DNA of 64,000 nucleotides from Octopus vulgaris (lineage: Eukaryota): contig OX597842.1 of the NCBI GenBank assembly GCA_951406725.2, forward strand, positions 8,184,001 through 8,248,000, in the 5' to 3' direction. A program made the position numbers and the translations under genes. This document shows positions 1-64,000 of the stretch, piece by piece. Each line of letters opens with the position of its first letter. Within the stretch, counting starts at the first letter, position 1. Under the pieces are notes generated by a model. The model was not told where the DNA came from and did not search any database. It saw only the letters and a list, made by a program, of their open reading frames with translations.

Positions 1-960
1 TCATTGATTTTCTTTTTTTTTAAACAGTTTGAGCGGACGTGACCCTTTTCGCCACATTTAAAGCACCTAGGTCTGCGCCCCTCCACTGACACTCTCATGG
101 AAGTTCCATCCTCATTAAATACCCTATCGGGCAAGTTTTCCAGTATCTTATTTTCTGCCTGAACGAGGAGTTCTAGCGTCTGTCCTTTCCAGCACACCTC
201 CTTTACTTCTCATCTGCAGAATTGAAACTTCCCACTCTACATTGTGCAGGACCGCCGCTGCTACCCACATTATATCATACCCTCTTGGTATATCCTCTAC
301 ATGTAGTTTGGCTGTTCTTTTCCCCATATACGAAGGTAGCAACATGATATCCTCATTTTTCAAGGTCATTGATGACACCTCTCTTGCTACCTCAGCTGAG
401 TCGAAATGTGCTTCAACGGTAGCGCTGCGAGCACCTCGAACAACGTGGCAAATTTTGTCCCACACCGGGGACAAGCACTTTTCTACTATTTCGTTCTTGA
501 CGTCCATTATTTTCTTCTCTCTGTTACTGTAAACCTTGTACACGACTGTCTTTGCCTTTATTCCTGTAATATTGCTTGTGGCGGTACCAGTTTTATTTCG
601 TTGCCTTCCTTTTTGACCAAGTTCCGGTATTCGAGCAACTGTTCTATTTTGAATTCCACTTCCGTTACGGTTCCGCTCACTGCGGCCGAAAAAGACTGTT
701 TTCTAACCTCAATATCCTTCTGTTCGCCTTTTCCCATCACGGGAAAGTCGCTCCACGACGCCAAGTCAAACTCTATTTCTCAAATTATGAGAACCAATTT
801 TTCAAAAGAAGTTACCCCGAAGGTAATAACAATGTTTATACACAGAATTTTCAGCCCCATAGGGTGAAAATTACTGTCACACAACGGACAACTGTTCAAA
901 TTCACGAGCAAACACAAACAACGACAAACAAAAAACGAACTCACTCAACAAAATAGGCAG
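1..960 (-). mobile_element. Tx1/L1-clade non-LTR retrotransposon ORF1 (gag-like) fragment with 5' UTR, disrupted
   Basis: ORFs 558..764 and 148..543 (IVEKCLSPVW...VRGARSATVEAHF...LLPSYMGKR) match the ORF1 motif of the elements at 42175 and 47440. A CCHC knuckle CFKCGEKGHVRSNC reads on minus at 24..65. Confidence 0.75.
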
Positions 961-1208
961 CTAACTTCTCAATACGCAGATGAAAGAGGGGTCCCTAGAC
1001 GCGTGACAAACCACCAGGTCATGATGAAAGGGAAGGCCGCCTTGCAAATATATGAGTTTTTCTAGTGACGTCTGCCACTGATTTCGAAAAACTGATAGTA
1101 AGCATTATTAAATCTCAGAATGAGATTGAAACGGTAATCGCTCGATAATGTAAAGTATAGAAGCCATCTTAACATGGCTAACCACATAGGGGAGGGGGTG
1201 TTACTGTA

Positions 1209-1406
1209 GCTTTATAGCCCCAGGAGATCGTCGTCTCCAGCTGGCTTTAGACACCATTTCAGTGCCCTTGAAGTATTTGCAAAGGGAGGCCAAGCGTATC
1301 ACTCAGGCTTGCGAGGAAGGGATGGCCTCCCTTTGCAAATACTTCAAGGGCACTGAAATGGTATCTAAAGCCAGCTGGAGACGACGATCTCTTGGGGCTA
1401 TAAAGC
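1209..1406. repeat. 84-bp inverted repeat with 30-bp spacer (long hairpin)
   Basis: 1209..1292 is the reverse complement of 1323..1406 with 2 mismatches by manual comparison. Confidence 0.95.
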
Positions 1407-1636
1407 CTGTCGTATATATGTATGTGTGTGTGTGTGTCTGTGTTTGTCCCCCTAGCATTGCTTGACAACCGATGCTGGTGTGTTTACGTCCCCGTCACTT
1501 AGCGGTTCGGCAAAAGAGACCGATAGAATAAGTACTGGGCTTACAAAGAATAAGTCCCGGGGTCGATTTGCTCGACTAAAGGCGGTGCTCCAGCATGGCC
1601 GCAGTCAAATGACTGAAACAAGTAAATGAGAATGAG
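1407..1636 (+). mobile_element. 3' half of abundant tRNA-derived SINE (family S1)
   Basis: Same body and tail (ggcggtgctccagcatggccgcagtcaaatgactgaaacaagtaaa) as the reverse-oriented copies at 26922 and 56032. Confidence 0.85.
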
Positions 1637-2003
1637 TGTAACAAGATGAAATGTTGGGCATAGAAACCCCACACACACCACGACCTAACACTGCTCTCAC
1701 ACTGGAGACTAAGGTATTCCGTTCAAGTTGGCCACATTCATATTGTTACGACCTGCCATCGCTCAACTCAGACTCAGGACCCTAAGTCAGAGGTACTTCC
1801 TACCCTCATTAATTTCCCTTACCGGTGACAAGACAAATACCCATTATTTCTTTTCCCAGCCAACAGAAGTGGGTCATAGCATTTTCTCTTTATTTTTTTC
1901 ACCTTCGCAACACTATCTATCTATCCAGGGACTTTGAGAGAGAGAGATATCAGAAACAAAAATAAGAACGCGACATTTGCTGATCGGTTGTATTAAAGTA
2001 AAG

Positions 2004-2892
2004 ATGTCTTGTTCTTGCGAATTCAAATATTATATTTGCATGCGTAACTTTATTCAGGAAGACAGAAAAGCTACAGAATTCCTTCGGAATCATGGTGTCC
2101 TACCAACTTCTGTAACATGTCTTCGATGTGGAAGCAAATGTATATACAGAGAAGACCAGCATATTTGGAGATGTAGGAAGAGTTTTACTGTCGCAAAATC
2201 AAAGAAGCGGCGTCAATGTGGCTATTCGATATCAGACTTTCATGGGACCTTTCTTGATAATGCACGCATTCGTCCATGGAAGCTTATTATCTTTGTGAAT
2301 GAGTTTCTGCTTGGTGCATAGCAGCATATAAGAGTCGTAGAAAACCTGGAATTGAGTCCAGCAACTAGTGTAGACTGGAGATCATTTTGTTCCAAAGTTA
2401 CGGAAAATTGGCTTCAATCTCAGGAAGCGATCGGTGGCGAATCAATCGAAGTCGAAATTGATGAGACTTTGATTGTTCATCGTAAATACGGGAGGGGTCG
2501 AATTTTGAGCCAAGTTTGGTTGTTTAGAGCGAACCAGTAAGCGTCGTTTTGTTGTGCCTCTTATTAATAAGAAGCGTGACAAAGCGACACTGGTTCCTCC
2601 AATTCAAAAACATATCAAACCTGGCTCCAATTATTTACAGCGATTCTTGGGCTGCCTACAAAGATCTAAGCAGTTTGGGTTACCACCATTACGTGATAAA
2701 CCATTCCGAAAACTTTGTAGATCCAACACACAAAACATTGAACGTTTGTGGAGAGATGTGAAAGAATGGATTCGGTGACCAGGCATGAAGCCGGAATATC
2801 TAAATCAATATCTGTCTAGATATTTATTTATCTCCTCGGAGAGTAATAAATTTTTGCTACTCCACAAATTCTTTCGACAGGCTGCCAAATTA
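2004..2892 (+). mobile_element. Merlin (IS1595/ISXO2-like) DDE transposase, frameshifted
   Basis: N-terminal Zn ribbon (CLRCG...WRC), EVEIDETL..RKYGRGR..QVWLF, IIYSDSWAAY..L...GYHHYVINHSENFVDP and TQNIERLWRDVK spread over ORFs 1977-2778. Confidence 0.85.
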
Positions 2893-3089
2893 TGTTTCTC
2901 TGTAATTTTACCGTTATAGAACTTATCGTGTACCACATGAACTGGTAACTAACTGGTAAATCAATATGCTGAGACTTCTCTTATGCTCTGTAATTTTACC
3001 TGTATTTCTGTTGTATTCGCATGCACCTTTATTTGTACCTTCTGTTGCTAAAAAAATTCCATATTCTTAATCTCTGTATTTTTCCACAC

Positions 3090-5270
3090 TTCGCTCTCTA
3101 TCGGACAGTAGTTTTGTTCCGCTTGAATTGTTGCACGAGATGCAAACGAAACAGGTAGCCATCTTTCGTTGTGTTTCTGCTCAAGTATTGCTCCGAGCTC
3201 ATGCTTACTAGTATCTGTAGTTATTTTTATTGGTAGATCTGGATCATAAAATTGTAGCACTGGTTTTCTGGTAATCATTTCTTTTAGCTTTTTTATTGCT
3301 TCGATTTGTGGTTTGTCGAATGACCATAACGTGTCACTCTGAAGAAGCTGGCATAATGGTGCTGTAACTTCGGAGAAATTTGATAAAAATTTACATAGGT
3401 AATTTGCCATACCTAGGAATCTTTGTAATTCTTTTTTACTTGTTGGCAGTGGCATGTGAATGATTGCTTGTACTTTGGTTGGATCTTGTTTTATCCCTTC
3501 GCTGGTTAATAGATGCCCAAGGTACGTGATTTGTGATTCATAGAAGATGCACTTTGATTTATTTAACTTTAATCCGTGCTTTCGGATTCGATCGAAAACT
3601 TGTAGTCTATTTGTGTGTTCTTCTAAAGTGCTGGACCAGATTATAATGTCATCCTGTGAATTTCTTGCTCCTTCTATGCCCTCTATTACTTTTGCGATTT
3701 CTTTTTGGAAAACTTCACTGGCGCTGTGAATTCCATAGGGTAGTCATGTGAAGCGATATCTTCCAAAAGGTGTGTTGAATGTTAACAGGTGGGAGCTTTC
3801 TTCGTCAACTGGAATTTGCCAGTATCCATTAGATGCATCGAGTTTCGAGAAATATTTAGGTTTATGCATTTGTGCAAAAATGTCCTCCGCTGTGGGGAGT
3901 TTGGAATGTTGCCTTCTTATGGCTTTGTTTAGATTCTTGGGGTCTAAACAGAGTCGGAGTTTTCCGTTGGCTTTTTCAACGATGACTAGGGAATTTACCC
4001 AGTCTGCAGGCTCACTAACAGGTTTTATGATTCCTAATTCTGTCATTCTTTTTAATTTTTTGTTGAGTTTTTCTTTTATAGAAAAAGGAACCGATCTTGG
4101 TGGATGAATTACAGGAGTTATTTGTGGATCCACTGTGATATGATGTGTTATTGACAAAGTGCTGATTTCTCCGAAACAGTCTTCATATTTTTCTATTATG
4201 TCGTTTGCGTTCGACGAATTTATTTTAAAAATTCTCTGAATTAGGTTCAGATCTTGAGCTGTCTTTGCATCTATAACTGCGTGCGAGTTTGTTTTTGCAA
4301 CGATGAATTTCATTTGTTTTGATACTTCTTTGTATTTAACGACTGCTGTGCATTTTCCTAGCACTTTTATAGCTGTGTTATTGTAAGCTGATAATCGAGT
4401 TGAGTTTTTTTGCAGTTGTGGTTTTGGAATTATAGTTTTATATTCTCTGAATGGCAGTACGGTTACGTCTGCTCCAGTATCAATTTTGAATGTTATATTT
4501 GTGTTATTCACTTTTAGTTCGACTGTCCAAATGTCTTTTGGAGTCTTGAACTTTTCGATTTTGTGCACACGGGAATTATTTGAAGTGATCATTTTGAGTG
4601 CATGTGTATCGTCATCTGATTCATCGTCCGTATGTATCTCTACTTTATGTACAAATTTTCTTGATTTGCACATTTTTGCATAGTGTCCTTGTTTCTTGCA
4701 TTTTTCACATATCTTGTGAAATGCTGGGCATTTATTTCTTTTGTGATTATAACCACAATAGTGACAGTTAGTGACGTAGTGTTGACTTAGTGCTTGAAAC
4801 TTCGCGGGCTTTCTATCACTTCCGCCTTGCTCATTTTGATGTCTGGATTGCATATGTCGAGTTATTTGAGTTTTGGCGCCTTTTCTGTCGTGTTGACTAT
4901 ATACCCTCGAGATTTCGTTATCTCTTGTTTCGGATGTGGCATTCAGCATCCTTGATTGGTGTCGTGTTTGCTCTGCACTCTGACCTTTCTTGAATTGTTT
5001 TTTGTAAGTCTAAATTTGGTTCTCTCAATAATCTTTCTCTTAGTTTCATGTCTCTGATTCCACATATCAGAATATCTCTGGTGAGACTGTCTGTGAGGTT
5101 GCCGAATTCGCACTGTTGTGCCTTTTGGCGCAACTCTACCCACATACTCATCAAATTTTTGATGTTCCGCTTGTCCACATGTGAAGAATTTGTGTCTCAG
5201 GAAAGTTATGTTTTTCCTGGGTTCACAATATGTATCGAATTTTTCGATTACTGTTTGAAGGTTCATTTCT
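3090..5270 (-). mobile_element. Ty3/Gypsy gag-pol fragment (gag, CCHC, protease, RT, RNase H), disrupted
   Basis: Gag (FDTYCEPRKN..RHKFF, DILICGIRD..LRERLLRE), CEKCKKQGHYAKMC, protease IDTGAD, RT (KLRLCLDP.NLN, FSKLDASNGYWQIP, TFNTPFGRYRF), RNase H (LQRFLGMANY, WLPVSFASR). Confidence 0.92.
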
Positions 5271-5281
5271 TAGTTGGTTGA

Positions 5282-6240
5282 ATCTGTAACAGGATCTGCA
5301 ACGGGGCTAAGCAAATTAGTCTGGCGTTTGAAGAACACAAATTCAACTTTTACGCTGGAATGGTCAATATTGTCGGTGTCCTTACCGTTTGATAAGGGCA
5401 GAAAAATCTGTGCCCTCTGTAATTCTGAACTTTTTCACATTCTGTTTGCCTGAGGCCAAGTAATAAACTCAATTGTCGAGAGATCTTTCAGATGCTTACA
5501 CTGGAAAAAGCATACCTTTCACTCATACCAATGAACTCTAATATAGATAACCCCTGGATTTCCTACAAAATTAATTTGTGATATCTCATCCCTTTAGTTT
5601 ATAAGATTTTCTCATAACTTCTAAGAGCTGCTACCAATTCCAGTAGTCCCCTCGTCTCTTGTCACTACTATTGTGGGCTCTCTCTGCCCACTCCCTCTTA
5701 AGTTGACACATTCGAACACACAGATACAGTCCTTTCACCTCTTGACTATTAATTTTCTGTCAGCCTTCTACACACACAATCACGCATTCACAGACACACA
5801 CACACATTAAGACAATTATACACACTCACACATACGAGCACTCATTCATAAAACAAATCAAATATAAACACCAGTCAAACGGAATGCATTCCCTCACCTT
5901 AATATTCTTTTACCTTCCTCCTCCAACCTCGATTGAACCCTTGAACTCTAGTAACTGCCTGTTTCGCCTACATTCAACCAATCTGACGTCACCCCCTATA
6001 AATAGACACTATTTATCATTATCGCTATGGGCTCCTCGAGAGCAGTCATCTAAAAACTTGTTGTGTATTTTGTTGTCGAAAGAAGTTCCTGGATTTTCCT
6101 GATGAGAAAGCTGCATAATGGACTCCTTAGTCACTCGGAATTAGGGACTTTGCAGACTTCGAAACATATGTCGAAAATAAAATAAAGGAATTTTGTTAAA
6201 TCTTCGCTCAGCTCCATTCTTTCCTATACTTATAATATTA
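5282..6240 (+). mobile_element. Penelope-like element 3' end (GIY-YIG C-terminus plus pLTR)
   Basis: 5292..5534 translates to ATGLSKLVWRLKNTNSTFTLEWSIL...GRKICALCNSELFHIL..*..FRCLHWKKH*, typical of a Penelope endonuclease C-terminus. It is followed by a hammerhead and AATAAA. Confidence 0.75.
6093..6178 (+). ncRNA. Type I hammerhead ribozyme (Penelope-type)
   Basis: Stem I attttc/gaaaat, core CTGATGA (6099-6105), extended stem II gaaagctgca...tgcagacttc, GAAAC, palindromic stem III ACATATGT, GTC cleavage triplet. Confidence 0.8.
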
Positions 6241-6385
6241 AATTAAACTTCAAATTTCCGCACTAAGGCACGGAGTATATGCCCTATGGTCGTAACTTCA
6301 ACCGTGTTCTTTCTGTTGTGAGTTTGCTACCCAGGTATTGGTTATCTTTCGAATTATCCGTAATAAGATAATTCATTTATCTACT

Positions 6386-6427
<42 letters not shown>

Positions 6428-7144
6428 AACATACATAAGGGAAGGTGGTGTACGTACGCCGCAATAATATAGGAATAAAATTTATATATAAAGAAACAAG
6501 AACGTGAAATACACAAAGGGACGAACACAGAAAACAGACGGGTCATTCGAAGCCTTTAATCTTCAGTCAGAAACTGGATCATCATAGCAAATTTCGGCTG
6601 ATTAATTCTGATATTTGCTCCAACGAGGTCAGCCCCAAGGAAAAACTAAGCTGTGAGCATTAGATTTCTTGGAAAAAGGAACGAATGTAAACAAATATAA
6701 ATACAAAAAACGAAAACAAAAATAAAAACAAGAATGGTTAATGACAGGATAACAGCAGGTGTCTTACGACTTTAGACAAAATGAGACAAATATAACTTAT
6801 CTAGCAGGCGTGTTTGGAAACAATTGCCTTTTCGGCAGAGGGGGAACGATGTTGAGCGGGCCGCAGTCACCAACGGAATGGCTGTATGAAAGGAAATAGT
6901 GAGTACTTAGTATGAAAGATTAAGAAAGTGAGAGAGACTGAATAAACGTGTTAACAATATGAGATACTTTATTAGACTGCTGCTTATACAAGGTATCTCC
7001 CGGGGCAGGAGATTTACTGATTGTCTCTGTATCAAGGGAGATAATGGGCGATGTTAATTGTTCATATTTGTTGTGATGATTACATTAACAACTACCACTT
7101 TTCTTGGGTGGCATTTTTTCATAACTTTCAATATGTGCGTCTCT

Positions 7145-9800
7145 GGCAGATGGCAATCCCTCAAGGTCGAGGATGATGGTCTTCGCGCAAATTTACTGGT
7201 GAGTCCGTAGGTGACCGATAAGACCAATTCTTGCTTGAAAAGATCGGTCGTAGTGCGGACATCAAGTGCCGGAAGGGAGAGTTGCACGTGGTTGTTGTTG
7301 GCGCTCCTTCCGTCGTCGTCTTTTCTCCTCCAGCTCTGCAGACCTTTTCGACTCGAAAGTCGCCGTTCCCTCATGGATGGTGGTTTTCCAGAGTGGTCTG
7401 TTTTTTGCCATTTCCTCCCAGTTAGTGAAGTCGATGTCACACTTTTTGAGGTTCGTTTTCAGGGAGTCCTTGTAGCGTTTCTTCTGGCCTCCTTTTGTAC
7501 GCTTGCCGTCTTTGAGTTGGGAGTAGAAGATCTGTTTGGGAAGTCGTCCGTCAGTCATTCTAACCACGTGGCCACTCCATCTTAGTTGGCCTTTGATGAC
7601 ATAGGCTTCAATGCTGGTCATTTTTGCTTCTTGTAGCACGCTGACGTTAGTTCTTCTGTCTTCCCAGCTGATGTTAAGGATCTTCCGAAGACAGCGTTGG
7701 TGAAATTTCTCAAGCGTTTTCAGGTGGTGACTATACGGGGTCCAGGTTTCGGATGCGTAAAGGAGGGTTGGAATAATGACTGCCCTGTACACCATGAGTT
7801 TGGTTTCGGTTCGGATGTCCCGATCAGCAAAAACTCTTGTTCGAAGCTTGCCAAAAGCTGTTCCTGCACACTTCAGACGGTGTTGGATTTCATCGCTGAG
7901 GTCTACCTTTGCTGACAGATGGCTCCCAAGGTAGCAGAAATGGTTCACAATTTCCAGTGGAATTCCTTCGAGTTGGATCTGTTGGAGGTGATCCTCTCTG
8001 TAAGCTGCTACACTGTTGTCGTTGGCATATTGGAACTCTAGCAAGCTTCGCGCCATTGTCTTTGATGTACTTTTGAGGCGAGTGAGGTTGAAAAGCTTGC
8101 CGTCCATTCTGTACGAGATCTCGATGCCAGGTGGAAGGTCATCTAGTATGATGTGCAACACTGTCGCGATAAAGATGGTAAAGAGAGTTGGCGCTATCAC
8201 GCAGCCTTGCTTCACTCCGGAGGTGACTTTAAAGGGCTCAGAACTGCCTCCGTCGGTCTGGACTCTGGCGTGCATATTGTCGTGGAGGAGTTTGAGGATC
8301 CGGATGAACTTATCTGGGCATCCATACTGGGCGAGAATATCCCAGAGGAGCTCTCGCGAGACACGATCAAAGGCTTTGGATAGGTCGATAAAGGCCAAAT
8401 AGAGCGGTTGGTGTTGCTCACGACATTTTTCTTGTAGCTGTCGCAGCGTGAAGATCATGTCAGTTGTGCTTCGTGATGGCCTAAAGCCGGTCTGCATCTC
8501 AGGAAGGATCTTCTCTGACAGCGTTTTCAGGCGGTTGTTCAGGATGTGTGCAAGAATCTTCCCAGCAGTTGCTAATAAGGAAATACCCGGTAATTTCCAC
8601 ACTCAGAACGATTGCCCTTTCGTTTGTAAATGGTAATGATGTTAGCATCCCTGAAGTCGGATGGTACAACTTCATTTGTCCAGATTTTGACCAAGAGTTG
8701 GTGGAGTTGGTGTTGGACAAAATCACCTCCCAGTTTGTAGATCTCAGCTGCGATTCCATCAGGACCCACGGCTTTGTTCTTCATCGCTGTGATAGCAATT
8801 TTGACCTCTTCAAGGGATGCAATTTGAGCGAGAGAGTAATCTTTGGCCTCTTTAGGAATCATGTCAAGTATGCTTTTGTCGATGGTAGCCTTGTGATTGA
8901 GGAGGTCATCAAAGTGTTCTCTCCATCTGTCTCCTATTTCGGTGTTGCTTTTCAGGATAGTCGCTCCGTCTTTACTCTTCAGAGGAGCCTGTCCATGTGT
9001 GGCAGGTCCGTATATTTCTTTCGTGGCTTTGAAGAACCCTCTGGTGTCGTTTACATCTGCTAGCTGCTGGATTTCACGAGATTTGTGTCTCCACCACTGG
9101 TTCTTCAGGGTACGGGTTGTCCTTTGAACTGCGGCTTTGCACTTTATGAAAGACTTGTTTAGTGGCAGACTTTGGATCATTCTGTGAGCTGATGAAAGCT
9201 TTCCATTTTTGGTCGATCAGTTCTTTGAGAGCTTCATCATTTGTCGTCGAACCAGTCCTGGTGTTTCCTTTTCTTGTGACCGATGGTTTCTTCGCAAGCG
9301 GTGATGATGGTTTCTTTCAGCTGGTTCCAATTTTCTTCGACGAGATGGTTTGGAGTCTTATTTTGAAGATTGACCTGTAGGCGCTGCTGGAAAGCGACAC
9401 GAGTTTTTGGGTCTTGCAGTGCTTCGATGTTGAATTTCTTTACTCTGCTTTCCTTGCTGTGATATTTAACTTTTGGTCGGAGTTTGATTTTCATGGTGGA
9501 GGCGATGATCTGTCCAGCACTCATCTGCTCCAGTGGCGGCTCTGGTGAGCAACACATCTTGCTGGTCTCGGGATCTCACGATGACATGCCATTTTTTAGA
9601 TCTTGGATGCTGCCATGAGACCTTATATCGATTCTTCTGGCGAAAAAGGGTGTTGGTTATCACCAGGTTATGTTCAGCACATTTGGTGAGTAGCAGAGTT
9701 CCATTGGCATTGACTTTTCCCACTCCTTCCTTTCCGATGGTTCCTGTCCAGAGTTCACGATCTCTCCCAACTCTGGCGTTGAAATCTCCCAGGAGAATGA
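7145..9800 (-). mobile_element. RTE-clade LINE, APE C-terminal half plus RT to 3' end, frameshifted
   Basis: IILLGDFNARVG, GPDGIAAEIYK, QTGFRPSRSTTDMIFTLRQLQEKCREQ, AFIDLSKAFD, GVKQGCVIAPTLF, degenerate YAND, LRWSGHVVRM. Confidence 0.92.
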
Positions 9801-9885
9801 TCTGCAAAAGTTCAACCCCTCCTCCACGGGGTGCAGACTGGGCAACGAGCACAGCAAGCCAGCTGTGCTAGCGGCAAACGGGGCT
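9801..9885 (+). ncRNA. HDV-like self-cleaving ribozyme at the RTE 5' end
   Basis: P1 tctgca/tgcaga, P2 agttc/gggct, P3-L3 ccc-tcctccac-ggg, GGGCAAC, P4 agcacagc/gctgtgct and a J4/2-like GGCAAA, in the canonical HDV order. Confidence 0.65.
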
Positions 9886-10672
9886 CTGACAGTCATCAAG
9901 TCCTCAATGGTGGAACAGGCGGATGAGGTTGCCTTAACAACTCAACGGCTGTGAAAGTGGACGAAGGCTGCAGCAGACCATCGACTCATATCGTCTCGGT
10001 TTACCTTGCCATTGGGTCAAGTTGGTGGTCTGTCAAGTTTACGTGTGCTTTACTGGGCGTGCGACCTCAAGCACACGTTAAAAAATTTCACGCACAGGCG
10101 TCTTCGCCACCACTCTTATTCATTCCAAGTCTTTCGGCGATCGGCAAGTGAAGGCTGGAGGCTCCTAGTGCAGAACCGGCACGGATGCGGTGGTTACATG
10201 ACTCAGTCGCTCTATCTTTCGGAAGAAGCAGGGAAGATGTTCGGCAGCAGTATCCACGACTGAGCAGCCCTGTTTAGGATCCACTCTGCTCAACTTGAAT
10301 TGGGAAGGGGCTAGAAAAGGTGCCCTAAACATAGTCTGCTTCACCCCAATCCTGTCTGGAAAACCGCGTCCAGAGGGATCACCATCATGCGGTCAAAAAT
10401 CAAGATCAAGATACGCAACGCTGCAATTCGGGACCTGGAATGTCAGGACTCTCATAGATAACACCAACTCAGACAGACCTGAAAGGCGAACTGCAATCAT
10501 CGCCCGGGAACTCCATCGATTCAATTTTGACATCGTAGCTCTCAGTGAAGGCCGGCTGAGAGAAGAAGGCGGTCAATACACCTTTTTCTGGAAAGGTTAC
10601 GATCCCGACCATCAATGGATCCATGGTGTGGGTTTTGCAATACGAAACACCATCCTATCCAAACTGATTGAA
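9801..10672 (+). mobile_element. Inverted 5' UTR plus APE N-terminus of the same RTE element
   Basis: ORF 10295..10702 contains GTWNVRTL...PERRTAIIAREL.RFNFDIVALSE...YTFFWKG...HGVGFAI, the RTE APE start, in opposite orientation to the adjoining RT. Confidence 0.85.
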
Positions 10673-13052
10673 GTGTTGGTCAAGGGCCAACCTCGCCGCT
10701 AAGACGTCGGATGTGATGCCGCTTCTTATTGCCTCTTCTAACTTCTTAACTAACTAACTCTCTACTCTATTTCTATCTACGGCTAGTGCCTTGCTATATC
10801 TAATTGCTTCCACTTTAACTGCTCTCTTGAGGGTGAACCACCATTTGTTGTTGACAATGGCTCCCGTTAAAGCCCTTTTTACTAACGTGTTGATTCTGTC
10901 TCTGAAAACCTGTCTGGACGGGAAAGATGCGTTAAGTTTCCAGTAACCAGGACCCTGTCTATGTGCCTTATCTAAGTCTACCGTACACGTCACGAATTTG
11001 TGATCCGTGTAGCTGACTGTGGAATTGTGGACATCCTAAGTTATCCCTGTCTACTGTCCTACACAGTATCCTATCTAGATACGATCTCGACGACCCACTG
11101 CGGTTGCTCCATGTCCACGTTGGTGCATTTGGGTGGTCGAGTTGGTACCTGTCAGACAGTTGGAATCGTCTGAGCAGGTCTCTGAGGCATTTGCATCCCC
11201 TTCTGTTTTTGTCTCTCCCCACATAGTCTAGATGCGTGTCCAAGGTAGCATTCCAATCCCTCACTAAAAGTAAAGGACGAGACGTTACCAGGAATACTTC
11301 TAGACGTCGAAAGAAATCCGGCCGACCTGTTATAGGCGGTGCATAGACTGATACGAGTCGAAAAGCACACCCATTGCTGCCATCGACATCCAGAACGACC
11401 AGTCTACCCTCCGGGTCTACGAATATCGTCTTGACTTCGAGATCCAGGCTCTTGTGAAAAAGTACCGCGGTGCCACTACCGCCCATCCTTGGCACACAGG
11501 GAGCAAAATAAATGTTAAACTGTCTGCCAAACAGGGACTTTAGGGCCCGTGGAGTTTGGTCTCACTTATGGCTATGATTCCCAAATTGTGTGACTTGATG
11601 TCATTTAGGAGGTATCCTTGTTTCCAAGGAGACCCCAAACCACGCGCATTCACACAACCAATCTTGACCATGATTCTATTGGGGTGTGTGCAAACACAAA
11701 AAGGAAAGTACAGAGAGTTACTTACTTGTGTCGAAAGTTTTGGCTTCCTCGTCCTTTGATGTGTCTTCGAGGAGGTTTTTATAAAGTTTTTGGGAGAGAT
11801 ATTTTTGGAAACCCCCTACAGCATTTGGGAAGAGGGCTTTGAGTTTGTGGTGTTGTGTTTGTGTGATGTGTAGTATTTTGATGTGTTTGGGTGGTGTAGT
11901 GCGTGGATGGTTGTTAGTTTTGAAGTCATCTTCACAGATGACTGTGATGTACTCCATTAGTTTGGAGTCTTTGGTGTCTATTGCTGATAGCATTGTGTGT
12001 GTTTTTGTGGTGTTGGTGCTTGTTTGGTTGTGTATGGAGCTTTCAGGGTTCAGGTACCTCCCTGCTTTGGTTGCGTTTTCTTGTTTGTTTTTTCTTTTAT
12101 CTTTTTCTTTTACCCCCGGTGGCTATTTGCCATTCTGTCGAACTTTCATCATTAGATGAAAAGTCTGACGAATCAGCAGGGGGCAAGGGTAAAGCATCTG
12201 GGTCTGTTGTAGATATTGTTGTGGTGTGCGGGGGGTGGTGGTGATTGTCTCTCCTACATCCTTGGTGCTTGTCTTCTTCGTTGTTGTTCTCGGTGTTGGA
12301 ATTGGTTTAGTTGTTGGTGGTGGTGATGGTTCTGTTCTTGGTGCAGGTGGTGGTGTTGTTTGGTTGGGTTGGTCCGTTCTTTGTTGCTTTTCATGCATTT
12401 CTGCATATAGCTTCTTGATTAGCCGTCCATACTGTGGTGTGGGCAATAATGCTGGCTTTTGTGGTTTTTTCCTGTGGCTGTGGTTGTTGTTGTTTCACGG
12501 AAGATTTGCACTCCTTTTTGAGGTGTGTTTCACTGCCGCATGTATAGCAGCGTGGCCTTCTGCCCTCGACTACTACATACAATTTGCGGTCATCCACAAG
12601 ATGTACGTGGGTGGGAATTTTATTGATGTCGTCTTGACTTATGTGGAAGAGGAACTCCATTCTCTTTCCCAGCCAGTCCTTGTTTTTCGAAACACCGATA
12701 TCTATGATGTTTAAGTCCTCCATTTTGGATGTTAAGGCGGATGTTATCCACAGTGTTGTTGTTACTTGGGGGACATTATTGATAATGACCTTTGTCACCT
12801 TCTGGCCAAGGTAACTGGGTGTCATTGTTAGCTCATCTGAATGAAGAGTTAGCGTTGGGAACTGCTTTGCCAACTCTTCATTCTGAAAAACCACCTGTAC
12901 GTGGGCAAATTTGTTCGACCAAGTCACATGCTCCTTGTATCCCCAGATCGGGCGTAGGCACTTTTCTATTTTGTCCGTGCTTGCCTTTTCTGGACTTTTA
13001 GTTGTTTTATTTGTTATTTTATAAACAATGGTTTTCTTTTTTTCCTCATTCA
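10673..13052 (-). mobile_element. Tx1-clade element family D, copy 1 (ORF1 plus APE endonuclease, no RT)
   Basis: ORF1 with CYTCGSETHLKKEC knuckle. ORF2 APE motifs VYAP, DWNA, TWSN, SYLDRI and the Tx1-typical GPGYWKLNAS. Confidence 0.85.
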
Positions 13053-13375
13053 GATATAAATACAATACACAAAGCCCCTCCTCCCAGACCTGGCTTACAT
13101 TTCCCTTAGGAATGCGCCAGCTCTAGGTCGGTATCACAATTTATGACTCATCCTCAAAATAACAAACACAAATACTCCTTGTATCCCCAGATGGGGTGTA
13201 GGCACTTTTCTATTTTGTCCGTGCTTGCTTTTTCTAGACTTTTAGTTGTTTTGTTTGTTATTTTATAAATAATCCACCCTGCTGCATGATTTATCCTCAT
13301 CAGCTGCATAAACCTCGACAATATTTCAAATGTTGCCACATCTATGCCTGTACACTCGTCTGAACACCAAAACGT

Positions 13376-15608
13376 TAACAGAACGTTTTAGTATTTACAA
13401 TATAATGTGTACAGTATTTACAATATAGAGTTTACAAATTTAATATTACACAGTAGGGCAAGGAACCCAGCCACCCGGATAGAACCTTTACTTCCTGATC
13501 CGGCCACACTTACCTGGTGCCAAATATACCCAGCTTGCAAGCTACAGACTTCCATCTTTTCACAAACATATCTCGTGACAGACACCTCTTCTCCAGCCTG
13601 ATCTTAACCAACCCCTGGCTGTATACAAAGGTACCTGTCACTATACCTTTCGTACGTGTCTTCCATACTGTTTCTTTCAGTATGGCTACTACGCAGGAAA
13701 AACAAGCCTTCCTTTCCCTGCTGAGGAAGGGAGGTGGCACAATCTCAATGATAGGCTCCGCTGATAGCTGTACTCTTCCATTCACTGACAACAGTTGTTC
13801 GGCAAAAGCAATCAGTCCCAATAACTCCGGGCACTCCACGAATGCGTGCAAGACGGTTTCCCTATCCTGCTCACATCGCGGACATGTCAGCGAGATGGCA
13901 CTTCCGTGCCTTGACAGCTTGTCGTGAACAGGTAAAGCCGCACGGAAACACTGCCAGGCCAGGGATTTCTGGTAATTATCCAGGTACCCTGGCCCGAACG
14001 TTCTCCGGCACTACCGCCCATCCTCGGCAGACAGGGAGCAAAATAAATGTTAAACTGTCTGCCAAACAGGGACTTTAGGGCCCGTGGCTCGTGGAGTTTG
14101 GTGTCACTTATGGCTATGATTCCCAAATCGTGTGACTTGATGTCATTTAGGAGGTATCCTTGTTTCCAAGGAGACCCCCAAGCCACGCGCATTCACACAA
14201 CCAATCTTGACCATGATTCTATTGGGGTGTGTGCTTTAAAACACAAAAGGGAAGGTACAGAGAGTTACTTACTTGTGTCGAAAGTTTTGGCTTCCTCGTC
14301 CTTTGATGTGTCTTCGAGGAGGTTTTTATAAAGTTTTTGGGAGAGATATTTTTGGAAACCCCCTACAGCATTTGGGAAGAGGGCTTTGAGTTTGTGGTGT
14401 TGTGTTTGTGTGATGTGTAGTATTTTGATGTGTTTGGGTGGTGTAGTGCGTGGATGGTTGTTAGTTTTGAAGTCATCTTCACAGATGTTTGTGTGGGCTG
14501 TGATGTACTCCATTAGTTTGGAGTCTTTGGTGTTTATTGCTGATAGCATTGTGTGTGTTTTTGTGGTGTTGGTGCTTGTTTGGTTGTGTATGGAGCTTTC
14601 AGGGTTCAGGTATCCCCCTGATTTGGTTGCGTTTTCTTGTTTGGTTTTTCTTTTATCTTTTTCTCTTACCACCGGTGGCTATTTGCCATTCTGTCGAACT
14701 TTCATCATTAGATGAAAAGTCTGACGAATCAGCAGGGGGCAAGGGTAAAGCATCTGGGTCTGTTGTAGATATTGTTGTGGTGTGTGTGGGGGGGGCGGGG
14801 TGATTGTCTCTCCTACATCCTTGGTACTTGTCTTCGGTGTTGGAATTGGTTTAGTTGTTGGTGGTGGTGATGGTTCTGTTCTTGGCGCAGGTGGTGGTGT
14901 TGTTTGGTTGGGTTGGTCCGTTCTTTGTTGCTTTTCATGCATTTCTGCATATAGCTTCTTGATTAGCCGTCCATACTGTGGTGTGGGCAATAATGCTGGC
15001 TTTTGTGGTTTTTTCCTGTGGCTGTGGTTGTTGTTGTTTCGCGGCAGATTTGCACTCCTTTTTGAGGTGTGTTTCACTGCCGCATGTATAGCAGCGTGGC
15101 CTTCTGGCCTCGACTACTACATACAACTTGCGGTCATCCGCAAGATGTACGTGGGTGGGAATTTTATTGATGTCGTCTTGACTTATGTGGAAGAGGAACT
15201 CCATTCTCTTTCCCAGCCAGTCCTTGTTTTTCGAAACACCGATATCTATGATGTTTAAGTCCTCCATTTCGGATGTTAAGGTGGATGTTATCCACAGTGT
15301 TGTTGTTACTTCGGGGTCATTATTGATAATGACCTTTGTCACTTTGTGGCCAAGGTAACTGGGTGTCATTGTTAGCTCATCTGAATGAAGAGTTAGCGTT
15401 GGGAACTGCTTTGCCAACTCTTCATTCTGAAAAACCACTTGTACGTGGGTAAACTTGTTCGACCAAGTCACATACTCCTTGTATCCCCAGATGGGGCGTA
15501 GGCACTTTTCTATTTTGTCTGTGCTTGCCTTTTCTGGACTTTTAGTTGTTTTATTTGTTATTTTATAAACAATGGTTTTCTTTTTTTCCTCATTCAGTAT
15601 GTGTTGTG
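13376..15608 (-). mobile_element. Tx1 family D copy 2, internally deleted: APE start fused to the C-terminal zinc finger and 3' UTR
   Basis: 14007..15597 is near-identical to 11478..13052. 13510..14006 reads SLAWQCFRAALPV...CPRCEQDRETVLHAFVECP (zf-RVT-like). Confidence 0.8.
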
Positions 15609-16838
15609 GACGAGGACATTAATGAAATGAATGATAATGAAAGAAAGATGATGGGGATGGGAGAAGACAAAAAGCGCCCGCCGACTTCCGCCTCTCTAAA
15701 ACATTGTTCTTTTAAAAACAAACACAAAACGAGGTATTAAACCTCTTAGAATTTTTACAACTTTTCAATTTTTGGACTTAACAGTCCATTACTAACAACA
15801 ACATAGTTCAATAATTACATATGATATAAATACAATACACAAAGCCCCTCCTCCCAGACCTGGCTTACATTTCCCTTAGGAAGTGGCCAGCTCTAGGTTG
15901 GTATCACAATTTATGACTCATCCTCAAAATAACAAACACAAATACTCCTTGTATCCCCAGATGGGGTGTAGGCACTTTTCTATTTTGTCCGTGCTTGCTT
16001 TTTCTGGACTTTTAGTTGTGTTGTTTGTTATTTTATAAATAATCGTTTTCTTTTTTTCCTCATTCAGTATGTGTTGTGGTATATGTAATTGTATTTTGCC
16101 GTTTTCTTTGGCGATTAGGGCTCTGGAGTCTTTTATCTGCTGTGCAGTAAACGATACTCTTGTTATTTTTTCTTTTATCGCCTCAGCGAAGTTTGTTGTT
16201 GTTTTGTTTGTGTTTTGTTTCTGTTCTTGGCGCAGGTGGTGGTGTTGTTTGGTTGGGTTGGTCCGTTCTTTGTTGCTTTTCATGCATTTCTTGATTAGCC
16301 GTCCATAATGTGGTGTGTATAGCAGCGTGGCCTTCTGCCCTCGACTACTACATACAATTTGCGGTCATTCGCAAGATGTACGTGGGTGGGAAGCTTATTG
16401 ATGTCGTCTTGACTTATGTGGAAGAGAATCTCCATTCTCTTTCCCAGCCAGTCCTTGTTTTTCGAAACACCGATATCTATGATGTTTAAGTCCTCCATTT
16501 CGGATGTTAAGGCGGATGTTATCCACAGTGTTGTTGTTACTTGGGGGTCATTATTGATAATGACCTTTGTCACCTTCTGGCCAAGGTAACTGGGTGTCAT
16601 TGTTAGCTCATCTGAATGAAGAGTTAGCGTTGGGAACTGCTTTGCCAACTCTTCATTCTGAAAACCACCTGTACGTGGGCAAACTTGTTCGACCAAGTCA
16701 CATACTCCTTGTATCCCCAGATGGGGCATAGGCACTTTTCTATTTTGTCCGTGCTTGCCTTTTCTGGACTTTTAGTTGTTTTATTTGTTATTTTATAAAC
16801 AATGGTTTTCTTTTTTTCCTCATTCAGTATGTGTTGTG
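15609..16838 (-). mobile_element. Mosaic of ORF1-only element 3' UTR and scrambled family D ORF1 pieces
   Basis: 15609-15920 repeats 19298-19620. 15941-16838 consists of rearranged pieces of the family D ORF1. Confidence 0.75.
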
Positions 16839-17880
16839 GACGAGGACATTAATGAAGTGAATGATAATGAAAGAAAGATGATGGGGATGGGAGAAGACAA
16901 AAAGCACCCGCCGACTTCTGCCTCTCTAAAACATTGTTCTTTTAAAAACAAACACAAAACGAGGAATTAAACCTCTTACAATTTTTACAACTTTTCAATT
17001 TTTGGACTTAACAGTCCATTACTAACAACAACATAGTTCAATAATTACATATGATATAAATACAATACAGAAAGCCCCTCCTCCCAGACTCGACTTCAAA
17101 ATAACTTGTGCCCGCACCCTCCGCCATCCACCACGCCTCCCTCAGAATGTAATCGAGTTCCGTGTTAGCGTCACCCGGGACCAAGCTATAATCCTCATTG
17201 AGCTCCTTCAGCCCAAGCATCACGTCGAACGCCACGGCCTCCACAGCTACCTGCGGAGGCCATTCGGGGTCCTGTGTGAAGGCTAAAAGTGCTCCCTTAT
17301 GGTGCTTTTCCATCACCTTTTCAATCTCTCCGCTTCTATGGAAGAGGATCAATACATCGTTTTTCCTCGGGTGCGGGATATTCAATTCTTTCGTTGGCGG
17401 CACAGTCCCCGCCAACGGAATTTCTTCTCCTGTCGGTGGCACAACCCCAACTGACGTAGTTCCGGGACATTCCGGTACTATGTCACCGATTGCCGGTAAT
17501 GTCCTGTTTCTCTTCCTCTTTTTCTTTTTTTTCTTTTCAACTGAGGGAGGGTGCGTCTCCTCCGTGGCCGGAAGAGTCGCCTTTCCCTCCTCATCCCTAG
17601 TATCCTTTGGTGAGTACCCATTGTTGCTCACCTTCCTCTTTCGGCCTCTGTTTGAGGAGTCCTCCACTTCCTCGGCCGTTTTCATTCCCTTTTCTACAGG
17701 GGTTTCACTTAACTGCTCCGGGATCCTATTTTGTTCCTGGGGACAGTTTTTCTTTATATGGCCGGACTCCAAGCACCAATGACACCTAGGGGGGGGGGGG
17801 GCCTCAAGTATCACCGGGAACCTGCACCTGGCCATTTAAAAAAAATCTGGAAGAACCAGATTGGCTGATTGGGTCCAAAG
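16839..17880 (-). mobile_element. ORF1-only (HAL1-like) element family A, 3' half
   Basis: ORF 17038..17835 has CHWCLESGHIKKNC, a basic tract and the conserved C-terminal domain, running directly into the shared 3' UTR. Confidence 0.75.
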
Positions 17881-19297
17881 AGACCCCAAGCCACGCGCAT
17901 TCACACAACCAATCTTGACCATGATTTTATTGGGGTGTGTGCTTTAAAACACAAAAAGGAAAGTACAGAGAGTTACTTACTTGTGTCGAAAGTTTTGGCT
18001 TCCTCGTTCTTTGATGTGTCTTCGAGGAGGTTTTTATAAAGTTTTTGGGAGAGATATTTTTGGAAACCCCCAACAGCATTTGGAAAGAGGGCTTTGTGTG
18101 TGTGGTGTTGTTTGTGTGATGTGTAGTATTTTGATGTGTTTGGGTGGTGTAGTGCATGGATGGTTGTTAGTTCTGAAGTCATCTTCACAGATGACTGTGA
18201 TGTACTCCATTAGTTTGGAGTCTTTGGTGTCTATTGCTGATAGCATTGTGTGTGTTTTTGTGGTGTTGGTGCTTGTTTGGTTGTGTATGGAGCTTTCAGG
18301 GTTAAGGTACCTCCCTGCTTTGGTTGCGTTTTCTTGTTTGTTTTTTTTTTATCTTTTTCTTTTACCCCTGGTGGCTATTTGCCATTCTGTCGAACTTTCA
18401 TCGTTAGATGAAAAGTCTGACGAATCAGCAGGGGACAAGGGTAAAGCATATGGGTCTGTTTGTGCGGGGGGTGGTGGTGATTGTATCTCCTACATCCTTG
18501 GTGCTTGTCTTCGTTGTTGTTCTCGGTGTTGGAATTGGTTTAGTTGTTGGTGGTGGTGATGGTTCTGTTCTTGGCGCAGGTGGTGGTGTTGTTTGGTTGG
18601 GTTGGTCCGTTCTTTGTTGCTTTTCATGCATTTCTGCATATAGCTTCTTGATTAGCCGTCCATACTGTGTTGTGGGCAATAATGCTGGCTTTTGTGGTTT
18701 TTTCCTGTGGCTGTGGTTGTTGTTGTTTCGCGGCAGATTTGCACTCCTTTTTGAGGTGTGTTTCACTGCCGCATGTATAGCAGCGTGGCCTTCTGACCTC
18801 GACTACTACATACAACTTGCGGTCATCCGCAAGATGTACGTGGGTGGGAATTTTATTGATGTCGTCTTGACTTATGTGGAAGAGGAACTCCATTCTCTTT
18901 CCCAGCCAGTCCTTGTTTTTCGAAACACCGATATCTATGATGTTTAAGTCCTCCATTTCGGATGTTAAGGCGGATGTTATCCACAGTGTTGTTGTTACTT
19001 GGGGGTCATTATTGATAATGACCTTTGTCACCTTCTGGCCAAGGTAACTGGGTGTCATTGTTAGCTCATCTGAATGAAGAGTTAGCGTTGGGAACTGCTT
19101 TGCCAACTCTTCATTCTGAAAAACCACCTGTACGTGGGCAAACTTGTTCGACCAAGTCACATACTCCTTGTATCCCCAGATGGGGCATAGGCACTTTTCT
19201 ATTTTGTCCGTGCTTGCCTTTTCTGGACTTTTAGTTGTTTTATTTGTTATTTTATAAACAATGGTTTTCTTTTTTTCCTCATTCAGTATGTGTTGTG
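17881..19297 (-). mobile_element. Tx1 family D copy 3 (ORF1 plus first codons of APE)
   Basis: Near-identical to 14171..15608; ORF 18624..19160. Confidence 0.85.
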
Positions 19298-21494
19298 GAC
19301 GAGGACATTAATGAAATGAATGATAATGAAAGAAAGATGATGGGGATGGGAGAAGACAAAAAGCGCCCGTCGACTTCTGCCTCTCTAAAACATTGTTCTT
19401 TTAAAAACAAACACAAAACGAGGAATTAAACCTCTTACAATTTTTACAACTTTTCAATTTTTGGACTTAACAGTCCATTACTAAGAACAACATAGTTCAA
19501 TAATTACATATGATATAAATACAATACACAAAGCCCCTCCTCCCAGACCTGGCTTACATTTCCCTTAGGAATGTGCCAGCTCTTGGTCGGGGCCCCTCAA
19601 GTCGTATCACAATTTATGACTCGACTTCAAAATAACTTGTGCCCGCACCCACCGCCATCCACCACGCCTCCCTCAGAATGTAATCGAGTTCCGTTTTAGC
19701 GTCGCCTGGAACCAAGCTATAATCCTCATTGAGCTCCTTCAGCCCAAGCGTCACGTCGAACGCCACGGCCTCCACAGCTACCTGCGGAGGACAATAGGGG
19801 TCCTGTGTGAAGGCTAAAGGTGCTCCCTTATGGTGCTTTTCCATCACCTTTTCAATCTCTCCGCTTCTATGGAAGAGGATCAATACATCGTTTTTCCTCG
19901 GGTGCGGGATATTCAATTCCCGCCAACGGAGTTTCTTCTCCTGTCGGTGGCACAACCCCAACTGACGTAGTTCCAGGACATTCCGGTACTATGTCACCGA
20001 CTGCCGGCAATGTCCCGTTTCTCTTCCTCTTTTTTTTTTCTTTTCAACTGAGGGAGGGTGCGTCTCCTCCGTGGCCGGAAGATTCGCCTTTCCCTCCTCA
20101 TCCCTAGTATCTTTTGGTGAGCACCCATTGTTGCTCACCTTCCTCTTTCAGCCTCTGTTTGAGGAGTCCTCAACTTCCTCGGCCGTTTTCATTCCCTTTT
20201 CTACAGGGGTTTCACTTAAGTGCTCCGGGATCCTATTTTGTTCCTGGTGACAGTTTTTCTTTATATGGCCGGACTCCAAGCACCGATGACACCTAGTGGG
20301 GGGGGCGACCCTCAAGTATCACCGGGTACCTGCACCTGGCCATTTAAAAAAAATCTGGAAGAACCAGATTGGCTGATTAGGTCCAAAGGGTCAAAATTGT
20401 TTTTGACCCAACCCAAACAGCCGCAGGAAGAACTTTCACATTAAGAAGCTTAGTTCCGCTGCTACCCAGACCCCGGCGGATAGTATCCTTTATCCACTCG
20501 GGTTTTATCCCAGGTGGCAGCCCGCAGATCCAAGCTTTCGTCAGTCTCTTTCCATGGTACGTGGGCAGAAATAAAATTTCCTTACCCTCCAGGGATTTAC
20601 TAGCAAATTTGCATGCCTCTTGAAGGGTGTCAAATAGCAACCACACTGTTGCATATCTGACACCCCTGGAAATGAATTTAATTGTTGGCAAATACTCTGC
20701 CAACTCTTTTTCAATTGCCGTCTTTTCGAATAGGGCGATGGTGTCGAGTGCCTTGGAGTAGGTTCTCAACACCACCGTCCTATCTTCACAGTCTTTTAAC
20801 CACTTTTTAGGCGGTATAATCTCCCATTCCAAAATTTTGTCATTTTTCATTGCAATGTTTTTTTTTTTTTTTGAAATATATTCAAAATAAACTTAAAAAG
20901 TTTCAAAAGTCCAAAGAAAATTCGATAGATCTTTTGAAAAAATAAAGAAGATACAAAAAGGAGAAAGCACAACAGAAGGGAAGAAATCAACGGAAAGTCA
21001 CAATAAACAAAAAAAAAACAGAAAGGGGAGTTAAATAAAGTTCAAAAGAAAGTCAATAAACAGCAAAACACAGCAAAAATCTTCTGGCCTTACGGTACTC
21101 CCGGCCTGAGTTGAACCTGGAACGCTGCAACTGGAACACAACTTCCACAAAAATTGGTCCAAAAGGTAATCCAAAAGTGGCATATTCTTATAGTTTTCTT
21201 GCGAGATACGCCCACAAGAAGAATTCTCAATTCACCGTTACGGCCAAAATTCAACACTATTTTCAAACGAAAGTTTGGCAGGATACACCCACCAAACCAA
21301 TAATTTTCACAATTAAGTGAATATTTTCACTCAGCCTCAGGTTGCAACATACAACAGGTCCCCACGAGACCCCCAAAATTCTTACCTTACGGCTGAGTAT
21401 TCAAAAGTCTTCAATTTAAGACGGCTTTCAAAAACACATCTTACATCTGCGGTGTCCAGCACCACATTGACTTGCACATGCCTAGAAGCAACCT
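19298..21494 (-). mobile_element. ORF1-only (HAL1-like) element family A, 5' UTR plus ORF1 plus most of 3' UTR
   Basis: ORF1 starts MKNDKILEWEIIPP (20850), has RGVRYATVWLLF and LFLPTYHGKR motifs, and ends near 19614. No APE or RT follows. The 5' end abuts a SINE head. Confidence 0.75.
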
Positions 21495-21533
21495 GTTAGC
21501 AAGCTACTTACCACACAGCCACTCCTGTGCCTA
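21495..21533 (-). mobile_element. SINE S1 head fragment (target-site side)
   Basis: gttagcaagctacttaccacacagccactcctgtgccta matches the S1 head at 27254-27290 and 56443-56482. Confidence 0.9.
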
Positions 21534-21569
21534 TGGGTAATAAAGAAATTACTAGTCAGTTAAGGTGAG

Positions 21570-21885
21570 ACAGTGTCACGTGACAACTTGCTGGGGCTGC
21601 CTGCTGGAGTCTAGCAGCAGGTATTTAAAGGGAGAAATTTGACAAGACAGTCAGTCACCGGCTGACACTCGCTGACAAGACATCGAAGAGGCCAGGGAAC
21701 AGAAGAAAGAAGATATGCATCCAACACCAGAGCTGAAGACACCTCTGAAAGGATGGGCCCCGCCACGTCAAAATGGTAGAGGAGTAGGGGCCGAAACCGG
21801 ACGTGGTTCTTCCTGATGATGTCTTGAGCTAACTGGATCCTATAAAGGATCTGTTGAGGTAGCAGACCACGAAACACGGTTGTAA
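21570..21885 (+). mobile_element. Possible Penelope-type terminal repeat with degenerate tandem hammerhead cores
   Basis: CTGATGA (21813) ... CGAAAC acggtt GTA (21870-21884), plus an upstream ggcccc...ggggccGAAAC stem. Stem I does not close. Confidence 0.4.
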
Positions 21886-22160
21886 TTCCTCCTGTCACTA
21901 GTGATGACCTTCGATAAAAGATAGGGATTGACTTCCTGCTTTTCTTGTAGTTCACAAAATGCATTCAATCATGACTGCTTTTGATCTTCTGTGAGCAAGT
22001 GAGGCATAAATTTTGCTGCAACACTTTTCATTTGCAATTCCTCGCTCAAGATTCGTTGACAGGAGCTCCAGGACTCACCAGTCATATCAACAAGTTCGGT
22101 CAATTGTTCGGTGAATGCCTTCCAAAATCAGTTCATGAATTTTCATGATGTTTTCATTTG
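21886..22160 (-). mobile_element. Mariner transposase fragment
   Basis: Minus translation ELVDMTGESWSSCQRILSEELQMKSVAAKFMPHLLTEDQKQS*...SKVITSD resembles the mariner linker and first catalytic D region. Confidence 0.75.
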
Positions 22161-22222
22161 TTTGGGAGGGTTCACCCTGCTGCTTGGTGGGGCACCTGCC
22201 GGGTGCAGCCCCACCCTGCTGC

Positions 22223-22244
22223 ATGATGAAGCATTTGGCTACCT
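22223..22244 (-). rRNA. Short 28S rRNA fragment, downstream half of the R2 target site
   Basis: Minus strand AGGTAGCCAAATGCttCaTCAT versus the conserved 28S AGGTAGCCAAATGCCTCGTCAT (14 nt exact, 20/22 overall), located at the R2 3' end. Confidence 0.7.
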
Positions 22245-25200
22245 ACACTTGCAGAGTTTCCCAGCAATCTTTCCCCGTTATTTACTGTGGGTGGTCCCAC
22301 ACGCACTTCATCGATAGCGACGTGCACGCTGTCCATCTGGTCTTTTTCCGTCGCGCTCTGCCATGGCCAGTGATTGAATTCACGGCGCCAGACTTCATAT
22401 CGGCGGTTGTCGATTCCGGTGGTGTCCGTTTTCCCGTCCGGGTTGTCGCACCCCTCAGGTGGCATCATTGGTATGGCGGCCAGGTACTCGTGTTTTGCCA
22501 CACATAGCACTGTGAGGTGGCAATGCCAGCGGTGAAGCATCAGAGTTCGGCCGCTCACACTTGACGCTCATCGGGCGGGCATGGATCGTTATTCCTGTCC
22601 GGTGTTCTCCCGCTCCATGTGAATAACGCGGGATTATCGTTGTTTTCGGGAATGTCCCCGCAGGAGTCAGGGTGCTTCGGCTGCGGGGATGTCGTATCCG
22701 AGAATGTTTGTCTTCGTTTTCTGACTGGCTCACGTACTGGAAGGCGGGTCCAGTCGTCCCGAGCCCTCAGCCCTGCGATGGTTAGTGCAGGGTACTAAAA
22801 GCTCGATGCACGCCTTGCTTTGGGGAACCCATGGAGGGAAACCGGCGGGGTGGCCAACAAAATCGCGAGATGACGGTTGCGATAGGCTTCGGGAAATCGA
22901 TACCGAGGGAGGCCGATGTAAGGATCGAACCTCATCTGCTGGTTCTGACGATAACCTCTTAGTAGCAGCGCCCAAGTGTGGGCCACACTGTCTGATCCCC
23001 GCCCTTGGATCAACTCCTCAGCATATTAAACATGCAGAGCATCGCGGTTCTGCTCAGCAGCCTCATGAAACGCTTGTCATTGATGCACAGCCAGCGCCTC
23101 CTTGGCCTCGGTGCACCATGCGCCGCAGGCCTCTATTGGACAACCGAACACTCTTACCGGTACATCCAGCTCCCTATGGAGAAGCGGGATCAGCGGCCGG
23201 TACTTCCTCTCCGTCTTGCGCGCGGCGTCACGCAATGCTGTACCTTGCTTGTACCTGACAGTTACGTCCACGATGACGACTTCGCTAGAGCTGCGGAATA
23301 CTGGGTCGGGAATATACCTGGACCCTGATACTCGATAGATCGGTTCCCAGCCGGTCACCCAGCCATACCATTCAGCTTCCCTAGCCACCAGCCGGCATAT
23401 TCGTGCGTGCCTGGTCAGCCTCTGCGTTTTGAAGCGTGAGCACTGGCCACTGATGTGGGAGATCGTTTCTGACGCGCTTCTGCACCTCCTGCAGGTGCTA
23501 TCGCCACTGCCTCCACGAGTGAGGCCTTCGCGTGTGGGAAACGTATTGGTCCGCATCTTGAGTATCCCCAAGTAGCATTCCTCAGATATCCCACCCGGGC
23601 GCGTCAACCAGCTGCTTCCGATCGGGTCCGATTTAAAGGTAGCGGCACAAACACCCTGGACCGGTTGGGATTCCCACCTCTTGGCGTGCATGAGGCGGAG
23701 GTCAGGGGCGTATGGGTTGCCATCATCTCGGACAGATGGTAGATCGAACAGGGCGGATAGCTCTTCGTTCTTATAGGCCAGTTCTGCTGCCCGAACTATT
23801 ATTCGAACGGCGTCGTAATCGGAATTCAGTAGACGTAGATTCATACGAATCACGTTTTTCGGGATAGGCGTGCCAACTGACAGAGGCTTACACCCCGTCC
23901 CTTCTTGCGCTATATAGGAAGCTTTTCGTAGTCGAATCGGGGAGATGGAGCATCCTTCGCGCCCCGCCTCTTACAGCCATATCTAATCTCTCTAACGCTA
24001 CTTTTGAGGGCATCGCCTGCGTTAGCCCGTTAAAACAGACTCGGCAGGTAGTACTGCTGTAGCATCAGGAACTTCTGACGGGGCTTCAATGGAGCCCGGC
24101 ATAGTTCATCTATACATCGTGTTACGGTCTTGACCGATGCATCTCTGATCTGTGTCGACCAGGGGCCAGCTCTTACCCCTAGGTACGGCACGCTTTCATC
24201 CGGTTCGACTCGAGGCAGCAAACATCCCTCGAGTTTCGGCGGTGGCGACACGTTTACAAGGAAAGACTTTCCCCAGTTTCGGATGGAGAACCACGCGCAC
24301 TTGGCAACGTTAATGGAGAGTCCTACCGCGTGGTAGAACTCCGAGCAGCGATTTAAGAGGCTCTGTAGACCCCGGCTGGTGCCAGAGATTAGCACTAAGT
24401 CATCCGCGTATGCGAGGCCCGCCATGACCGCACCTCCGACCTGGAGACCCATATCGTCGGGCAGGGTCTCCATCAGCGGGTTGGTCGCGACATTGAAAAG
24501 GAGGTCTTCCTGTCGGACACCGCGCCTAATCTCGATAGGCGTGCTACTCTCGGTCCCAATCGTGAAGGTAGTGGTGCAGCCCTCATAGAGCTGCCCCACT
24601 AGTCGTATCAGGTGGCTATGAGAGCCGAGCCTTCTCATGCCCGCAAAAATGAAGGAGTGCGAGACCATATCGAAGGCTTTGGCGAGGTCAAGGAAGGCTA
24701 TCTCTAGCCCCGGGAGCTTAGGTCGTGCGTGCGTTGCCCCCCCGGATGTGGTCCTGTAGCCAGCGGAGCAGAAAATTATTCTCGCCACATCCATCGGCCT
24801 TAACGAAACCGCGCTGGGCGGGGTTGAGGACATGGCCTGGAGCATCCTGGCGGCCAGCACCTTAGTGTATAAGCGGTACACCGCGGAGCAGATCGTGAGC
24901 GGCTGCCAGTTGGACAGGTCATTTGGGCTTCCTGCCTTCTTACGAAGGAGGATCGACCTGCCACGCAACAGGACCCTCGGAACGCGTCCCGTTAGTAGTA
25001 GGCAATTGAATATGTTGGCGAGGACCGCAGGGTCGACTGCCCTGACTTCGCGAGGTGTCAGGCCATCGGGGCTGGCGGCTGAGGCCGGATCCATGCGTCG
25101 GCGGGCGATCTTTATCTCCTCCAAGGTGAACGGACACAGAATCGGGGTGTTGTCCACCATGGAGGAGGCCGGATAGGCGCCTAGATCGACCTCTGGCCCC

Positions 25201-26603
25201 GTTGAGAGCGAATAGTCGCTGGTATCGCGCGTATTGCTGTGCTTTTGCGCGTCTGCTCGATTTGTTAGGCCCGAAGCCGAATCTAAGATTCAATAGCCCT
25301 GCCTTGGCACCAGGGGCGGACTTCCTAGTCCTTTCACGGGCACCCACACGGCGCGATGCCATGTGGCCCACCCAATCCTCGACACGGTTCTCGAACTCGT
25401 TCCAGCTCGACTCTGAGCAGTCATCGCTGAGTGTCAGAAGGCTCTCAGCGAAAGACGATGCCCATGCGGAGTGACCTGGCGATGCAGCTCCACTGAACGG
25501 CTCCCACCAGTCTGAGCTGGCGGGCTGTAGCGGTGCCGTACTCCTCGCAGTTGTTATACCTCGCGCGGCAGCGGGGGCCTGTGGGACTTTCAGGCGATCT
25601 TTACGCAGATAGCAACGCTTGTCGCTGATCTGTTTTGCCGTTTTGTCCGGCAGCCAAGGGGCTATTCCCACATTGACTTGCTTACAACCCGCTTCAAGCA
25701 GCTCTTTTTCCTTTGTTAGGAGGATTTCTGTCTCCTCCTCCGTCCAGCACCCTCGCGGCGCTCTCCCTGTGGTGCGCGCGATTCGGGCGCGCTGTTCTCT
25801 CTTGCGCGCTATATCTTTCACGTAACTGGCGATCCTGTGCCTGTTCGCCTGCACAGGGTGCTTGTGCCGAAGGTGTTGTGACAGCCCGGAGGCTGTCCCG
25901 TAGGCTTGGCTACACCAGTCACATCCGTGCGGGAGTTGGTGCGTAACTAGTGCCGTTGGAACTGCGTTCCCCTTGCACTTTGCCGCATGGCATCTAACCG
26001 AGTGGAGGTGGCCGCTCTCGAGGCCGCAGCGACTACATCTGAAAACAGGCTTCGTATCGTGCCTGTTGAGAACGTGGAGCCCCCATTCGAGGGGGCCCGA
26101 GAAGTGTCGGGGGCAGAGTGGACACACAATAGAAATCGACGCGCATGGAATCTCCACGACGAACGCCTCGGCCGGCGGTTGGCGGGTCATTTCGCCATCA
26201 CCAGCCTCCCCCGCGTGCGTTCTGTCCTCAAGGGAGCGAGGGGGAACGGACATGGGAAGGTCGGCGGGAGTTGTTCACCACGGAGAACCAACGTATAGGA
26301 TGCTCATTCGAGGACAAAGCGTCCCGGTCTATCCCTGGAAACGGTAAGCGACCTAAAGCCGCTTCTAACTGACAAATTCTGTGGGTCTACCTGAATACAC
26401 CGAGGAGGGCAAAACCCTGTACCTACCTCAGGGGGAAGTAACTTTTCGCTGCGCCGTGGTCGCATCCCACTTCGCAACAGTACCTGAGGCCCTCCCCGGG
26501 ACCTCGAGGCCGCTAGCTTATCGACGCCTAGCTTCCGTATGAGACTTACCTTTTGTACTGACATCTTAAGTTTTCGACAGTTCCTCCGTGAACCCGAGCC
26601 GAC
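22245..26603 (-). mobile_element. R2 retrotransposon (R2-A-like: three zinc fingers plus Myb), near full length, frameshifted
   Basis: C2H2/CCHC/C2H2 fingers and Myb (WTEEETEILL...KQISDKR) in 24940..26253. RT with LDLAKAFD and LAYADDLVL. CRRC...HISGQC, RH and PD..D RLE motifs in 23077..23853. Confidence 0.92.
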
Positions 26604-26645
26604 GAGTCATAGTTACTCCCGCCGTTTACCCTCGCTTGGTTGAAT
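26604..26645 (-). rRNA. 28S rRNA fragment, upstream half of the R2 target site
   Basis: Minus strand ATTCAACCAAGCGaGGGTAAACGGCGGGAGTAACTATGACTC matches the conserved 28S sequence just 5' of the R2 site (1 mismatch to the consensus I recall). Confidence 0.92.
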
Positions 26646-26649
26646 CCTG

Positions 26650-26830
26650 GTTCAAAGAAACTAATTTTTAGTCCTAGTCCTGTACGTTATTCTGAATGGC
26701 CGTTCTCTCTCTTTGTCTTCCAGTCAAATACGCATGCTCTTTATATCAACGTTATTTGCATAACAAGTCCTCTTCCTCCATTTGTTCTCTTCATGTATAG
26801 GCAATCAATGTCACTATTTTCGCAGATAAG
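26650..26830 (-). mobile_element. R4/Dong/NeSL-type non-LTR fragment (post-RT region)
   Basis: Minus translation NSDIDCLYMKRTNGGRGL. Confidence 0.5.
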
Positions 26831-26921
26831 TTAAAATTCAAATTGGCTTTTTATATTTTTTAATCTTTTTTTTTACACACACACATACAATACATACATA
26901 TATCTACACACATACAATACA

Positions 26922-27290
26922 TACTCTTTTACTCTTTTACTTGTTTCAGTCATTTGACTGCGGCCATGCTGGAGCACCACCGTTAGTACTTATTCTATCG
27001 GTCTCTTTTTGCCGAACCGCTAAGTGACGGGGACGTAAACACACCAGCATCGGCTGTCAAGCAATGCTAGGGGGACAAACACAGACACACAAACACACAC
27101 ACATATACATATATATATACATATATCCGACAGGCTTCTTTCAGTTTCCGTCTACCAAATCCACTCACAAGGCATTGGTCGGCCCGGGGCTATAGTAGAA
27201 GACACTTGCCCAAGGTGCCACGCAGTGGGACTGAACCCGGAACCATGTGGTTGGTTAGCAAGCTACTTACCACACAGCCACTCCTGCGCA
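26922..27290 (-). mobile_element. SINE S1, near full-length, uninterrupted target site
   Basis: tRNA-like head with A box TGGCTGTGTGG and B box GGTTCAGTCCC on minus, internal (TA/CA) tract, (AAAAGAGT)n-like tail. Confidence 0.9.
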
Positions 27291-27482
27291 TATATCTACA
27301 CACATACTCATACATGCATGCATGTACATACACACTCATACTCTATACATACATATATACATACATACATATCAATCTATATATGCTCATACGGTTATAT
27401 ATAAGTACATATATGTATTTGAGTATCATGCATCTCAGCATGTATGTATGAATTTCTACATGTAAATGAGAGAAAGGGTTGG

Positions 27483-27951
27483 TTATAGAGGGGTACTCCT
27501 GAGTTGAATCTGTGTGTTACCCCATTCGGATTTATGGTTGAGGGTGGGTTTGTCTTCTTGTATGCAGACAGCTTCCGTGACCTGTCTCAGCATTGCATCA
27601 GTGGGATGTGTGGATAAGATGTTTAACTTAAGTCTCCCTAAGGAGCCCTTGTGGCAGTCTACAGCATGCTGATAGAAGATGGAGTTTGGTTTCTTTTCAA
27701 TGTAGTTGTCCAGGTGTTCTTTGAACCTGTCATTGATACTCCTAGAAGTCTCACCTATGTATGACGCTGGGTTAGTCACGCAAGCTCCTTTTTGGCACTT
27801 AATTTGGTATACAGCGCTCTTGGTTTTGCAGTTCACATGTGGGTTTGTAGAACATACTGTACAATTATTTTGACACGTAATTCTATCAAATGGATATGAT
27901 CGATATAATACAGATTTGATAGTCCTACCTGTCTTTTCTACAACTCTGATC
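27483..27951 (-). mobile_element. Penelope GIY-YIG endonuclease fragment
   Basis: AVYQIKC...YIGETSRSINDRFKEH...RQVTEAVCI...PTLN; truncated at the piggyBac TTAA. Confidence 0.85.
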
Positions 27952-28784
27952 TTAACCTTTTCGTTACTATATTTCTGACCAAAAAACACCGCTCATGAGT
28001 TTCAATTAAATTCTAAAATAATTATGAATTTAGACTAGTTTCATTAAACAACTCTAACTTTTTTACTTATCAACATATTAATGTGATATTTAGAACATAA
28101 TTGAAGAAAGAGTTCTTAATCAATTCCATTGCATAATTTTTGTCTCAAAGTGACTCTAATTACAGGCAAATCCAGGTAATTTGAGCAAAAAGTAAAAATA
28201 TTAAAACTTTGTTTAAACATTACCATAGAAAATCAGTCCTCAGCTAATATTTAATTGAGGTATGCAACAAAATTTTGATATAGAAGAATTGTGCACATCA
28301 CTAGATTATCAGTTGAATTTAATGCACAGAAGAACAGGTGTACCATAAAGGTAAAATAAACTGAAATATTAGAATTTGTTTTTGAAGAAAACTAGAAAAT
28401 TAAATACAACTGAATGAAATATACTCACACACATACATGAATACACAGGAACATGTATAATAAAGATTTACAATAGAAATTAAATCAAAACTTGTCACTC
28501 ACCTTCCAGCAAATTAAAATTACAGGTAAATTAAAATAAAAAGTTAAAACTAAGTAAATTTGAAAAATATTTATACAATCTAATTATACATATATACAAA
28601 CAATATTTACATTATATTTCTATCATGGAAAGTTGTAAAACATCCCACTCTACATACTGCAACCTGGCAGAATGCACATTGGAAGGACGTTTCAACTGGC
28701 CATCCACTGGGAGTTTTTCTTTTTTGATGTAGACATTCACGGCACTGCCGTTTGCGACCCCCGATTTTTTCTAATTTATGTAGA

Positions 28785-31700
28785 TCCTGTTTTGCTGCCA
28801 GTTGCAGTAGACATCTGCCAAGACGTCTCCAAACAAGTCTGGCATATGAAAATAAAGTTCGTAGGGCAGACCATCCAAGCCTGGTAACTTGTCTCTCGCG
28901 CAGCCTACCATCGCATCCTGTACGTCCGCAGCTGTGATAGGCCTTTCACAAGACTCCACCTCTCTTGCTGAGAGTCGTGGCAAGGCATGCAGGTAGGCAC
29001 TAAAGTCCACTCTGCGTTCTGACCCACCACTTGTCCCAAACAGTTGGGTGAAGTGTTGTTGAAAAGCCCCACACATCCTTTTAGGCTCGAGCAATTCGCG
29101 CCCCTGTTCATCTATAAGAGACTTGATGGTGGCTCTGTTGCCTCGTTGCGGTTCCAACTCCTTCGTTCCTCGGAGCACGCATCCTAGCTCTGACAACGCA
29201 TCCCTCGTGTTTGGCGTTGAGGTGTTGGTCGAGGGCCAATCTCGCCGCCAGCACGTTGGACGCGATGCCAGTTCTAAGTGCCTCTTCTAAAACCTTAACT
29301 AATTCTCCCTCTATTCTATTTTGGTCTAATGCTAGGGCTTTACTGTATCTGACTGATTCTGCTTTAATTGCTTTTTTTAGGGCATACCACCATCTGTTGT
29401 TGATGATGGTACCCGTCAAAGCTCTCTTAACTAATGTGCTGATCCGGTCCCTGTAAACCTGTTGTGCTGTAAAAGACGCGTTCAGTTTCCAGTAACCAGG
29501 ACCCTGCCTATGTGTCTTATCTAAGTCAAGTGTACAAGTCACAAACTTGTGATCTGTGTAACTGACTATATGAAATTGTGGACAACCTACACTATTTTTA
29601 TCTATTGTCCTACAGAATACTCTATCTAAGTATGATCTGGACGACCCGATGCGGTTACTCCATGTCCACATTGGCACATTCGGGTGGTCCAATCGGTACC
29701 TGTCAGACAGTTGGAAACGTCTGAGCAGGTCTTTGAGGCATTTGCATCCCCTTCTATTGCTATCTCTGCCCACGTAGTCTAGATGCGTGTCCAGGGTGGC
29801 ATTCCAATCCCCACTAAAAGTAAAGGACGAGACATTCCCATGAAAGACTCTAGACGTCGAAAGAAATCTGGTCGGCCTGTTAAGGACGGAGCATAAACTG
29901 CTATCAGTCGAAAAGCACACTCATTGCTGCCATCGACATCCAAAACGACCAGCCTACCCTCCGGGTCTAGGAAAATTGCTCTTACTTTGAGATCCAGACT
30001 CTTCCGGAGAAGCACCGCGGTGCCACCTCCGCCCATTCTCGGTAGACACAGAGGAAAATAAATGTTGAAATGTGTACCGAAACTGTGCTGGAGTGCCCGC
30101 AAGCTGTGGAGTCTGATCTCACTGATGGCTATGATATTCAGATTTAGTGACTTGATGTCATTTAACAGGTAGCTTTGTTTCCAAGGCGACCCCAAGCCAC
30201 GTACATTTATACTGCCTATTCTGAGCATGTTCCGATAAAAAATTGTGTTTTACACACGAAAAGAAAGTGCAAAAAAAGGAAAGAGAGAGAGAAAAGGTTA
30301 CTTGTTGTCCGAAAGTCCTTTGTTTTTCACCTCACAGTCTTCTTCCATGAGGTTTTTGTATAGTTTTTTCGATGAATACTTTTGAAATCTCCCTACTGCA
30401 TCAGGGTAAAGAGATTTCAGGGTGCTGTATGTGTTCTGTGTTACGTGTATTATTTTAATGTGTTGTGGTGGTGTTGTGCGTGGGTGGTTACTTGTTTTTA
30501 TGTCGTTTTCAGTTATGTTGGTGTTTGACCTAATGTGTTCCATTAGGTCGTGGTTGTTTGTGTTTATGGCTGTCAACATTGTTGGGGGGTTTGATGATGG
30601 TGTGTTTGTGTTGATGTGTTTGTTTTCTGTGGATGTTTTTGTTTCGGGAGTGGTGTATCTTCCTGCTTTGTTTGTTATTTTTTCTTTTCTTTTTTTTCCC
30701 CTTTTTCTTCTCCCCCCTGTGGCTATTTGCCAATCTTCCATGTCTTCGTCTAATGACAAATCAGACGAATCAGAGCTTGGAAGAGGGAAAATATTGGGGT
30801 CTATTGTAGACTGTGTTGATTTTGTTGTTGGTGTTGGTTGGTGAGCGTTTGGTTGTGGTGTATGCGGTTTTGGAGGTGGGGTGTGGGTATTTTGTGTTTG
30901 AGTGATTGTAGGTATTGTTGTGTTGTTTGGGGTCTCAATTTTGTGGGGATTTGGAGTTGTAATTGTTTCTTCATTTTCGCTGAGTGTCTTTTTGGCAGAT
31001 GTCCTTGGTTTGGGAGTTGGTTTATTCTTGGTTGTTGTTGTTGGTGATGTTGCTTCTGTTCTTGGTGCTGCAGTTGGTGTGGTTGTTTGGTTGGTGAGGT
31101 TTGTTCATACAAAACGTGGTGTGGGTAGTAAACCTGGTTTAATTGTTTTTTCCGGCTGCTGTTGTTGTTGCTGTTGTTTTCTTGCGGCAGATTTGCAGTC
31201 TTTTTTTTAGGTGTTGCTCACTGCCGCATATGTAGCAACGTGGTCTTCTGCCATCGACAACCACATACAACTTGTGGTCTTCTGATACACATTATCTGGG
31301 TGGGTATTTTTTTTATGTCTTCTTGATTTACGTGTAGTAGAAATTCTACTTTTTTTCCCACCCAGTTTTTGTGCCCCGTGACCGTGGTTTCCAAAATTGT
31401 GAAATTTGTCATTTTTACACATAAGGCCTTTACTAGCCATAGATTATTGGCTATTTTGGGGACATTGTTTAAAGTGATCTTAGTCACTTTCTGTCCCCGA
31501 TAACTTGGTGTTAGTGTAAGTTCATCTGAATGAAGAGTTAGCGTTGAGAAACGTCTTGCTAACTCTTCAGTGTGGAAAACCACTTTTATGTGGGCGAACT
31601 TGTTCCACCAAGTCACATAGTCTTTGTAGTTGCAGATGGGTTTCAAGCATTTTTCTATTTTGCTTGTGTTAGCCTTCTCTGGGCTTTTTGTTTTCTTATT

Positions 31701-34040
31701 AATTATTTTATAAATAATTGTTCTTTTTTTTTCATCTTCCAATATTTCTTCTGGTATGTTTATCTTCACTATACCATCTAATTCTGTTACTGTAATGTTT
31801 GTGTCTTGTATTTGTTGAGCAGTAAAATATACTGTTTAATTGTTTTTTCCGGCTGCTGTTGTTGTTGCTGTTGTTTTCTTGCGGCAGATTTGCAGTCTTT
31901 TTTTAGGTGTTGCTCACTGCCGCATATGTAGCAACGTGGTCTTCTGCCATCGACGACCACATACAACTTGTGGTCTTCTGATACACATATCTGGGTGGGT
32001 ATTTTTTTTATGTCTTCTTGATTTACGTGTAGTAGAAATTCTACTTTTTTTCCCACCCAGTTTTTGTGCTCCGTGACCGTAGTTTCCAAAATTGTGAAAT
32101 TTGTCATTTTTACGCATAAGGCCTTTACTAGCCATAGATTATTGGCTATTTTGGGGACATTGTTTAAAGTGATCTTAGTCACTTTCTGTCCCCGATAACT
32201 TGGTGTTAGTGTAAGTTCATCTGAATGAAGAGTTAGCGTTGAGAAACGTCTTGCTAACTCTTCAGTGTGGAAAACCACTTTTATGTGGGCGAACTTGTTC
32301 CACCAAGTCACATAGTCTTTGTAGTTGCAGATGGGTTTCAAGCATTTTTCTATTTTGCTTGTGTTAGCCTTCTCTGGGCTTTTTGTTTTCTTATTAATTA
32401 TTTTATAAATAATTGTTCTTTTTTTTTCATCTTCCAATATTTCTTCTGGTATGTTTATCTTCACTATACCATCTAATTCTGTTACTGTAATGTTTGTGTC
32501 TTGTATTTGTTGAGCAGTAAAATATACTGTTTAATTGTTTTTTCCGGCTGCTGTTGTTTTCTTGCGGCAGATTTGCAGTCTTTTTTTAGGTGTTGCTCAC
32601 TGCCGCATATGTAGCAACGTGGTCTTCTGCCATCGACGACCACATACAACTTGTGGTCTTCTGATACACATATCTGGGTGGGTATTTTTTTTATGTCTTC
32701 TTGATTTACGTGTAGTAGAAATTCTACTTTTTTTCCCACCCAGTTTTTGTGCTCCGTGACCGTAGTTTCCAAAATTGTGAAATTTGTCATTTTTATGCAT
32801 AAGGCCTTTACTAGCCATAGATTATTGGCTATTTTGGGGACATTGTTTAAAGTGATCTTAGTCACTTTCTGTCCCCGATAACTTGGTGTTAGTGTAAGTT
32901 CATCTGAATGAAGAGTTAGCGTTGAGAAACGTCTTGCTAACTCTTCAGTGTGGAAAACCACTTTTATGTGGGCGAACTTGTTCCACCAAGTCACATAGTC
33001 TTTGTAGTTCCAGATGGGTTTCAAGCATTTTTCTATTTTGCTTGTGTTAGCCTTCTCTGGGCTTTTTGTTTTCTTATTAATTATTTTATAAATAATTGTT
33101 CTTTTTTCATCTTCCAGTATTTCTTCTGGTATGTTTATCTTCACTATACCATCTAATTCTGTTATTGTAATGTTTGTGTCTTGTATTTGTTGAGCAGTAA
33201 AATATACTGTTGTTTTTTTCTTTAATCGCCTCAGCGAAATTTGTTGTTGTTTTGTTATTGTTGTTGCTGGTGGTGATGTTGTTGTTGGCTGCAGTTTGTA
33301 AAATTGGTGTGTTTGGTTCAATTGTGCAAGTAGGAAGGGGTGGAAAATTATTTTCATAATTTATCCCTGTATTCGAGCAGCTTTTGTCAATTTGTTTGGT
33401 GGTTACAGTTTTTTGTTTATTCACTTCAGTTCTTGTTGTTGGAGTAAAACAGGTCTGAACAGAATTGTTGTTGTTGTTGTTTTTGTTGTTGGTGGTGGTG
33501 TCAGTGGCAGAAGCGACAGCCGAGGCAGCAGATGTCGAAATGGTGGCGCAATTTTTATTTTTGCTGTCATTGTTATTGTTGTTGCTGTTGGTAGTTGAGG
33601 TAGTGGATGAGGTGGTGGTGAAGGCGGTGGTGGTAACAGTAGAAGTCTCTATGTTGTTCTTGCTAGTGGCGGTGTTGGTGACAGGGCTGTTACTACACGT
33701 AGTAGTAGCGTTCATTGCAAATTCATTGATAATTTTACTTTGCGCGCAAAATTCTTTTTTTTCTCCTAGCGTTTCCGGTCTAGGAGAAAGCTGGTCAATA
33801 AAGGAACGTGACCATCATTCTACAATACAATTTCTTGACATTTTGAAAATGTCTAGAAAGAAATTACAAAAATTAAATGGGGTTGAAACTGCCCCTAGGG
33901 GCGAATTCCTTCCTTGGAAAAGCACTCAAACGAAAGTTGGGTGCCTTACACACCTTATTTACAAAAATGTACACAAAAATTAGGCTATAAATAGTCAAAA
34001 TAAACGATTACCTTTGGAGTTGAAGTGACAGCACGTCTGT
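28785..34040 (-). mobile_element. Tx1-clade element family E (5' UTR, ORF1, APE, linker; truncated at the RT start), nested in piggyBac
   Basis: ORF1 with Thr/Asn-rich N-terminus and CYICGSEQHLKKDC. ORF2 MLRIGSINVRGL...GPGYWKLNAS...PGLDGLPYELY. The 5' end reads AGACGTGCTG next to a (GATA)n tract. Confidence 0.88.
31137..33211. repeat. Three tandem ~695-bp units inside family E ORF1
   Basis: aattgttttttccggctg recurs at 31141, 31838 and 32533; ORFs 31218, 31787 and 32482 are near-identical. Confidence 0.95.
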
Positions 34041-34829
34041 AGATGGATAGATAGATAGAGAGGCAGGCAGGCAGATCTCTCTCTGGCAGGCTTTGCTTTT
34101 CCTTCCTGCAGTTATTTTTTTTGAGGAATATCCTGCCCTCAACTTAATTGCTACATCTGCCTGGAACTGCAGATGGTCGCACCGCTTGCGAACCCCTCCT
34201 GATTTGGTATATAATATAAATGCATTTACAATGCTCATGTTTATTATATACCAAACCAGGTATCGCCACCATTTATTACCCGGTCTACCAACCGGATAAT
34301 AACTCATCATCTGGTTCAGCCGATCCACACCGCCCATGTACCTGTTATAACCAAGGTTCACAAACAGAGTGCCATTTTCATCTATACATGGTTGTGCACT
34401 GGTAGATAGAAAATTTATCTGCCTCTTATCCCTGTATGCAGTCGCTAGCAGATTTCCTTTCTGCCTTTGGATTATTTCACCTCTTTTTTTAAATTTTGCT
34501 TTTTTTATATCCAACGGCAGCCCTTTTCTACTAGCAATTACTGTAGAACACGTATACGTTGCCACGGCTTCTAAATCCGCCGCAAGTTTGACCGAACTGA
34601 AAAATCGGTCAAAACATAATATTCGGTCCTGGTTATGGTATGGAAGAGATAAATTCCAGACCACATCGTATCCTAGGCCGTGCTGACTAACATTATTGTC
34701 TCTTTTCCCTGTATAGAAGCTAAATCCACAGCAGTACCCACTTTTTGCTTCACATATTTTCCAAACTTTGATCCCCCATTTTGTGGGCTTTCCTGGCATA
34801 TACTGCCGAAAACGTACTCGGCCTTTATA

Positions 34830-35171
34830 GTTTCTTGGCTGCTTCCCATGTCAGGCTGGTGCTCCTGAGCTTGTCCAAAATGCTCTGTTTCCATGCCTGC
34901 TTCAGGCGTCCTCGCTTCCTTTTCCCCTGCGGGTTCCAGTCAAGTGCTTGTCGTGTCACATTTGAGGGTTCTTTCCACAGTGTGTCCAATCCATCTCCAT
35001 TTCCTTTGTCTAATCTGAACATGTATGGGCTCCTGGCTGGCCCTTTCCCACAGGTCGGTGTTTGGTACTCTGTCGAACCACTTCAGATGGAGGATCTGCC
35101 GGAGACATTTGTTGATGAAGGTCTGGATCTTCTTGTAGTTGCTGCAGGTAGCTCTCCATGTTTCAAGTTCC
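34830..35171 (-). mobile_element. RTE-type LINE 3'-region fragment inserted in the piggyBac catalytic motif
   Basis: ETWRAT...KIQTFINKCLRQIL...RKWRWIGH, QALDWNPQGKRKRGR; near-identical to 39347..39688. Confidence 0.8.
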
Positions 35172-36593
35172 TCATCGACGGATAAATACCTTCCAGGGTT
35201 GTAAAATTTGTTGTAGGCATTTTGAACACCGTCAATGAGGGGTCTTATTTTAAATAAGGGATCAAAGTTTGGTTCTCCACATACTGGGGTACTGCTAGTG
35301 TCTCTCACATGTAAATACTGGCTCAGTTTCACAAATCGTATTCGGGTCATAATACTGGAAACATACTGATCTCCAAAAAGTTCCTGATTGCTCCAGTAAT
35401 TCGTAATTCTGGGCAACTGCCTTATGCCCATAATAATATTTATGGCAAAAAATGCCCGCATTTCTTCTATAGTTGCTGGATACCACAAGCTATCTTTTTT
35501 TCGAGCTTGTTTACTTTCTGCATAACGATTCGTCTCCGCTGTTATTGCTTCAAACAAGCATACAGGAAAAAAAAAAAAAAGTCTATTGGTCTTGCTTCCT
35601 GAGAAAGACTATGGGTAGACCCCGTCTCCTCAGAAAAATCGTTAATCGACACTTTTTTTAAATTGTTACTCCATTCTGGTGTAAATTTATCCTTGTTTGT
35701 GTCGCTGCTTTCAGTCTCTGATGAATCGCTTTCGGATACTGAAATATCCGATTCGAATGCATCCACCACGTGCTTTTCTGCTTCTTACGTTCCTCTCCTC
35801 GAAATCTCCATATCTTCTCTTGAAAAACCTTCAAATTCGGAGTCACTGCTTGATAGCATAAAACTGCTCTCCATTTTGAAAGTTGAAAAAAATTTCCCTT
35901 GATAAAAATGTGGAAAAAAATCTCCAAAAATTCTCAGAGTTCAAATATCACACCAAACAATGTCGGATACAATAACTCAAGTGTTAGCAAAGTGAAATCA
36001 TGTGTTTTAACGAGTGTACCAACGAGATTTGGGTTCAAATTTACATTTAAATAACAATAGCTTCTCACGGCCGGGTATGGCTGGGTTAGTAACATAAACC
36101 AAAAAGTTTTACGGCCGGGTATGGTCGAGTTAGTAACGAAAGGGTTAATAACGTGATTTGTTTATTTTTTCAGCGATTTCATAGAGCGGTCGGATTTGGC
36201 CGGTTTGAACAAATAAAGGGGAATTAATTTTGGCCGGTTACGGCTGGTTTGAACACTAAAGTATTAAACCTACTTTCTTCAGACCAAGTGTTGCGTCGAA
36301 GAATTTCCGCCTTGACAGACGCATAGGTGGCGTCTGGGCTAGGATCTGTAATTGCGATCTCCAGCAGATGTGGTGAGTTGTATTATAACAACATCTGATA
36401 ATCTGATTGATCATGTCATATTTCTTTGTGCATGAAGTCTGTCTGCTTCAAAGAAGGTTTTCCTATAAATCTTACAATGATATTCTTTAACATTTCTGCA
36501 TAATGGTCTTTGTTTAGTAAATGCTTCACTGCATAAAGGTTTCTCACTGATGTCCGTGCAGTTTCTAGTGAAGTGACTCCAATTTCTTATCCT

Positions 36594-36983
36594 ATACTCT
36601 TTTTTTACTCTTACTTGTTTCAGTCACGTGACTGTGGCCATGCTGGAGCACTGCCTCTAGTCAAGCAAATCAACCCCAGGACTTTGTAAGCCTAGTACCT
36701 ATTCTATCAGTCTCTTTTGCTGAACTGCTAAGTTACGGGGACATAAACACACCAGCATCGGTTGTCAAGCGATGTTAGGGGGACAAACACAGACACAAAC
36801 ATATACACACACATACATACATATATATATATATACATATATACGACGGGCTTCTTTCAGTTTCCGTCTACCAAATCCACTCACAAGGCGTTGGTCGGTC
36901 CGAGGCTATAGTAGAAGACACTTGCCCAAGATACCATGCAGTGGGGATGAACCCAGAACCATGTGGTTGGTTAGCAAGCTACT
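36594..36983 (-). mobile_element. SINE S1 body and tail, cut at the Tx1/HAL1 target site
   Basis: Matches S1 up to ggttagcaagctact, then switches to the retroelement 3' end; the missing head is at 39020..39058. Confidence 0.9.
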
Positions 36984-39019
36984 TTATTTCAAAACATTTG
37001 CCATAAAGGCAGTACAGAGATTAAGTTAGCTTTGCGGGCTGGACGAGGACATTAATGAAGTGAATGATAATGAAAGACAGATGATAAGGATGGGAGAAGA
37101 CAAAAAGCGCCCGCCGACTTTCGCTTCTCTAAAACATTGTTCTTTTTAAACACAAAACGAGGTATTAAACCTCTTACAATTTTTCCAATTTTTGGACTTA
37201 GCAGTCCATTATTAATAAAAATGCAAAACGAGGTATTAAACCTCTTTCAATTTTCCAATTTTTGGACTTGGTAGTCCATTATTAATACTAACAGTTCAAT
37301 AATTACATATCGTCCTCGAAATAGCTTGTGCCCGCGCCCTCCACCATCAACCACGCCTCCCTCAGAACGTAATCAAGTTCCGAGTTCGCGTCGCCAGGGA
37401 CCAAGCTATAATCTTCATTGAGCTCCTTTAGCCCAAGCGTCACGTCGAACGCCATGGCCTCCACAGCTATCTGCGGAGGCCATTCGGGGTCCTGTGTGAA
37501 GGCTAAAGGAGCTCCCTTGTGGTACTCTTCCATTTTTTTTTCAATTTCTCCTCCTCTATAGAAGAGGACCAATACGTTCAGTTCTTTCGTTGGCGGCACA
37601 GTTCCCGCCAACGTCTGCGGCTCATGGATATCAGCTGCCCGACCTTTTTCTCCTCCTTCTTTTGGGGGAGACTGCTGACCCAGGGGACTCCGTCACCAGA
37701 CACGGGGGATTGCTATCCCCCTCCGCCACCTGAGCGTTCTTTGGCGAGCAGCCATTGTTGCTCGCCTGTCTCTTTCTTTTCGTGGAGGCAACCTCCTCCA
37801 TGACTTTCACCGTCTCCCCCTCCAATGAGGGGGCGGCGGGCGCCTTTTCCCCTTCATGCTCCGGGGCACCACCACGGCCCCCGGGACAATTCCTCTTGAT
37901 ATGTCCGGGCTTCAGGCACAGGTGACACTTGGGGGGCGTCCCTCGAGTATCACCGGGTACTTGTGCCCAGCCATTCTCAGGAAGTCCGGGAATTTCATTT
38001 CTCCCACGGCCACCGGTGTCCACAGGGTCAAAGTTGCCTTTGACCCCTCCCAGGCGACCGCGGGAGCCATTTTCACACTCAGTAGCCTGGGTCCGCTAAC
38101 CCCCAGGCCTCGCCGGATGGTCTTCTTGATCCATTCCGCCTCCGTGCCCGGGGGCAGCCCACAAACCCAGGCTCTTTTTACTTTTCTGCCACAATACGAG
38201 GGGAGGAACAAAATTTCCTCTCCCTCCGGTGGCTCGCTAGCAAATCTGCTAGCTTCCTCGGGGGTACCAAACAGCAACCACACCGTTGCAAATTTACTCC
38301 CCCGAGAAATAAACTTTATCGTTGGTAGGTGGTCCCCCAACTCTTTCTCTATGGTGCTCCTGTCGAAGAGGGCGATAGCTCCACGCGACCTAGAATAGGT
38401 TCATAGGACCACCGTCCTCTTCTCAAGACTTTCAATCCACTGCTTGGGTGGGACAACCTCCCATTCCAAAGCAGTGGTTTCTTTTGTTGCCATGATTTTG
38501 AAAAAAAAGTTCAACTAAAAGTTCAAAGTCCAATAAGAAAAAAACACAATGACAGAATGGAAAGACAGAGCAGAGAAAAGGACGAAGGAAGACAGTTCAA
38601 ATAATGGCAACACAGTTCTGCAACTGGTAATCCTCACGAAACAGGGTACTCCTAGTTGCAGCACACTTGGTTCTCCGTGGTAAATCCAAGCACAATTGGT
38701 TCTCCGTGGTAAATCCAAGCGAACAAATTAATTTTTGAGGAGGGGCTATGCCTCTTCAAAATACACAATTCTCACTAAAAGGTGAAACAATAAATACGCC
38801 AACAGGCAGAACAAATACATCCGAAGCAAAGTGAAGCTTATTACGTGCAGAAAAGTGTTAACACTAATTAACATTAATGCCAAAAAAGTATTAACGGCAA
38901 GCAATAAACCTCACTATGCTTCCAAAAATATCCAAAATGTCCTACCTGTTGCCGTAAAATGTTCAATAATTCACGTTAACACGTGACATTTGCCGGAGCA
39001 AAAAACAGCACGTCTGTCT
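36984..39019 (-). mobile_element. Apparently complete ~2.0-kb ORF1-only (HAL1-like) element, family B/A type, inserted in SINE S1
   Basis: 5' end AGACGTGCTG, ORF1 (ISRGSKFATVWLLF, LFLPSYCGRK, CHLCLKPGHIKRNC, C-terminal ...EDDM*), 3' UTR ending in AATAAA. Flanked by ggttagcaagctact / ggtaagaagctact. Confidence 0.8.
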
Positions 39020-39058
39020 GGTAAGAAGCTACTTACCACACAGCCATTCCTACGCCTA
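39020..39058 (-). mobile_element. SINE S1 head fragment (other half of 36594..36983)
   Basis: ggtaagaagctacttaccacacagccattcctacgccta. Confidence 0.85.
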
Positions 39059-39109
39059 TGCATCTAAGCTTTGCAATGTCCACCTACAGATTGCAAATCA
39101 GATGTCCAG

Positions 39110-39267
39110 TCCAATATCCCAAAGGTTGGCACTTCAACCCACACCGCAAAAGCATTGTGAGATATCCTTCTTGATTTCTGTGTAAATTTGTCGGAGTCTA
39201 ATGCACCTAAAATAATGGGTACAAACAAGACTTTAATTTCAGGGTACAAGAGCTGTAAGTTCCACAT
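39110..39267 (-). mobile_element. R4/Dong-like restriction-like endonuclease C-terminal fragment
   Basis: LQLLYPEIKVLFVPIILGAL motif in ORF 39064..39303. Confidence 0.55.
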
Positions 39268-39688
39268 TCTTCTTCTTAATCCTTTTTGCCCCTTGTGGAG
39301 CATAGGGCCTCAACAGTTGTTTTCCACTTTTTGCGGTCATTGGTGTGTTTCTTGGTTGCTTCCCATGTCAGGCCGGTGGTCCTGAGCTCGTCCAAAATGC
39401 TCTGCTTCCATGCCTGCTTCGGGCATCCTCACTTCTTTTTCCCCTGCGGGTTCCAGTCAGGTGCTTGTCGTGTCACATTTGAGGGTTCTTTCCACAGTGT
39501 GTCCAATTCATCTCCATTTCCTTTGTCTAATCTGAACATGTATGGGCTCCTGGTTGGCCCTTTCCCACAGGTCGGTGTTTGGCACTCTGTCGAACCACTT
39601 CAGATGGAGGATCTGCCGGAGACATTTGTTGATGAAGGTCTGGATCTTCTTGTAGTTGCTGCAGGTGGCTCTCCATGTTTCAAGTTCC
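39268..39688 (-). mobile_element. 5'-truncated RTE-type LINE with 3' end and (GAA) tail
   Basis: ORF 39508..39690 plus a VEALCSTRGKKD* end and taagaagaag tail. Confidence 0.8.
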
Positions 39689-41209
39689 ACATTAATTCAC
39701 ACTAAATATTTTCATCTTCCTGGACATTTGATTATACATTCACATCCTCTGGGAAGCTGGCTTCTACAGCAGCACAAGACTTTTCTTTTCTGTTCCATAG
39801 AGTAATATCCGGTCTTATATTTGCACCAAATGGATATTTTTATTGGGATGTTCCATCAGTATTTCTTGATTTTAACCCCTTAATGGACCAATTATTTTGA
39901 CATGGTGTTTCATTTCGGAGCATATTTTTTTATTTCCTTTTTTAATTATATACACTGTGTTAATTACAAAAAAAAAAAAAGTTTTTTTATCTTGTTTCCT
40001 TTATTTCTTATTATAGAAATTAAAATGTCCTTTCACTCATTTGGATTTAAACGAGTTAACTCAGACATTGAAAAAATACATATAACTCAACTATCTTTGA
40101 GCAGTTTTCTGCTAGCCACTTGATAATATTTTCACATGATATTCTACATCTAATTGTTTGTATAATAGTACTCAATTGCTTTTTGGATTTGGTTTGCAAG
40201 ATTCTTTATATGAATTCGTGTGTTGAAGCATATTCTGTTGTGTCTAGGAACAGTCATTTTCTTTTTGTGCCTTATAATTTAACATACTCACCGGTAAAAT
40301 TTCCACTTATTTCTTTTTTCTTTTTCTAAAATTTTCGTTGCATCTTCAAACCTTTTCAATAGTTTTGACTCTGTCCGTTATTCACACTACGTCCTTTTTG
40401 TTAGTTTGTGCACATGTGTGTGGGTCAGTGTGTGTGTGTGTGCATACACATGCATGTATGTATATATGCATACGTGTGTATGTATGTATACATGCATGTA
40501 TGTTGTGTGTAAATTTGTATATATGTATTCTGCATATTCATCTGTTTGCATGTCTGTTGTTTCGTTTCGTTTAACGTCCCCTTTCCATGCTTGCATGGGT
40601 TGGACGGTTCAACTGGGGTCTGGGAAGCCAGAAGACTGCACCAGGCCCATTCTGATCTGGCAGTGTTTCTACAGCTGGATGCCCTTCTTAACGCCAACCA
40701 CTCCGAGAGTGTAGTGGGTGCTTTTTACGTGCCAGACGAGGCTGGCAACGGCCACGATCGGATGGTGCTTTTTACGTGCTTATGTTTTTATGTATGTGTG
40801 TGTATCTCTGTCTCCTTGTGTGTGTGTGTGTGTGTGTTTTGCAACTATGTACCGTGTTTGTATGTATAGATGTGTTATCTCCATATGTGTGGACATGTGT
40901 CTCCATATGTGTCCTTGTGTGAAGTAAAGTGTGTGTGTATATATGGTCATGTGTTTCAGTCTTCATTTGTGTATGTGTGTGTACGTGTGCTTGTCTGTTC
41001 ATATAACCTATATACCTATCCGTCTGTATGTCTATCTGTTTACTTTCGTATCCATATGCTTACATACACATGCATATACATAAACACACACACACATACA
41101 TCTATCTACATAACAGCCCACTAACTATTCTATTCTACCTGTGTAAACTGTAGGTATGGAGGTATGATATCTACTATGTATATTTCCTATTTATTATTGG
41201 GAAGTTTCA

Positions 41210-41765
41210 TTTATGAGGATGTACTCCTGTATTTGTCTGAGTGTTGGGTCCTTTGGGTGCTTGGATAAGATGCGGGTGTCAAGTTTACCCAGGTTGCCTC
41301 TATGTTGGTCCTTGGCATGTTGGTAGAGTATGGAGGACTATTTTTTTGTCATCATTTAGTCTTTCTGCAATGCTCCTAGATGTCTCCCCTATGTACATCA
41401 TGTTCATGTCTTTACAAGCACCTTCTATGCATCTTATGCTGTGATCTACACTTCTAGTTCTACAGTTAATGCCAGGGCTAATCCTACATACCATGCAGTT
41501 ATCATTGGTGCATTTGGTATTCTTAAAGGGTAAGTCCTACATAGTCGTGATCTGACGGAGTTCCCTGGCTTTTCAACAATCTTAATGTTGAGTTTGGTCT
41601 CCTTCAGAGCAGTCCTAAATCTATGGGCTAGTTCTCCATGGGCTGTGGCCTCTACAAACATCACTTTTTGATATTTGTTGGTTTTATACCATGTGTTCGC
41701 CCTGTTTGTTTTGTCACAAGCTCTTTGTATTCTATTCAATTCTTTGTTTCTATATCTAGAAATGT
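41210..41765 (-). mobile_element. Penelope RT-linker/GIY-YIG fragment
   Basis: WYK...VMFVEAT.HGELA...IKIVEKPG; YIGETSRSIAERL. Confidence 0.8.
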
Positions 41766-41769
41766 CTGC

Positions 41770-42170
41770 AAATGTCTGTGGTTTTGCCACCCGTATGGCA
41801 CAATATGTGGTTGTTCAGCTCTTGGAAATCTAATACTGGCCTGACTTTATGCTTCATTGGCTGCACCACTGCCATCAAGGGTAGTACTCTACTCTCCACT
41901 TTTTCCTTCCAAAGGATCAGAATTCCTTCTTTGATCCACCTCTCCCTTGAACTCGCTTCAGTCATGCCCTTTCAAGGTATGCTGATACCGCCGTACCATC
42001 TAACACGCCTGCTCTATATGCTGTCCACCGCTAACTGACTGCTTGCACCTTGCCAACCCCACATGCCCACCACGGCCCTTCTGGTGGGACCCACAGGTCC
42101 CATGTCCAACATGCTTACTCCCTCACTTCCGGTCCTTCCCTTCAACACAGCTTGGCTCATAACACCACAA
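41770..42170 (-). mobile_element. LTR retrotransposon RT N-terminal fragment
   Basis: WIKEGIL...LPLMAVVQPMKHKVRPVLDFQELN. Confidence 0.6.
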
Positions 42171-42207
42171 TCACTTAAAAAATTTTTTTACAAAAATTAT
42201 ACGAGTA

Positions 42208-42273
42208 TAGGCACAGGAGTGGCTGTGTGGTGAGTAGCTTGTCTACCAACCACATGGCTCCGGGTTCAGTCCC
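42208..42273 (+). mobile_element. SINE S1 head (plus orientation) abutting the truncated Tx1 ORF1
   Basis: aggcacaggagtggctgtgtggtgagtagcttg...ccgggttcagtccca. Confidence 0.85.
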
Positions 42274-43308
42274 AGGAAGGAGCTGCAGGTCCTCCTGTGT
42301 TCCTTGAATTATTACATTAATGTCTCGCCCAAGCCAATATAGAGGGGCAGAGCATGTTACTTGTAGTATTTTAATTTTGTCCGTCCTTTTATTTAACAGG
42401 GCGGCCACTACCTCTACGGGATCTACTTCTGGCGGTGCTTCTGCAATCCTGACCCGGGATGTCCTGCATCCCCTATAGGTTGGCAGAAGTACCACCTCCT
42501 TGGTTTTTAGGGGATTCACAGAATGCCCACGGGCCACCTCTTCCCCCGAGAAGTGGACCTCCACAGTGCCATATGCCCGTCCCCTGGCGACGTACACAAT
42601 GTCCTTCCAAATCGGGGACAGGCATTTCTCGATAGTATTCTTTTCAAAGTGTTTGAACCTTCTGCTTTGTGGACGGAAGGTTTTAAACACTACGGTCCGC
42701 TTCTCGGTCTCCACGATACTGGCGGAGGGTGATATTTTAACATCACCACCCTCCTCTTTCATTCTTTTAAATAGCTCGATGAGCTGATTGACATTGATGT
42801 CAATGTTCTTGGTTGCCACTGCGGCTACCGTCGAAAATTTTTTACTACAGTTATCAACATTGCTCTCCTCTAGAGCACTATTTTCGTGAATAATCTCAAC
42901 AGACATTATTCTGTTGAAATTAGTAATAGACAACACAAAAAATACAAATATTAGTTTCCCACAAAACTGGGAAACCTAAAAAAGTTTCTTCCAAGCAGTT
43001 CAAAAATTAGGTTTAATTCCCACCCCCATTCGGGGGAGGGGCACGAAGATAGTCTGGCAAGACTAACAGTCACGTAGATAAAAAAGCCACAATGGCTAAC
43101 AGTTCAACAGTAACAAATTATCCAATTATTCCCCGGTAAAACTGGAGAACAAGACAGTTCAACAACGTTCAAAAACAAATTTTCAGTAGTAAAATTCAAC
43201 AAGTTCCAGATGGTACGAAGTAATATTAACAACACAGCAAAACTCTTACCGGGAAGAAAATGCGTCCAAACTGTAGTAAGGTAAGCAAAGTCACTCTTCA
43301 GTCAGTGA
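42274..43308 (-). mobile_element. Tx1-type family C 5' UTR plus ORF1 N-terminal half
   Basis: ORF 42175..42936 (MSVEIIHE...EKRTVVFK...IEKCLSPIW...RGRAYGTVEVHF...LLPTYRG) is a paralog of 47440..48258. The 5' end abuts ggttagcaagctact. Confidence 0.8.
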
Positions 43309-43323
43309 GGTTAGCAAGCTACT

Positions 43324-44670
43324 TTATTTCAAAACATTTGCCATAAAGGCAGTACATAGAGTAAGTTGGCTTTGCGGGCTGGACAAGGACATTAATGAAG
43401 TGAATGATAATGAAAGAAAGATGATAAGGATGGGAGAAGACAAAAAGCGCCCGCCGACTTCTGCCTCTCTAAAACATTGTTCTTTTTAAGGATAAACACA
43501 AAACGAGGTATTAAACCTCTTTCAATTTTTCAATTTTTGGACTTAGCAGTCCATTATTAATAATAACAGTTCAATAATTACATATCGTCCTCGAAGTCGC
43601 TTGTGCCCGCGCCCTCCACCATCAACCACGCCTCCCTCAGAACGTAATCAAGTTCCGAGTCAGCGTCGCCCGGGACCAAGTTAAAGTCTTCATTGAGCTC
43701 CTTTAGCCCAAGCGTCACGTCGGACGCCACGGCCTCCACAGCTACCTGCGGAGGCCATTCGGGGTCCTGTGTGAAGGCTAAAGGTGCTCCCTTGTAGTGC
43801 TCTTCCATCACTTTTTCAATTTCTCCTCCTCTATAGAAGAGGACCAATACGTTCAGTTCTTTCGGTGGCGGCACAGTTCCCGCCAACGGTATTCCTTCTC
43901 TTGTCGGTGGCACAACCCCAACCGACGTAGTTCCGGGACATTCCGGTGCTACACTGACAGTCGGTAATGTCCCGTTTTTCTTCCTCTTTTTCTTTTTTTT
44001 TTCCCTTTTCAACTGAGGGAGGGTGCGTCTCCTCCGTGGCTGGAAGATTCACCTTCCTCTCCTCATCCCTATTATCCTTTGGTGAGCACCCATTGTTGCT
44101 CACCTTCCTCTTCGGCCTCTGTTTGAGGAGTCCTCTGCTTTCTCGGCCGTTATCATTCCCTCTTCTAGAGGGGTTTTACTTAACTGTTCTGGGAGCCTAT
44201 TTTGTTCCCGGGGACAGTTCTTCTTTATGTGGCCGGACTCCAAGCACCGATGACACTTAGGGGGCGACCCTCAAGCATCACCGGGTACCTGCACCCGGCC
44301 ATTTTCAAAAAATCTGGAAAAACCAGATTGGCTGATTGGGTCCACAGGGTCAAAATTGCTTTTGACCCAACCCAAGCAGCCGCAGGAAGAACTTTTACAT
44401 TAAGGAGCTTAGTTTCGCTGCCACCCAGACCCCGGCGGATAGTCTCCTCTATCCACTCGGGTTCTATGTCGGGTGGCAGACCGCAAATCCAAGCTTTCAT
44501 CAATTTCTTTTTTTTGTACGTGGGCAGGAATAAGATTTCCTTACCCTCCAGGGGTTTGCTAGTGAGCACCCATTGTTGCTCACCTTCCTCTTTCGGCCTC
44601 TGTTTGAGGAGTCCTCTGCTTTCTCGGCTGTTATCATTCCGTCTTCTAGAGGGGTTTTACTTAACTGTTT
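43324..44670 (-). mobile_element. ORF1-only (HAL1-like) element family A', 5'-truncated, intact 3' end
   Basis: ORFs 43578..44012 and 44225..44569. The 3' junction ctact-ttatttcaaaacatttgcc is identical to that at 36981. Confidence 0.8.
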
Positions 44671-44679
44671 CTCCAATTA

Positions 44680-44900
44680 TAATAGGTATGAGGCTAAAAA
44701 ATGTATCTTAGGTACTTGATTTGCAAACCCCTTATCAATGGTCCTTTTTTGTAATTTTCTTGCCACTTTGGTGACCAGGGGACAGCTGATTTCCATAACA
44801 ACATATCTTTTCCTTGTAGTCCCACACAATATCTGGTTAGTTGTATTTTTACTTGGTGGTTGTTTTAATTCTAAATTTCCACCAATATTCTTTACACCAT
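44680..44900 (-). mobile_element. R4/Dong-like RLE fragment, degenerate
   Basis: Minus translation with N*PDIVWDYKEKIC and a frameshifted EISCP. Confidence 0.45.
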
Positions 44901-45404
44901 TGGTCTTTTAGGTGGTGAGAGGAGTATTTGCGATGGTGATGGTGGAATATTAGAGACTCGAGGTAGGCGTGTGGGTAGTGTTCATACATACCTTTTTGTG
45001 GAGAGCAACCAATAAAATCAAGCAATGAGGATATTTAGTGAAGATAATTTATTCCTTGTAATATGCTATGGCATCCTGGTATGTAAGGCTTGCAGAATCA
45101 ATGTGTGTGAATTCAGCATTATTAAATGATACCTACTGTGAGACAGGCATCACAAAACCATATGTGGGGCACTGAAACAAAGAGAGATGGTTAGCAGTCC
45201 AAGTTGTTGACAGCTGGGAAGATGACTGCCAAAAGAAAAGAAAAAAAAGAAGTCTGTCGTGTTCTTTATATCTCTTTCACCATTTGTTATCTGTAAGGGC
45301 TGTTATGTGTTTTGCACATGCGTCATGGCTGCCTGCTGTGTTCCTTCCTGGCTTTTATGTTTAGCCCTGAGTCAATCCAAGCACAGGCATGATGGGTACG
45401 CTAC

Positions 45405-45780
45405 ATACTCCCTTGGGCAGGGTGGATGGGTATTTGGTGATAGGCCTGGACAAGATCTGGTTTCGAAAATATAGTACTACCATGTAGCAAAGCTGTGAAA
45501 TCCTGCAAGTTTGTAATGGGATAGTGGTCTGGGACCGTGATGGTATTAAGGCATTTATAGTCCCTGCAGGGTCGACAGTTGGCAGATGACTTCTTCAGTG
45601 CCATGTGTAATGGAGAAGCTCAGCTCTAGGAAGCAGGATGTACAATTCCAAGCTGTAACATGTTTTTGAATTCCGCTTTTGTAACCTTAAGTTTTTCTGC
45701 TGACAAACGTCACTACTGAGAAAAGACAGGTGAGCCCATGGTTGAAATGTGGTGTTCTACAGTGTGAGTTATCTTTTCCA
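45405..45780 (-). mobile_element. Gypsy RT fragment
   Basis: SPLHMALKK...RPCRDYKCLNTITVPDHYPI..LQDF...STIFSK.DLVQAYHQIP. Confidence 0.8.
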
Positions 45781-46010
45781 TAGGACATGGGTTGCATTAA
45801 CTCTGGGAATGACCACAACATTGCTTTCTTAAGCTGTTCTCCATCCTCAACTGTTTCATTTTCCTGTTCCTTGAGCCCTTCTTTCCTTTTACTAATTGGG
45901 TCCCATATTTTTTCCCTCCAAAGGGTTCAATTCTTGTATCATATTCTGAGATTGCTAATTTCCCAGTTTCTCCTCTGTGGATCACGTCATTTTATATAAA
46001 GCTTTGTGAA

Positions 46011-46175
46011 GGCGCATGGCTTAGTGGTTACGGTATTCAGCACATGATCATAAAGTCGTGAGTTCAATTCCTGGCAACTCCTTGTGTCCTCGAGCAAGAC
46101 ACTCTATATCATGTTGCTCCAGTCCACTCAACAGACAAAAGTGAGTTCTACCTGTAATTCAAAAGGGCCAGCCTT
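46011..46175 (+). mobile_element. Second tRNA-derived SINE family, 5' part
   Basis: A box tggcttagtgg, B box gagttcaattcc, followed by gtgtcctcgagcaagacact. Confidence 0.65.
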
Positions 46176-46199
46176 ATTTGATGTTCGGATGGTCAAGTC

Positions 46200-48790
46200 T
46201 CTAACGAACCGCCAGCTGAAACCGCTTAAGCAGATCCACGAGATGTGAGTTCACTTTCCTATGGATCGAGCCAACACTATCGATGTGTACGTCAACGATA
46301 GCATTAAAGTCTCCTAATACTACTAAAGTCTTCGACATCACGAGAAAGCCCTCTAGGTACTGATAAAAATCAGTTTGGAAGCCTCTAGCACAAGGTGCAC
46401 AGAGTCCGATCAACCTGAAGGCCTTACTGCTGTATGTCACATCAAGGACGACCAGCCCACCTTCAGGGTCCACATAGACTGTACTTGTCTGCAGAGCCAA
46501 GCTTTTACAGATCAGTACCACTACACCCCCTCGTCCTCCGGTCTGACCGGGAGACATGATTTTCTCGTAGCCATTCAGGAGAGGCGAGAAGGTTTGTAGA
46601 TTATCCAGCTTGGTCTCTGTAGCAACCATCACATGCATATCATGTGATCTGAGATCGTCGAGGAAACACGCCTGCTTCCACTTCAAACTCAGACCACGCA
46701 CATTCAAACAACCAAGGTTAAGAGACGCCGTTACAATAAGTAAAGGTTCTACTTACATTTCTTTGGAGATTTGGGGGCTGACCTTACCACATGTGGATCC
46801 GTCCCCTTCTCGTATCTCTTCGCGTAACCCGGTAAATCCACAATCTTCCATATGGCCATCTGGTTTCTGTCCTTTAGTTCCCGGTATAGGGATTTTTCTA
46901 CCCTTGCACATCTGTTCTTCAAATCATGGTGTTGGATGTACAGCATAGTCCTTTTGTGCTTTAAAAGGGCGTCACTTGTATACGTGTCTGTCGTATCGTA
47001 TTCCACCAACATAACATTTTTGTTTTCTTCCGGGACAGATGGGCAGGGTTTCTTTTTTGGTGTCTGTGGTGCGTTTTTTTCTGTTTTGTGTGGAGGATAT
47101 GGGTTGTGAAGGTCTACGGGAACGTTTCTTTCCCACTAGTGTGAATCCAACCTCTGAAACCTCCATGGTGTTATCTGAGGGGTTGGTGGCAGTTTCTTTC
47201 GGCGCAGTGTTTTCCATTGGTGCCGGGTCTTCCAAGAGGGTTGGGTCATTTTGTTTATGTAGGGACTTGTGCATGCCGGGGCTGGGTTTTTCTGTGCTTT
47301 GTTTGGAGACTAGCACCTCAACAACGGGGGTGGGAGTTTTTGTTTGTGGGGGTTGGTGTGTTTGCGGGGGCGGGTTTTTTTTTTTGTTATTTGAGGGGCC
47401 TGGTGTTTGCAACAACTTTTCTTTTTCTTCACAGTCAGCTCAAATGTGGCCCTTTTTTCCGCATTGGTAACAGGTGGGCTTACGGCCTTCCACCTGTACC
47501 CTAAGGGCCACATTCTCCCCAACGAGTACTCTCTCTGGTAGGACTTGAATGTCCTCCTGTTTGCCTTGTATTAAAACCGTTATGTTCCACCCTAACCACA
47601 TCTGTGGGGCGGAACTTGTGGTCTGTAATATGTTAATCCGGTCCGTCCTGTTAAACAACAGGCCGGCCACCACTTCTTTCGGGTCTACTGTGGGTGGGAT
47701 TTTGTTAATCCTTACACGGGATGATCGTCGCCCCCTGTATGTTGGCAAAAGTACCACTTCCTTGGTCTTCAGGGGGAATACGGCGTGCCCGCAAGCCACC
47801 TTTTCCTCTGAGAATTGAACCTCAACGGATCCGTATGCCCGTCCCCTCGAGATATACACTATATCCCTCCATATCGGGGCCAGTCATTTTTCAATGGTTT
47901 CCTTCCCGAAGTGCTTAAACCTTTTGTCTTGTGGGCAGAAGGTTTTAAACACCACGGTCCTCTTTTCCGTTTCTAGCACGGTGGAGGAGGGCGATATCAC
48001 AACATCACCTCCCTCCTCCTTCATTCTTTTAAAATATCCCTGCAGCATGTCTGCAGAGATATCTATGTTTTCGGTTGCTACTTTTGCAACTGCTGAAAAC
48101 TTTTTCTCAGCGTTGGCGCAATTGCCAACATCAACATTGCTCTCTTCAAGATCAGATTTTTCATGTATTATTTCAACCGACATGGTTGAAAAGTAATTGG
48201 TTTCCCACAAAACTGGGAGACCTTTCGAAAAAAGAAATTTTCCGCTCACAGAGGACAAAAGTAATTAATTTTTTAAATACTCGCAGTCCTAGGTTCAAAT
48301 CCCACCCCCGCTGGGGGGTGAGACGTAGCAACAAAGTCTACGACGATTTGAAATTATTTTCCACTACAACGAAATCCCCAAAAAGGGAAACCTATATTTT
48401 TTCCAAAACAGGACGACAACAGTTCAAATCTCGCCTGTGCTACGGGTGGATGTCACAATAGAGCCTACAATGGCTAAAATTTAATTTTTTCACAACAATT
48501 TGCTATCCCAAAAATGGGAAGCCTATAATATTTCTTTTCCTCTTAATCAGGATAACAGTTCAAATGCCACTCCCGCAGGGAGGGGGGGGGCACAACAATA
48601 AAGCCTACAACGGCTTTAACAAGTTCAACAATATTAATAATTCAATATTAATTTTTTTTTTCCCTTACAACAATTACTTTTTCCCGTCACCGGGAAGAAA
48701 ACACAAAAGTTCACAAAAATATTCAATAAACTAAACAGCAGAAAAATTATCCGTGTGACTCACCGCAAAAAAAACACCGAACATGTCTGA
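46200..48790 (-). mobile_element. Tx1-clade family C element (5' UTR, ORF1, APE N-half), 5' end at the SINE target site
   Basis: ORF1 with CYQCGKKGHI knuckle; ORF2 start NVRGL...VATET...LCAP...LGDFNA. The 5' end is followed by ggttagtgagctacttaccacgcagcc. Confidence 0.85.
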
Positions 48791-48830
48791 GGTTAGTGAG
48801 CTACTTACCACGCAGCCACTCCTGCGCCTA
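48791..48830 (-). mobile_element. SINE S1 head fragment (target-site side)
   Basis: ggttagtgagctacttaccacgcagccactcctgcgccta. Confidence 0.88.
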
Positions 48831-49591
48831 TATAAAGCTTTACATATTTTTCACCAAACTTTTTATATTTTACTTTTTCTCCAGCAGCCAACTCCAGAAC
48901 CCTCGGTTTCTTGTAAGCATGATCTGATGCATCAGTCTCATCACCTGTAGTTTCCTGTTGGGGAGAGGCCTTTGCTGTACTGTTTGTTGGTTTGCTGAGG
49001 TTTGCATCTAAGGATCATGTGTTTTATGATCAAATGACCCACTGTTTGATTACTGCAGCAATCTTGTTTCTTTGCATTCATTCATTCATTGAAAGGTCTT
49101 TTCTTTACTCTTTTATCGTTTACTTGTTTCACTAATTAGATTGTGGCCATGCTGGGGCACCGCCTTAAGGAATTTTTTTACTAGAATGAATTGACCCCAT
49201 CCTCAACTTTCATTCTCCTGTTCCTCCTGCTTGATCCTCTCTTTCCTTTTACCAATTGGGTCCCATATTTTTACCTTCCAAAGAGTATCTATTTTCTCTT
49301 TAAGCTTGGATCTGATTCTATCAGGCTCTTTCTGCTGAACCACTAAGTTATGGGGATGTAAACATACCAATACCAATAGTCAAGCAGTGGTGGGGGACCA
49401 AAACATGCATGAAGACACACATCTATCTATCTGTGTGTGTGTGTGTTTATTTTTTTAAAGTCACTACAAGGATATATAAACCACTTATAATGGATGGTTT
49501 CATCCAAGTTACACTGGTTTCATACATTGTTGAGAAATATCTCTTCAGTATAAAGATAGGTATGTTATAAATACTCTTTTTTTTTTTTTTT

Positions 49592-49892
49592 ACTTGTTTC
49601 AGTCGAGCAAATCAACCCCAGGACTTATTCTTGTAAGCCTAGTACTTATTCTTTGTAAGCCTAGTACTTATTCTATCGGTCCCTTTTTGCTGAACCGCTA
49701 AGTTACGGGGACGTAAACACACCAGCATCAGTTGTCAAGCGATGTTGGGGGGACAAGCACAGACGCACAAACATATACACACACATACACACATATATAT
49801 ATATATACATATATACGACGACGGCTTTCAGTTTCCATCTACCAAATTCACTCACAAGGTTTTGGTCAGCCTGAGGCTAGAGTAGAAGACAC
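49592..49892 (-). mobile_element. SINE S1, 5'-truncated
   Basis: Body matches 26940-27205. Confidence 0.8.
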
Positions 49893-50170
49893 TCGCATAA
49901 ACCTTTTATTTATTTTTACCATTGGTAAGCAAAAAATGTTGAAACCTGTTCGGTATTTGAATAAATCCAACAAAAAATGTTTAAATTACTACACGTTTTG
50001 AGATTCAGGTGCATTTTCAAACCCCAATACGAATTCTCCTATATTTTTTCTTGCGTAGGAATACACTTCTTCTTTCCATATATATACATACATACATATG
50101 TATATCAACATTGATATACATATGTAGATTTATATATGTGAATATATATCTCTACATATCCATCCATCTG

Positions 50171-50209
<39 letters not shown>

Positions 50210-50499
50210 ATGCGCGTGTGTGTGTATTTCTTTTACTTCCGCTTTTTCATGTTAGCAGAGGTTAGATGAGTACATATTTACTCAGGTATTGTTTTTAAAG
50301 CTTCATTGCCTTCTCTAATTAACTCTAACCCACAACCAAACCTTGTAATTTAAAACAAAAAAGGCAACATTTTTAAAATCTTTTTTTTTGTCAAATAAGG
50401 AATTTTTTTTATTTTCCCTGTCTTTGAAAGCAGAGCTGTCAGGTCATCTGTTGGCAGGATTATGTCAACAAACATCACCATTTTTTTTTTAGCATTCTG

Positions 50500-51005
50500 A
50501 CTATCTCTCTCTCTGTCTTTCTCTAATACACTTACATATGTATACATGAACATGTGTGTGTGTGTATGTATGTGTGTATGTATGTAAGTATATATATATA
50601 TATATATATATATAAAAACATGCATACATACATTTACATATATATGTAAATGTATGTATGTTATATATATATATAATATACATACATATATATAATATAC
50701 ATACATGTAAATATATATATATATATAATATACATACATGTAAATATATATATATATGTATATAATATACATACATACATATATATAATATACATACATG
50801 TAAATATATATATATATATATATATACACATATCCATATCATCATCATCATCGTTTAATGTCCGTTTTCCATGCTAGCATGGGTTGGACTGCTAGCATAT
50901 ATATATAATATACATACATATATATATATATGTATATATACACACACACACATACATGCACGCACACACACACACACACACATATATTTACACACACATA
51001 TACAC
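50500..51005. repeat. Compound (TA)/(TG)/(TACA) microsatellite
   Basis: Direct inspection. Confidence 0.95.
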
Positions 51006-51469
51006 TGTTCAATGGGGTAATGTTTATGAAGTTGTCCAATCCTGGAATATTTATAAAAATTCCTACGGAAATTCCTGTAAACCCTTTCTGATGATGTTTT
51101 TGTTTCAATAAATATATTCTGTCAAAACTCTGTTTGTTGTGTTTTCCATATTTTAAAACCTCAATTGTTATTTTGTTGTATGTTTTGCTTGTCTAGTTCA
51201 TGGGCTTACGGCCATGCTGGGGCACTGCCTTGATGAGTTTTAGTCGAATGAATCAAACCTAGTGCTTATTCTTTTTAAAGTGTGGTACTTATTTTAACAG
51301 TTACTTTTGCTGAACTGCCAAGTTATGGCAGCGTAAACAAACCAGAGCCAACTGTCAAGCAGTAGAAGGGTGGACAAATGCAGACACAAATATAGACACA
51401 CTCACTGTTACATATATGTATATATGGGAAAGGTTCTACTCCCTGGAGAGAAAACGGGAGAGGTATGCA

Positions 51470-51890
51470 GTAATATATATCTAGAAGATCCTGGAAGGAA
51501 TTGTGCCAAATTTTGGCCTTGAAAGCTACACCAATGCTAGAACGGGACGCCACTGCATAGTGCCAAAGATCCCAGCAATGCCATCGTGCTTCAGGACCAG
51601 CTTCTGCAACAGCCTGGGTTTCAAGGGCCCACAGCTTTTTAATATTCTCCCAAAGAGTTTGAGGAACTTGCACAAAGTAGATGTAGCGGTTTTTAAATCA
51701 AAGCTGGACATCTTCCTGTCGAGAGTCCCAGATGAACCTACCTCACGGCAAGAGGTGCAAATGAGAGTAGCTGTATCAAACTCCATTCTTCACCAAGTGC
51801 CACATATTAGACGAGGTTCTTCGTAATAACAGTGTAGCACAAAACGGCGGTGCATCAGCATGGCTGCAGCTCTGAGCTGAAACTAGAAAA
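51470..51890 (+). mobile_element. CR1/L2-like LINE 3' end
   Basis: VPNFGL...GRHC...SLGFKGPQLFNILPKSLRN...FKSKLDIFLSRVPDEP. Confidence 0.7.
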
Positions 51891-53254
51891 AAAAAATTTG
51901 TGTACATATGTTTGTATGTGTGTGTGACCTTCAAAATGTTGGGCCTTCGAACGCTGGCCTCACAGGCAATGACGAAATATCTGGAGATATGCTGTGACTG
52001 CAAAGACCCGAGAAATAAAGAGAGTTCATGGCTGTATCCTACATCAGCTTCACACAACCACCCCCAGCCCATTCAAAGTACCTTGGATTGCAGGATGGGC
52101 TGCTGTGCTTACCTTGGATCGTGGGGCGACCTGCTCTGCTTGTGGAGACCTCTTGAGTCAAGTACATCAAAATAAAAATCAAATGGAAATTGTAGTTGTG
52201 ATACCCATGTCAGTGGCACATAAAAAGCACTATACTAACGTGGCTGATGCCAGCACCGCATTGACTGGCTTCTGTGCTGGTGGTACCAACCGATAGTGGC
52301 TGTTGCCAGCCTCCTCTGGCCCCTGTGCTGGTGGCACGTAAAAAGCACCCACTACGCTCACAGAGTGGTTGGCGTTAGGAAGGGCATCCAGTTATAGAAA
52401 TAGTCAGATCAGACTGGAGCCTGGTGCAGCCTCCTGGCTTCCCAGACCCTGGTCGAACTGTCTAACCCATGCTAGCATGGAAAACGGACCTTAAATGATG
52501 ATATATAGCATCCATTGTCCATGCTGGTCAGGGTTGGACAGTTTAACAGGAGCTGGCAAGACCAGGAGAGCTAGGTTCCAGTCTGATTTGGCTTTGGTTT
52601 CTATGACTGGATGTCCTTTCTAATGCCAACCGCTTTACAGAGTGTACTGGGTGCAGTTTACATGGCACCAGGATGTATACACTTTCACTTTCCATCTATC
52701 AAATTCACTTACAAAACATTAGTCAGGTAAGGGCTATAGTTAGGGTTATCCCCGAAGCTTTATTGACCCTTGACCAAATCAATAGTATAGTATTTATTTG
52801 TTGACAATAAGCCACCAGATACTTAGATTAGAATTGGACCTTTCAGCCTGTGAGGCCCTTGAGCAACTGTGCGGTCTGCTCATGCTTTGAGATGGTACTG
52901 GCTATAGTAGAAGACACTTTAGGTACTACTAAGTGGGATTGAACCTTGCTTGCAAAACAAGCTTCTTATTTTGTCTTGTCTTTTTAACATTCACCCAACC
53001 TCTCTATATATGCTAATAAAATAAAGTAGCAGTGAAATACTGGGGTAGATTTGATAGTCTAGATGTAAATGGAATTATAATAGAAGACTAACACTAACTT
53101 TACCTTTCGTCTATCTGGGGGGTTAAAAAAAAAAAGTGTATCCTATAACAACTGCCAGGAAATATCAACAAAGCATTTACAGTGTTACAAAATGGTTTAT
53201 TAAAATAATTAACAGTTGAGAAAATTGTTTTGTTTTTCTTCACCACCCCCGTCT

Positions 53255-53650
53255 TCGTCATCGTCATCATCATCATTATTATCATCGTTATTACACTGCT
53301 ATGATGACAGTGACGACGACCATGACCACCACTACCAACATCACCAACACCACTAATATTACCACCATCTCAACCACCACCAACAGCAACAACACACCAC
53401 CACACTACCACCACCATCACACCTCCACCACCACTAACACTACCATCTCCACCACTAACACCACCACCATCTCAACCACCACCAACAACACACCACCACC
53501 ATCACACCTCCACCACCACTAATACTACCATCTCACTAATACTACTACCATCACCACCACTAACACCACCACCATTACCACCATCTCCACCACCACAACC
53601 ACCATCACCACCACCAACACCAGCTCCTGCAGCAGCAGCACCACCACCAC
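53255..53650. repeat. (CAC/CAT/CAA)n low-complexity tract
   Basis: Direct inspection. Confidence 0.9.
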
Positions 53651-53725
53651 AAATGTCAGCATCTGACATAGCGTTCATCACCATGGCAACATATCTCCCA
53701 CTCTCAATGTCAGCATTCACAAGTC

Positions 53726-54212
53726 TTAATCCAGATTAGCCTGACTGCTGTCATTTCTTTCCTTACCATTGCCATGACCACCACCACCAACATGACCACC
53801 ACCCTGGACTATTGGTGCATTGATTGTTATCTGTTCTCGGCCCCTATGGTTGTAACAAGGCCCTTTTCTTGGGTGGTGTGAGTTCGTGTCTGAATTTGGG
53901 TTCAAATTTCTGTTTGGGTTTGACGTCATCTCTGGTCTACGTCCATCCGCAGGGTCCAGGGGCGTCTTGATCTGTGGGCCCTGCTGATCTCCCCCTCCTC
54001 CGATGTAGAGACCCACCAGAAGTAAGATGAAGAAGGACATCACCACGCCGCTTACTGCCATAGCAACTGACCGCTTGGCCAAGGAGAAGGCGCTGCGCAG
54101 CTGGCCGCGCCTCGTGTGGCGCCGTGACTGGAAGTGAAGGTTGAGGGCGATGCCGCCGAGGAGAGGATTAGCCAGGAGACATACGGTGAGGAGCAGGATT
54201 CGGTAGAGAGAC
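53726..54212 (-). CDS. Probable last coding exon of a CD225/dispanin-family (IFITM/PRRT/TMEM233-like) membrane protein
   Basis: Polypyrimidine tract plus cag acceptor at 54213-54215. Translation LLLTVCLLANPLLGGIALNLHFQSRRHTRRGQLRSAFSLAKRSVAMAVSGVVMSFFILLLV has two hydrophobic segments with dispanin-like spacing. Open to TAA at 53726; GC-rich against its flanks. Confidence 0.6.
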
Positions 54213-54219
54213 CTGTGGA

Positions 54220-54960
54220 AGAGAGAGAGAGAGAGGTGAGAGAATGTGTGTGTTTGAGGGAAGGAGAGAGAGAGAGATGAGTGTGTGTGTGTGTGTGTGG
54301 GAAAGTATGTGTGTGTTTGTGAGAAAATATGAGTGTGAGAAAGTATGTATGTGTGTGAGAGAAAAAGTATGTGTGTGTGAGAAAGTATGTGTGTATGTGA
54401 GAGAATGTGTGTGTGTGTGAGAGAGAAAAAGTATGTGTGAGAAAGTGAGTGTGAGAGAAAGTGTGGGTGTGTGTGTGTGAGAAAGAGAAAGTGTGTATGT
54501 GTGTGTGTGTGTGTGAGAGAGAGAGAAAGTATGTATGTGTGTGTGTGTGTATGAGAGAGAAAAAGTATGTGTGTGAGAGAGAAAGTGTGTATGTGTGTGT
54601 GTGTGAGAGAGAAAGTGTGTATGTGTGTGTGAGAGAGAAAGTATGTGTGTGTGAGAAGGTATGTGTGAGTAAGTATGTGTGAGAAAGTATGCATGTATGT
54701 GTGAGAAAGAGTGTGTGTGTGAGAAAGTGCATGTGTGAGAGAGTGTGTACGCGAGAGTATGCGTGTGTGTATGAATGCATGTATGGGAGAGAGAGAGAGA
54801 GAGAGAGACAGTGTGTGTGATTGTGAGAGTACGTATGTGTGTGTGTGAGAGAGAGAGAGAGCCTGTATATGAAAGGGAAAGTATGAGTGTGTGTGAGTAA
54901 GGGAGAGAGAGAGTGTGTGTCTCTACGTGTATGTGTGAGAATGTGTGTGTGTGTGTTTAG
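54220..54960. repeat. Compound (GT)/(GA) microsatellite, likely intronic
   Basis: Direct inspection. Confidence 0.95.
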
Positions 54961-55184
54961 GCATGAGTGTAAGAGTGAGAGCTGTTCCAGCAATGATTGT
55001 CCTATCTCTTATTCAGTGATAGAGTATCAAGGACTACATTATCTAACATGCGGTATAAATAGTAGTTATAATTGTGGTTGTTGTTGGTGTTTAGTTTTCT
55101 AAGAAGAATCTTCCTCAAGTTTTCCCCTCTGAAGATGGAATAGTCTGCCATTATGTGAAAAGATTTTCTTCATCTGCTGAGAAA

Positions 55185-55480
55185 TCTTTATATATAAAAT
55201 GGAAGTTGTGTGTGTGAGACTCTGTCTCCTCCGATTTAGATTCCTAACTACTCCCACATTTTGCGGTGCAGTTTAACCAAAAGCGGGTATCTTATAGTCG
55301 TCATTCATATCGAGCCCTTCTGGGTATTAGCGTGCGTCTACAATGAGTCTACGATTTAAAAAAAAAATTACCATCATTTTTCCGCATTTTTAATGATTTT
55401 TGCTCGGGTTATATATCTCTCTAAAAATGCTTATACAGTTATTTCCCTTACAAACCCGAGCAACGCCGGGCGATACTGCG
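55185..55480 (+). mobile_element. Possible non-autonomous Helitron
   Basis: 5' TCTTTATATATAAAA start and 3' hairpin cccgagcaacgccggg. The same hairpin followed by CTAG recurs at 57036-57063. Confidence 0.45.
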
Positions 55481-55512
55481 ACACTATATTCTAAAGTTCC
55501 CAGACTAGTTCT

Positions 55513-55915
55513 TATTTCTTTATTGCCCACAAGGGGGCTGAACATAGAGGGGTCAAACAAGGATTAAGTCGATTACATCGACCCTAGTACGCAACTGGCA
55601 CTTAATTTATCGACCCCGAAAAGATGAAAGGCAAAGTCGACCTCAGCGGAATTTGAACTCAGAACGTAGCAGTAGACGAAATACCTATTTCTTTACTGCC
55701 CACAAGGGGCTAAACATAGAGGGGACAAACAAGGACAGACAAACGGATTAAGTCGATTATATCGACCCCAGTGCGTAACTGGTACTTAATTTATCGACCC
55801 CAAAAGGATGAAAGGCAAAGTCGACCTCGGCGGAATTTGAACTCAGAACGTAACGGCAGACGAAATACTGCTAGGCATTTCACCTGGCGTGTTAACATTT
55901 CTGCCAGCTCGCCAC
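55513..55915 (-). mobile_element. Third SINE family (Meta-domain-like) with internal tandem duplication and ctagttct TSD
   Basis: Reverse complement of 58752..59251; ctagttct at 55505 and 55916. Confidence 0.7.
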
Positions 55916-56031
55916 CTAGTTCTGTAGTGCGCCAACAGATGGCAGTACATGGCTGCGTGTGCTGCCATCTGTTAGCAGTCACCTTCATGAGGCAGTGTGC
56001 TGAGTGACATCGCTGTGTTTACTTCGTAAGT

Positions 56032-56246
56032 TACTCTTTTACTTGTTTCAGTCATTTGACTGCGGCCATGCTGGAGCACCGCCTTTAGTCAAGCAAATCG
56101 ATCCCAGGATTTAAACTTTGTAAGCCTAGTACTTATTCTATCAGTCTCTCTTGCCGAACCGCTAAGTTATGGGGACGTAAACACACCAGCATCGGTTGTC
56201 AAGCAATGTTAGGGGGACAAACACAGACACACAAACACATACACAT

Positions 56247-56309
<63 letters not shown>

Positions 56310-56482
56310 CATATATACGACGGGCTTCTTTCAGTTTCCGTCAACCAAATCCACTCACAAGGCTTTGGTCGGCCCGAGGCTATAGTAGAAGACAATTACC
56401 CAAGGTGCCATGCAGTGGGAATGAACCCGGAACCATGTGGTTGATAAGCAAGCTACTTACCACACAGCTACTCCTGCACCTA
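56032..56482 (-). mobile_element. SINE S1 full length, uninterrupted target site
   Basis: Head, body, (CA)n tract and tail all present. Confidence 0.9.
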
Positions 56483-57807
56483 TTGTAAAATTTGTGTTTC
56501 TGCGATCACATGTATGCTGTAGTCTGGGATTTTATCATGGACAAAACAAAGAGCCAATGTGAAATTTTTGCGTTAAACATGGGAACTCTGCAACAGAGGC
56601 ATTAAGCGTGCTTTGGCAAGCTTACAGCGATGAGGCAATGGGTCGTACGCAATGTTCCGAGCGGCACAGGCACTTTCAGAGTAGAAGTAAATCTCTGGAA
56701 GGTAATGAGCGATCTGGAAGATCTGCCGCAAATGTAACCCCGGAAATGGGGTATTGTGCATTGAGAATTTGTCCCCCGGTGACAGACTGCCAATTGAGAG
56801 TTCTACTACATCTTGAAGCGTTTGAGGTAGGATGTTCGATGAAAGTGACCAATAATTATTTACATCAAAAAGGTGCTTTTTTTTTCTATGCTGTGTCTTT
56901 TTTTTTTTTTGACTGCTGTGTCTTGATTTTTCAGTGTATTTCAACCAGAAAAATGTTCACTTTAAAAGAATAACAAGCTACTTAATGCAAAATTTTTATT
57001 TTCCGAAAATTCCAATTCTAAAGGGTCGAAACAAACCCGAGCAACGCCGGGCAATACTGCTAGTATATAATAAATACTATAAAAAGAAAAACATAATTCA
57101 AATGGACAAAATAATTAAGTTAGAAAACTTTACAACGGTTATAAAATGTTCTTAATAATATTAATCAAAAAATATTTTAATCGAAAATAATCGCTGGGCA
57201 TTTTATTTTATATATTAAAAATTTATGGTGGAATAGGAAATATATTTTATTTAAAATTATTGCATATTATGATGAAAAAAGATAAATGAATAAAGATATA
57301 TTTAATACAGACACTAAATTCAATAAAAATTTTCTTAATCGACAATTCATTCACTCAAAATTTACTCCCAAATACACCAATGTTAAATAAATGTATAATG
57401 TTACGATCCTTATAAAACTCTACCATTTCTTACATAATAATGATAATATTCGTGTATTGTCATTATGCCTTTTTATTTGTGGTATTCAACTGATGTACCA
57501 GTGAAAATTGGATGTTTTACATTCCTTTGAAGGAATTGATTTTTTCCTTCATTTGATTATAACGCCACGCATTCATTTCCAAGTAAGTTTTATCTTAGTA
57601 ATTCCGATGCGCACTCTACAACCTATCTCTATTCTATCTCCCTCTCTTGTTCTTCTTCCTTTCTGTTTTTCTCTCCCACTCTTTCTATAATTCTTCTCTT
57701 CTACCCTTCACTGTTCCCTCTCTTTCCCTCGCTCTTCCTCCTTGGCTTTCTCGTTGCTCACACGTGACCAACGGCTATCTTTCTTTCATTCTTCCACTTC
57801 CTTCCTA

Positions 57808-57818
57808 TGTGTGTGTGT

Positions 57819-57873
<55 letters not shown>

Positions 57874-58189
57874 GAAAAAGAGAGATAATAAGAAAGATAG
57901 ATACATATATAGATGGAGACAGACACACACACACATATATAGAGGGAGATAGATAGATAAATACATAGATATATACATATATATGAAAGTGGATACATAG
58001 ATAGACAAATAGATGGAGAAATATATTAGGCAGATAGATAGACAGATAGCTATCAGACAGGTTGATAGATAGATAGATAGATAGATAGATACATACATAC
58101 ATACATACATATGAAGGTGGATATACAGATAGACAGACAGATATATTAGGTAGACAGACATATTAGATAGACAGATAGATATATTAGAC

Positions 58190-58233
<44 letters not shown>

Positions 58234-58235
58234 CC
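57808..58235. repeat. (TA)n and (GATA)n microsatellites
   Basis: Direct inspection. Confidence 0.95.
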
Positions 58236-58751
58236 AGACCGATTGATTGAAAGACAGACAGCTTGATAGAAGGATTTATGAGAGAGTGAGCAACGATGAT
58301 ATAAGGAGAAAAAACTCACGTTTTATCTGAAAATTGGTTTATCCGAGTCATATTGCCAACAGTCCTTGGTCTGTTCTGTAGAGTTGTTGAGCTGATCTGG
58401 TATGGAGTGGTGCGGGATGGTGGGGGCTGACTGTCATTGTGTATGGGAATGTGACAAAAATAGTCTGCCTGGCTGTCAATTTACAAACACATGCATACAC
58501 ACCTTTACATATTCACGTTTGTATGCGTGTTTGTCAATCTCTCTCTCTCACTCTCTCTCTCAATCTATCTGTCTGTCTGTCTGTCTTTCTGCCTCACTCT
58601 CTACCTCTACCTAATCTGTCTGTCAGTCTAGTTATCTACAAGGTGGCATCAAACAGTTCCCAGACTAATTTTGTAGCGCGCCAACAGATGGCGGCACATG
58701 GCTGCATGCTCACTGGGAGCTAGCAGTGACCTTCATGAAGCAGTGTGCTAA

Positions 58752-59251
58752 GGGTGGTGAGCTGGCAGAATCGTTAGCATGCCAGGCGAAATGCTTAGCG
58801 GTATTTCGTCTGCCGTTACATTCTGAGTTCAAATTCCGCCGAGGTCGACTTTGCCTTTCATCCTTTCGGGGTCGATAAATTAAGTACCAGTTACGCACTG
58901 GGATCGATGTAATCGACTTAATACCTATGTCTGTCCTTGTTTGTCCCCTCTGTGTTTAGCCCCTTGTGGGTAGTAAAGAAATAGGTATTTCGTCTGCTGT
59001 TATGTTCTGGGTTCAAATTCCGTCGAGGTCGAGTTGCCTTTCATCCTTTCGGGGTCGATAAATTAAGTACCAGCTACTTACTGGGGTCGATATAATCGAC
59101 TTAATCCGTTTGTCTGTTCTTGTTTGTCCTCTCTGTGTTTAGCCCCTTGTGGGTAGTAAAGAAATAGGTATTTCGTCTGCTGTTATGTTCTGAGTTCAAA
59201 TTTCATCGAGGTCGACTTTCATCCTTTCGGGGTCGATTAAATAAGTACCAG
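58752..59251 (+). mobile_element. Third SINE family, three tandem internal units
   Basis: A/B-box-like tggcagaatcg / gagttcaaattcc, and repeated gaggtcgac..tttcatcctttcggggtcgataaattaagtacc. Confidence 0.7.
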
Positions 59252-59680
59252 TCTGTCAGTTGTGTTGGTTTGTTTTTCTCGATTTCAGCACGACGTGTAT
59301 CTATAGTGATTATAAAAGGAAATTGACGATTTAATGTCTGTTCTTAGTATATTGACATGGAAATAATTTTTCTTTTGCCCTTACTTATAAGTTGTTTATA
59401 ATTTTAACCTTTAAAGGTATTTAATATGCTGCCACTTTTGATGGAATTCTTTTCGGAAAAAAAATTTATCTTATATTAATAGTAGATTTATTACCATTCA
59501 CTCAGGGACTGGTAACCACTATAAGCTGTGGTTCAGAATAGTTCACACATTTAGTAAGCTGAGGCTGGCTAAAGGATTTTACATTTAGATATAACTGGGG
59601 CGCTTAAATGTACTCATGACTCTTGCTTATGGTTTTTTTCCATGGGTGCTTGTAAGTATTTCATTTATTTCTTATCGTAT

Positions 59681-59739
59681 TTTCTACTGAAGAGGAAAGA
59701 ATCCATAGGATTAATCCCAAAATTGATTCAATATAGAAA
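59681..59739 (+). ncRNA. Degenerate Penelope-type hammerhead ribozyme
   Basis: Stem I tttcta/tagaaa, CTGAAGA, gg...cc stem II, GAAA mutated to AAAA, stem III attg/caat, ATA triplet. Confidence 0.45.
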
Positions 59740-60162
59740 TAACGAACTTTTTAAAAGAATTCTGTTGGCTAACTTTCCTCGATTTCAGCACGATGTGTAT
59801 TTATAGTGAATGTATAACGAAATGTGGAAATCGACGATTTAAAGTCTCTTATCAGCATATTGGCATAGAAATAATTTTTCTTTTGCCCTTGTTTATAAGT
59901 TGTTTATATATATATATAGGGGGGAATTCACGAAAAAAAAAACCCAAGACGAAGACAGGCGGTGTAGAAAACAAGCAGATGTATTAGTATAACGCTGGTT
60001 TTTGAAGCGAGTTTTTTGAAAATGAGTACAGAAAGGTTAATGGAACGCTGAAAGCAGTGGGAAGGATATATGCGGAGGTACTGTTTTAGGCGGTGGTGGA
60101 GAGTGAGGAGGAAGGATTTGTAGTCTGGCATGGTAGAATATATGTGTGTGTGTATGCATGTA

Positions 60163-60228
<66 letters not shown>

Positions 60229-60752
60229 TTTATTTATTTAATTATATGTATAATAGCAGTAATACCCGTCGTCGATCGGGTAATACTTTACTCTTTCTCA
60301 GGAGCAGCATTCAAAGTGTTATACATAACACTTTATGTATGTGTGTATTTTATAAATAAAAAAAACATGTAATAATTGAAGTAGAAGAAAGACCAGTTTC
60401 ATACAGGAACTTCTGTTTGTTTGTTATATGACAATAACAAGTGAGTTGTTTGTGTTATTTTATATATTAATAGAGTAATGGCAATTATATAATACAGAAG
60501 GCTTTGGTTGGCATGGGATTGTAATGAAAGGGGATTGCCCAATGTGCCACACAGTGGGAGTGAACTCAAGCCGTCATGGTTGGAAGGTAAGATTCTCAAC
60601 CACACAGCCACACCTATAAAGGAGAGATACATTTTGGATAATATACTCCTTGATACAATATGCTTAGCAAAAACAAGGGATGTTTATGGCAGGAAGACCT
60701 TTGATTTTAATATTTACTTGAGCAACACAACAACTAACAACACCACACCATA

Positions 60753-61237
60753 CAGGGTGTTCCAGAATTAATTATCTGTTTCAATGAAACTGAGCAAATT
60801 TTTTTTTAAATGACAGAATTTTATGTTTATTACCAAAACAAATAGATTTATAAATCCTACGTCAAACTTTTATTGAAAATGTTCAACATGTCTGTATCCC
60901 TGCATACTTTAAATCTCTCTTTAGTGTTGTGAAACACATTTTGAAGCATTCCAGGAGTTCGCTCCTTCACTACCAACTGAATGTGTACTTTAAGCTCAGC
61001 TAAACGATTGCTCCATCTTGGGGATGGAGGTAAAGAAAATGATTGCTGCCAAATTGAAAAAAAAGCTGTCATGGACAAATAAGAGGGGTCCAACAGGAAT
61101 GAAAATATAATTATAAACAAAATTCAAAATTTTTACACTTTTAACACATATTGAACATGATAAACATAAATAAGAGTGAGTTTTAGAAAAAATGCATCCG
61201 ATTTCACTCAAATCATCATTAATTCTGGGGCACCCTG
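60753..61237. mobile_element. Tc1/mariner-type internally deleted element (MITE-like)
   Basis: TA-cagggtgttccagaattaat ... attaattctggggcaccctg-TA; residual transposase-like C-terminus in minus ORF 60857..61120. Confidence 0.8.
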
Positions 61238-62049
61238 TATTTACTCGTCCAACTAAACAGGGGAAGGAACATGGAGGGGACTAATTTCAGGTAGCAAGTG
61301 CAGCTTCCGGAAGTGGTCACACGGTCAAACTCAAATGGCAGTGAGTCACAGCAGTAGTTTGTTTTTCTATATGAACTATAGTTCAGACATGGAGGACATA
61401 GAAAGCAGACATGCTGCGGGGCCATGCTGGGTTGCACAGGATTGGAAACGTGAAGCATCAACAGGGCACTTCTGGAGAATGGATGAATGGGTTTGTGGTG
61501 CCTTTACCCAGCTGCACACACATGCACATGGCCCTGTGGTGCGTGGGATGGTAACATGAAGCATCAACAGGGAACCTACAAAAATTCTAATGTTCTTCTC
61601 ATTTTCTTTACCAAATTGAACAAAAAGGTTTTCATGAAATATGCGCTACTTAAAATTCATAGGTAGTGTCAGTATTTTATCGTCGGAAAATGGCCTAAAA
61701 CAAAGTATACTAAAATCTGATTAATCTGTATTTATGGGAGCGGGGGGGGGGGGGCATAGTGGGCGTTGGAAACTTTTCTAGTCAATAGCGATTCGAGGAT
61801 CTTGATTAATGTTTGTTGCCAGTTTGGAGGAAAGTGACTGGATACTCTTCAAATTACGGGCCTTAATGCTGTGAAAATGCCCCTGGGCCCGCATTAGCCA
61901 AGGAGTTGAAAATTGTTTTGGTCCATGACATTTGGGCCCTATGTAATGCATGTGTAAAATTTCATTAAAATCGGTTGGTTGGATCTCGAGTTTTAACATG
62001 ACAAACACACAGACACACACACACACCCTGTGTTTTGTATATATATGGA

Positions 62050-62826
62050 TGAGGATTGCTGTGTGAAAAAGTGCCACACTCTAGCCATTGAGGGAACCTG
62101 TGGAAGAGGTAGACCCAGGAAGACCTGGGATGAGGTGGTGAAGCACGACCTTCGAGGGAATGACTAATGACCGAGACCTTTGGAAATATGCAGTGCATGA
62201 GAAGATCCAGCAAGCCAAATGAGACCATAACCTGTGGCCTATGCCAGGGGTGTAACCAGCCCACTTATGCATACCTTTTCTTTCTTTGATCACTAAACTC
62301 GGCTTGCAAAGACCTGTTGAGGCAAGTGAAATCGGAATCAAAATCGAAATCAAATTCGATGACAGCACCGCATGACTGGCATCAGTGCTAGTGGAGCGCT
62401 AAGAGCACCATCCGAACGTGATCGTTGCCAAGGCAGCTGACTGGCTTCTTTGCCGGTGGCACGTAAAAAGCGCCATTCGAGCGCGATCGTTACCAGCGTC
62501 GCCTTACTGTCACTTGTGCCGGTGGCACGTGAAAAAAACATTTGAGCGAGGTCGTTACCAGTGCCGCTGAACTGGCTTCTGTGCAGGTGGCACGTAAAAA
62601 ACACCATTTGAGCGTGGCCGTTGCCAGTACCGCCTGACTGGCCCTCGTGCCGGTGGCATGTAAAATCAGCCACTACACTCTCGGAGTGGTTGGCGTTAGG
62701 AAGGGCATCCAGCTGTAGAAACTCTGCCAGATCAAGATTGGAGCCTGGTGCAGCCATCTGGTTCGCCAGTCCTCAGTCAAATCGTCCAACCCATGCCAGC
62801 ATGGAAAGCGGACATTAAACGATGAT
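62050..62826 (+). mobile_element. RTE-type LINE 3' end with repeat-rich 3' UTR and (GAT) tail
   Basis: RGRPRKTWDEVVKHDL...DRDLWKYAV; repeated gccggtggcacgtaaaaa; ends ggacattaaacgatgat. Related copies at ~40565-40780 (-) and ~52150-52502 (+). Confidence 0.65.
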
Positions 62827-63160
62827 ATACATACATATATATATATACTTTATTTAAAAGCAACCGAAATTCAACAAAACCTGTTACTCTGAGTTTCATA
62901 TGTATATATCACCAATATTTATATATATTATGTGTGTATGTATGTATGTATGTATGTATGTATGTATGTATGTATGTATATATATATATATGTATATTAT
63001 ATATATGTATTTATATCGCATATATATTTATATATTTCATGTATATATATATATATATATATCACATATATATTTATATATATTATGTGTGTGTATATAT
63101 ATATATATATTTATATATATTATGTACACACACACAAGCACATATATATCACACATATAT

Positions 63161-63196
<36 letters not shown>

Positions 63197-63424
63197 ACAC
63201 ACATGCACATGTATGTATGTATGTGTGTACGTTCGTAGGTGACTGTTTCATGTCATCTCTTTGACAAGTTTGTGTTTGATGGTGGAAATGCCTGATCAAA
63301 ACATTTCTACAGTCTGACAGGAAGAATGTGCTTCCAGAATTTATTTATACACTCACCGGAATTTTATTGTTTTCCAACCTTTTTTTAATACTTTGATTGT
63401 TTAAATATACTCACACGCTCATAT

Positions 63425-63471
63425 ATCATCATCATCATCACCATCATCACCATCATCACCACCATCATCAC

Positions 63472-63503
<32 letters not shown>

Positions 63504-63555
63504 CCATCATCACCACCATCATCACCATCATCATCATCATCATCACCATCATCAC

Positions 63556-63608
<53 letters not shown>

Positions 63609-63649
63609 CCACCATCATCATCATCATCATCATCATCATCACCACCACC

Positions 63650-63681
<32 letters not shown>

Positions 63682-63705
63682 CATCACCACCACCATCATC
63701 ATCAT
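63425..63705. repeat. Long (CAT/CAC)n microsatellite
   Basis: Direct inspection; contiguous with a retroposon 3' end (catttaacgtctgttttccatgc). Confidence 0.95.
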
Positions 63706-63836
63706 TTAACGTCTGTTTTCCATGCTGGCGTTGGTTAGATGGTTTCACGAACCAGGCAAGGCTTAGGTTAAGAGTTATATGGCGCTCTCACCGTGGCGGC
63801 CGGGATTCGTTTCCCCGCTTGGGGAGAGCTCCTTCA

Positions 63837-64000
63837 TAGGCGTAGGAGTGGTTGTGTGGTAAGTAGCTTGCTTACGAATCACACGGTTTCGGGTTCAGTC
63901 CCACTGCATGGCACCTTGGGCAAGTGTCTTCTGCTATAGCCCCGGGCCGACCAATGCCTTGTGAGTGGATTTGGTAGACGGAAACTGAAAGAAGCCTGTC
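63837..64000 (+). mobile_element. SINE S1 5' part (runs off the window)
   Basis: aggcgtaggagtggttgtgtggtaagtagcttgc...gggttcagtcccactgc. Confidence 0.9.

What the first reader, a model, noticed from the sequence alone, without database searches (positions are those of the whole stretch)
1..48830. ~49-kb strand-biased transposon graveyard: candidate uni-strand (flamenco-like) piRNA cluster
Seen: by my count about 24 protein-coding TE fragments from unrelated superfamilies (Tx1, ORF1-only, RTE, R2, R4-like, Gypsy, Penelope, piggyBac, mariner) are on the minus strand. Only Merlin, one Penelope end and the inverted RTE 5' piece are on plus. All are broken, nested or locally duplicated, there is no host exon, and TE density drops after ~49 kb. 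Known: Drosophila flamenco and similar uni-strand clusters accumulate antisense TE fragments. Inference: a plus-strand precursor would yield antisense piRNAs to all these families. Caveat: local duplication and same-orientation target-specific stacking inflate the count.
Basis: partly seen in the sequence, partly recalled or inferred. Interest (0 to 1): 0.75.

Follow-up and report, generated by a model that had tools for sequence, protein, structure and literature searches.

The report
One-way transposon archive behind NAPE-PLD
In a probable octopus genome, the 56 kb just behind a lipid-enzyme gene (NAPE-PLD) is packed with pieces of about 18 jumping genes, 17 of them facing backwards, a layout that likely lets RNA running on past the gene's end supply small silencing RNAs (piRNAs) against them, although neither the RNA's direction nor the small RNAs have been shown.

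Summary
A sharply bounded island runs from about 7.3 kb before the window to 48.8 kb. With a library built outside it, transposon proteins cover 22,880 bp on minus and 147 bp on plus; 16 random 50-kb windows show less cover on mixed strands. Part of the count is inflated. About 15% is local duplication, and Tx1-type elements stack at fixed targets: (TCTA)n tails, and a SINE head in 19 of 19 outside copies. Collapsed, 17 of 18 coding insertions are still minus (p=1.4e-4), and 11 of 12 without Tx1 types (p=0.006). SINEs and non-coding ends show no bias. The island is not in the intron of the gene found: it starts about 2.5 kb after the stop codon of a plus-strand NAPE-PLD gene and ends before a converging minus-strand gene. 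Contigs from runs guessed to be RNA cover its unique R2 copy, without strand or silent control. Best reading: a uni-strand piRNA source most like mammalian clusters downstream of genes (piC-DoGs) and slug clusters, not a Gypsy-led flamenco. Small RNAs are untested. The scan noted two similar loci elsewhere in this genome (unchecked notes).

The parts
1..48830 (.). In-window part of the transposon island; it begins about 7.3 kb before base 1, about 2.5 kb after the stop codon of a plus-strand NAPE-PLD gene
1..990 (-). 5' part of a Tx1-type LINE (family B), second copy of a two-copy stack that continues upstream; the upstream copy has a 1,037-aa ORF2 and 96-97% relatives genome-wide
1412..1641 (+). 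3' half of the abundant tRNA-type SINE (S1)
1938..2758 (+). Merlin/IS1595-type transposase fragments, the only independent plus-strand coding insertion
   Evidence: PF12762, E 2.6e-4
3051..5269 (-). Gypsy gag-protease-RT-RNaseH fragment; 95-97% relatives elsewhere
6020..6800 (.). Two non-coding repeat ends, one plus (6020-6240) and one minus (6441-6800); the Penelope label is recalled
7265..10699 (-). RTE LINE with an inverted 5' piece (10202-10699 on plus), counted as one insertion; 96-98% relatives
10668..19300 (-). Tx1-type LINE (A2) in locally duplicated, internally deleted pieces (94-98% to each other); one event
15607..21534 (-). ORF1-only element 1 (locally duplicated), 5' end joined to a SINE head
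21890..22150 (-). Mariner-like transposase fragment (recalled motif; atlas lead only, no Pfam hit)
22223..26645 (-). Full-length R2 outside rDNA with a 42-nt 28S leader and about 20 nt of 28S-like sequence after its 3' end; 75-82% to rDNA-resident R2
26929..27293 (-). Complete S1 SINE
27486..27992 (-). Penelope GIY-YIG fragment
28610..36148 (-). One piggyBac split by later insertions (3' zinc finger at 28610-28785, 5' part at 34063-36148); up to 94% to dispersed copies
28785..34062 (-). Tx1-type LINE (A) with a tandemly tripled ORF1 segment, 5' junction at a short (TCTA)n run; 93-97% to dispersed copies
34830..35175 (-). RTE 3' fragment inside the piggyBac; 96% twin at 39347-39692 (collapsed to one event)
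36605..39040 (-). S1 SINE split by ORF1-only element 2, with target-site duplication
41206..41814 (-). Second Penelope fragment
   Evidence: tblastn to the first Penelope
41850..42170 (-). RTE-like 3' coding end (label recalled from motif)
42275..48830 (-). Stack of Tx1-C and ORF1-only elements at SINE-head target sites; the SINE head at about 48795-48830 marks the island's right edge
44683..44907 (-). C-terminal fragment of a restriction-like-endonuclease LINE (R4-like label recalled)
45300..45700 (-). Second RT fragment, Gypsy-like (label recalled)
53200..54217 (-). Right-hand neighbour: last exon and 3' UTR of a CD225-like gene pointing toward the island
   Evidence: atlas 0.87; Pfam CD225 E 0.034, a lead

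Best explanation
The 56-kb island of backward-facing transposon pieces is likely a uni-strand piRNA source, probably transcribed on the plus strand by read-through past the end of the NAPE-PLD gene. Shown: the island, its sharp edges, its place 2.5 kb behind a plus-strand gene, the strand bias after collapsing, and the presence of young dispersed relatives of most of its elements. Inferred: a plus-strand precursor; its start at the NAPE-PLD promoter rather than a promoter of its own (about 60:40); processing into antisense piRNAs; selection keeping antisense insertions. Tx1 stacking at SINE heads and (TCTA)n runs, and local duplication, then enlarge the archive without changing its direction.
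For: Outside-built library: 22,880 bp minus and 147 bp plus, 41% cover. The 16 of 16 random windows have median 4,341 bp, maximum 12,543 bp and a one-strand excess of at most 7,122 bp; the 8 flank blocks have at most 7,511 bp. Background orientation is 124 plus to 137 minus with no overdispersion. Collapsed counts are 17 of 18 (p=1.4e-4) and 11 of 12 non-Tx1 (p=0.006). The last NAPE-PLD exon matches residues 354-387 of the 393-aa human enzyme and ends in a stop. Gypsy, RTE, piggyBac and Tx1 pieces have 93-98% relatives across the genome, which would be the targets. Run X1 (RNA by guess; 74 million contig letters against a 2,800-million genome) has contigs in 29 of 30 bins of 19.9-31.1 kb. Its listed pieces across the R2 are 98-99.8% identical, while other fetched R2 copies are 75-88%, and one contig bridges the R2 3' end and its local flank. 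The layout matches piC-DoGs and slug uni-strand clusters (PMC11615739). piRNA loci are reported in an octopus (PMC12479628 section 22).
Against: No small-RNA data, no strand, and no silent-region control for the RNA signal; the runs are RNA only by the tool's guess. Runs X2, X5 and X9 cover the R2 only patchily. Against an intron-like 65-70% antisense bias (a recalled range) the non-Tx1 count is marginal (p=0.04-0.085), and with SINEs and non-coding ends included 20 of 26 is not significant (p=0.14-0.30). Small repeats lean plus, 5 of 8. Plus-strand AATAAA is not depleted (32 seen, 14 expected from composition), and seven AATAAA/ATTAAA hexamers lie between the stop codon and the island. Single-family one-strand stacks of similar cover arise without any cluster being needed (28,408 to 0 bp on C20). 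Three of the 11 non-Tx1 minus labels were recalled; without them it is 8 of 9, p=0.039.
Confidence: 0.55

Rival explanations
1. The island lies in a plus-strand read-through or long non-coding transcript where sense insertions are purged because they terminate or disturb the transcript, as in introns, but it makes few or no piRNAs.
For: Same geometry and same RNA signal as the best explanation. The non-Tx1 count of 11 of 12 is only marginal against a 65-70% antisense expectation.
Against: It explains direction but not density. Cover is about five times the random median and ends sharply at both edges. In mouse, read-through genes that make no piRNAs have similar sense and antisense transposon content (PMC11615739 section 10).
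Confidence: 0.2
2. A neutral gap between two converging genes filled by chance; self-stacking Tx1 elements and local duplications multiplied one orientation and the rest is coincidence.
For: Tx1-A carries (TCTA)n tails and forms one-strand stacks on C20, C2, C17 and C23. ORF1-only elements sit in SINE heads in 19 of 19 outside copies. 8,277 bp (15%) is second or later local copy, and 65% of coding cover is Tx1-type. Two of four Tx1-anchored windows are also strongly one-sided. The window was picked for its bias, so p-values are post hoc.
Against: The stacks examined are essentially single-family. Here Gypsy, RTE, R2, Penelope, piggyBac and others share the direction (11 of 12). The six Tx1-type events, which use at least two different kinds of target, also all point minus. 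Windows anchored on a young Gypsy (7 plus, 8 minus) or RTE (3 plus, 5 minus) are mixed. Rfam and ARAGORN find no RNA-gene array to act as a common target.
Confidence: 0.17
3. The region is transcribed on the minus strand, by read-through of the CD225-like gene or from element promoters, and the elements lie in sense.
For: A minus-strand gene ends about 4.4 kb right of the island and points into it. Contigs cannot show strand.
Against: The 4.4 kb between them is ordinary microsatellite-rich DNA. Sense accumulation in transcribed DNA is the opposite of the usual pattern (recalled). One X1 contig leaves the window at an AG|GT on plus, a weak hint of a plus-strand splice donor.
Confidence: 0.08

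Closest known systems
piC-DoGs, piRNA clusters downstream of genes (mouse, human, hamster; Konstantinidou et al. 2024, PMC11615739; read: passages and section 10)
   Same: Dense transposon fragments directly behind a gene's last exon, antisense to that gene; the top mouse read-through transcripts exceed 50 kb; LINEs are prominent.
   Different: Defined by measured read-through RNA and piRNAs in mammalian gonocytes; neither is shown here. The host would be a cephalopod, and much of the content is target-specific Tx1.
Uni-strand piRNA clusters of slugs (Arion vulgaris, PMC11615739 passages; Deroceras laeve, PMC12506671 passages)
   Same: Mollusc; piRNAs from one strand, antisense to densely packed transposon fragments (Arion example).
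   Different: Those rest on small-RNA mapping. A link to an upstream gene was not in the passages I read.
Drosophila flamenco and flam-like clusters (van Lopik et al. 2023, PMC10643416; passages)
   Same: One-orientation transposon accumulation outside centromere and telomere, detectable from the genome alone.
   Different: There the bias is driven by Gypsy, and the flam-syntenic loci quoted are 227-1,085 kb. Here Gypsy-type RT is about 2.4 of 34.7 kb of coding cover and the locus is 56 kb.
Antisense Tirant insertions in host 3' UTRs (PMC13226689; abstract and outline only)
   Same: Host-gene transcription through antisense transposon sequence as a piRNA source.
   Different: Single exonic insertions, not a multi-family 56-kb archive.
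Target-specific Tx1 LINEs: Kibi and Koshi (microsatellites), Tx1 in Tx1D, Tx1-Mar (PMC4494074; passages)
   Same: Tx1-type elements here use (TCTA)n runs and a fixed base of a SINE head, and stack in one direction.
   Different: This accounts for 6 of 17 minus events, not for the Gypsy, RTE, R2, Penelope and piggyBac pieces.

Membership tests
piC-DoG | Lies directly downstream of a gene's last exon | tested here: met
   The last NAPE-PLD exon and stop lie about 2.5 kb before the island
piC-DoG | Dense transposon fragments antisense to that gene | tested here: met
   22,880 bp against 147 bp; 17 of 18 events
piC-DoG | Region is transcribed | tested here: inconclusive
   Locus-specific contigs in runs guessed to be RNA; no silent control, no strand
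piC-DoG | Read-through past the host poly(A) site joins gene and cluster | not tested
   No RNA could be laid across the gene end; contigs could not have shown strand
piC-DoG | piRNAs from host exons and the downstream region | not testable with these tools
   No small-RNA reads available
flam-like unistrand cluster | Transposons mostly in one orientation | tested here: met
flam-like unistrand cluster | Bias driven by Gypsy LTR elements | tested here: not met
   Gypsy 2,216 bp plus a 216-bp RT piece, against 22,468 bp of Tx1-type, out of 34,718 bp
flam-like unistrand cluster | Outside centromere and telomere | tested here: met
   8.2 Mb into a 34.6-Mb contig with host genes on both sides; centromere position itself is unknown
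flam-like unistrand cluster | Hundreds of kb long | tested here: not met
   56 kb
flam-like unistrand cluster | One-strand piRNAs in somatic gonad cells | not testable with these tools
   No small-RNA data
Target-specific Tx1 stack | Insertion at a fixed target | tested here: met
   SINE head in 19 of 19 outside ORF1-only copies; (TCTA)n at the 5' junction in 8 of 9 Tx1-A copies shown, about 60 nt inside the ninth
Target-specific Tx1 stack | The array consists of the targeting family | tested here: not met
   12,250 bp of coding cover is from non-Tx1 superfamilies, 11,191 bp of it minus
Intron of a plus-strand gene | Plus-strand exons of one gene on both sides | tested here: not met
   NAPE-PLD ends upstream. 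The first plus-strand host Pfam hit downstream is TMEM161 at about 180 kb, beyond several minus-strand genes (ORFs of 112 aa or more plus two shorter ones). Small or non-coding exons are not excluded.
rDNA or small-RNA gene array used as a target | RNA genes in the island | tested here: not met
   0 Rfam and 0 ARAGORN hits; only short 28S flanks on the R2

The most novel reading that the evidence does not exclude
This is a cephalopod piC-DoG: read-through from an ordinary metabolic gene has been kept as a transposon trap. It would show that the gene-downstream route to piRNA clusters, described in mammals, also works in molluscs, that it can capture a stray R2 from rDNA, and that self-stacking Tx1 elements feed it.
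Probability: 0.33. Interest if true: 0.7.

Novelty: new member of a known kind. Interest (0 to 1): 0.5.

Why it matters
My searches for 'octopus' with 'piRNA cluster', 'octopus vulgaris' with 'piRNA', 'cephalopod' with 'piRNA' and 'piwi', 'piC-DoG' with 'readthrough' and 'mollusc', and 'NAPE-PLD' with 'piRNA' listed no paper describing a cephalopod piRNA cluster locus or a mollusc piC-DoG. Only open-licence papers are searched, and most listings were seen as titles and abstract starts. The locus gives a compact, partly uniquely mappable target (the R2 copy and its junctions) for asking how an octopus with thousands of young LINE copies stores transposon memory, and whether read-through clusters are older than mammals. 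If no piRNAs are found, it still shows how far target-specific Tx1 stacking can mimic a cluster, which matters for genome-only cluster prediction.

Tried and rejected
Run search: no RNA holder listed on record; all were guessed. The planned RNA control across the NAPE-PLD end gave no data, so RNA identity, background depth and read-through stay open. Rfam and ARAGORN on the window and near flanks found no RNA gene, and an E-value scan of the R2 5' end missed the 42-nt 28S piece, which a genome search then placed. I tested whether other off-array R2 copies sit in similar islands: the four regions examined did not, and two are orphan rDNA units. Plus-strand poly(A)-signal depletion: none. T-richness of the plus strand was not counted as evidence because it follows from antisense LINEs. 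SINE orientation: no bias. The mariner fragment had no useful PDB or Pfam hit. The supplement of PMC12479628 had 0 hits for 'piRNA' and gave no octopus cluster table; other papers' supplements were not read and may list cephalopod clusters. One query in my library labelled PLE (L064) is a Tx1 ORF2; it was relabelled and does not affect strand totals. Earlier notes near this place or by the R2 sequence: none.
Full report
Setting. The window is G000 C29:8,184,001-8,248,000 in a 2.80-Gb genome of 227 contigs. I fetched 200 kb on each side.

Observation. Pfam on 124 minus and 142 plus ORFs puts transposon domains on minus across 1-48.8 kb. In that range only Merlin and the inverted RTE 5' piece are on plus. 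The island starts about 7.3 kb before base 1 and stops at 48.8 kb; inside it AT skew is -0.11 to -0.17 and simple repeats are 2-7%, against mostly 8-55% in the flanks. A library built from proteins outside the island, which favours the controls because their own ORFs are in it, gives 22,880 bp minus and 147 bp plus (41%). The 16 of 16 random 50-kb windows give a median of 4,341 bp, a maximum of 12,543 bp and a one-strand excess of at most 7,122 bp; the 8 flank blocks give at most 7,511 bp. Across those 24 blocks 124 elements are plus and 137 minus, with no overdispersion.

What inflates the count. Second and later local copies make up 8,277 bp, 15% of the island. Tx1-type sequence is 22,468 of 34,718 bp of coding cover, and it is target-specific. 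Family A ends in (TCTA)n, begins after (TCTA)n in 8 of 9 junctions shown, and forms one-strand arrays elsewhere, up to 28,408 to 0 bp in 40 kb. The ORF1-only family is followed by the same base of the S1 SINE head in 19 of 19 outside copies and 2 of 2 island 3' ends. Tx1 target preference is known (PMC4494074 passages). I therefore counted each stack and duplicate set once, by hand. That leaves 17 minus and 1 plus coding events (p=1.4e-4), or 11 of 12 without the six Tx1-type events (p=0.006), or 8 of 9 after dropping three labels that rested on recalled motifs (p=0.039). One of the three was later tied to the C-terminus of an RT-bearing LINE on minus. Small non-coding repeats are 3 minus and 5 plus; all elements together are 20 of 26 (p=0.009 against 50%, 0.14-0.30 against 65-70%). 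These tests are post hoc, since the window was chosen for its bias. Windows anchored on a young Gypsy or RTE are mixed; two of four anchored on Tx1-A are one-sided, mostly through stacks.

Gene context. Upstream lies a plus-strand NAPE-PLD gene (E 6.6e-55 to the human enzyme). Its last exon matches residues 354-387 of 393 (E 0.053, the only hit) and ends in a stop about 9.8 kb before base 1. Seven poly(A)-like hexamers follow, and the island begins about 2.5 kb after the stop. Downstream, a minus-strand CD225-like last exon (54,217-53,726, poly(A) signal near 53,200) points toward the island. The first plus-strand host domain found further on is at about 180 kb. So the island fills a gap between converging genes and is antisense to the gene it abuts most closely. 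Rfam and ARAGORN find no RNA-gene array.

Content. Gypsy (95-97%), RTE (96-98%), piggyBac (up to 94%) and Tx1 (93-97%) pieces have young relatives on many chromosomes. The R2 is different. It is full length, 75-82% to copies in rDNA, and carries a 42-nt 28S leader and about 20 nt of 28S-like sequence behind it, but no other rDNA. It is an off-target copy, so its direction is an independent event.

Transcription. No holder is on record as RNA. I laid 4 of 24 listed runs on 19.9-31.1 kb. X1 has contigs in 29 of 30 bins, with depth 4-21 over 22.1-25.9 kb and near zero over 25.9-26.6 kb; its listed R2 pieces are 98-99.8% identical, and one bridges the R2 3' end and 94 nt of local flank. X2, X5 and X9 are patchy. 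Other fetched R2 copies match those pieces at 75-88%, so the contigs come from this locus. With 74 million contig letters for a 2,800-million genome, X1 is enriched for this region, which fits RNA but also chromatin libraries. Strand and a silent control are missing.

Mechanism. Most likely (0.55) a plus-strand precursor, probably read-through from NAPE-PLD, is cut into piRNAs antisense to these families, and selection keeps antisense insertions. The geometry, bias and targets are shown; precursor strand, read-through and piRNAs are inferred. Rivals are a plus-strand transcript that purges sense copies without piRNAs (0.2), neutral filling with Tx1 stacking and chance (0.17), and minus-strand transcription (0.08).

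Comparison. It works most like mammalian piC-DoGs, which extend a gene past its poly(A) site across dense antisense transposon fragments, over 50 kb in the top mouse cases (PMC11615739 section 10). It also resembles slug uni-strand clusters. I reached these two papers through an earlier scan note (e1-8671949) and read the passages myself. It fails two flamenco features, Gypsy-driven bias and size (PMC10643416 passages). Membership in any piRNA cluster class needs small RNAs. Molluscs have somatic and germline piRNAs (PMC6128900 abstract start and passages), and piRNA expression was measured in O. bimaculoides arm tissue (PMC12479628 section 22). PMC13226689 was seen as abstract and outline and PMC13188248 as passages with no mention of octopus.

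Verdict. A real and unusual feature, partly inflated by stacking; a candidate new member of a known kind. The scan noted two similar loci on other pieces of this genome, one also behind a gene; those notes are unchecked and are not counted as support. Interest 0.5.

Noticed in passing
window 36984 and 43320; L186-L204: ORF1-only elements insert at one base of the S1 SINE's tRNA-like head, in sense, in 19 of 19 outside copies, with a target-site duplication of about 13 nt. The scan has noted this system before.
   Followed up: yes
G000 C20:69.99-70.03 Mb, C2:75.74-75.77 Mb, C17:36.73 Mb, C23:49.01 Mb (L041-L047, L056-L059): A young Tx1 family ends in (TCTA)n, sits after (TCTA)n and forms head-to-tail one-strand arrays of two to five long copies.
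   Followed up: partly
G000 C29:25.63-25.70 Mb (L165-L172): About a dozen R2-related elements in a one-strand array, with 12 matches to the 42-nt 28S leader; one 450-nt LSU piece was found in the one locus scanned. The cause, self-targeting or tandem duplication, was not resolved.
   Followed up: partly
G000 C20:23.95-24.07 Mb (L173, L174); C14 and C11 (L176, L179): rDNA array with an 18.3-kb period, one unit holding an R2 at the standard site; orphan R2-bearing rDNA units on C14 and C11.
   Followed up: partly
window 21065-21342: An X1 contig matches 278 of its 356 letters exactly, then leaves the window at a plus-strand AG|GT. This could be a splice donor, an allele or an assembly branch.
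   Followed up: no
window 1160-1406: A short repeat fragment followed by its own inverted copy; the same fragment flanks both ends of the upstream Tx1-B.
   Followed up: partly
L030:336-6584 (about 154-161 kb in window coordinates): A 2,083-aa minus-strand ORF with no Pfam hit.
   Followed up: no
L022:7492-7914, L023:930-1349, L023:6385-7134: Two similar CD20/MS4A-like exons (one with a Pfam hit) and a ligand-gated ion channel exon, all minus strand, downstream of the window.
   Followed up: no

Follow-up and report, generated by a model that had tools for sequence, protein, structure and literature searches.

Do the retrotransposons in this stretch of the Octopus vulgaris genome insert at one exact base inside the tRNA-like head of a SINE, and if so, how is this site found and rebuilt? 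The question arises from a window of 64 kb (the whole stretch of DNA analysed), for which the original prediction had placed four element 5′ ends at the same SINE position and two 3′ ends on the opposite side of the same 15-mer. A search of the window for this target 15-mer with up to three mismatches yielded 10 matches, with 1.42 expected and no more than 5 in any shuffle. It is exact at 27253, 36969 and 43309, has one mismatch at 21494 and two at 48791, 56443 and 63862. The four 5′ ends indeed adjoin the target, at 21494, 39020 (a 14-nt variant), 43309 and 48791, and the two 3′ ends meet its other side at 36983/36984 and 43323/43324. All inserts in the window have the same orientation as the SINE, as claimed, and the insertion lies between two motifs of the SINE which we take to be A-box-like and B-box-like. 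Both junctions are kept only in the element at 36984–39019; the 3′ ends of 19608–21493, 42274–43308 and 46180–48790 and the 5′ end of 43324–44669 are lost, and the 15-mer at 43309–43323 joins two families in tandem and is not the flank of a single insertion. The empty sites noted at about 27253 and 56442 are two empty SINE copies. A third one, at the window edge, had not been listed before. The parts of the window are:

13395–14011, minus strand: fragment of autonomous family B2, ORF2 end and 3′ UTR, without a junction
19608–21493, minus strand: E1, ORF1-only element of type A, L408-like subfamily; a rearrangement has removed the 3′ junction
21494–21534, minus strand: SINE head with the 5′ target 15-mer (21494–21508), before E1
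26929–27293, minus strand: empty SINE copy, target at 27253–27267
36605–36983, minus strand: SINE body 3′ of E2, beginning with the 3′ target copy (36969–36983) and containing the B-box-like motif
36984–39019, minus strand: E2, complete ORF1-only element of type A2 with two junctions; its zinc-knuckle ORF1 is frameshifted here
36999–37011, minus strand: 3′ tail hairpin TGCC-N5-GGCA, common to autonomous and ORF1-only families
37026–37035, minus strand: 3′-UTR motif complementary to the target start
39011–39015, minus strand: AGACG motif, which we take to be DPE-like; in A2 it lies at x=19, counted from the target start
39020–39059, minus strand: A2-specific 14-nt 5′ target copy (39020–39033) and SINE head with the A-box-like motif
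42207–42274, plus strand: SINE head fragment in opposite orientation at the point where E4 breaks off
42274–43308, minus strand: E4, autonomous family B1, 5′ UTR and start of ORF1; remainder lost
43309–43323, minus strand: target 15-mer linking the E3 3′ end to the E4 5′ end
43324–44669, minus strand: E3, 3′ part of an ORF1-only element of type A1; 5′ end lost
46180–48790, minus strand: E5, 5′ half of autonomous family B2 with 5′ UTR, broken ORF1 and APE (46204–46752)
48791–48831, minus strand: 5′ target copy (48791–48805) and SINE head, before E5
56031–56483, minus strand: empty SINE copy, target at 56443–56457
63836–64000, plus strand: empty SINE copy ended by the window edge, target at 63862–63876

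Genome-wide, 915 of 1,731 matches to the 3′ tail motif are directly followed by AGTAGC, the start of the target, where approximately 0.4 would be expected by chance; a control with the reversed pattern gave 0. Among the first 100 tail-motif matches in genome order, 80 are LINE-type tails, of which 73 are at the site, one is antisense and six (approximately 8%) are located outside the SINE. The 73 comprise 52 with the exact hexamer (19 of these were read) and 21 that were read and have a variant or older SINE. For comparison, target preference is assigned when more than 20% of the flanks are of one type, according to the accessible part of PMC4494074. With element-only queries, all 40 ORF1-only (type-A) copies and all 18 long-ORF2 copies end at the target base, as do 20/20 copies selected by their RT; 18 of 20 loci chosen by type-A ORF1 start at the site. 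Site-specific insertion at one base in the tRNA-like SINE head, in 900 or more places, is thus confirmed, and the proposal that an autonomous APE-RT LINE and ORF1-only partners share a single base of a high-copy SINE as insertion site is supported genome-wide. At least 915 sites are occupied compared to 61,686 perfect empty sites, so that the effect on the SINE is small, and the SINE might serve the elements as a safe harbour. A pattern for non-SINE sequence after the target gave 1,002 matches, which are mostly SINE point variants; insertions were present in 7 of 30 loci.

The SINE copies are independent hosts. With array, headless and L161 loci left out, the SINE bodies next to the elements have a median pairwise difference of 8.0–8.7%, compared to 1.0–3.0% for the element ends, and both SINE variants occur under every element family. 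Because the flanking bodies are approximately 8–9% divergent and the elements 1–3%, the SINE is the target and not cargo. An empty allele was sought at 36300–39400 in the contigs of four runs (four organisms), but these are dominated by SINE paralogues and their skip joints are not assignable to the locus.

The autonomous families are approximately 5.45–5.7 kb long and encode a zinc-knuckle ORF1 (487 aa, PF00098 above cut-off) and an APE-RT ORF2, of which intact copies exist. The 1,140 aa ORF2 of copy L101 contains PF03372 (APE), PF00078 (RT) and PF13966 (zf-RVT) above the Pfam cut-offs. Alignment of ORF2 to the L1 EN shows the catalytic motifs in place, and the best PDB matches are L1 ORF2 and EN structures. 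A separate ORF1 with a CCHC zinc knuckle is a feature of the Tx1 clade. In an RT tree of 34 rows, built without curated Tx1 references, B1, B2, family D, an Argonauta protein and P0021 were grouped at 100/99, while the deep forks are unsupported and the sole TX1-named row (P0224, an automatic name) is unplaced relative to this group. The clade consists of L1/Tx1-like LINEs and may belong under the Tx1 label. Database relatives were remote: the first whole-protein search returned nothing close, Atlas only generic RT clusters, and the metagenome RT scan only distant RTs with best segments 22–45% identical.

The largest APE-bearing blocks of the window (10.7–19.3 kb and 28.8–33.5 kb) were rejected as the autonomous partner. 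They belong to a sister family, D, that inserts in (TATC)n, which was found 3′ of the family end in 15/15 cases among the matches listed, of 20 loci. The SINE-site and (TATC)n enzymes are 60% identical, both have intact copies, and they differ in the endonuclease hairpin loops, for which the accessible part of PMC1950540 describes a role in specificity. They are a natural pair for studying how APE specificity switches.

APE LINEs at fixed sites in other transposons are known, such as Tx1L in Tx1D of Xenopus and, in crocodilians, Tx1-Mar in Mariner-N4_AMi, Tx1-8_Crp and Tx1-4_AMi in LTR elements and Tx1-9_AMi in Harbinger (parts of PMC4494074 and PMC1950540). As far as these parts describe them, the octopus elements resemble these systems in having a fixed place in another transposon, microsatellite-targeting sisters, non-autonomous passengers with the same target, and tandem insertion. 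They differ in that the target is a single base, lying between the A- and B-box-like motifs of a tRNA-like SINE head and used co-oriented, that the passengers are ORF1-coding 2-kb elements and not snRNA-headed SINEs, and that the 5′ target copy is inherited with the element. A SINE-head target for such LINEs was not found in the literature searched, Repbase being outside its scope. Transposon-targeting Tx1 elements being known, the SINE head would appear to be an added target for site-specific APE LINEs.

The ORF1-only elements measure 2.0–2.3 kb between the junctions in 37 of 39 loci. ORF2 is absent 3′ of ORF1 in 20/20 loci, one of which has a distant 121-aa fragment. Their type-A ORF1 is only 27–30% identical to the B1 ORF1 and 24–26% to that of family D; they did not arise by deletion from the autonomous family identified here. 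The dN/dS of ORF1 between distant A lineages is 0.11–0.13, which indicates purifying selection (L407, being frameshifted, gave an inflated value in this test). They form an old lineage of their own, and among the 20 loci examined of 150 matches listed, none held an autonomous element whose ORF1 is of type A. Autonomous and ORF1-only elements have in common a 3′ end with the TGCC-N5-GGCA hairpin, kept in 7/7 valid rows with no compensatory change (an eighth row, on the wrong strand, was set aside), and an A-rich end. Through this tail the ORF1-only elements would be mobilised in trans, by whichever ORF2. HAL1 (half-L1) is likewise non-autonomous, with ORF1 only and a retained LINE 3′ end; in contrast to HAL1, as portrayed in part of PMC5753468, the octopus partners are site-specific and non-mammalian, and their zinc-knuckle ORF1 differs strongly from the autonomous one.

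The original prediction had included a target duplication of approximately 15 bp, and had named a SINE fragment fixed in the element's own terminus as the observation that would speak against it. Both are partly right. A 15-nt duplication is present in the truncated copies L177, L217 and L261 (the only three clear cases) and in a few full-length copies; most full-length copies carry a 5′ copy that was passed on together with the element. This 5′ copy follows the element family in 31 of 33 informative loci and matches the locus in the other two (array, headless, L161 and L047 loci left out). A fixed fragment is thus found for the 15 bases of full-length copies, but not for the SINE body. Extra SINE heads are present at L035, L057 and L164. 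As the 5′ copy tracks the lineage in full-length copies, the element RNA likely begins with a target copy as leader. Target conservation is highest from −7 to +9, which may reflect enzyme choice or overwriting by the leader, two causes that are inseparable here. An older target copy hidden at x=30–44 in B1 and A1a was rejected as not significant (115 to 361 of 2,000 shuffles).

The fixed 3′ junction, the independent SINE hosts, the duplication in truncated copies and the lineage-specific 5′ copy in full-length ones are established, and tandem arrays of mixed families show that the rebuilt site is used again. The model we favour, with good confidence, is that a LINE clade inserts at one SINE-head base genome-wide, likely by APE nicking and priming, with a target leader on the RNA finishing the 5′ junction. 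In this model the target start is where the APE would nick the bottom strand and prime reverse transcription, and the top strand would be cut approximately 15 bases further on. The cDNA end, copied from the RNA leader, would then anneal to the 15-nt overhang and complete the 5′ junction, which would overwrite the bases of the locus itself and favour full-length copies. According to the accessible part of PMC6895275, R2 follows the same logic: its RNA, with a 5′ 28S-derived leader, is thought to retain upstream target sequence to which the cDNA anneals, giving uniform 5′ junctions. R2 differs in that it cuts with a restriction-like endonuclease, is co-transcribed with the rDNA and uses a ribozyme, whereas the octopus elements have an APE, two ORFs, a dispersed SINE and a DPE-like motif. 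The lineage-marked 5′ copy offers a genomic read-out of LINE 5′ junction formation, an open step of the mechanism.

An RNA with such a leader would start at or just 5′ of the target, presumably by Pol II, because T-runs would stop Pol III. Among 27 non-truncated 5′-end clusters, only 9 have the DPE-like motif at x=28; 19 of 52 clusters were set aside as reverse-strand or non-junction artefacts. A Pol II start at the target would place the motif 28 bases in for many lineages; the youngest families (B1, A1a and A2) have it at 57 or 19, so that the start must differ there. B1 5′ contigs occur in three presumed-RNA runs and are uninformative on the start position.

Specificity might in addition be partly RNA-directed, with the 3′-UTR motif pairing to the target top strand or to read-through or leader RNA and thereby aiding aiming or priming. 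This is compatible with the main model, and we consider it possible but doubtful. In 21 tail clusters, AGCTA[C/A] occurs with AGTAGC sites in 8 and AGCTTC with AGAAGC sites in 4, with no crossed combination, and for B1 a 10-bp stem between the motif and read-through target RNA is predicted (z about −2). However, the Fisher test (p = 0.002) exaggerates the association because the clusters are related, L419 combines the new motif with a site of the old type, neither motif is present in 9 of the 21 clusters, one read-through fold of the four does not outperform shuffles, and an intramolecular stem accounts for the covariation without DNA pairing. Taken further, and as tentatively, the LINE could be doubly SINE-dependent: the target would be the start site for a promoter with an element-borne motif 28 bases in, the RNA would start with the landing sequence, and the 3′-UTR complement would have changed with SINE turnover and aid aiming or priming. 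If true, this would be RNA-assisted, self-rebuilding targeting in an APE LINE.

Alternatively, an ordinary 15-bp duplication could have been made at each insertion, and gene conversion or recombination between members of a family could later have homogenised the 5′ copies. Mosaic or recombined copies are common (window 10.7–20.8 kb; L157, L054), and the two locus-matched full-length loci fit this explanation. We regard it as unlikely, since the 5′ variants, on many contigs, track sub-lineages (the one-base deletion of A2 in 16/18, two insertion variants within B1), while the adjoining 3′ copy and SINE body stay unhomogenised.

It is very unlikely that the true target is a tRNA or another conserved RNA gene and that the SINE is hit through the resemblance of its head. 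ARAGORN and Rfam gave no match on the SINE head, which aligns weakly to tRNA-Lys(TTT) of this genome, best over the T-arm; in this alignment the insertion site maps to the D-stem/anticodon-stem region, and related clades target tRNA genes (part of PMC4640811). Insertion into the internal promoter region from which Pol III transcribes a multicopy sequence is also described in the accessible parts for Dada (PMC8869645), NeSL-1_TV and LIN15/25_SM (PMC4640811), yet Dada are DNA transposons and the others RLE LINEs, all in functional tRNA genes, whereas the octopus host is a SINE. Among the tRNAs sampled (30 loci, 35 distinct sequences; 63 of 656,489 candidates scored), none contains the target, no tRNA flank is among the junctions read, and the sister family targets (TATC)n. 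Moreover, targeting tracked the versions of the SINE, because older element lineages sit in the older SINE variant and carry it; the hyperparasite followed its host through at least two sequence versions.

That a composite SINE with a LINE fragment was copied whole, the SINE halves being part of the mobile unit, is extremely improbable and for the SINE body already largely refuted: the 5′ 15-mer is as uniform as the element and the B1 head is uniform to −18 (3 mismatches/504 compared to 33/504 in empty heads), but the bodies are 3–8 times more divergent than the elements, SINE variants are mixed within families, the same base is used by families whose 5′ UTRs are unrelated and whose lengths differ, truncated copies show duplications of their own, and mixed arrays exist, one such joint also occurring in a contig from a different sample. 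In annotation, SINE-LINE chimeras are easily built from these elements by mistake.

All junctions of the original prediction are present in the sequence. The target, a 15-mer in the tRNA-like SINE head that starts with AGTAGC, occurs ten times in the window with up to three mismatches, compared with 1.42 expected occurrences. Filled sites read on the minus strand as SINE head, target copy (5′ copy), element, target copy (3′ copy) and SINE body. One insert is complete and four others are each partial; type A denotes ORF1-only elements, B1 and B2 the autonomous families.

36984-39019, minus strand: complete insert with the full head-to-body layout, from junction reading
19608-21493, minus strand: partial type A insert
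43324-44669, minus strand: partial type A insert
42274-43308, minus strand: 5′ part of a B1 element
46180-48790, minus strand: 5′ part of a B2 element
43309-43323, minus strand: joint between a type A element (3′ end) and a B1 element (5′ end)

The SINE copies starting at 26929 and 56031 hold no insert, in agreement with the empty sites noted at ~27253 and ~56442, and a third empty SINE is located at 63836. Two ORF1 lineages, one APE-bearing and one ORF1-only, were confirmed; the two 5′ ends at 43-49 kb belong to the autonomous families B1 and B2.

A query of 120 bases inside the type A 3′ UTR gave 1,561 candidates, 40 of which were scored, and all 40 run on into the target at the identical base. 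Outside the window (n = 39), a SINE head is found 2.0-2.3 kb upstream in 37; the tail of another element precedes one of the remaining two, and neither head nor tail the other. Querying with an APE fragment yielded 150 scored matches, many within open frames of 1,140-1,150 amino acids. Eighteen long-ORF2 loci were picked from these by frame length: 17 pass directly into the SINE body. The remaining locus, a B2 copy, lies in a mixed array with a target on each side. Loci picked by an RT stretch (n = 20) and by the B1 3′ UTR (n = 30; the sets overlap) all end at the target. For an unbiased count the genome was searched with a degenerate tail motif (reversed-motif control: 0), which gave 1,731 matches; AGTAGC follows directly in 915, compared with ~0.4 expected (1 in 4,096). 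Taken in genome order, the first 100 of these matches comprise 80 LINE-type tails, 18 tails of a different short repeat and two with (TAA)n or (TCA)n behind them. The LINE-type tails lie at the exact site in 52 cases (19 of these read), at the target of a SINE that is mutated or of an older version in 21, antisense in the SINE head in one and elsewhere in six. The claim of sequence-specific insertion at one SINE position is upheld genome-wide. The SINE-targeting system is real, genome-wide and long-lived; older lineages have an older version of the SINE (AGAAGC) as their host and show that version at their 5′ ends too. Since the genome contains 61,686 perfect empty 29-mers, on the order of 1-2% of sites are occupied. 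An older ORF2-bearing copy (L260) is antisense within the SINE head; the target is partly palindromic.

The SINE is a target and very unlikely to be cargo of the element, because SINE bodies diverge more than element ends and SINE variants are mixed within families. Within families, the median difference is 1.0-3.0% for element ends and 8.0-8.7% for the SINE bodies that follow, and each family has both common SINE variants behind it (15, 19 and 28 loci); the SINE body is therefore no fixed part of the element terminus. Arrays of A-A, A-B and, within a single SINE at L118/L119, B-B-B were read, so an occupied target gets used again. An A-tail/B1-start joint is also present in one contig from another sample. 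At C1:223694766-223706788, seven ORF1-only copies with a 2-kb period adjoin a full B1 copy (L114) on its upstream side; similar arrays are found at C5:78.74-78.76 Mb and C10:101.17-101.19 Mb.

The predicted ~15-bp duplication holds, at 15 nt, for three 5′-truncated copies: L217 (exact), L261 (13/15) and L177, where a rare target variant is common to both sides. Elsewhere the 5′ copy tracks the family: among 33 informative loci with a 3′ copy unlike the family's usual 5′ copy, it matches the family in 31 and the locus in two. A one-base deletion occurs in 16/18 5′ copies of A2, a type A family, and in no 3′ copy, B1 5′ copies have two inherited insertion variants, and three loci carry an extra SINE head ahead of the element. 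Bases −7 to −1 before the target are near-invariant (2/448 at filled sites vs 12/196 in 28 young empty copies), and in B1 this reaches −18. Judged from these alignments, the 5′ target copy is no plain duplication. The element RNA would begin with the target sequence, and cDNA of this leader would pair with the 15-nt overhang, overwriting locus bases. Such annealing would give full-length copies an advantage, as truncated copies are scarce among those read. In one account R2 is thought to use RNA with a target leader in like manner, annealing at the 5′ junction as proposed here (PMC6895275).

In 9/27 non-truncated 5′-end clusters the motif RGWCG begins at a distance of exactly 28 bases from the target's first base, although the 12 bases ahead of it are freely variable. 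It resembles the DPE consensus. According to PMC8384218, a functional DPE occupies +28 to +32 relative to the initiator A. The spacing suggests that Pol II may start transcription at the target, but such a start misfits the youngest families, with RGWCG at 57 (B1 and the type A family A1a) or 19 (A2), unless it is shifted. Many SINE heads have TATATA ~25-31 bases ahead of the target start, which would be a canonical TATA-like distance; this was seen at filled loci. In the 3′ UTR, a stretch complementary to the target fits the target version in 12/12 tail clusters having one, copy L419 being an exception; nine clusters are without it. Possible pairing partners of this stretch are read-through RNA, the leader and DNA. 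Since intact copies exist, these hints at mechanism (an inherited target leader, target-anchored promoter spacing and a complementary tail motif) are testable.

B1 is ~5.45 kb long and encodes an ORF1 of 487 aa with a zinc knuckle and an ORF2 of 1,140 aa with APE, RT and zf-RVT; its APE aligns to human L1 EN and retains the catalytic motifs. B2 ORF2 is 93% identical to that of B1. The closest ORF2 relative with a name comes from Argonauta hians (64% in the RT region), which makes an octopus the likely host. Type A encodes only ORF1. Intact frames have ~400-430 aa, and identity to B1 ORF1 is 27-30%. No ORF2 was found downstream in 20 loci picked by ORF1, 18 of which start at the target. dN/dS is 0.11-0.13 between distant A lineages (192 codons; dS near saturation) and 0.17-0.45 between closer ones. 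A and B have in common a terminal TGCC-N5-GGCA hairpin and an A-rich end, likely a handle for trans-mobilisation of type A. At the start of the window, 151-702 (minus strand) holds another diverged ORF1 of this broad type.

Tx1 elements hit DNA transposons, LTR elements, snRNA genes and microsatellites, and non-autonomous passengers have been described (PMC4494074). B1 and B2 likewise target another transposon, here a SINE head, and type A resembles the ORF1-only LINE partners known as HAL1 (PMC5753468). tRNA genes are targeted by Dada (PMC8869645) and some RLE LINEs (PMC4640811). By architecture and behaviour these elements are putative members of Tx1. Literature searches listed no paper in which a LINE targets a SINE head or in which Tx1 targeting is described for cephalopods; an earlier Repbase note may well exist. 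Thirteen L1-Tx1 families are given as recently active in the recent repeat annotation of Octopus vulgaris, and a word search of its main text found neither 'target' nor 'nested' (PMC13282606); the available text of PMC8967140 and PMC4758252 does not mention SINE-head targeting. What would be new is the SINE head as LINE target; site-specific Tx1-like LINEs and passengers were already described.

The window is a transposon graveyard and also contains the following.

23077-26274, minus strand: degraded single-ORF LINE (N-terminal zinc fingers, RT, C-terminal nuclease-like region), by architecture presumably R2/NeSL-like
3048-5009, minus strand: Gypsy-like gag-pol fragment
7262-9216, minus strand: RTE-like RT (PF00078)
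27483-27992, minus strand: Penelope-like GIY-YIG fragment
34008-35608, minus strand: piggyBac-like transposase (PF13843)
10668-19300 and 28785-33501: family D (elsewhere loci L300-L319)

Family D inserts in (TATC)n microsatellites. Its ORF2 is 60% identical to that of B1 and falls in the same 100/99 clade of an RT tree, which identifies it as a sister of the SINE-targeting families. It has an ORF2 of 1,159 aa, numerous intact copies, tandem arrays and, just a few bases in from the 5′ end, a GGA[T/C]GTG motif. The stretch 15607-20828 is a mosaic of type A 3′ UTR and family D ORF1 pieces in three copies (15607, 16837, 19296), the product of local recombination and tandem duplication. A different short repeat with a TGCC-N5-GGCA tail followed by TTA/TCA-rich sequence (L178, L185, L188, L194, L283-L296) has similar counterparts at 55513-55916 and 58753-59252, with 183-bp tandem copies; it is likely a SINE that a relative of these LINEs mobilises. 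Elements at L180/L297 and L192/L298 have a related tail with a long run of (TAA)n or (TCA)n behind it and may represent further microsatellite-targeting sister families. A limpet ORF2 relative (P0128 cluster) has many neighbouring locus tags on a single scaffold, which suggests a tandem array, possibly targeted.

Follow-up and report, generated by a model that had tools for sequence, protein, structure and literature searches.

An ORF1-bearing element within an octopus SINE

The window, i.e. the whole stretch of 64,000 nt of Octopus vulgaris DNA that was analysed, is a dense cluster of mobile elements. On its minus strand, positions 36985-39019 hold an element of 2035 bp which consists of a 5' UTR, one ORF1 and a 3' UTR and is referred to here as family A. 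The ATG start codon of ORF1 lies at 38493 and the stop codon at 37303-37305. In the direction of transcription the features are as follows.

39035..39058, minus strand: 5' head of the host SINE (A-box side), upstream of the insertion, 87-93% identical to three empty SINE heads
39020..39034, minus strand: 5'-side target copy, 15 nt, one base shorter than the 3'-side copy and with one substitution
38494..39019, minus strand: 5' UTR, 526 nt, with a CAGAC-type motif at its start
37931..38493, minus strand: N-terminal part of ORF1 with two predicted RRM-like domains (fold taken from the relative P0001, 64% identical)
37883..37930, minus strand: CCHC zinc knuckle, out of frame with the RRM part in this copy
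37612..37882, minus strand: low-complexity linker and basic tract, with the second frameshift near 37643 and an identity switch at ~37613
37303..37611, minus strand: orphan C-terminal domain of ORF1 (~100 aa, no homologue detected) and stop codon
36985..37302, minus strand: 3' UTR, 318 nt, without poly(A), with a ~70-nt tandem duplication at 37150-37292
36969..36984, minus strand: 3'-side target copy, 16 nt
36605..36968, minus strand: remainder of the host SINE (B-box side, body and tail), 81-89% identical to empty copies

The initial annotation had described an element bounded by a duplicated target, the two copies of which differ at two positions, and a 3' UTR of ~320 nt that ends in AATAAA without poly(A). 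Target copies of 16 and 15 nt are indeed present at both ends, and the comparison of 36969-36984 with 39020-39034 resolves the difference into one substitution and one missing base. The 3' UTR runs directly into the target at the measured length. The hexamer is present as well, but it spans the junction of element and target and is completed by the first target bases, since its final AA can be read as part of the target.

A single open ORF had also been assumed for this copy. This has to be corrected: ORF1 is interrupted by an in-frame stop at 38401-38403 and by frameshifts near 37930 and 37643. Public contigs show length differences at both frameshift sites with the net result of an unbroken ORF1 frame. 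Hence the frame of family A is most likely one ORF, and the copy at 36985-39019 is dead or mis-assembled.

Copies of family A in the window and in public data

Three further stretches of the window carry family-A sequence.

19298..21494, minus strand: A1b, an independent copy that starts at the same SINE site; ORF1 runs into the 3' UTR, and family-B sequence takes the place of the last ~55 nt
43325..44670, minus strand: A1a, an independent copy without its 5' end; the 3' end is complete, and a 16-nt target copy and the 5' end of an element of family C2 come next
16839..17880, minus strand: local duplicate of the A1b 3' half within a tandem A/B chimera, not independent

Only the copy at 36985-39019 keeps both ends. 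It was suspected to be chimeric near 37612, which is confirmed by a switch of identity at about 37613. Upstream of this position it is 65-79% identical to other family-A copies, downstream 92-97% to the copy at 43324. We conclude that it is a dead mosaic of subfamily A2 (5' part) and subfamily A1a (3' part). One contig crosses the mosaic junction without a mismatch (37560-37867), but it may stem from this very locus in a different animal. The mosaic and the unequal target copies would both be accounted for if two filled SINEs had recombined; a recombinant subfamily is an equally possible origin of the mosaic.

The A1a copy (43324-44670) shows an internal duplication. The stretch 16839-17880 and a fragment at 15607 are 93-98% identical local duplicates of 19298-21494, fused to family B. 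The flanks of the other three insertions match one another only inside the SINE. As 16839-17880 merely duplicates the A1b locus, the window contains three independent family-A insertions and not four. The continuity from the ORF1 stop into the 3' UTR, initially reported for three further copies, thus holds for 19298-21494 and 43324-44670, whereas the third is a duplicate.

Part of the stretch was found in 20 of 24 listed public runs, which cover nine studies and four organisms. Four runs were mapped. All bins were covered in three of them and 29 of 30 in the fourth, and every one of the four contains variant family-A contigs. Two DNA runs of two organisms yielded 27,038 and 26,888 matching records, many on SINE flanks, with all 30 bins covered. 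The tandem duplication of the 3' UTR is skipped in high-depth public contigs: the corresponding joint of 37218 to 37293, located beside the stop, reaches a depth of ~910 and ~940 in two organisms. Depths of ~2100 and ~1600 are found for two contigs that are 98-99% alike to the 5' UTR. Moreover, contigs that are only 85-86% alike join the 5' or the 3' end to the same SINE site. Among the contigs listed for the four runs, which are dominated by SINE records, none spans the whole element, and a minority of copies with ORF2 behind ORF1 may have escaped this comparison. Metagenome and viral collections gave no family-A match, or five chance 21-mers.

The insertion site

Two further elements of the window adjoin this SINE site or a copy of its target.

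46180..48790, minus strand: family C, which begins at the same SINE site and retains ORF1 and the start of ORF2 (APE) but has lost its 3' part
42275..43307, minus strand: 5' end with ORF1 of family C2, immediately after the target copy of A1a

Empty copies of the host SINE are located at 27270, 56460 and 63859. Three of the seven SINE heads in the window are filled, namely by A2, A1b and C, and all three full SINE-head junctions (39020, 21495 and 48791) fall within one base of each other. The two complete 3' ends of family A, which have no poly(A), adjoin the target at an identical base, and C2 begins directly behind the target copy of A1a. A target common to families A and C had been proposed before and is corroborated by the 5' junction of family C at 48791. 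In contrast, family B (34040, behind a microsatellite-like run in piggyBac) and family D (~1070) are not inserted at the SINE site. Two contigs of ~1230 nt (X11 record 16 and X4 record 32) agree at 86% with the SINE head plus the initial ~137 nt of the element and diverge beyond this point; they represent a further family at this site. The runs X4 and X11 are possibly RNA.

We take the host SINE to be tRNA-like and CORE-like, and the A-box and B-box labels within its head are likewise our assignment. The insertion separates the A box from the B box. No tRNA or Rfam family was detected in the window or in the SINE head. A CORE SINE from Octopus, OR2, is described in the accessible portions of PMC4758252.

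The junctions imply a first nick at CTT/ACC on the antisense strand, hence at a T/A step. L1-type endonucleases nick at such a step. The target site is an imperfect palindrome and is found on both strands at the junction, so that symmetric nicking would be possible. One SINE variant occurs in four of the five filled-site target copies (21495, 36969, 43308, 48791) versus one of four empty heads (56447 and 63872 compared). This enrichment may reflect a target preference, for which the numbers are too small.

Alternatively, the element could spread together with the SINE, either as a co-copied unit or by SINE-SINE recombination, rather than by its own site-specific insertion. In favour of this, the target copies differ at 2 of 16 positions despite a body that matches public contigs at ~99%, and the sequence is mosaic. 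For this copy, both features would follow from recombination of two filled SINEs. However, the unrelated families A2, A1b and C meet the SINE at the same base. The order of A1a, 16-nt target and another element is what repeated insertion at a regenerated site is expected to leave, and the insertion splits the presumed A and B boxes. Spreading with the SINE is hence improbable in our view, and site-specific insertion is the preferred reading.

ORF1 encodes a putative type I ORF1p with an orphan C-terminal domain

A profile was built from eight ORF1 pieces of the window and matched 677 proteins at E up to 0.001. Named homologues stem from Octopus sinensis, O. vulgaris, O. bimaculoides and Argonauta, and all seven named in one look-up are octopods. 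The best match, P0001 (O. sinensis LOC115225585), is 66-72% identical to family A. In O. sinensis this family-A ORF1 is listed as a host gene, under three protein accessions. Further relatives of ORF1 have been merged with unrelated gene models of octopus (P0034, P0044, P0086, P0112).

The predicted structure of P0001 (77 sequences, pLDDT 82) consists of two RRM-like domains followed by a CCHC knuckle. It aligns with the La RRM at Z 8.9 over 81 residues (rmsd 2.6), and its Foldseek matches include tandem-RRM proteins. Based on this model, the family-A ORF1 is predicted to be a type I LINE ORF1p, i.e. two RRM folds plus CCHC. In its accessible portions, PMC5203782 describes this type and calls it consistent with Tx1. 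The ORF had initially been called gag-like. We replace this designation, as the solved-structure matches to nucleocapsids cover the knuckle alone. The zf-CCHC match in the family-A ORF1 itself (E 0.0026, 18.2 bits) stays under the cut-off of 20.8. Among the 77 alignment members zf-CCHC matches nine and Transposase_22 none. L1 ORF1p was not seen among the fold matches listed for the P0001 model; the two may nonetheless be related.

A C-terminal domain of ~100 aa follows the linker and the basic tract in the family-A ORF1, whereas P0001 ends after the basic tract without it. Word-based protein searches with the ORF that spans CCHC and C domain gave no match, and neither did a word-based search of the C-domain alignment among longer proteins. 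The Atlas returned nothing for the C domain at 0.9 or above, and no relationship of the domain to ORF2 was detectable. By eye it resembles the C-terminal modules of the B/C-type ORF1s. We rejected this kinship because it is unsupported by HMM (score -2), hhalign (probability 0.13) and BLAST (unrelated). The predicted model of the domain is poor (pLDDT 55).

The ORF1 tree is based on 49 N-domain rows, composed of eight rows from the window and 41 of 150 retrieved public proteins, namely those with at least 125 profile positions covered. Family A and P0001 form one group with a support of 100/100. The stem of this group is long, measuring 2.0 substitutions/site where end branches have a median of 0.59. 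A sister relationship to B or to C has no support, and the placement of such a long branch is unsure. The ORF1s of families A and C share 27-33% identity.

ORF1 evolved under purifying selection between the lineages

A dN/dS analysis of ORF1, as proposed by the initial annotation, gave values of 0.12-0.41 over six between-lineage domain comparisons. For the N domain, A2 vs A1 shows dN/dS of 0.12 and 0.17, with pN/pS of 0.30 (95% 0.23-0.39) and 0.32 (0.22-0.46); dS reaches up to 1.4-2.0 in these comparisons. For the C domain the values across the A1a/A1b split are 0.22, 0.39, 0.38 and 0.41 at a dS of ~0.35, and the bootstrap interval of pN/pS lies below 1 in all four cases. The linker shows a dN/dS of 0.47. 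Comparisons within subfamilies (n=3) gave 0.44, 0.61 and 0.65 with pN/pS intervals that include 1; these close pairs are thus indistinguishable from neutral. ORF1 thus evolved under purifying selection between the family-A lineages.

These values also bear on the possibility that a single decayed insertion gave rise to the copies through local segmental duplication, with no transposing family behind them. Such duplicates do exist in the window (the stretches at 15607, 16839 and 19298, 93-98%), and all 19 ORF1 matches lie on one of its strands. Local duplication does not, however, account for three main copies with unrelated flanks beyond the SINE, nor for dS of 1.4-2.0 at dN/dS of 0.12-0.17. 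Moreover, all four mapped runs contain variant contigs, two of these contigs reaching a depth of ~1600-2100, and a further subfamily is annotated in O. sinensis. We regard this explanation as largely refuted and very improbable.

No ORF2 in the family-A copies of the window

An ORF2 profile was assembled from eight public relatives and the zf-RVT end found in the window. It gave 11 matches in the 64-kb window, none of which falls into the four family-A stretches, and relaxed tblastn for ORF2 in the family-A copies returned short chance-level matches only. The ORF2 relatives match L1 ORF2p best (E 3e-50 vs 4e-24 for R2). In families B and C the endonuclease begins right behind the ORF1 stop, whereas family A has its 3' UTR there; this arrangement is common to all three independent insertions. 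One public contig crosses the ORF1 stop (37224-37385). The absence of ORF2, which the initial annotation had asked to be checked on more copies, thus holds for the window. Since the C domain adjoins the same 3' UTR on the A1a and the A1b side, a loss of ORF2 that preceded their split, with ORF1 remaining under selection thereafter, would be the simplest reading.

Family A could instead be mainly autonomous, equipped with ORF2, the copies of the window being deletion derivatives concentrated in the cluster as TRE5-A.2 is derived from TRE5-A.1. The selection on ORF1 would then date from the autonomous phase. Internal deletions are common in the window (e.g. the ORF2 deletion at 14010), and the sequence behind the stop differs by ~110 nt between A1b and A1a/A2. 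In addition, a contig of 1200 nt (run X11, record 10) matches family A at 37643-37935 only (91%) and runs on into an unlike stretch after 37643, its 646 further letters not being among the listed matches. On the other hand, a clean loss of the whole ORF2 without a remnant would be needed at least twice, and a deletion within a UTR of the A1b type accounts for the shorter junction. High-depth contigs of two organisms join the stop-proximal sequence to the 3' UTR. The summed depth peaks of the C domain (230k/195k) are close to those of the 3' UTR (261k/208k), a weak argument as depth does not equal copy number. Overall we consider deletion from an autonomous family unlikely.

Taken together, family A is probably a real ORF1-only, site-specific and non-autonomous family of the L1/Tx1 type, and an old, multi-copy element in octopuses is, with the same good probability, part of the best explanation. 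The ORF1-only reading of the initial annotation is thereby strengthened by three insertions, by the selection on ORF1 and by contigs that bridge the stop.

The surrounding cluster

All 19 ORF1-profile and all 11 ORF2-profile matches lie on the minus strand and belong to about eight separate L1/Tx1-type insertions (1-48800). The same strand carries Gypsy (3048-5009), RTE-like (7262-9867), RT-bearing (23077-26274) and piggyBac (34008-35608) ORFs. With its elements on one strand, the transposon cluster may be comparable to a uni-strand piRNA cluster.

At 10668-21494, 3' halves of family A make up a tandem chimera with ORF1 pieces of family B. Three to four repeats of it are present (93-98% identity), and short words are common to the joins. 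The RRM/CCHC region of a family-B ORF1 is present in three tandem copies of ~695 nt (31137-33211, 96-98% identity). At 13322-15600, a family-B copy has lost most of its ORF2, the start of the endonuclease being joined to the zf-RVT end at 14010. This is apparently a second, one-off deletion derivative that keeps ORF1. A GC-rich (55-58%) element of the single-ORF type, which we take to be R2/NeSL-like, occupies 22500-26700; it codes for zinc fingers at the N-terminus, an RT and a CCHC region at the C-terminus.

A possible partner in trans

The window contains a single ORF2 3' end.

13322..14010, minus strand: C-terminal remnant of ORF2 (zf-RVT) plus 3' UTR, fused to the beginning of a family-B endonuclease, terminal 9 nt in common with family A

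This end is family-B-like (13513-14010, 53% to P0153); P0153, a relative of the window ORF2, is L1-like. The ORF2 of family C breaks off in the endonuclease at about 46180, and the family-C 3' end is absent from the window. The terminal 9-mer of family A recurs 183 nt after the only ORF2 stop, and its occurrences on the minus strand are restricted to the B-like ORF2 end and two family-A ends. The chance of this is ~0.004 in 250 nt for a motif that was picked after looking. Local alignments of the family-A 3' ends to the ORF2-bearing end are not significant (p 0.21 and 0.23), and the B-like end is not adjoined by the SINE target. The shared 9 nt may represent a clade-wide 3' motif. A 3' hairpin is no better than in shuffled sequences (z 0.11 and -0.02, 60 nt).

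At the 5' ends, local alignment gave p under 0.05 in 2 of 10 pairs. Families A, B, C and D all begin with a motif of the CAGAC type (39017, 34040, 48789 and ~1073), which may be a start-site or promoter motif of the whole clade. The element at 36985-39019 and family B share 13 identical nt here. As the motif opens families C and D too, this match names no partner, and we dismissed it as a sign of family B.

Mobilisation could proceed as follows. The full-length family-A RNA would yield ORF1p, which would package its own RNA in cis. An APE/RT ORF2p from an autonomous relative with the same target would nick the antisense strand at CTT/ACC, bind the 3'-terminal ~30 nt of the family-A RNA and copy it by target-primed reverse transcription. 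We tentatively favour a C-type partner, as the initial annotation had proposed. A so far unseen A-type autonomous element is a less likely source, a B-type element ranks behind it, and a partner other than these three types is the least likely of the four.

Comparison to known systems

HAL1 carries a poly(A) tail and is not known to have a fixed target site. Family A differs in both regards. HAL1 ORF1p moreover is of the mammalian Transposase_22 type (coiled coil, RRM, CTD), whereas that of family A consists of RRMs and CCHC. Membership in HAL1 proper was rejected on these grounds. Common to both is that only ORF1p is encoded: according to the accessible portions of PMC5753468 and PMC5786205, HAL1 derives from the L1 group, is non-autonomous and has no coding capacity beyond ORF1p. 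The latter source also lists HeT-A, HAL1 and Ag-Sponge as ORF1-present non-autonomous LINEs derived from Jockey, L1 and CR1. HeT-A and Ag-Sponge are termed bipartite there, with a protein thought to multimerise with that of the autonomous partner. Family A likewise is an ORF1-present non-autonomous LINE, but HeT-A and Ag-Sponge belong to the Jockey and CR1 clades while the relatives of family A have an L1-like ORF2. HeT-A resides at chromosome ends and family A in SINE heads. It was hence not assigned to HeT-A, given the SINE-head insertion and ORF1 relatives coupled to an L1-like ORF2.

TRE5-A.2 of Dictyostelium keeps ORF1, has its ORF2 deleted, is mobilised in trans and needs the 3'-terminal ~87 nt (PMC3159450, accessible portions). 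According to the same portions, TRE5-A inserts ~50 bp upstream of tRNA genes via a contact of ORF1 with TFIIIB, and a near-identical autonomous sibling exists. Family A resembles TRE5-A.2 by a kept ORF1, a missing ORF2 and an aim at Pol III units. It differs by inserting at a fixed sequence inside the tRNA-like head, and no close autonomous sibling is seen in the ORF1 tree.

Families of the Tx1 clade target other repeats, i.e. Tx1L the piggyBac Tx1D, Tx1-Mar and SINEU the Mariner-N4, and Keno U2; they are also reported to insert in tandem at their site and, judging by a common target, to carry a non-autonomous passenger (PMC4494074, accessible portions). Site-specific insertion into another repeat and tandem insertion thus link them to family A. 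However, the passenger there is a non-coding SINE whereas family A codes for ORF1, and the accessible portions of PMC4494074 name no SINE as a target, which is the target of family A. Two Tx1 traits are found in family A, the predicted type I ORF1p (RRM and CCHC) and the preference for a target sequence. Of the traits of ORF1-present non-autonomous LINEs it shows ORF1p without ORF2p, three independent insertions (one with both target copies) and an ORF1 under selection between lineages. The initial designation as HAL1/HeT-A-like thus stands for the working mode and falls for membership, regarding ORF1p type, tail, clade and target. Family A resembles HAL1, HeT-A and TRE5-A.2 in its working mode and belongs to none of them.

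For O. vulgaris, 13 recently active L1-Tx1 families are reported in PMC13282606, the accessible parts of which do not describe structure or target, and its supplement gives 80 L1-Tx1 families by name only. The papers searched mention no octopus element that is ORF1-only and of the Tx1 type or that targets a SINE. The family may nevertheless be contained in Repbase, in Dfam, in the Zenodo library of PMC13282606 or in subscription journals, all of which lay outside this search.

Significance

The concept of an ORF1-keeping non-autonomous LINE is known. New are the combination of target specificity to a single base, lack of poly(A) and a SINE as target, and the orphan C domain. Family A would add a Tx1-type case to the examples from L1, Jockey, CR1 and Dictyostelium. 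It offers a system for asking why a non-autonomous element keeps its ORF1 selected and how a foreign site-specific ORF2p is recruited. For the latter question it is a clean one because the target reports which partner was used. The locus also points to a group of octopus LINEs that inserts into SINE promoters and probably silences them.

A further reading, which we hold to be rather unlikely, is that family A represents a long-lived ORF1-only lineage without an autonomous sibling, with an ORF1p far removed from all relatives and a selected C domain that captures the ORF2p of other L1/Tx1 elements or aids the aim at the Pol III promoter of the SINE. If true, family A would act as a hyper-parasite able to switch partners. 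By separating the A box from the B box it would inactivate copies of a very abundant octopus SINE, and symmetric nicks in the palindromic target (GGTAAG-N7-CTTACC) might be involved.
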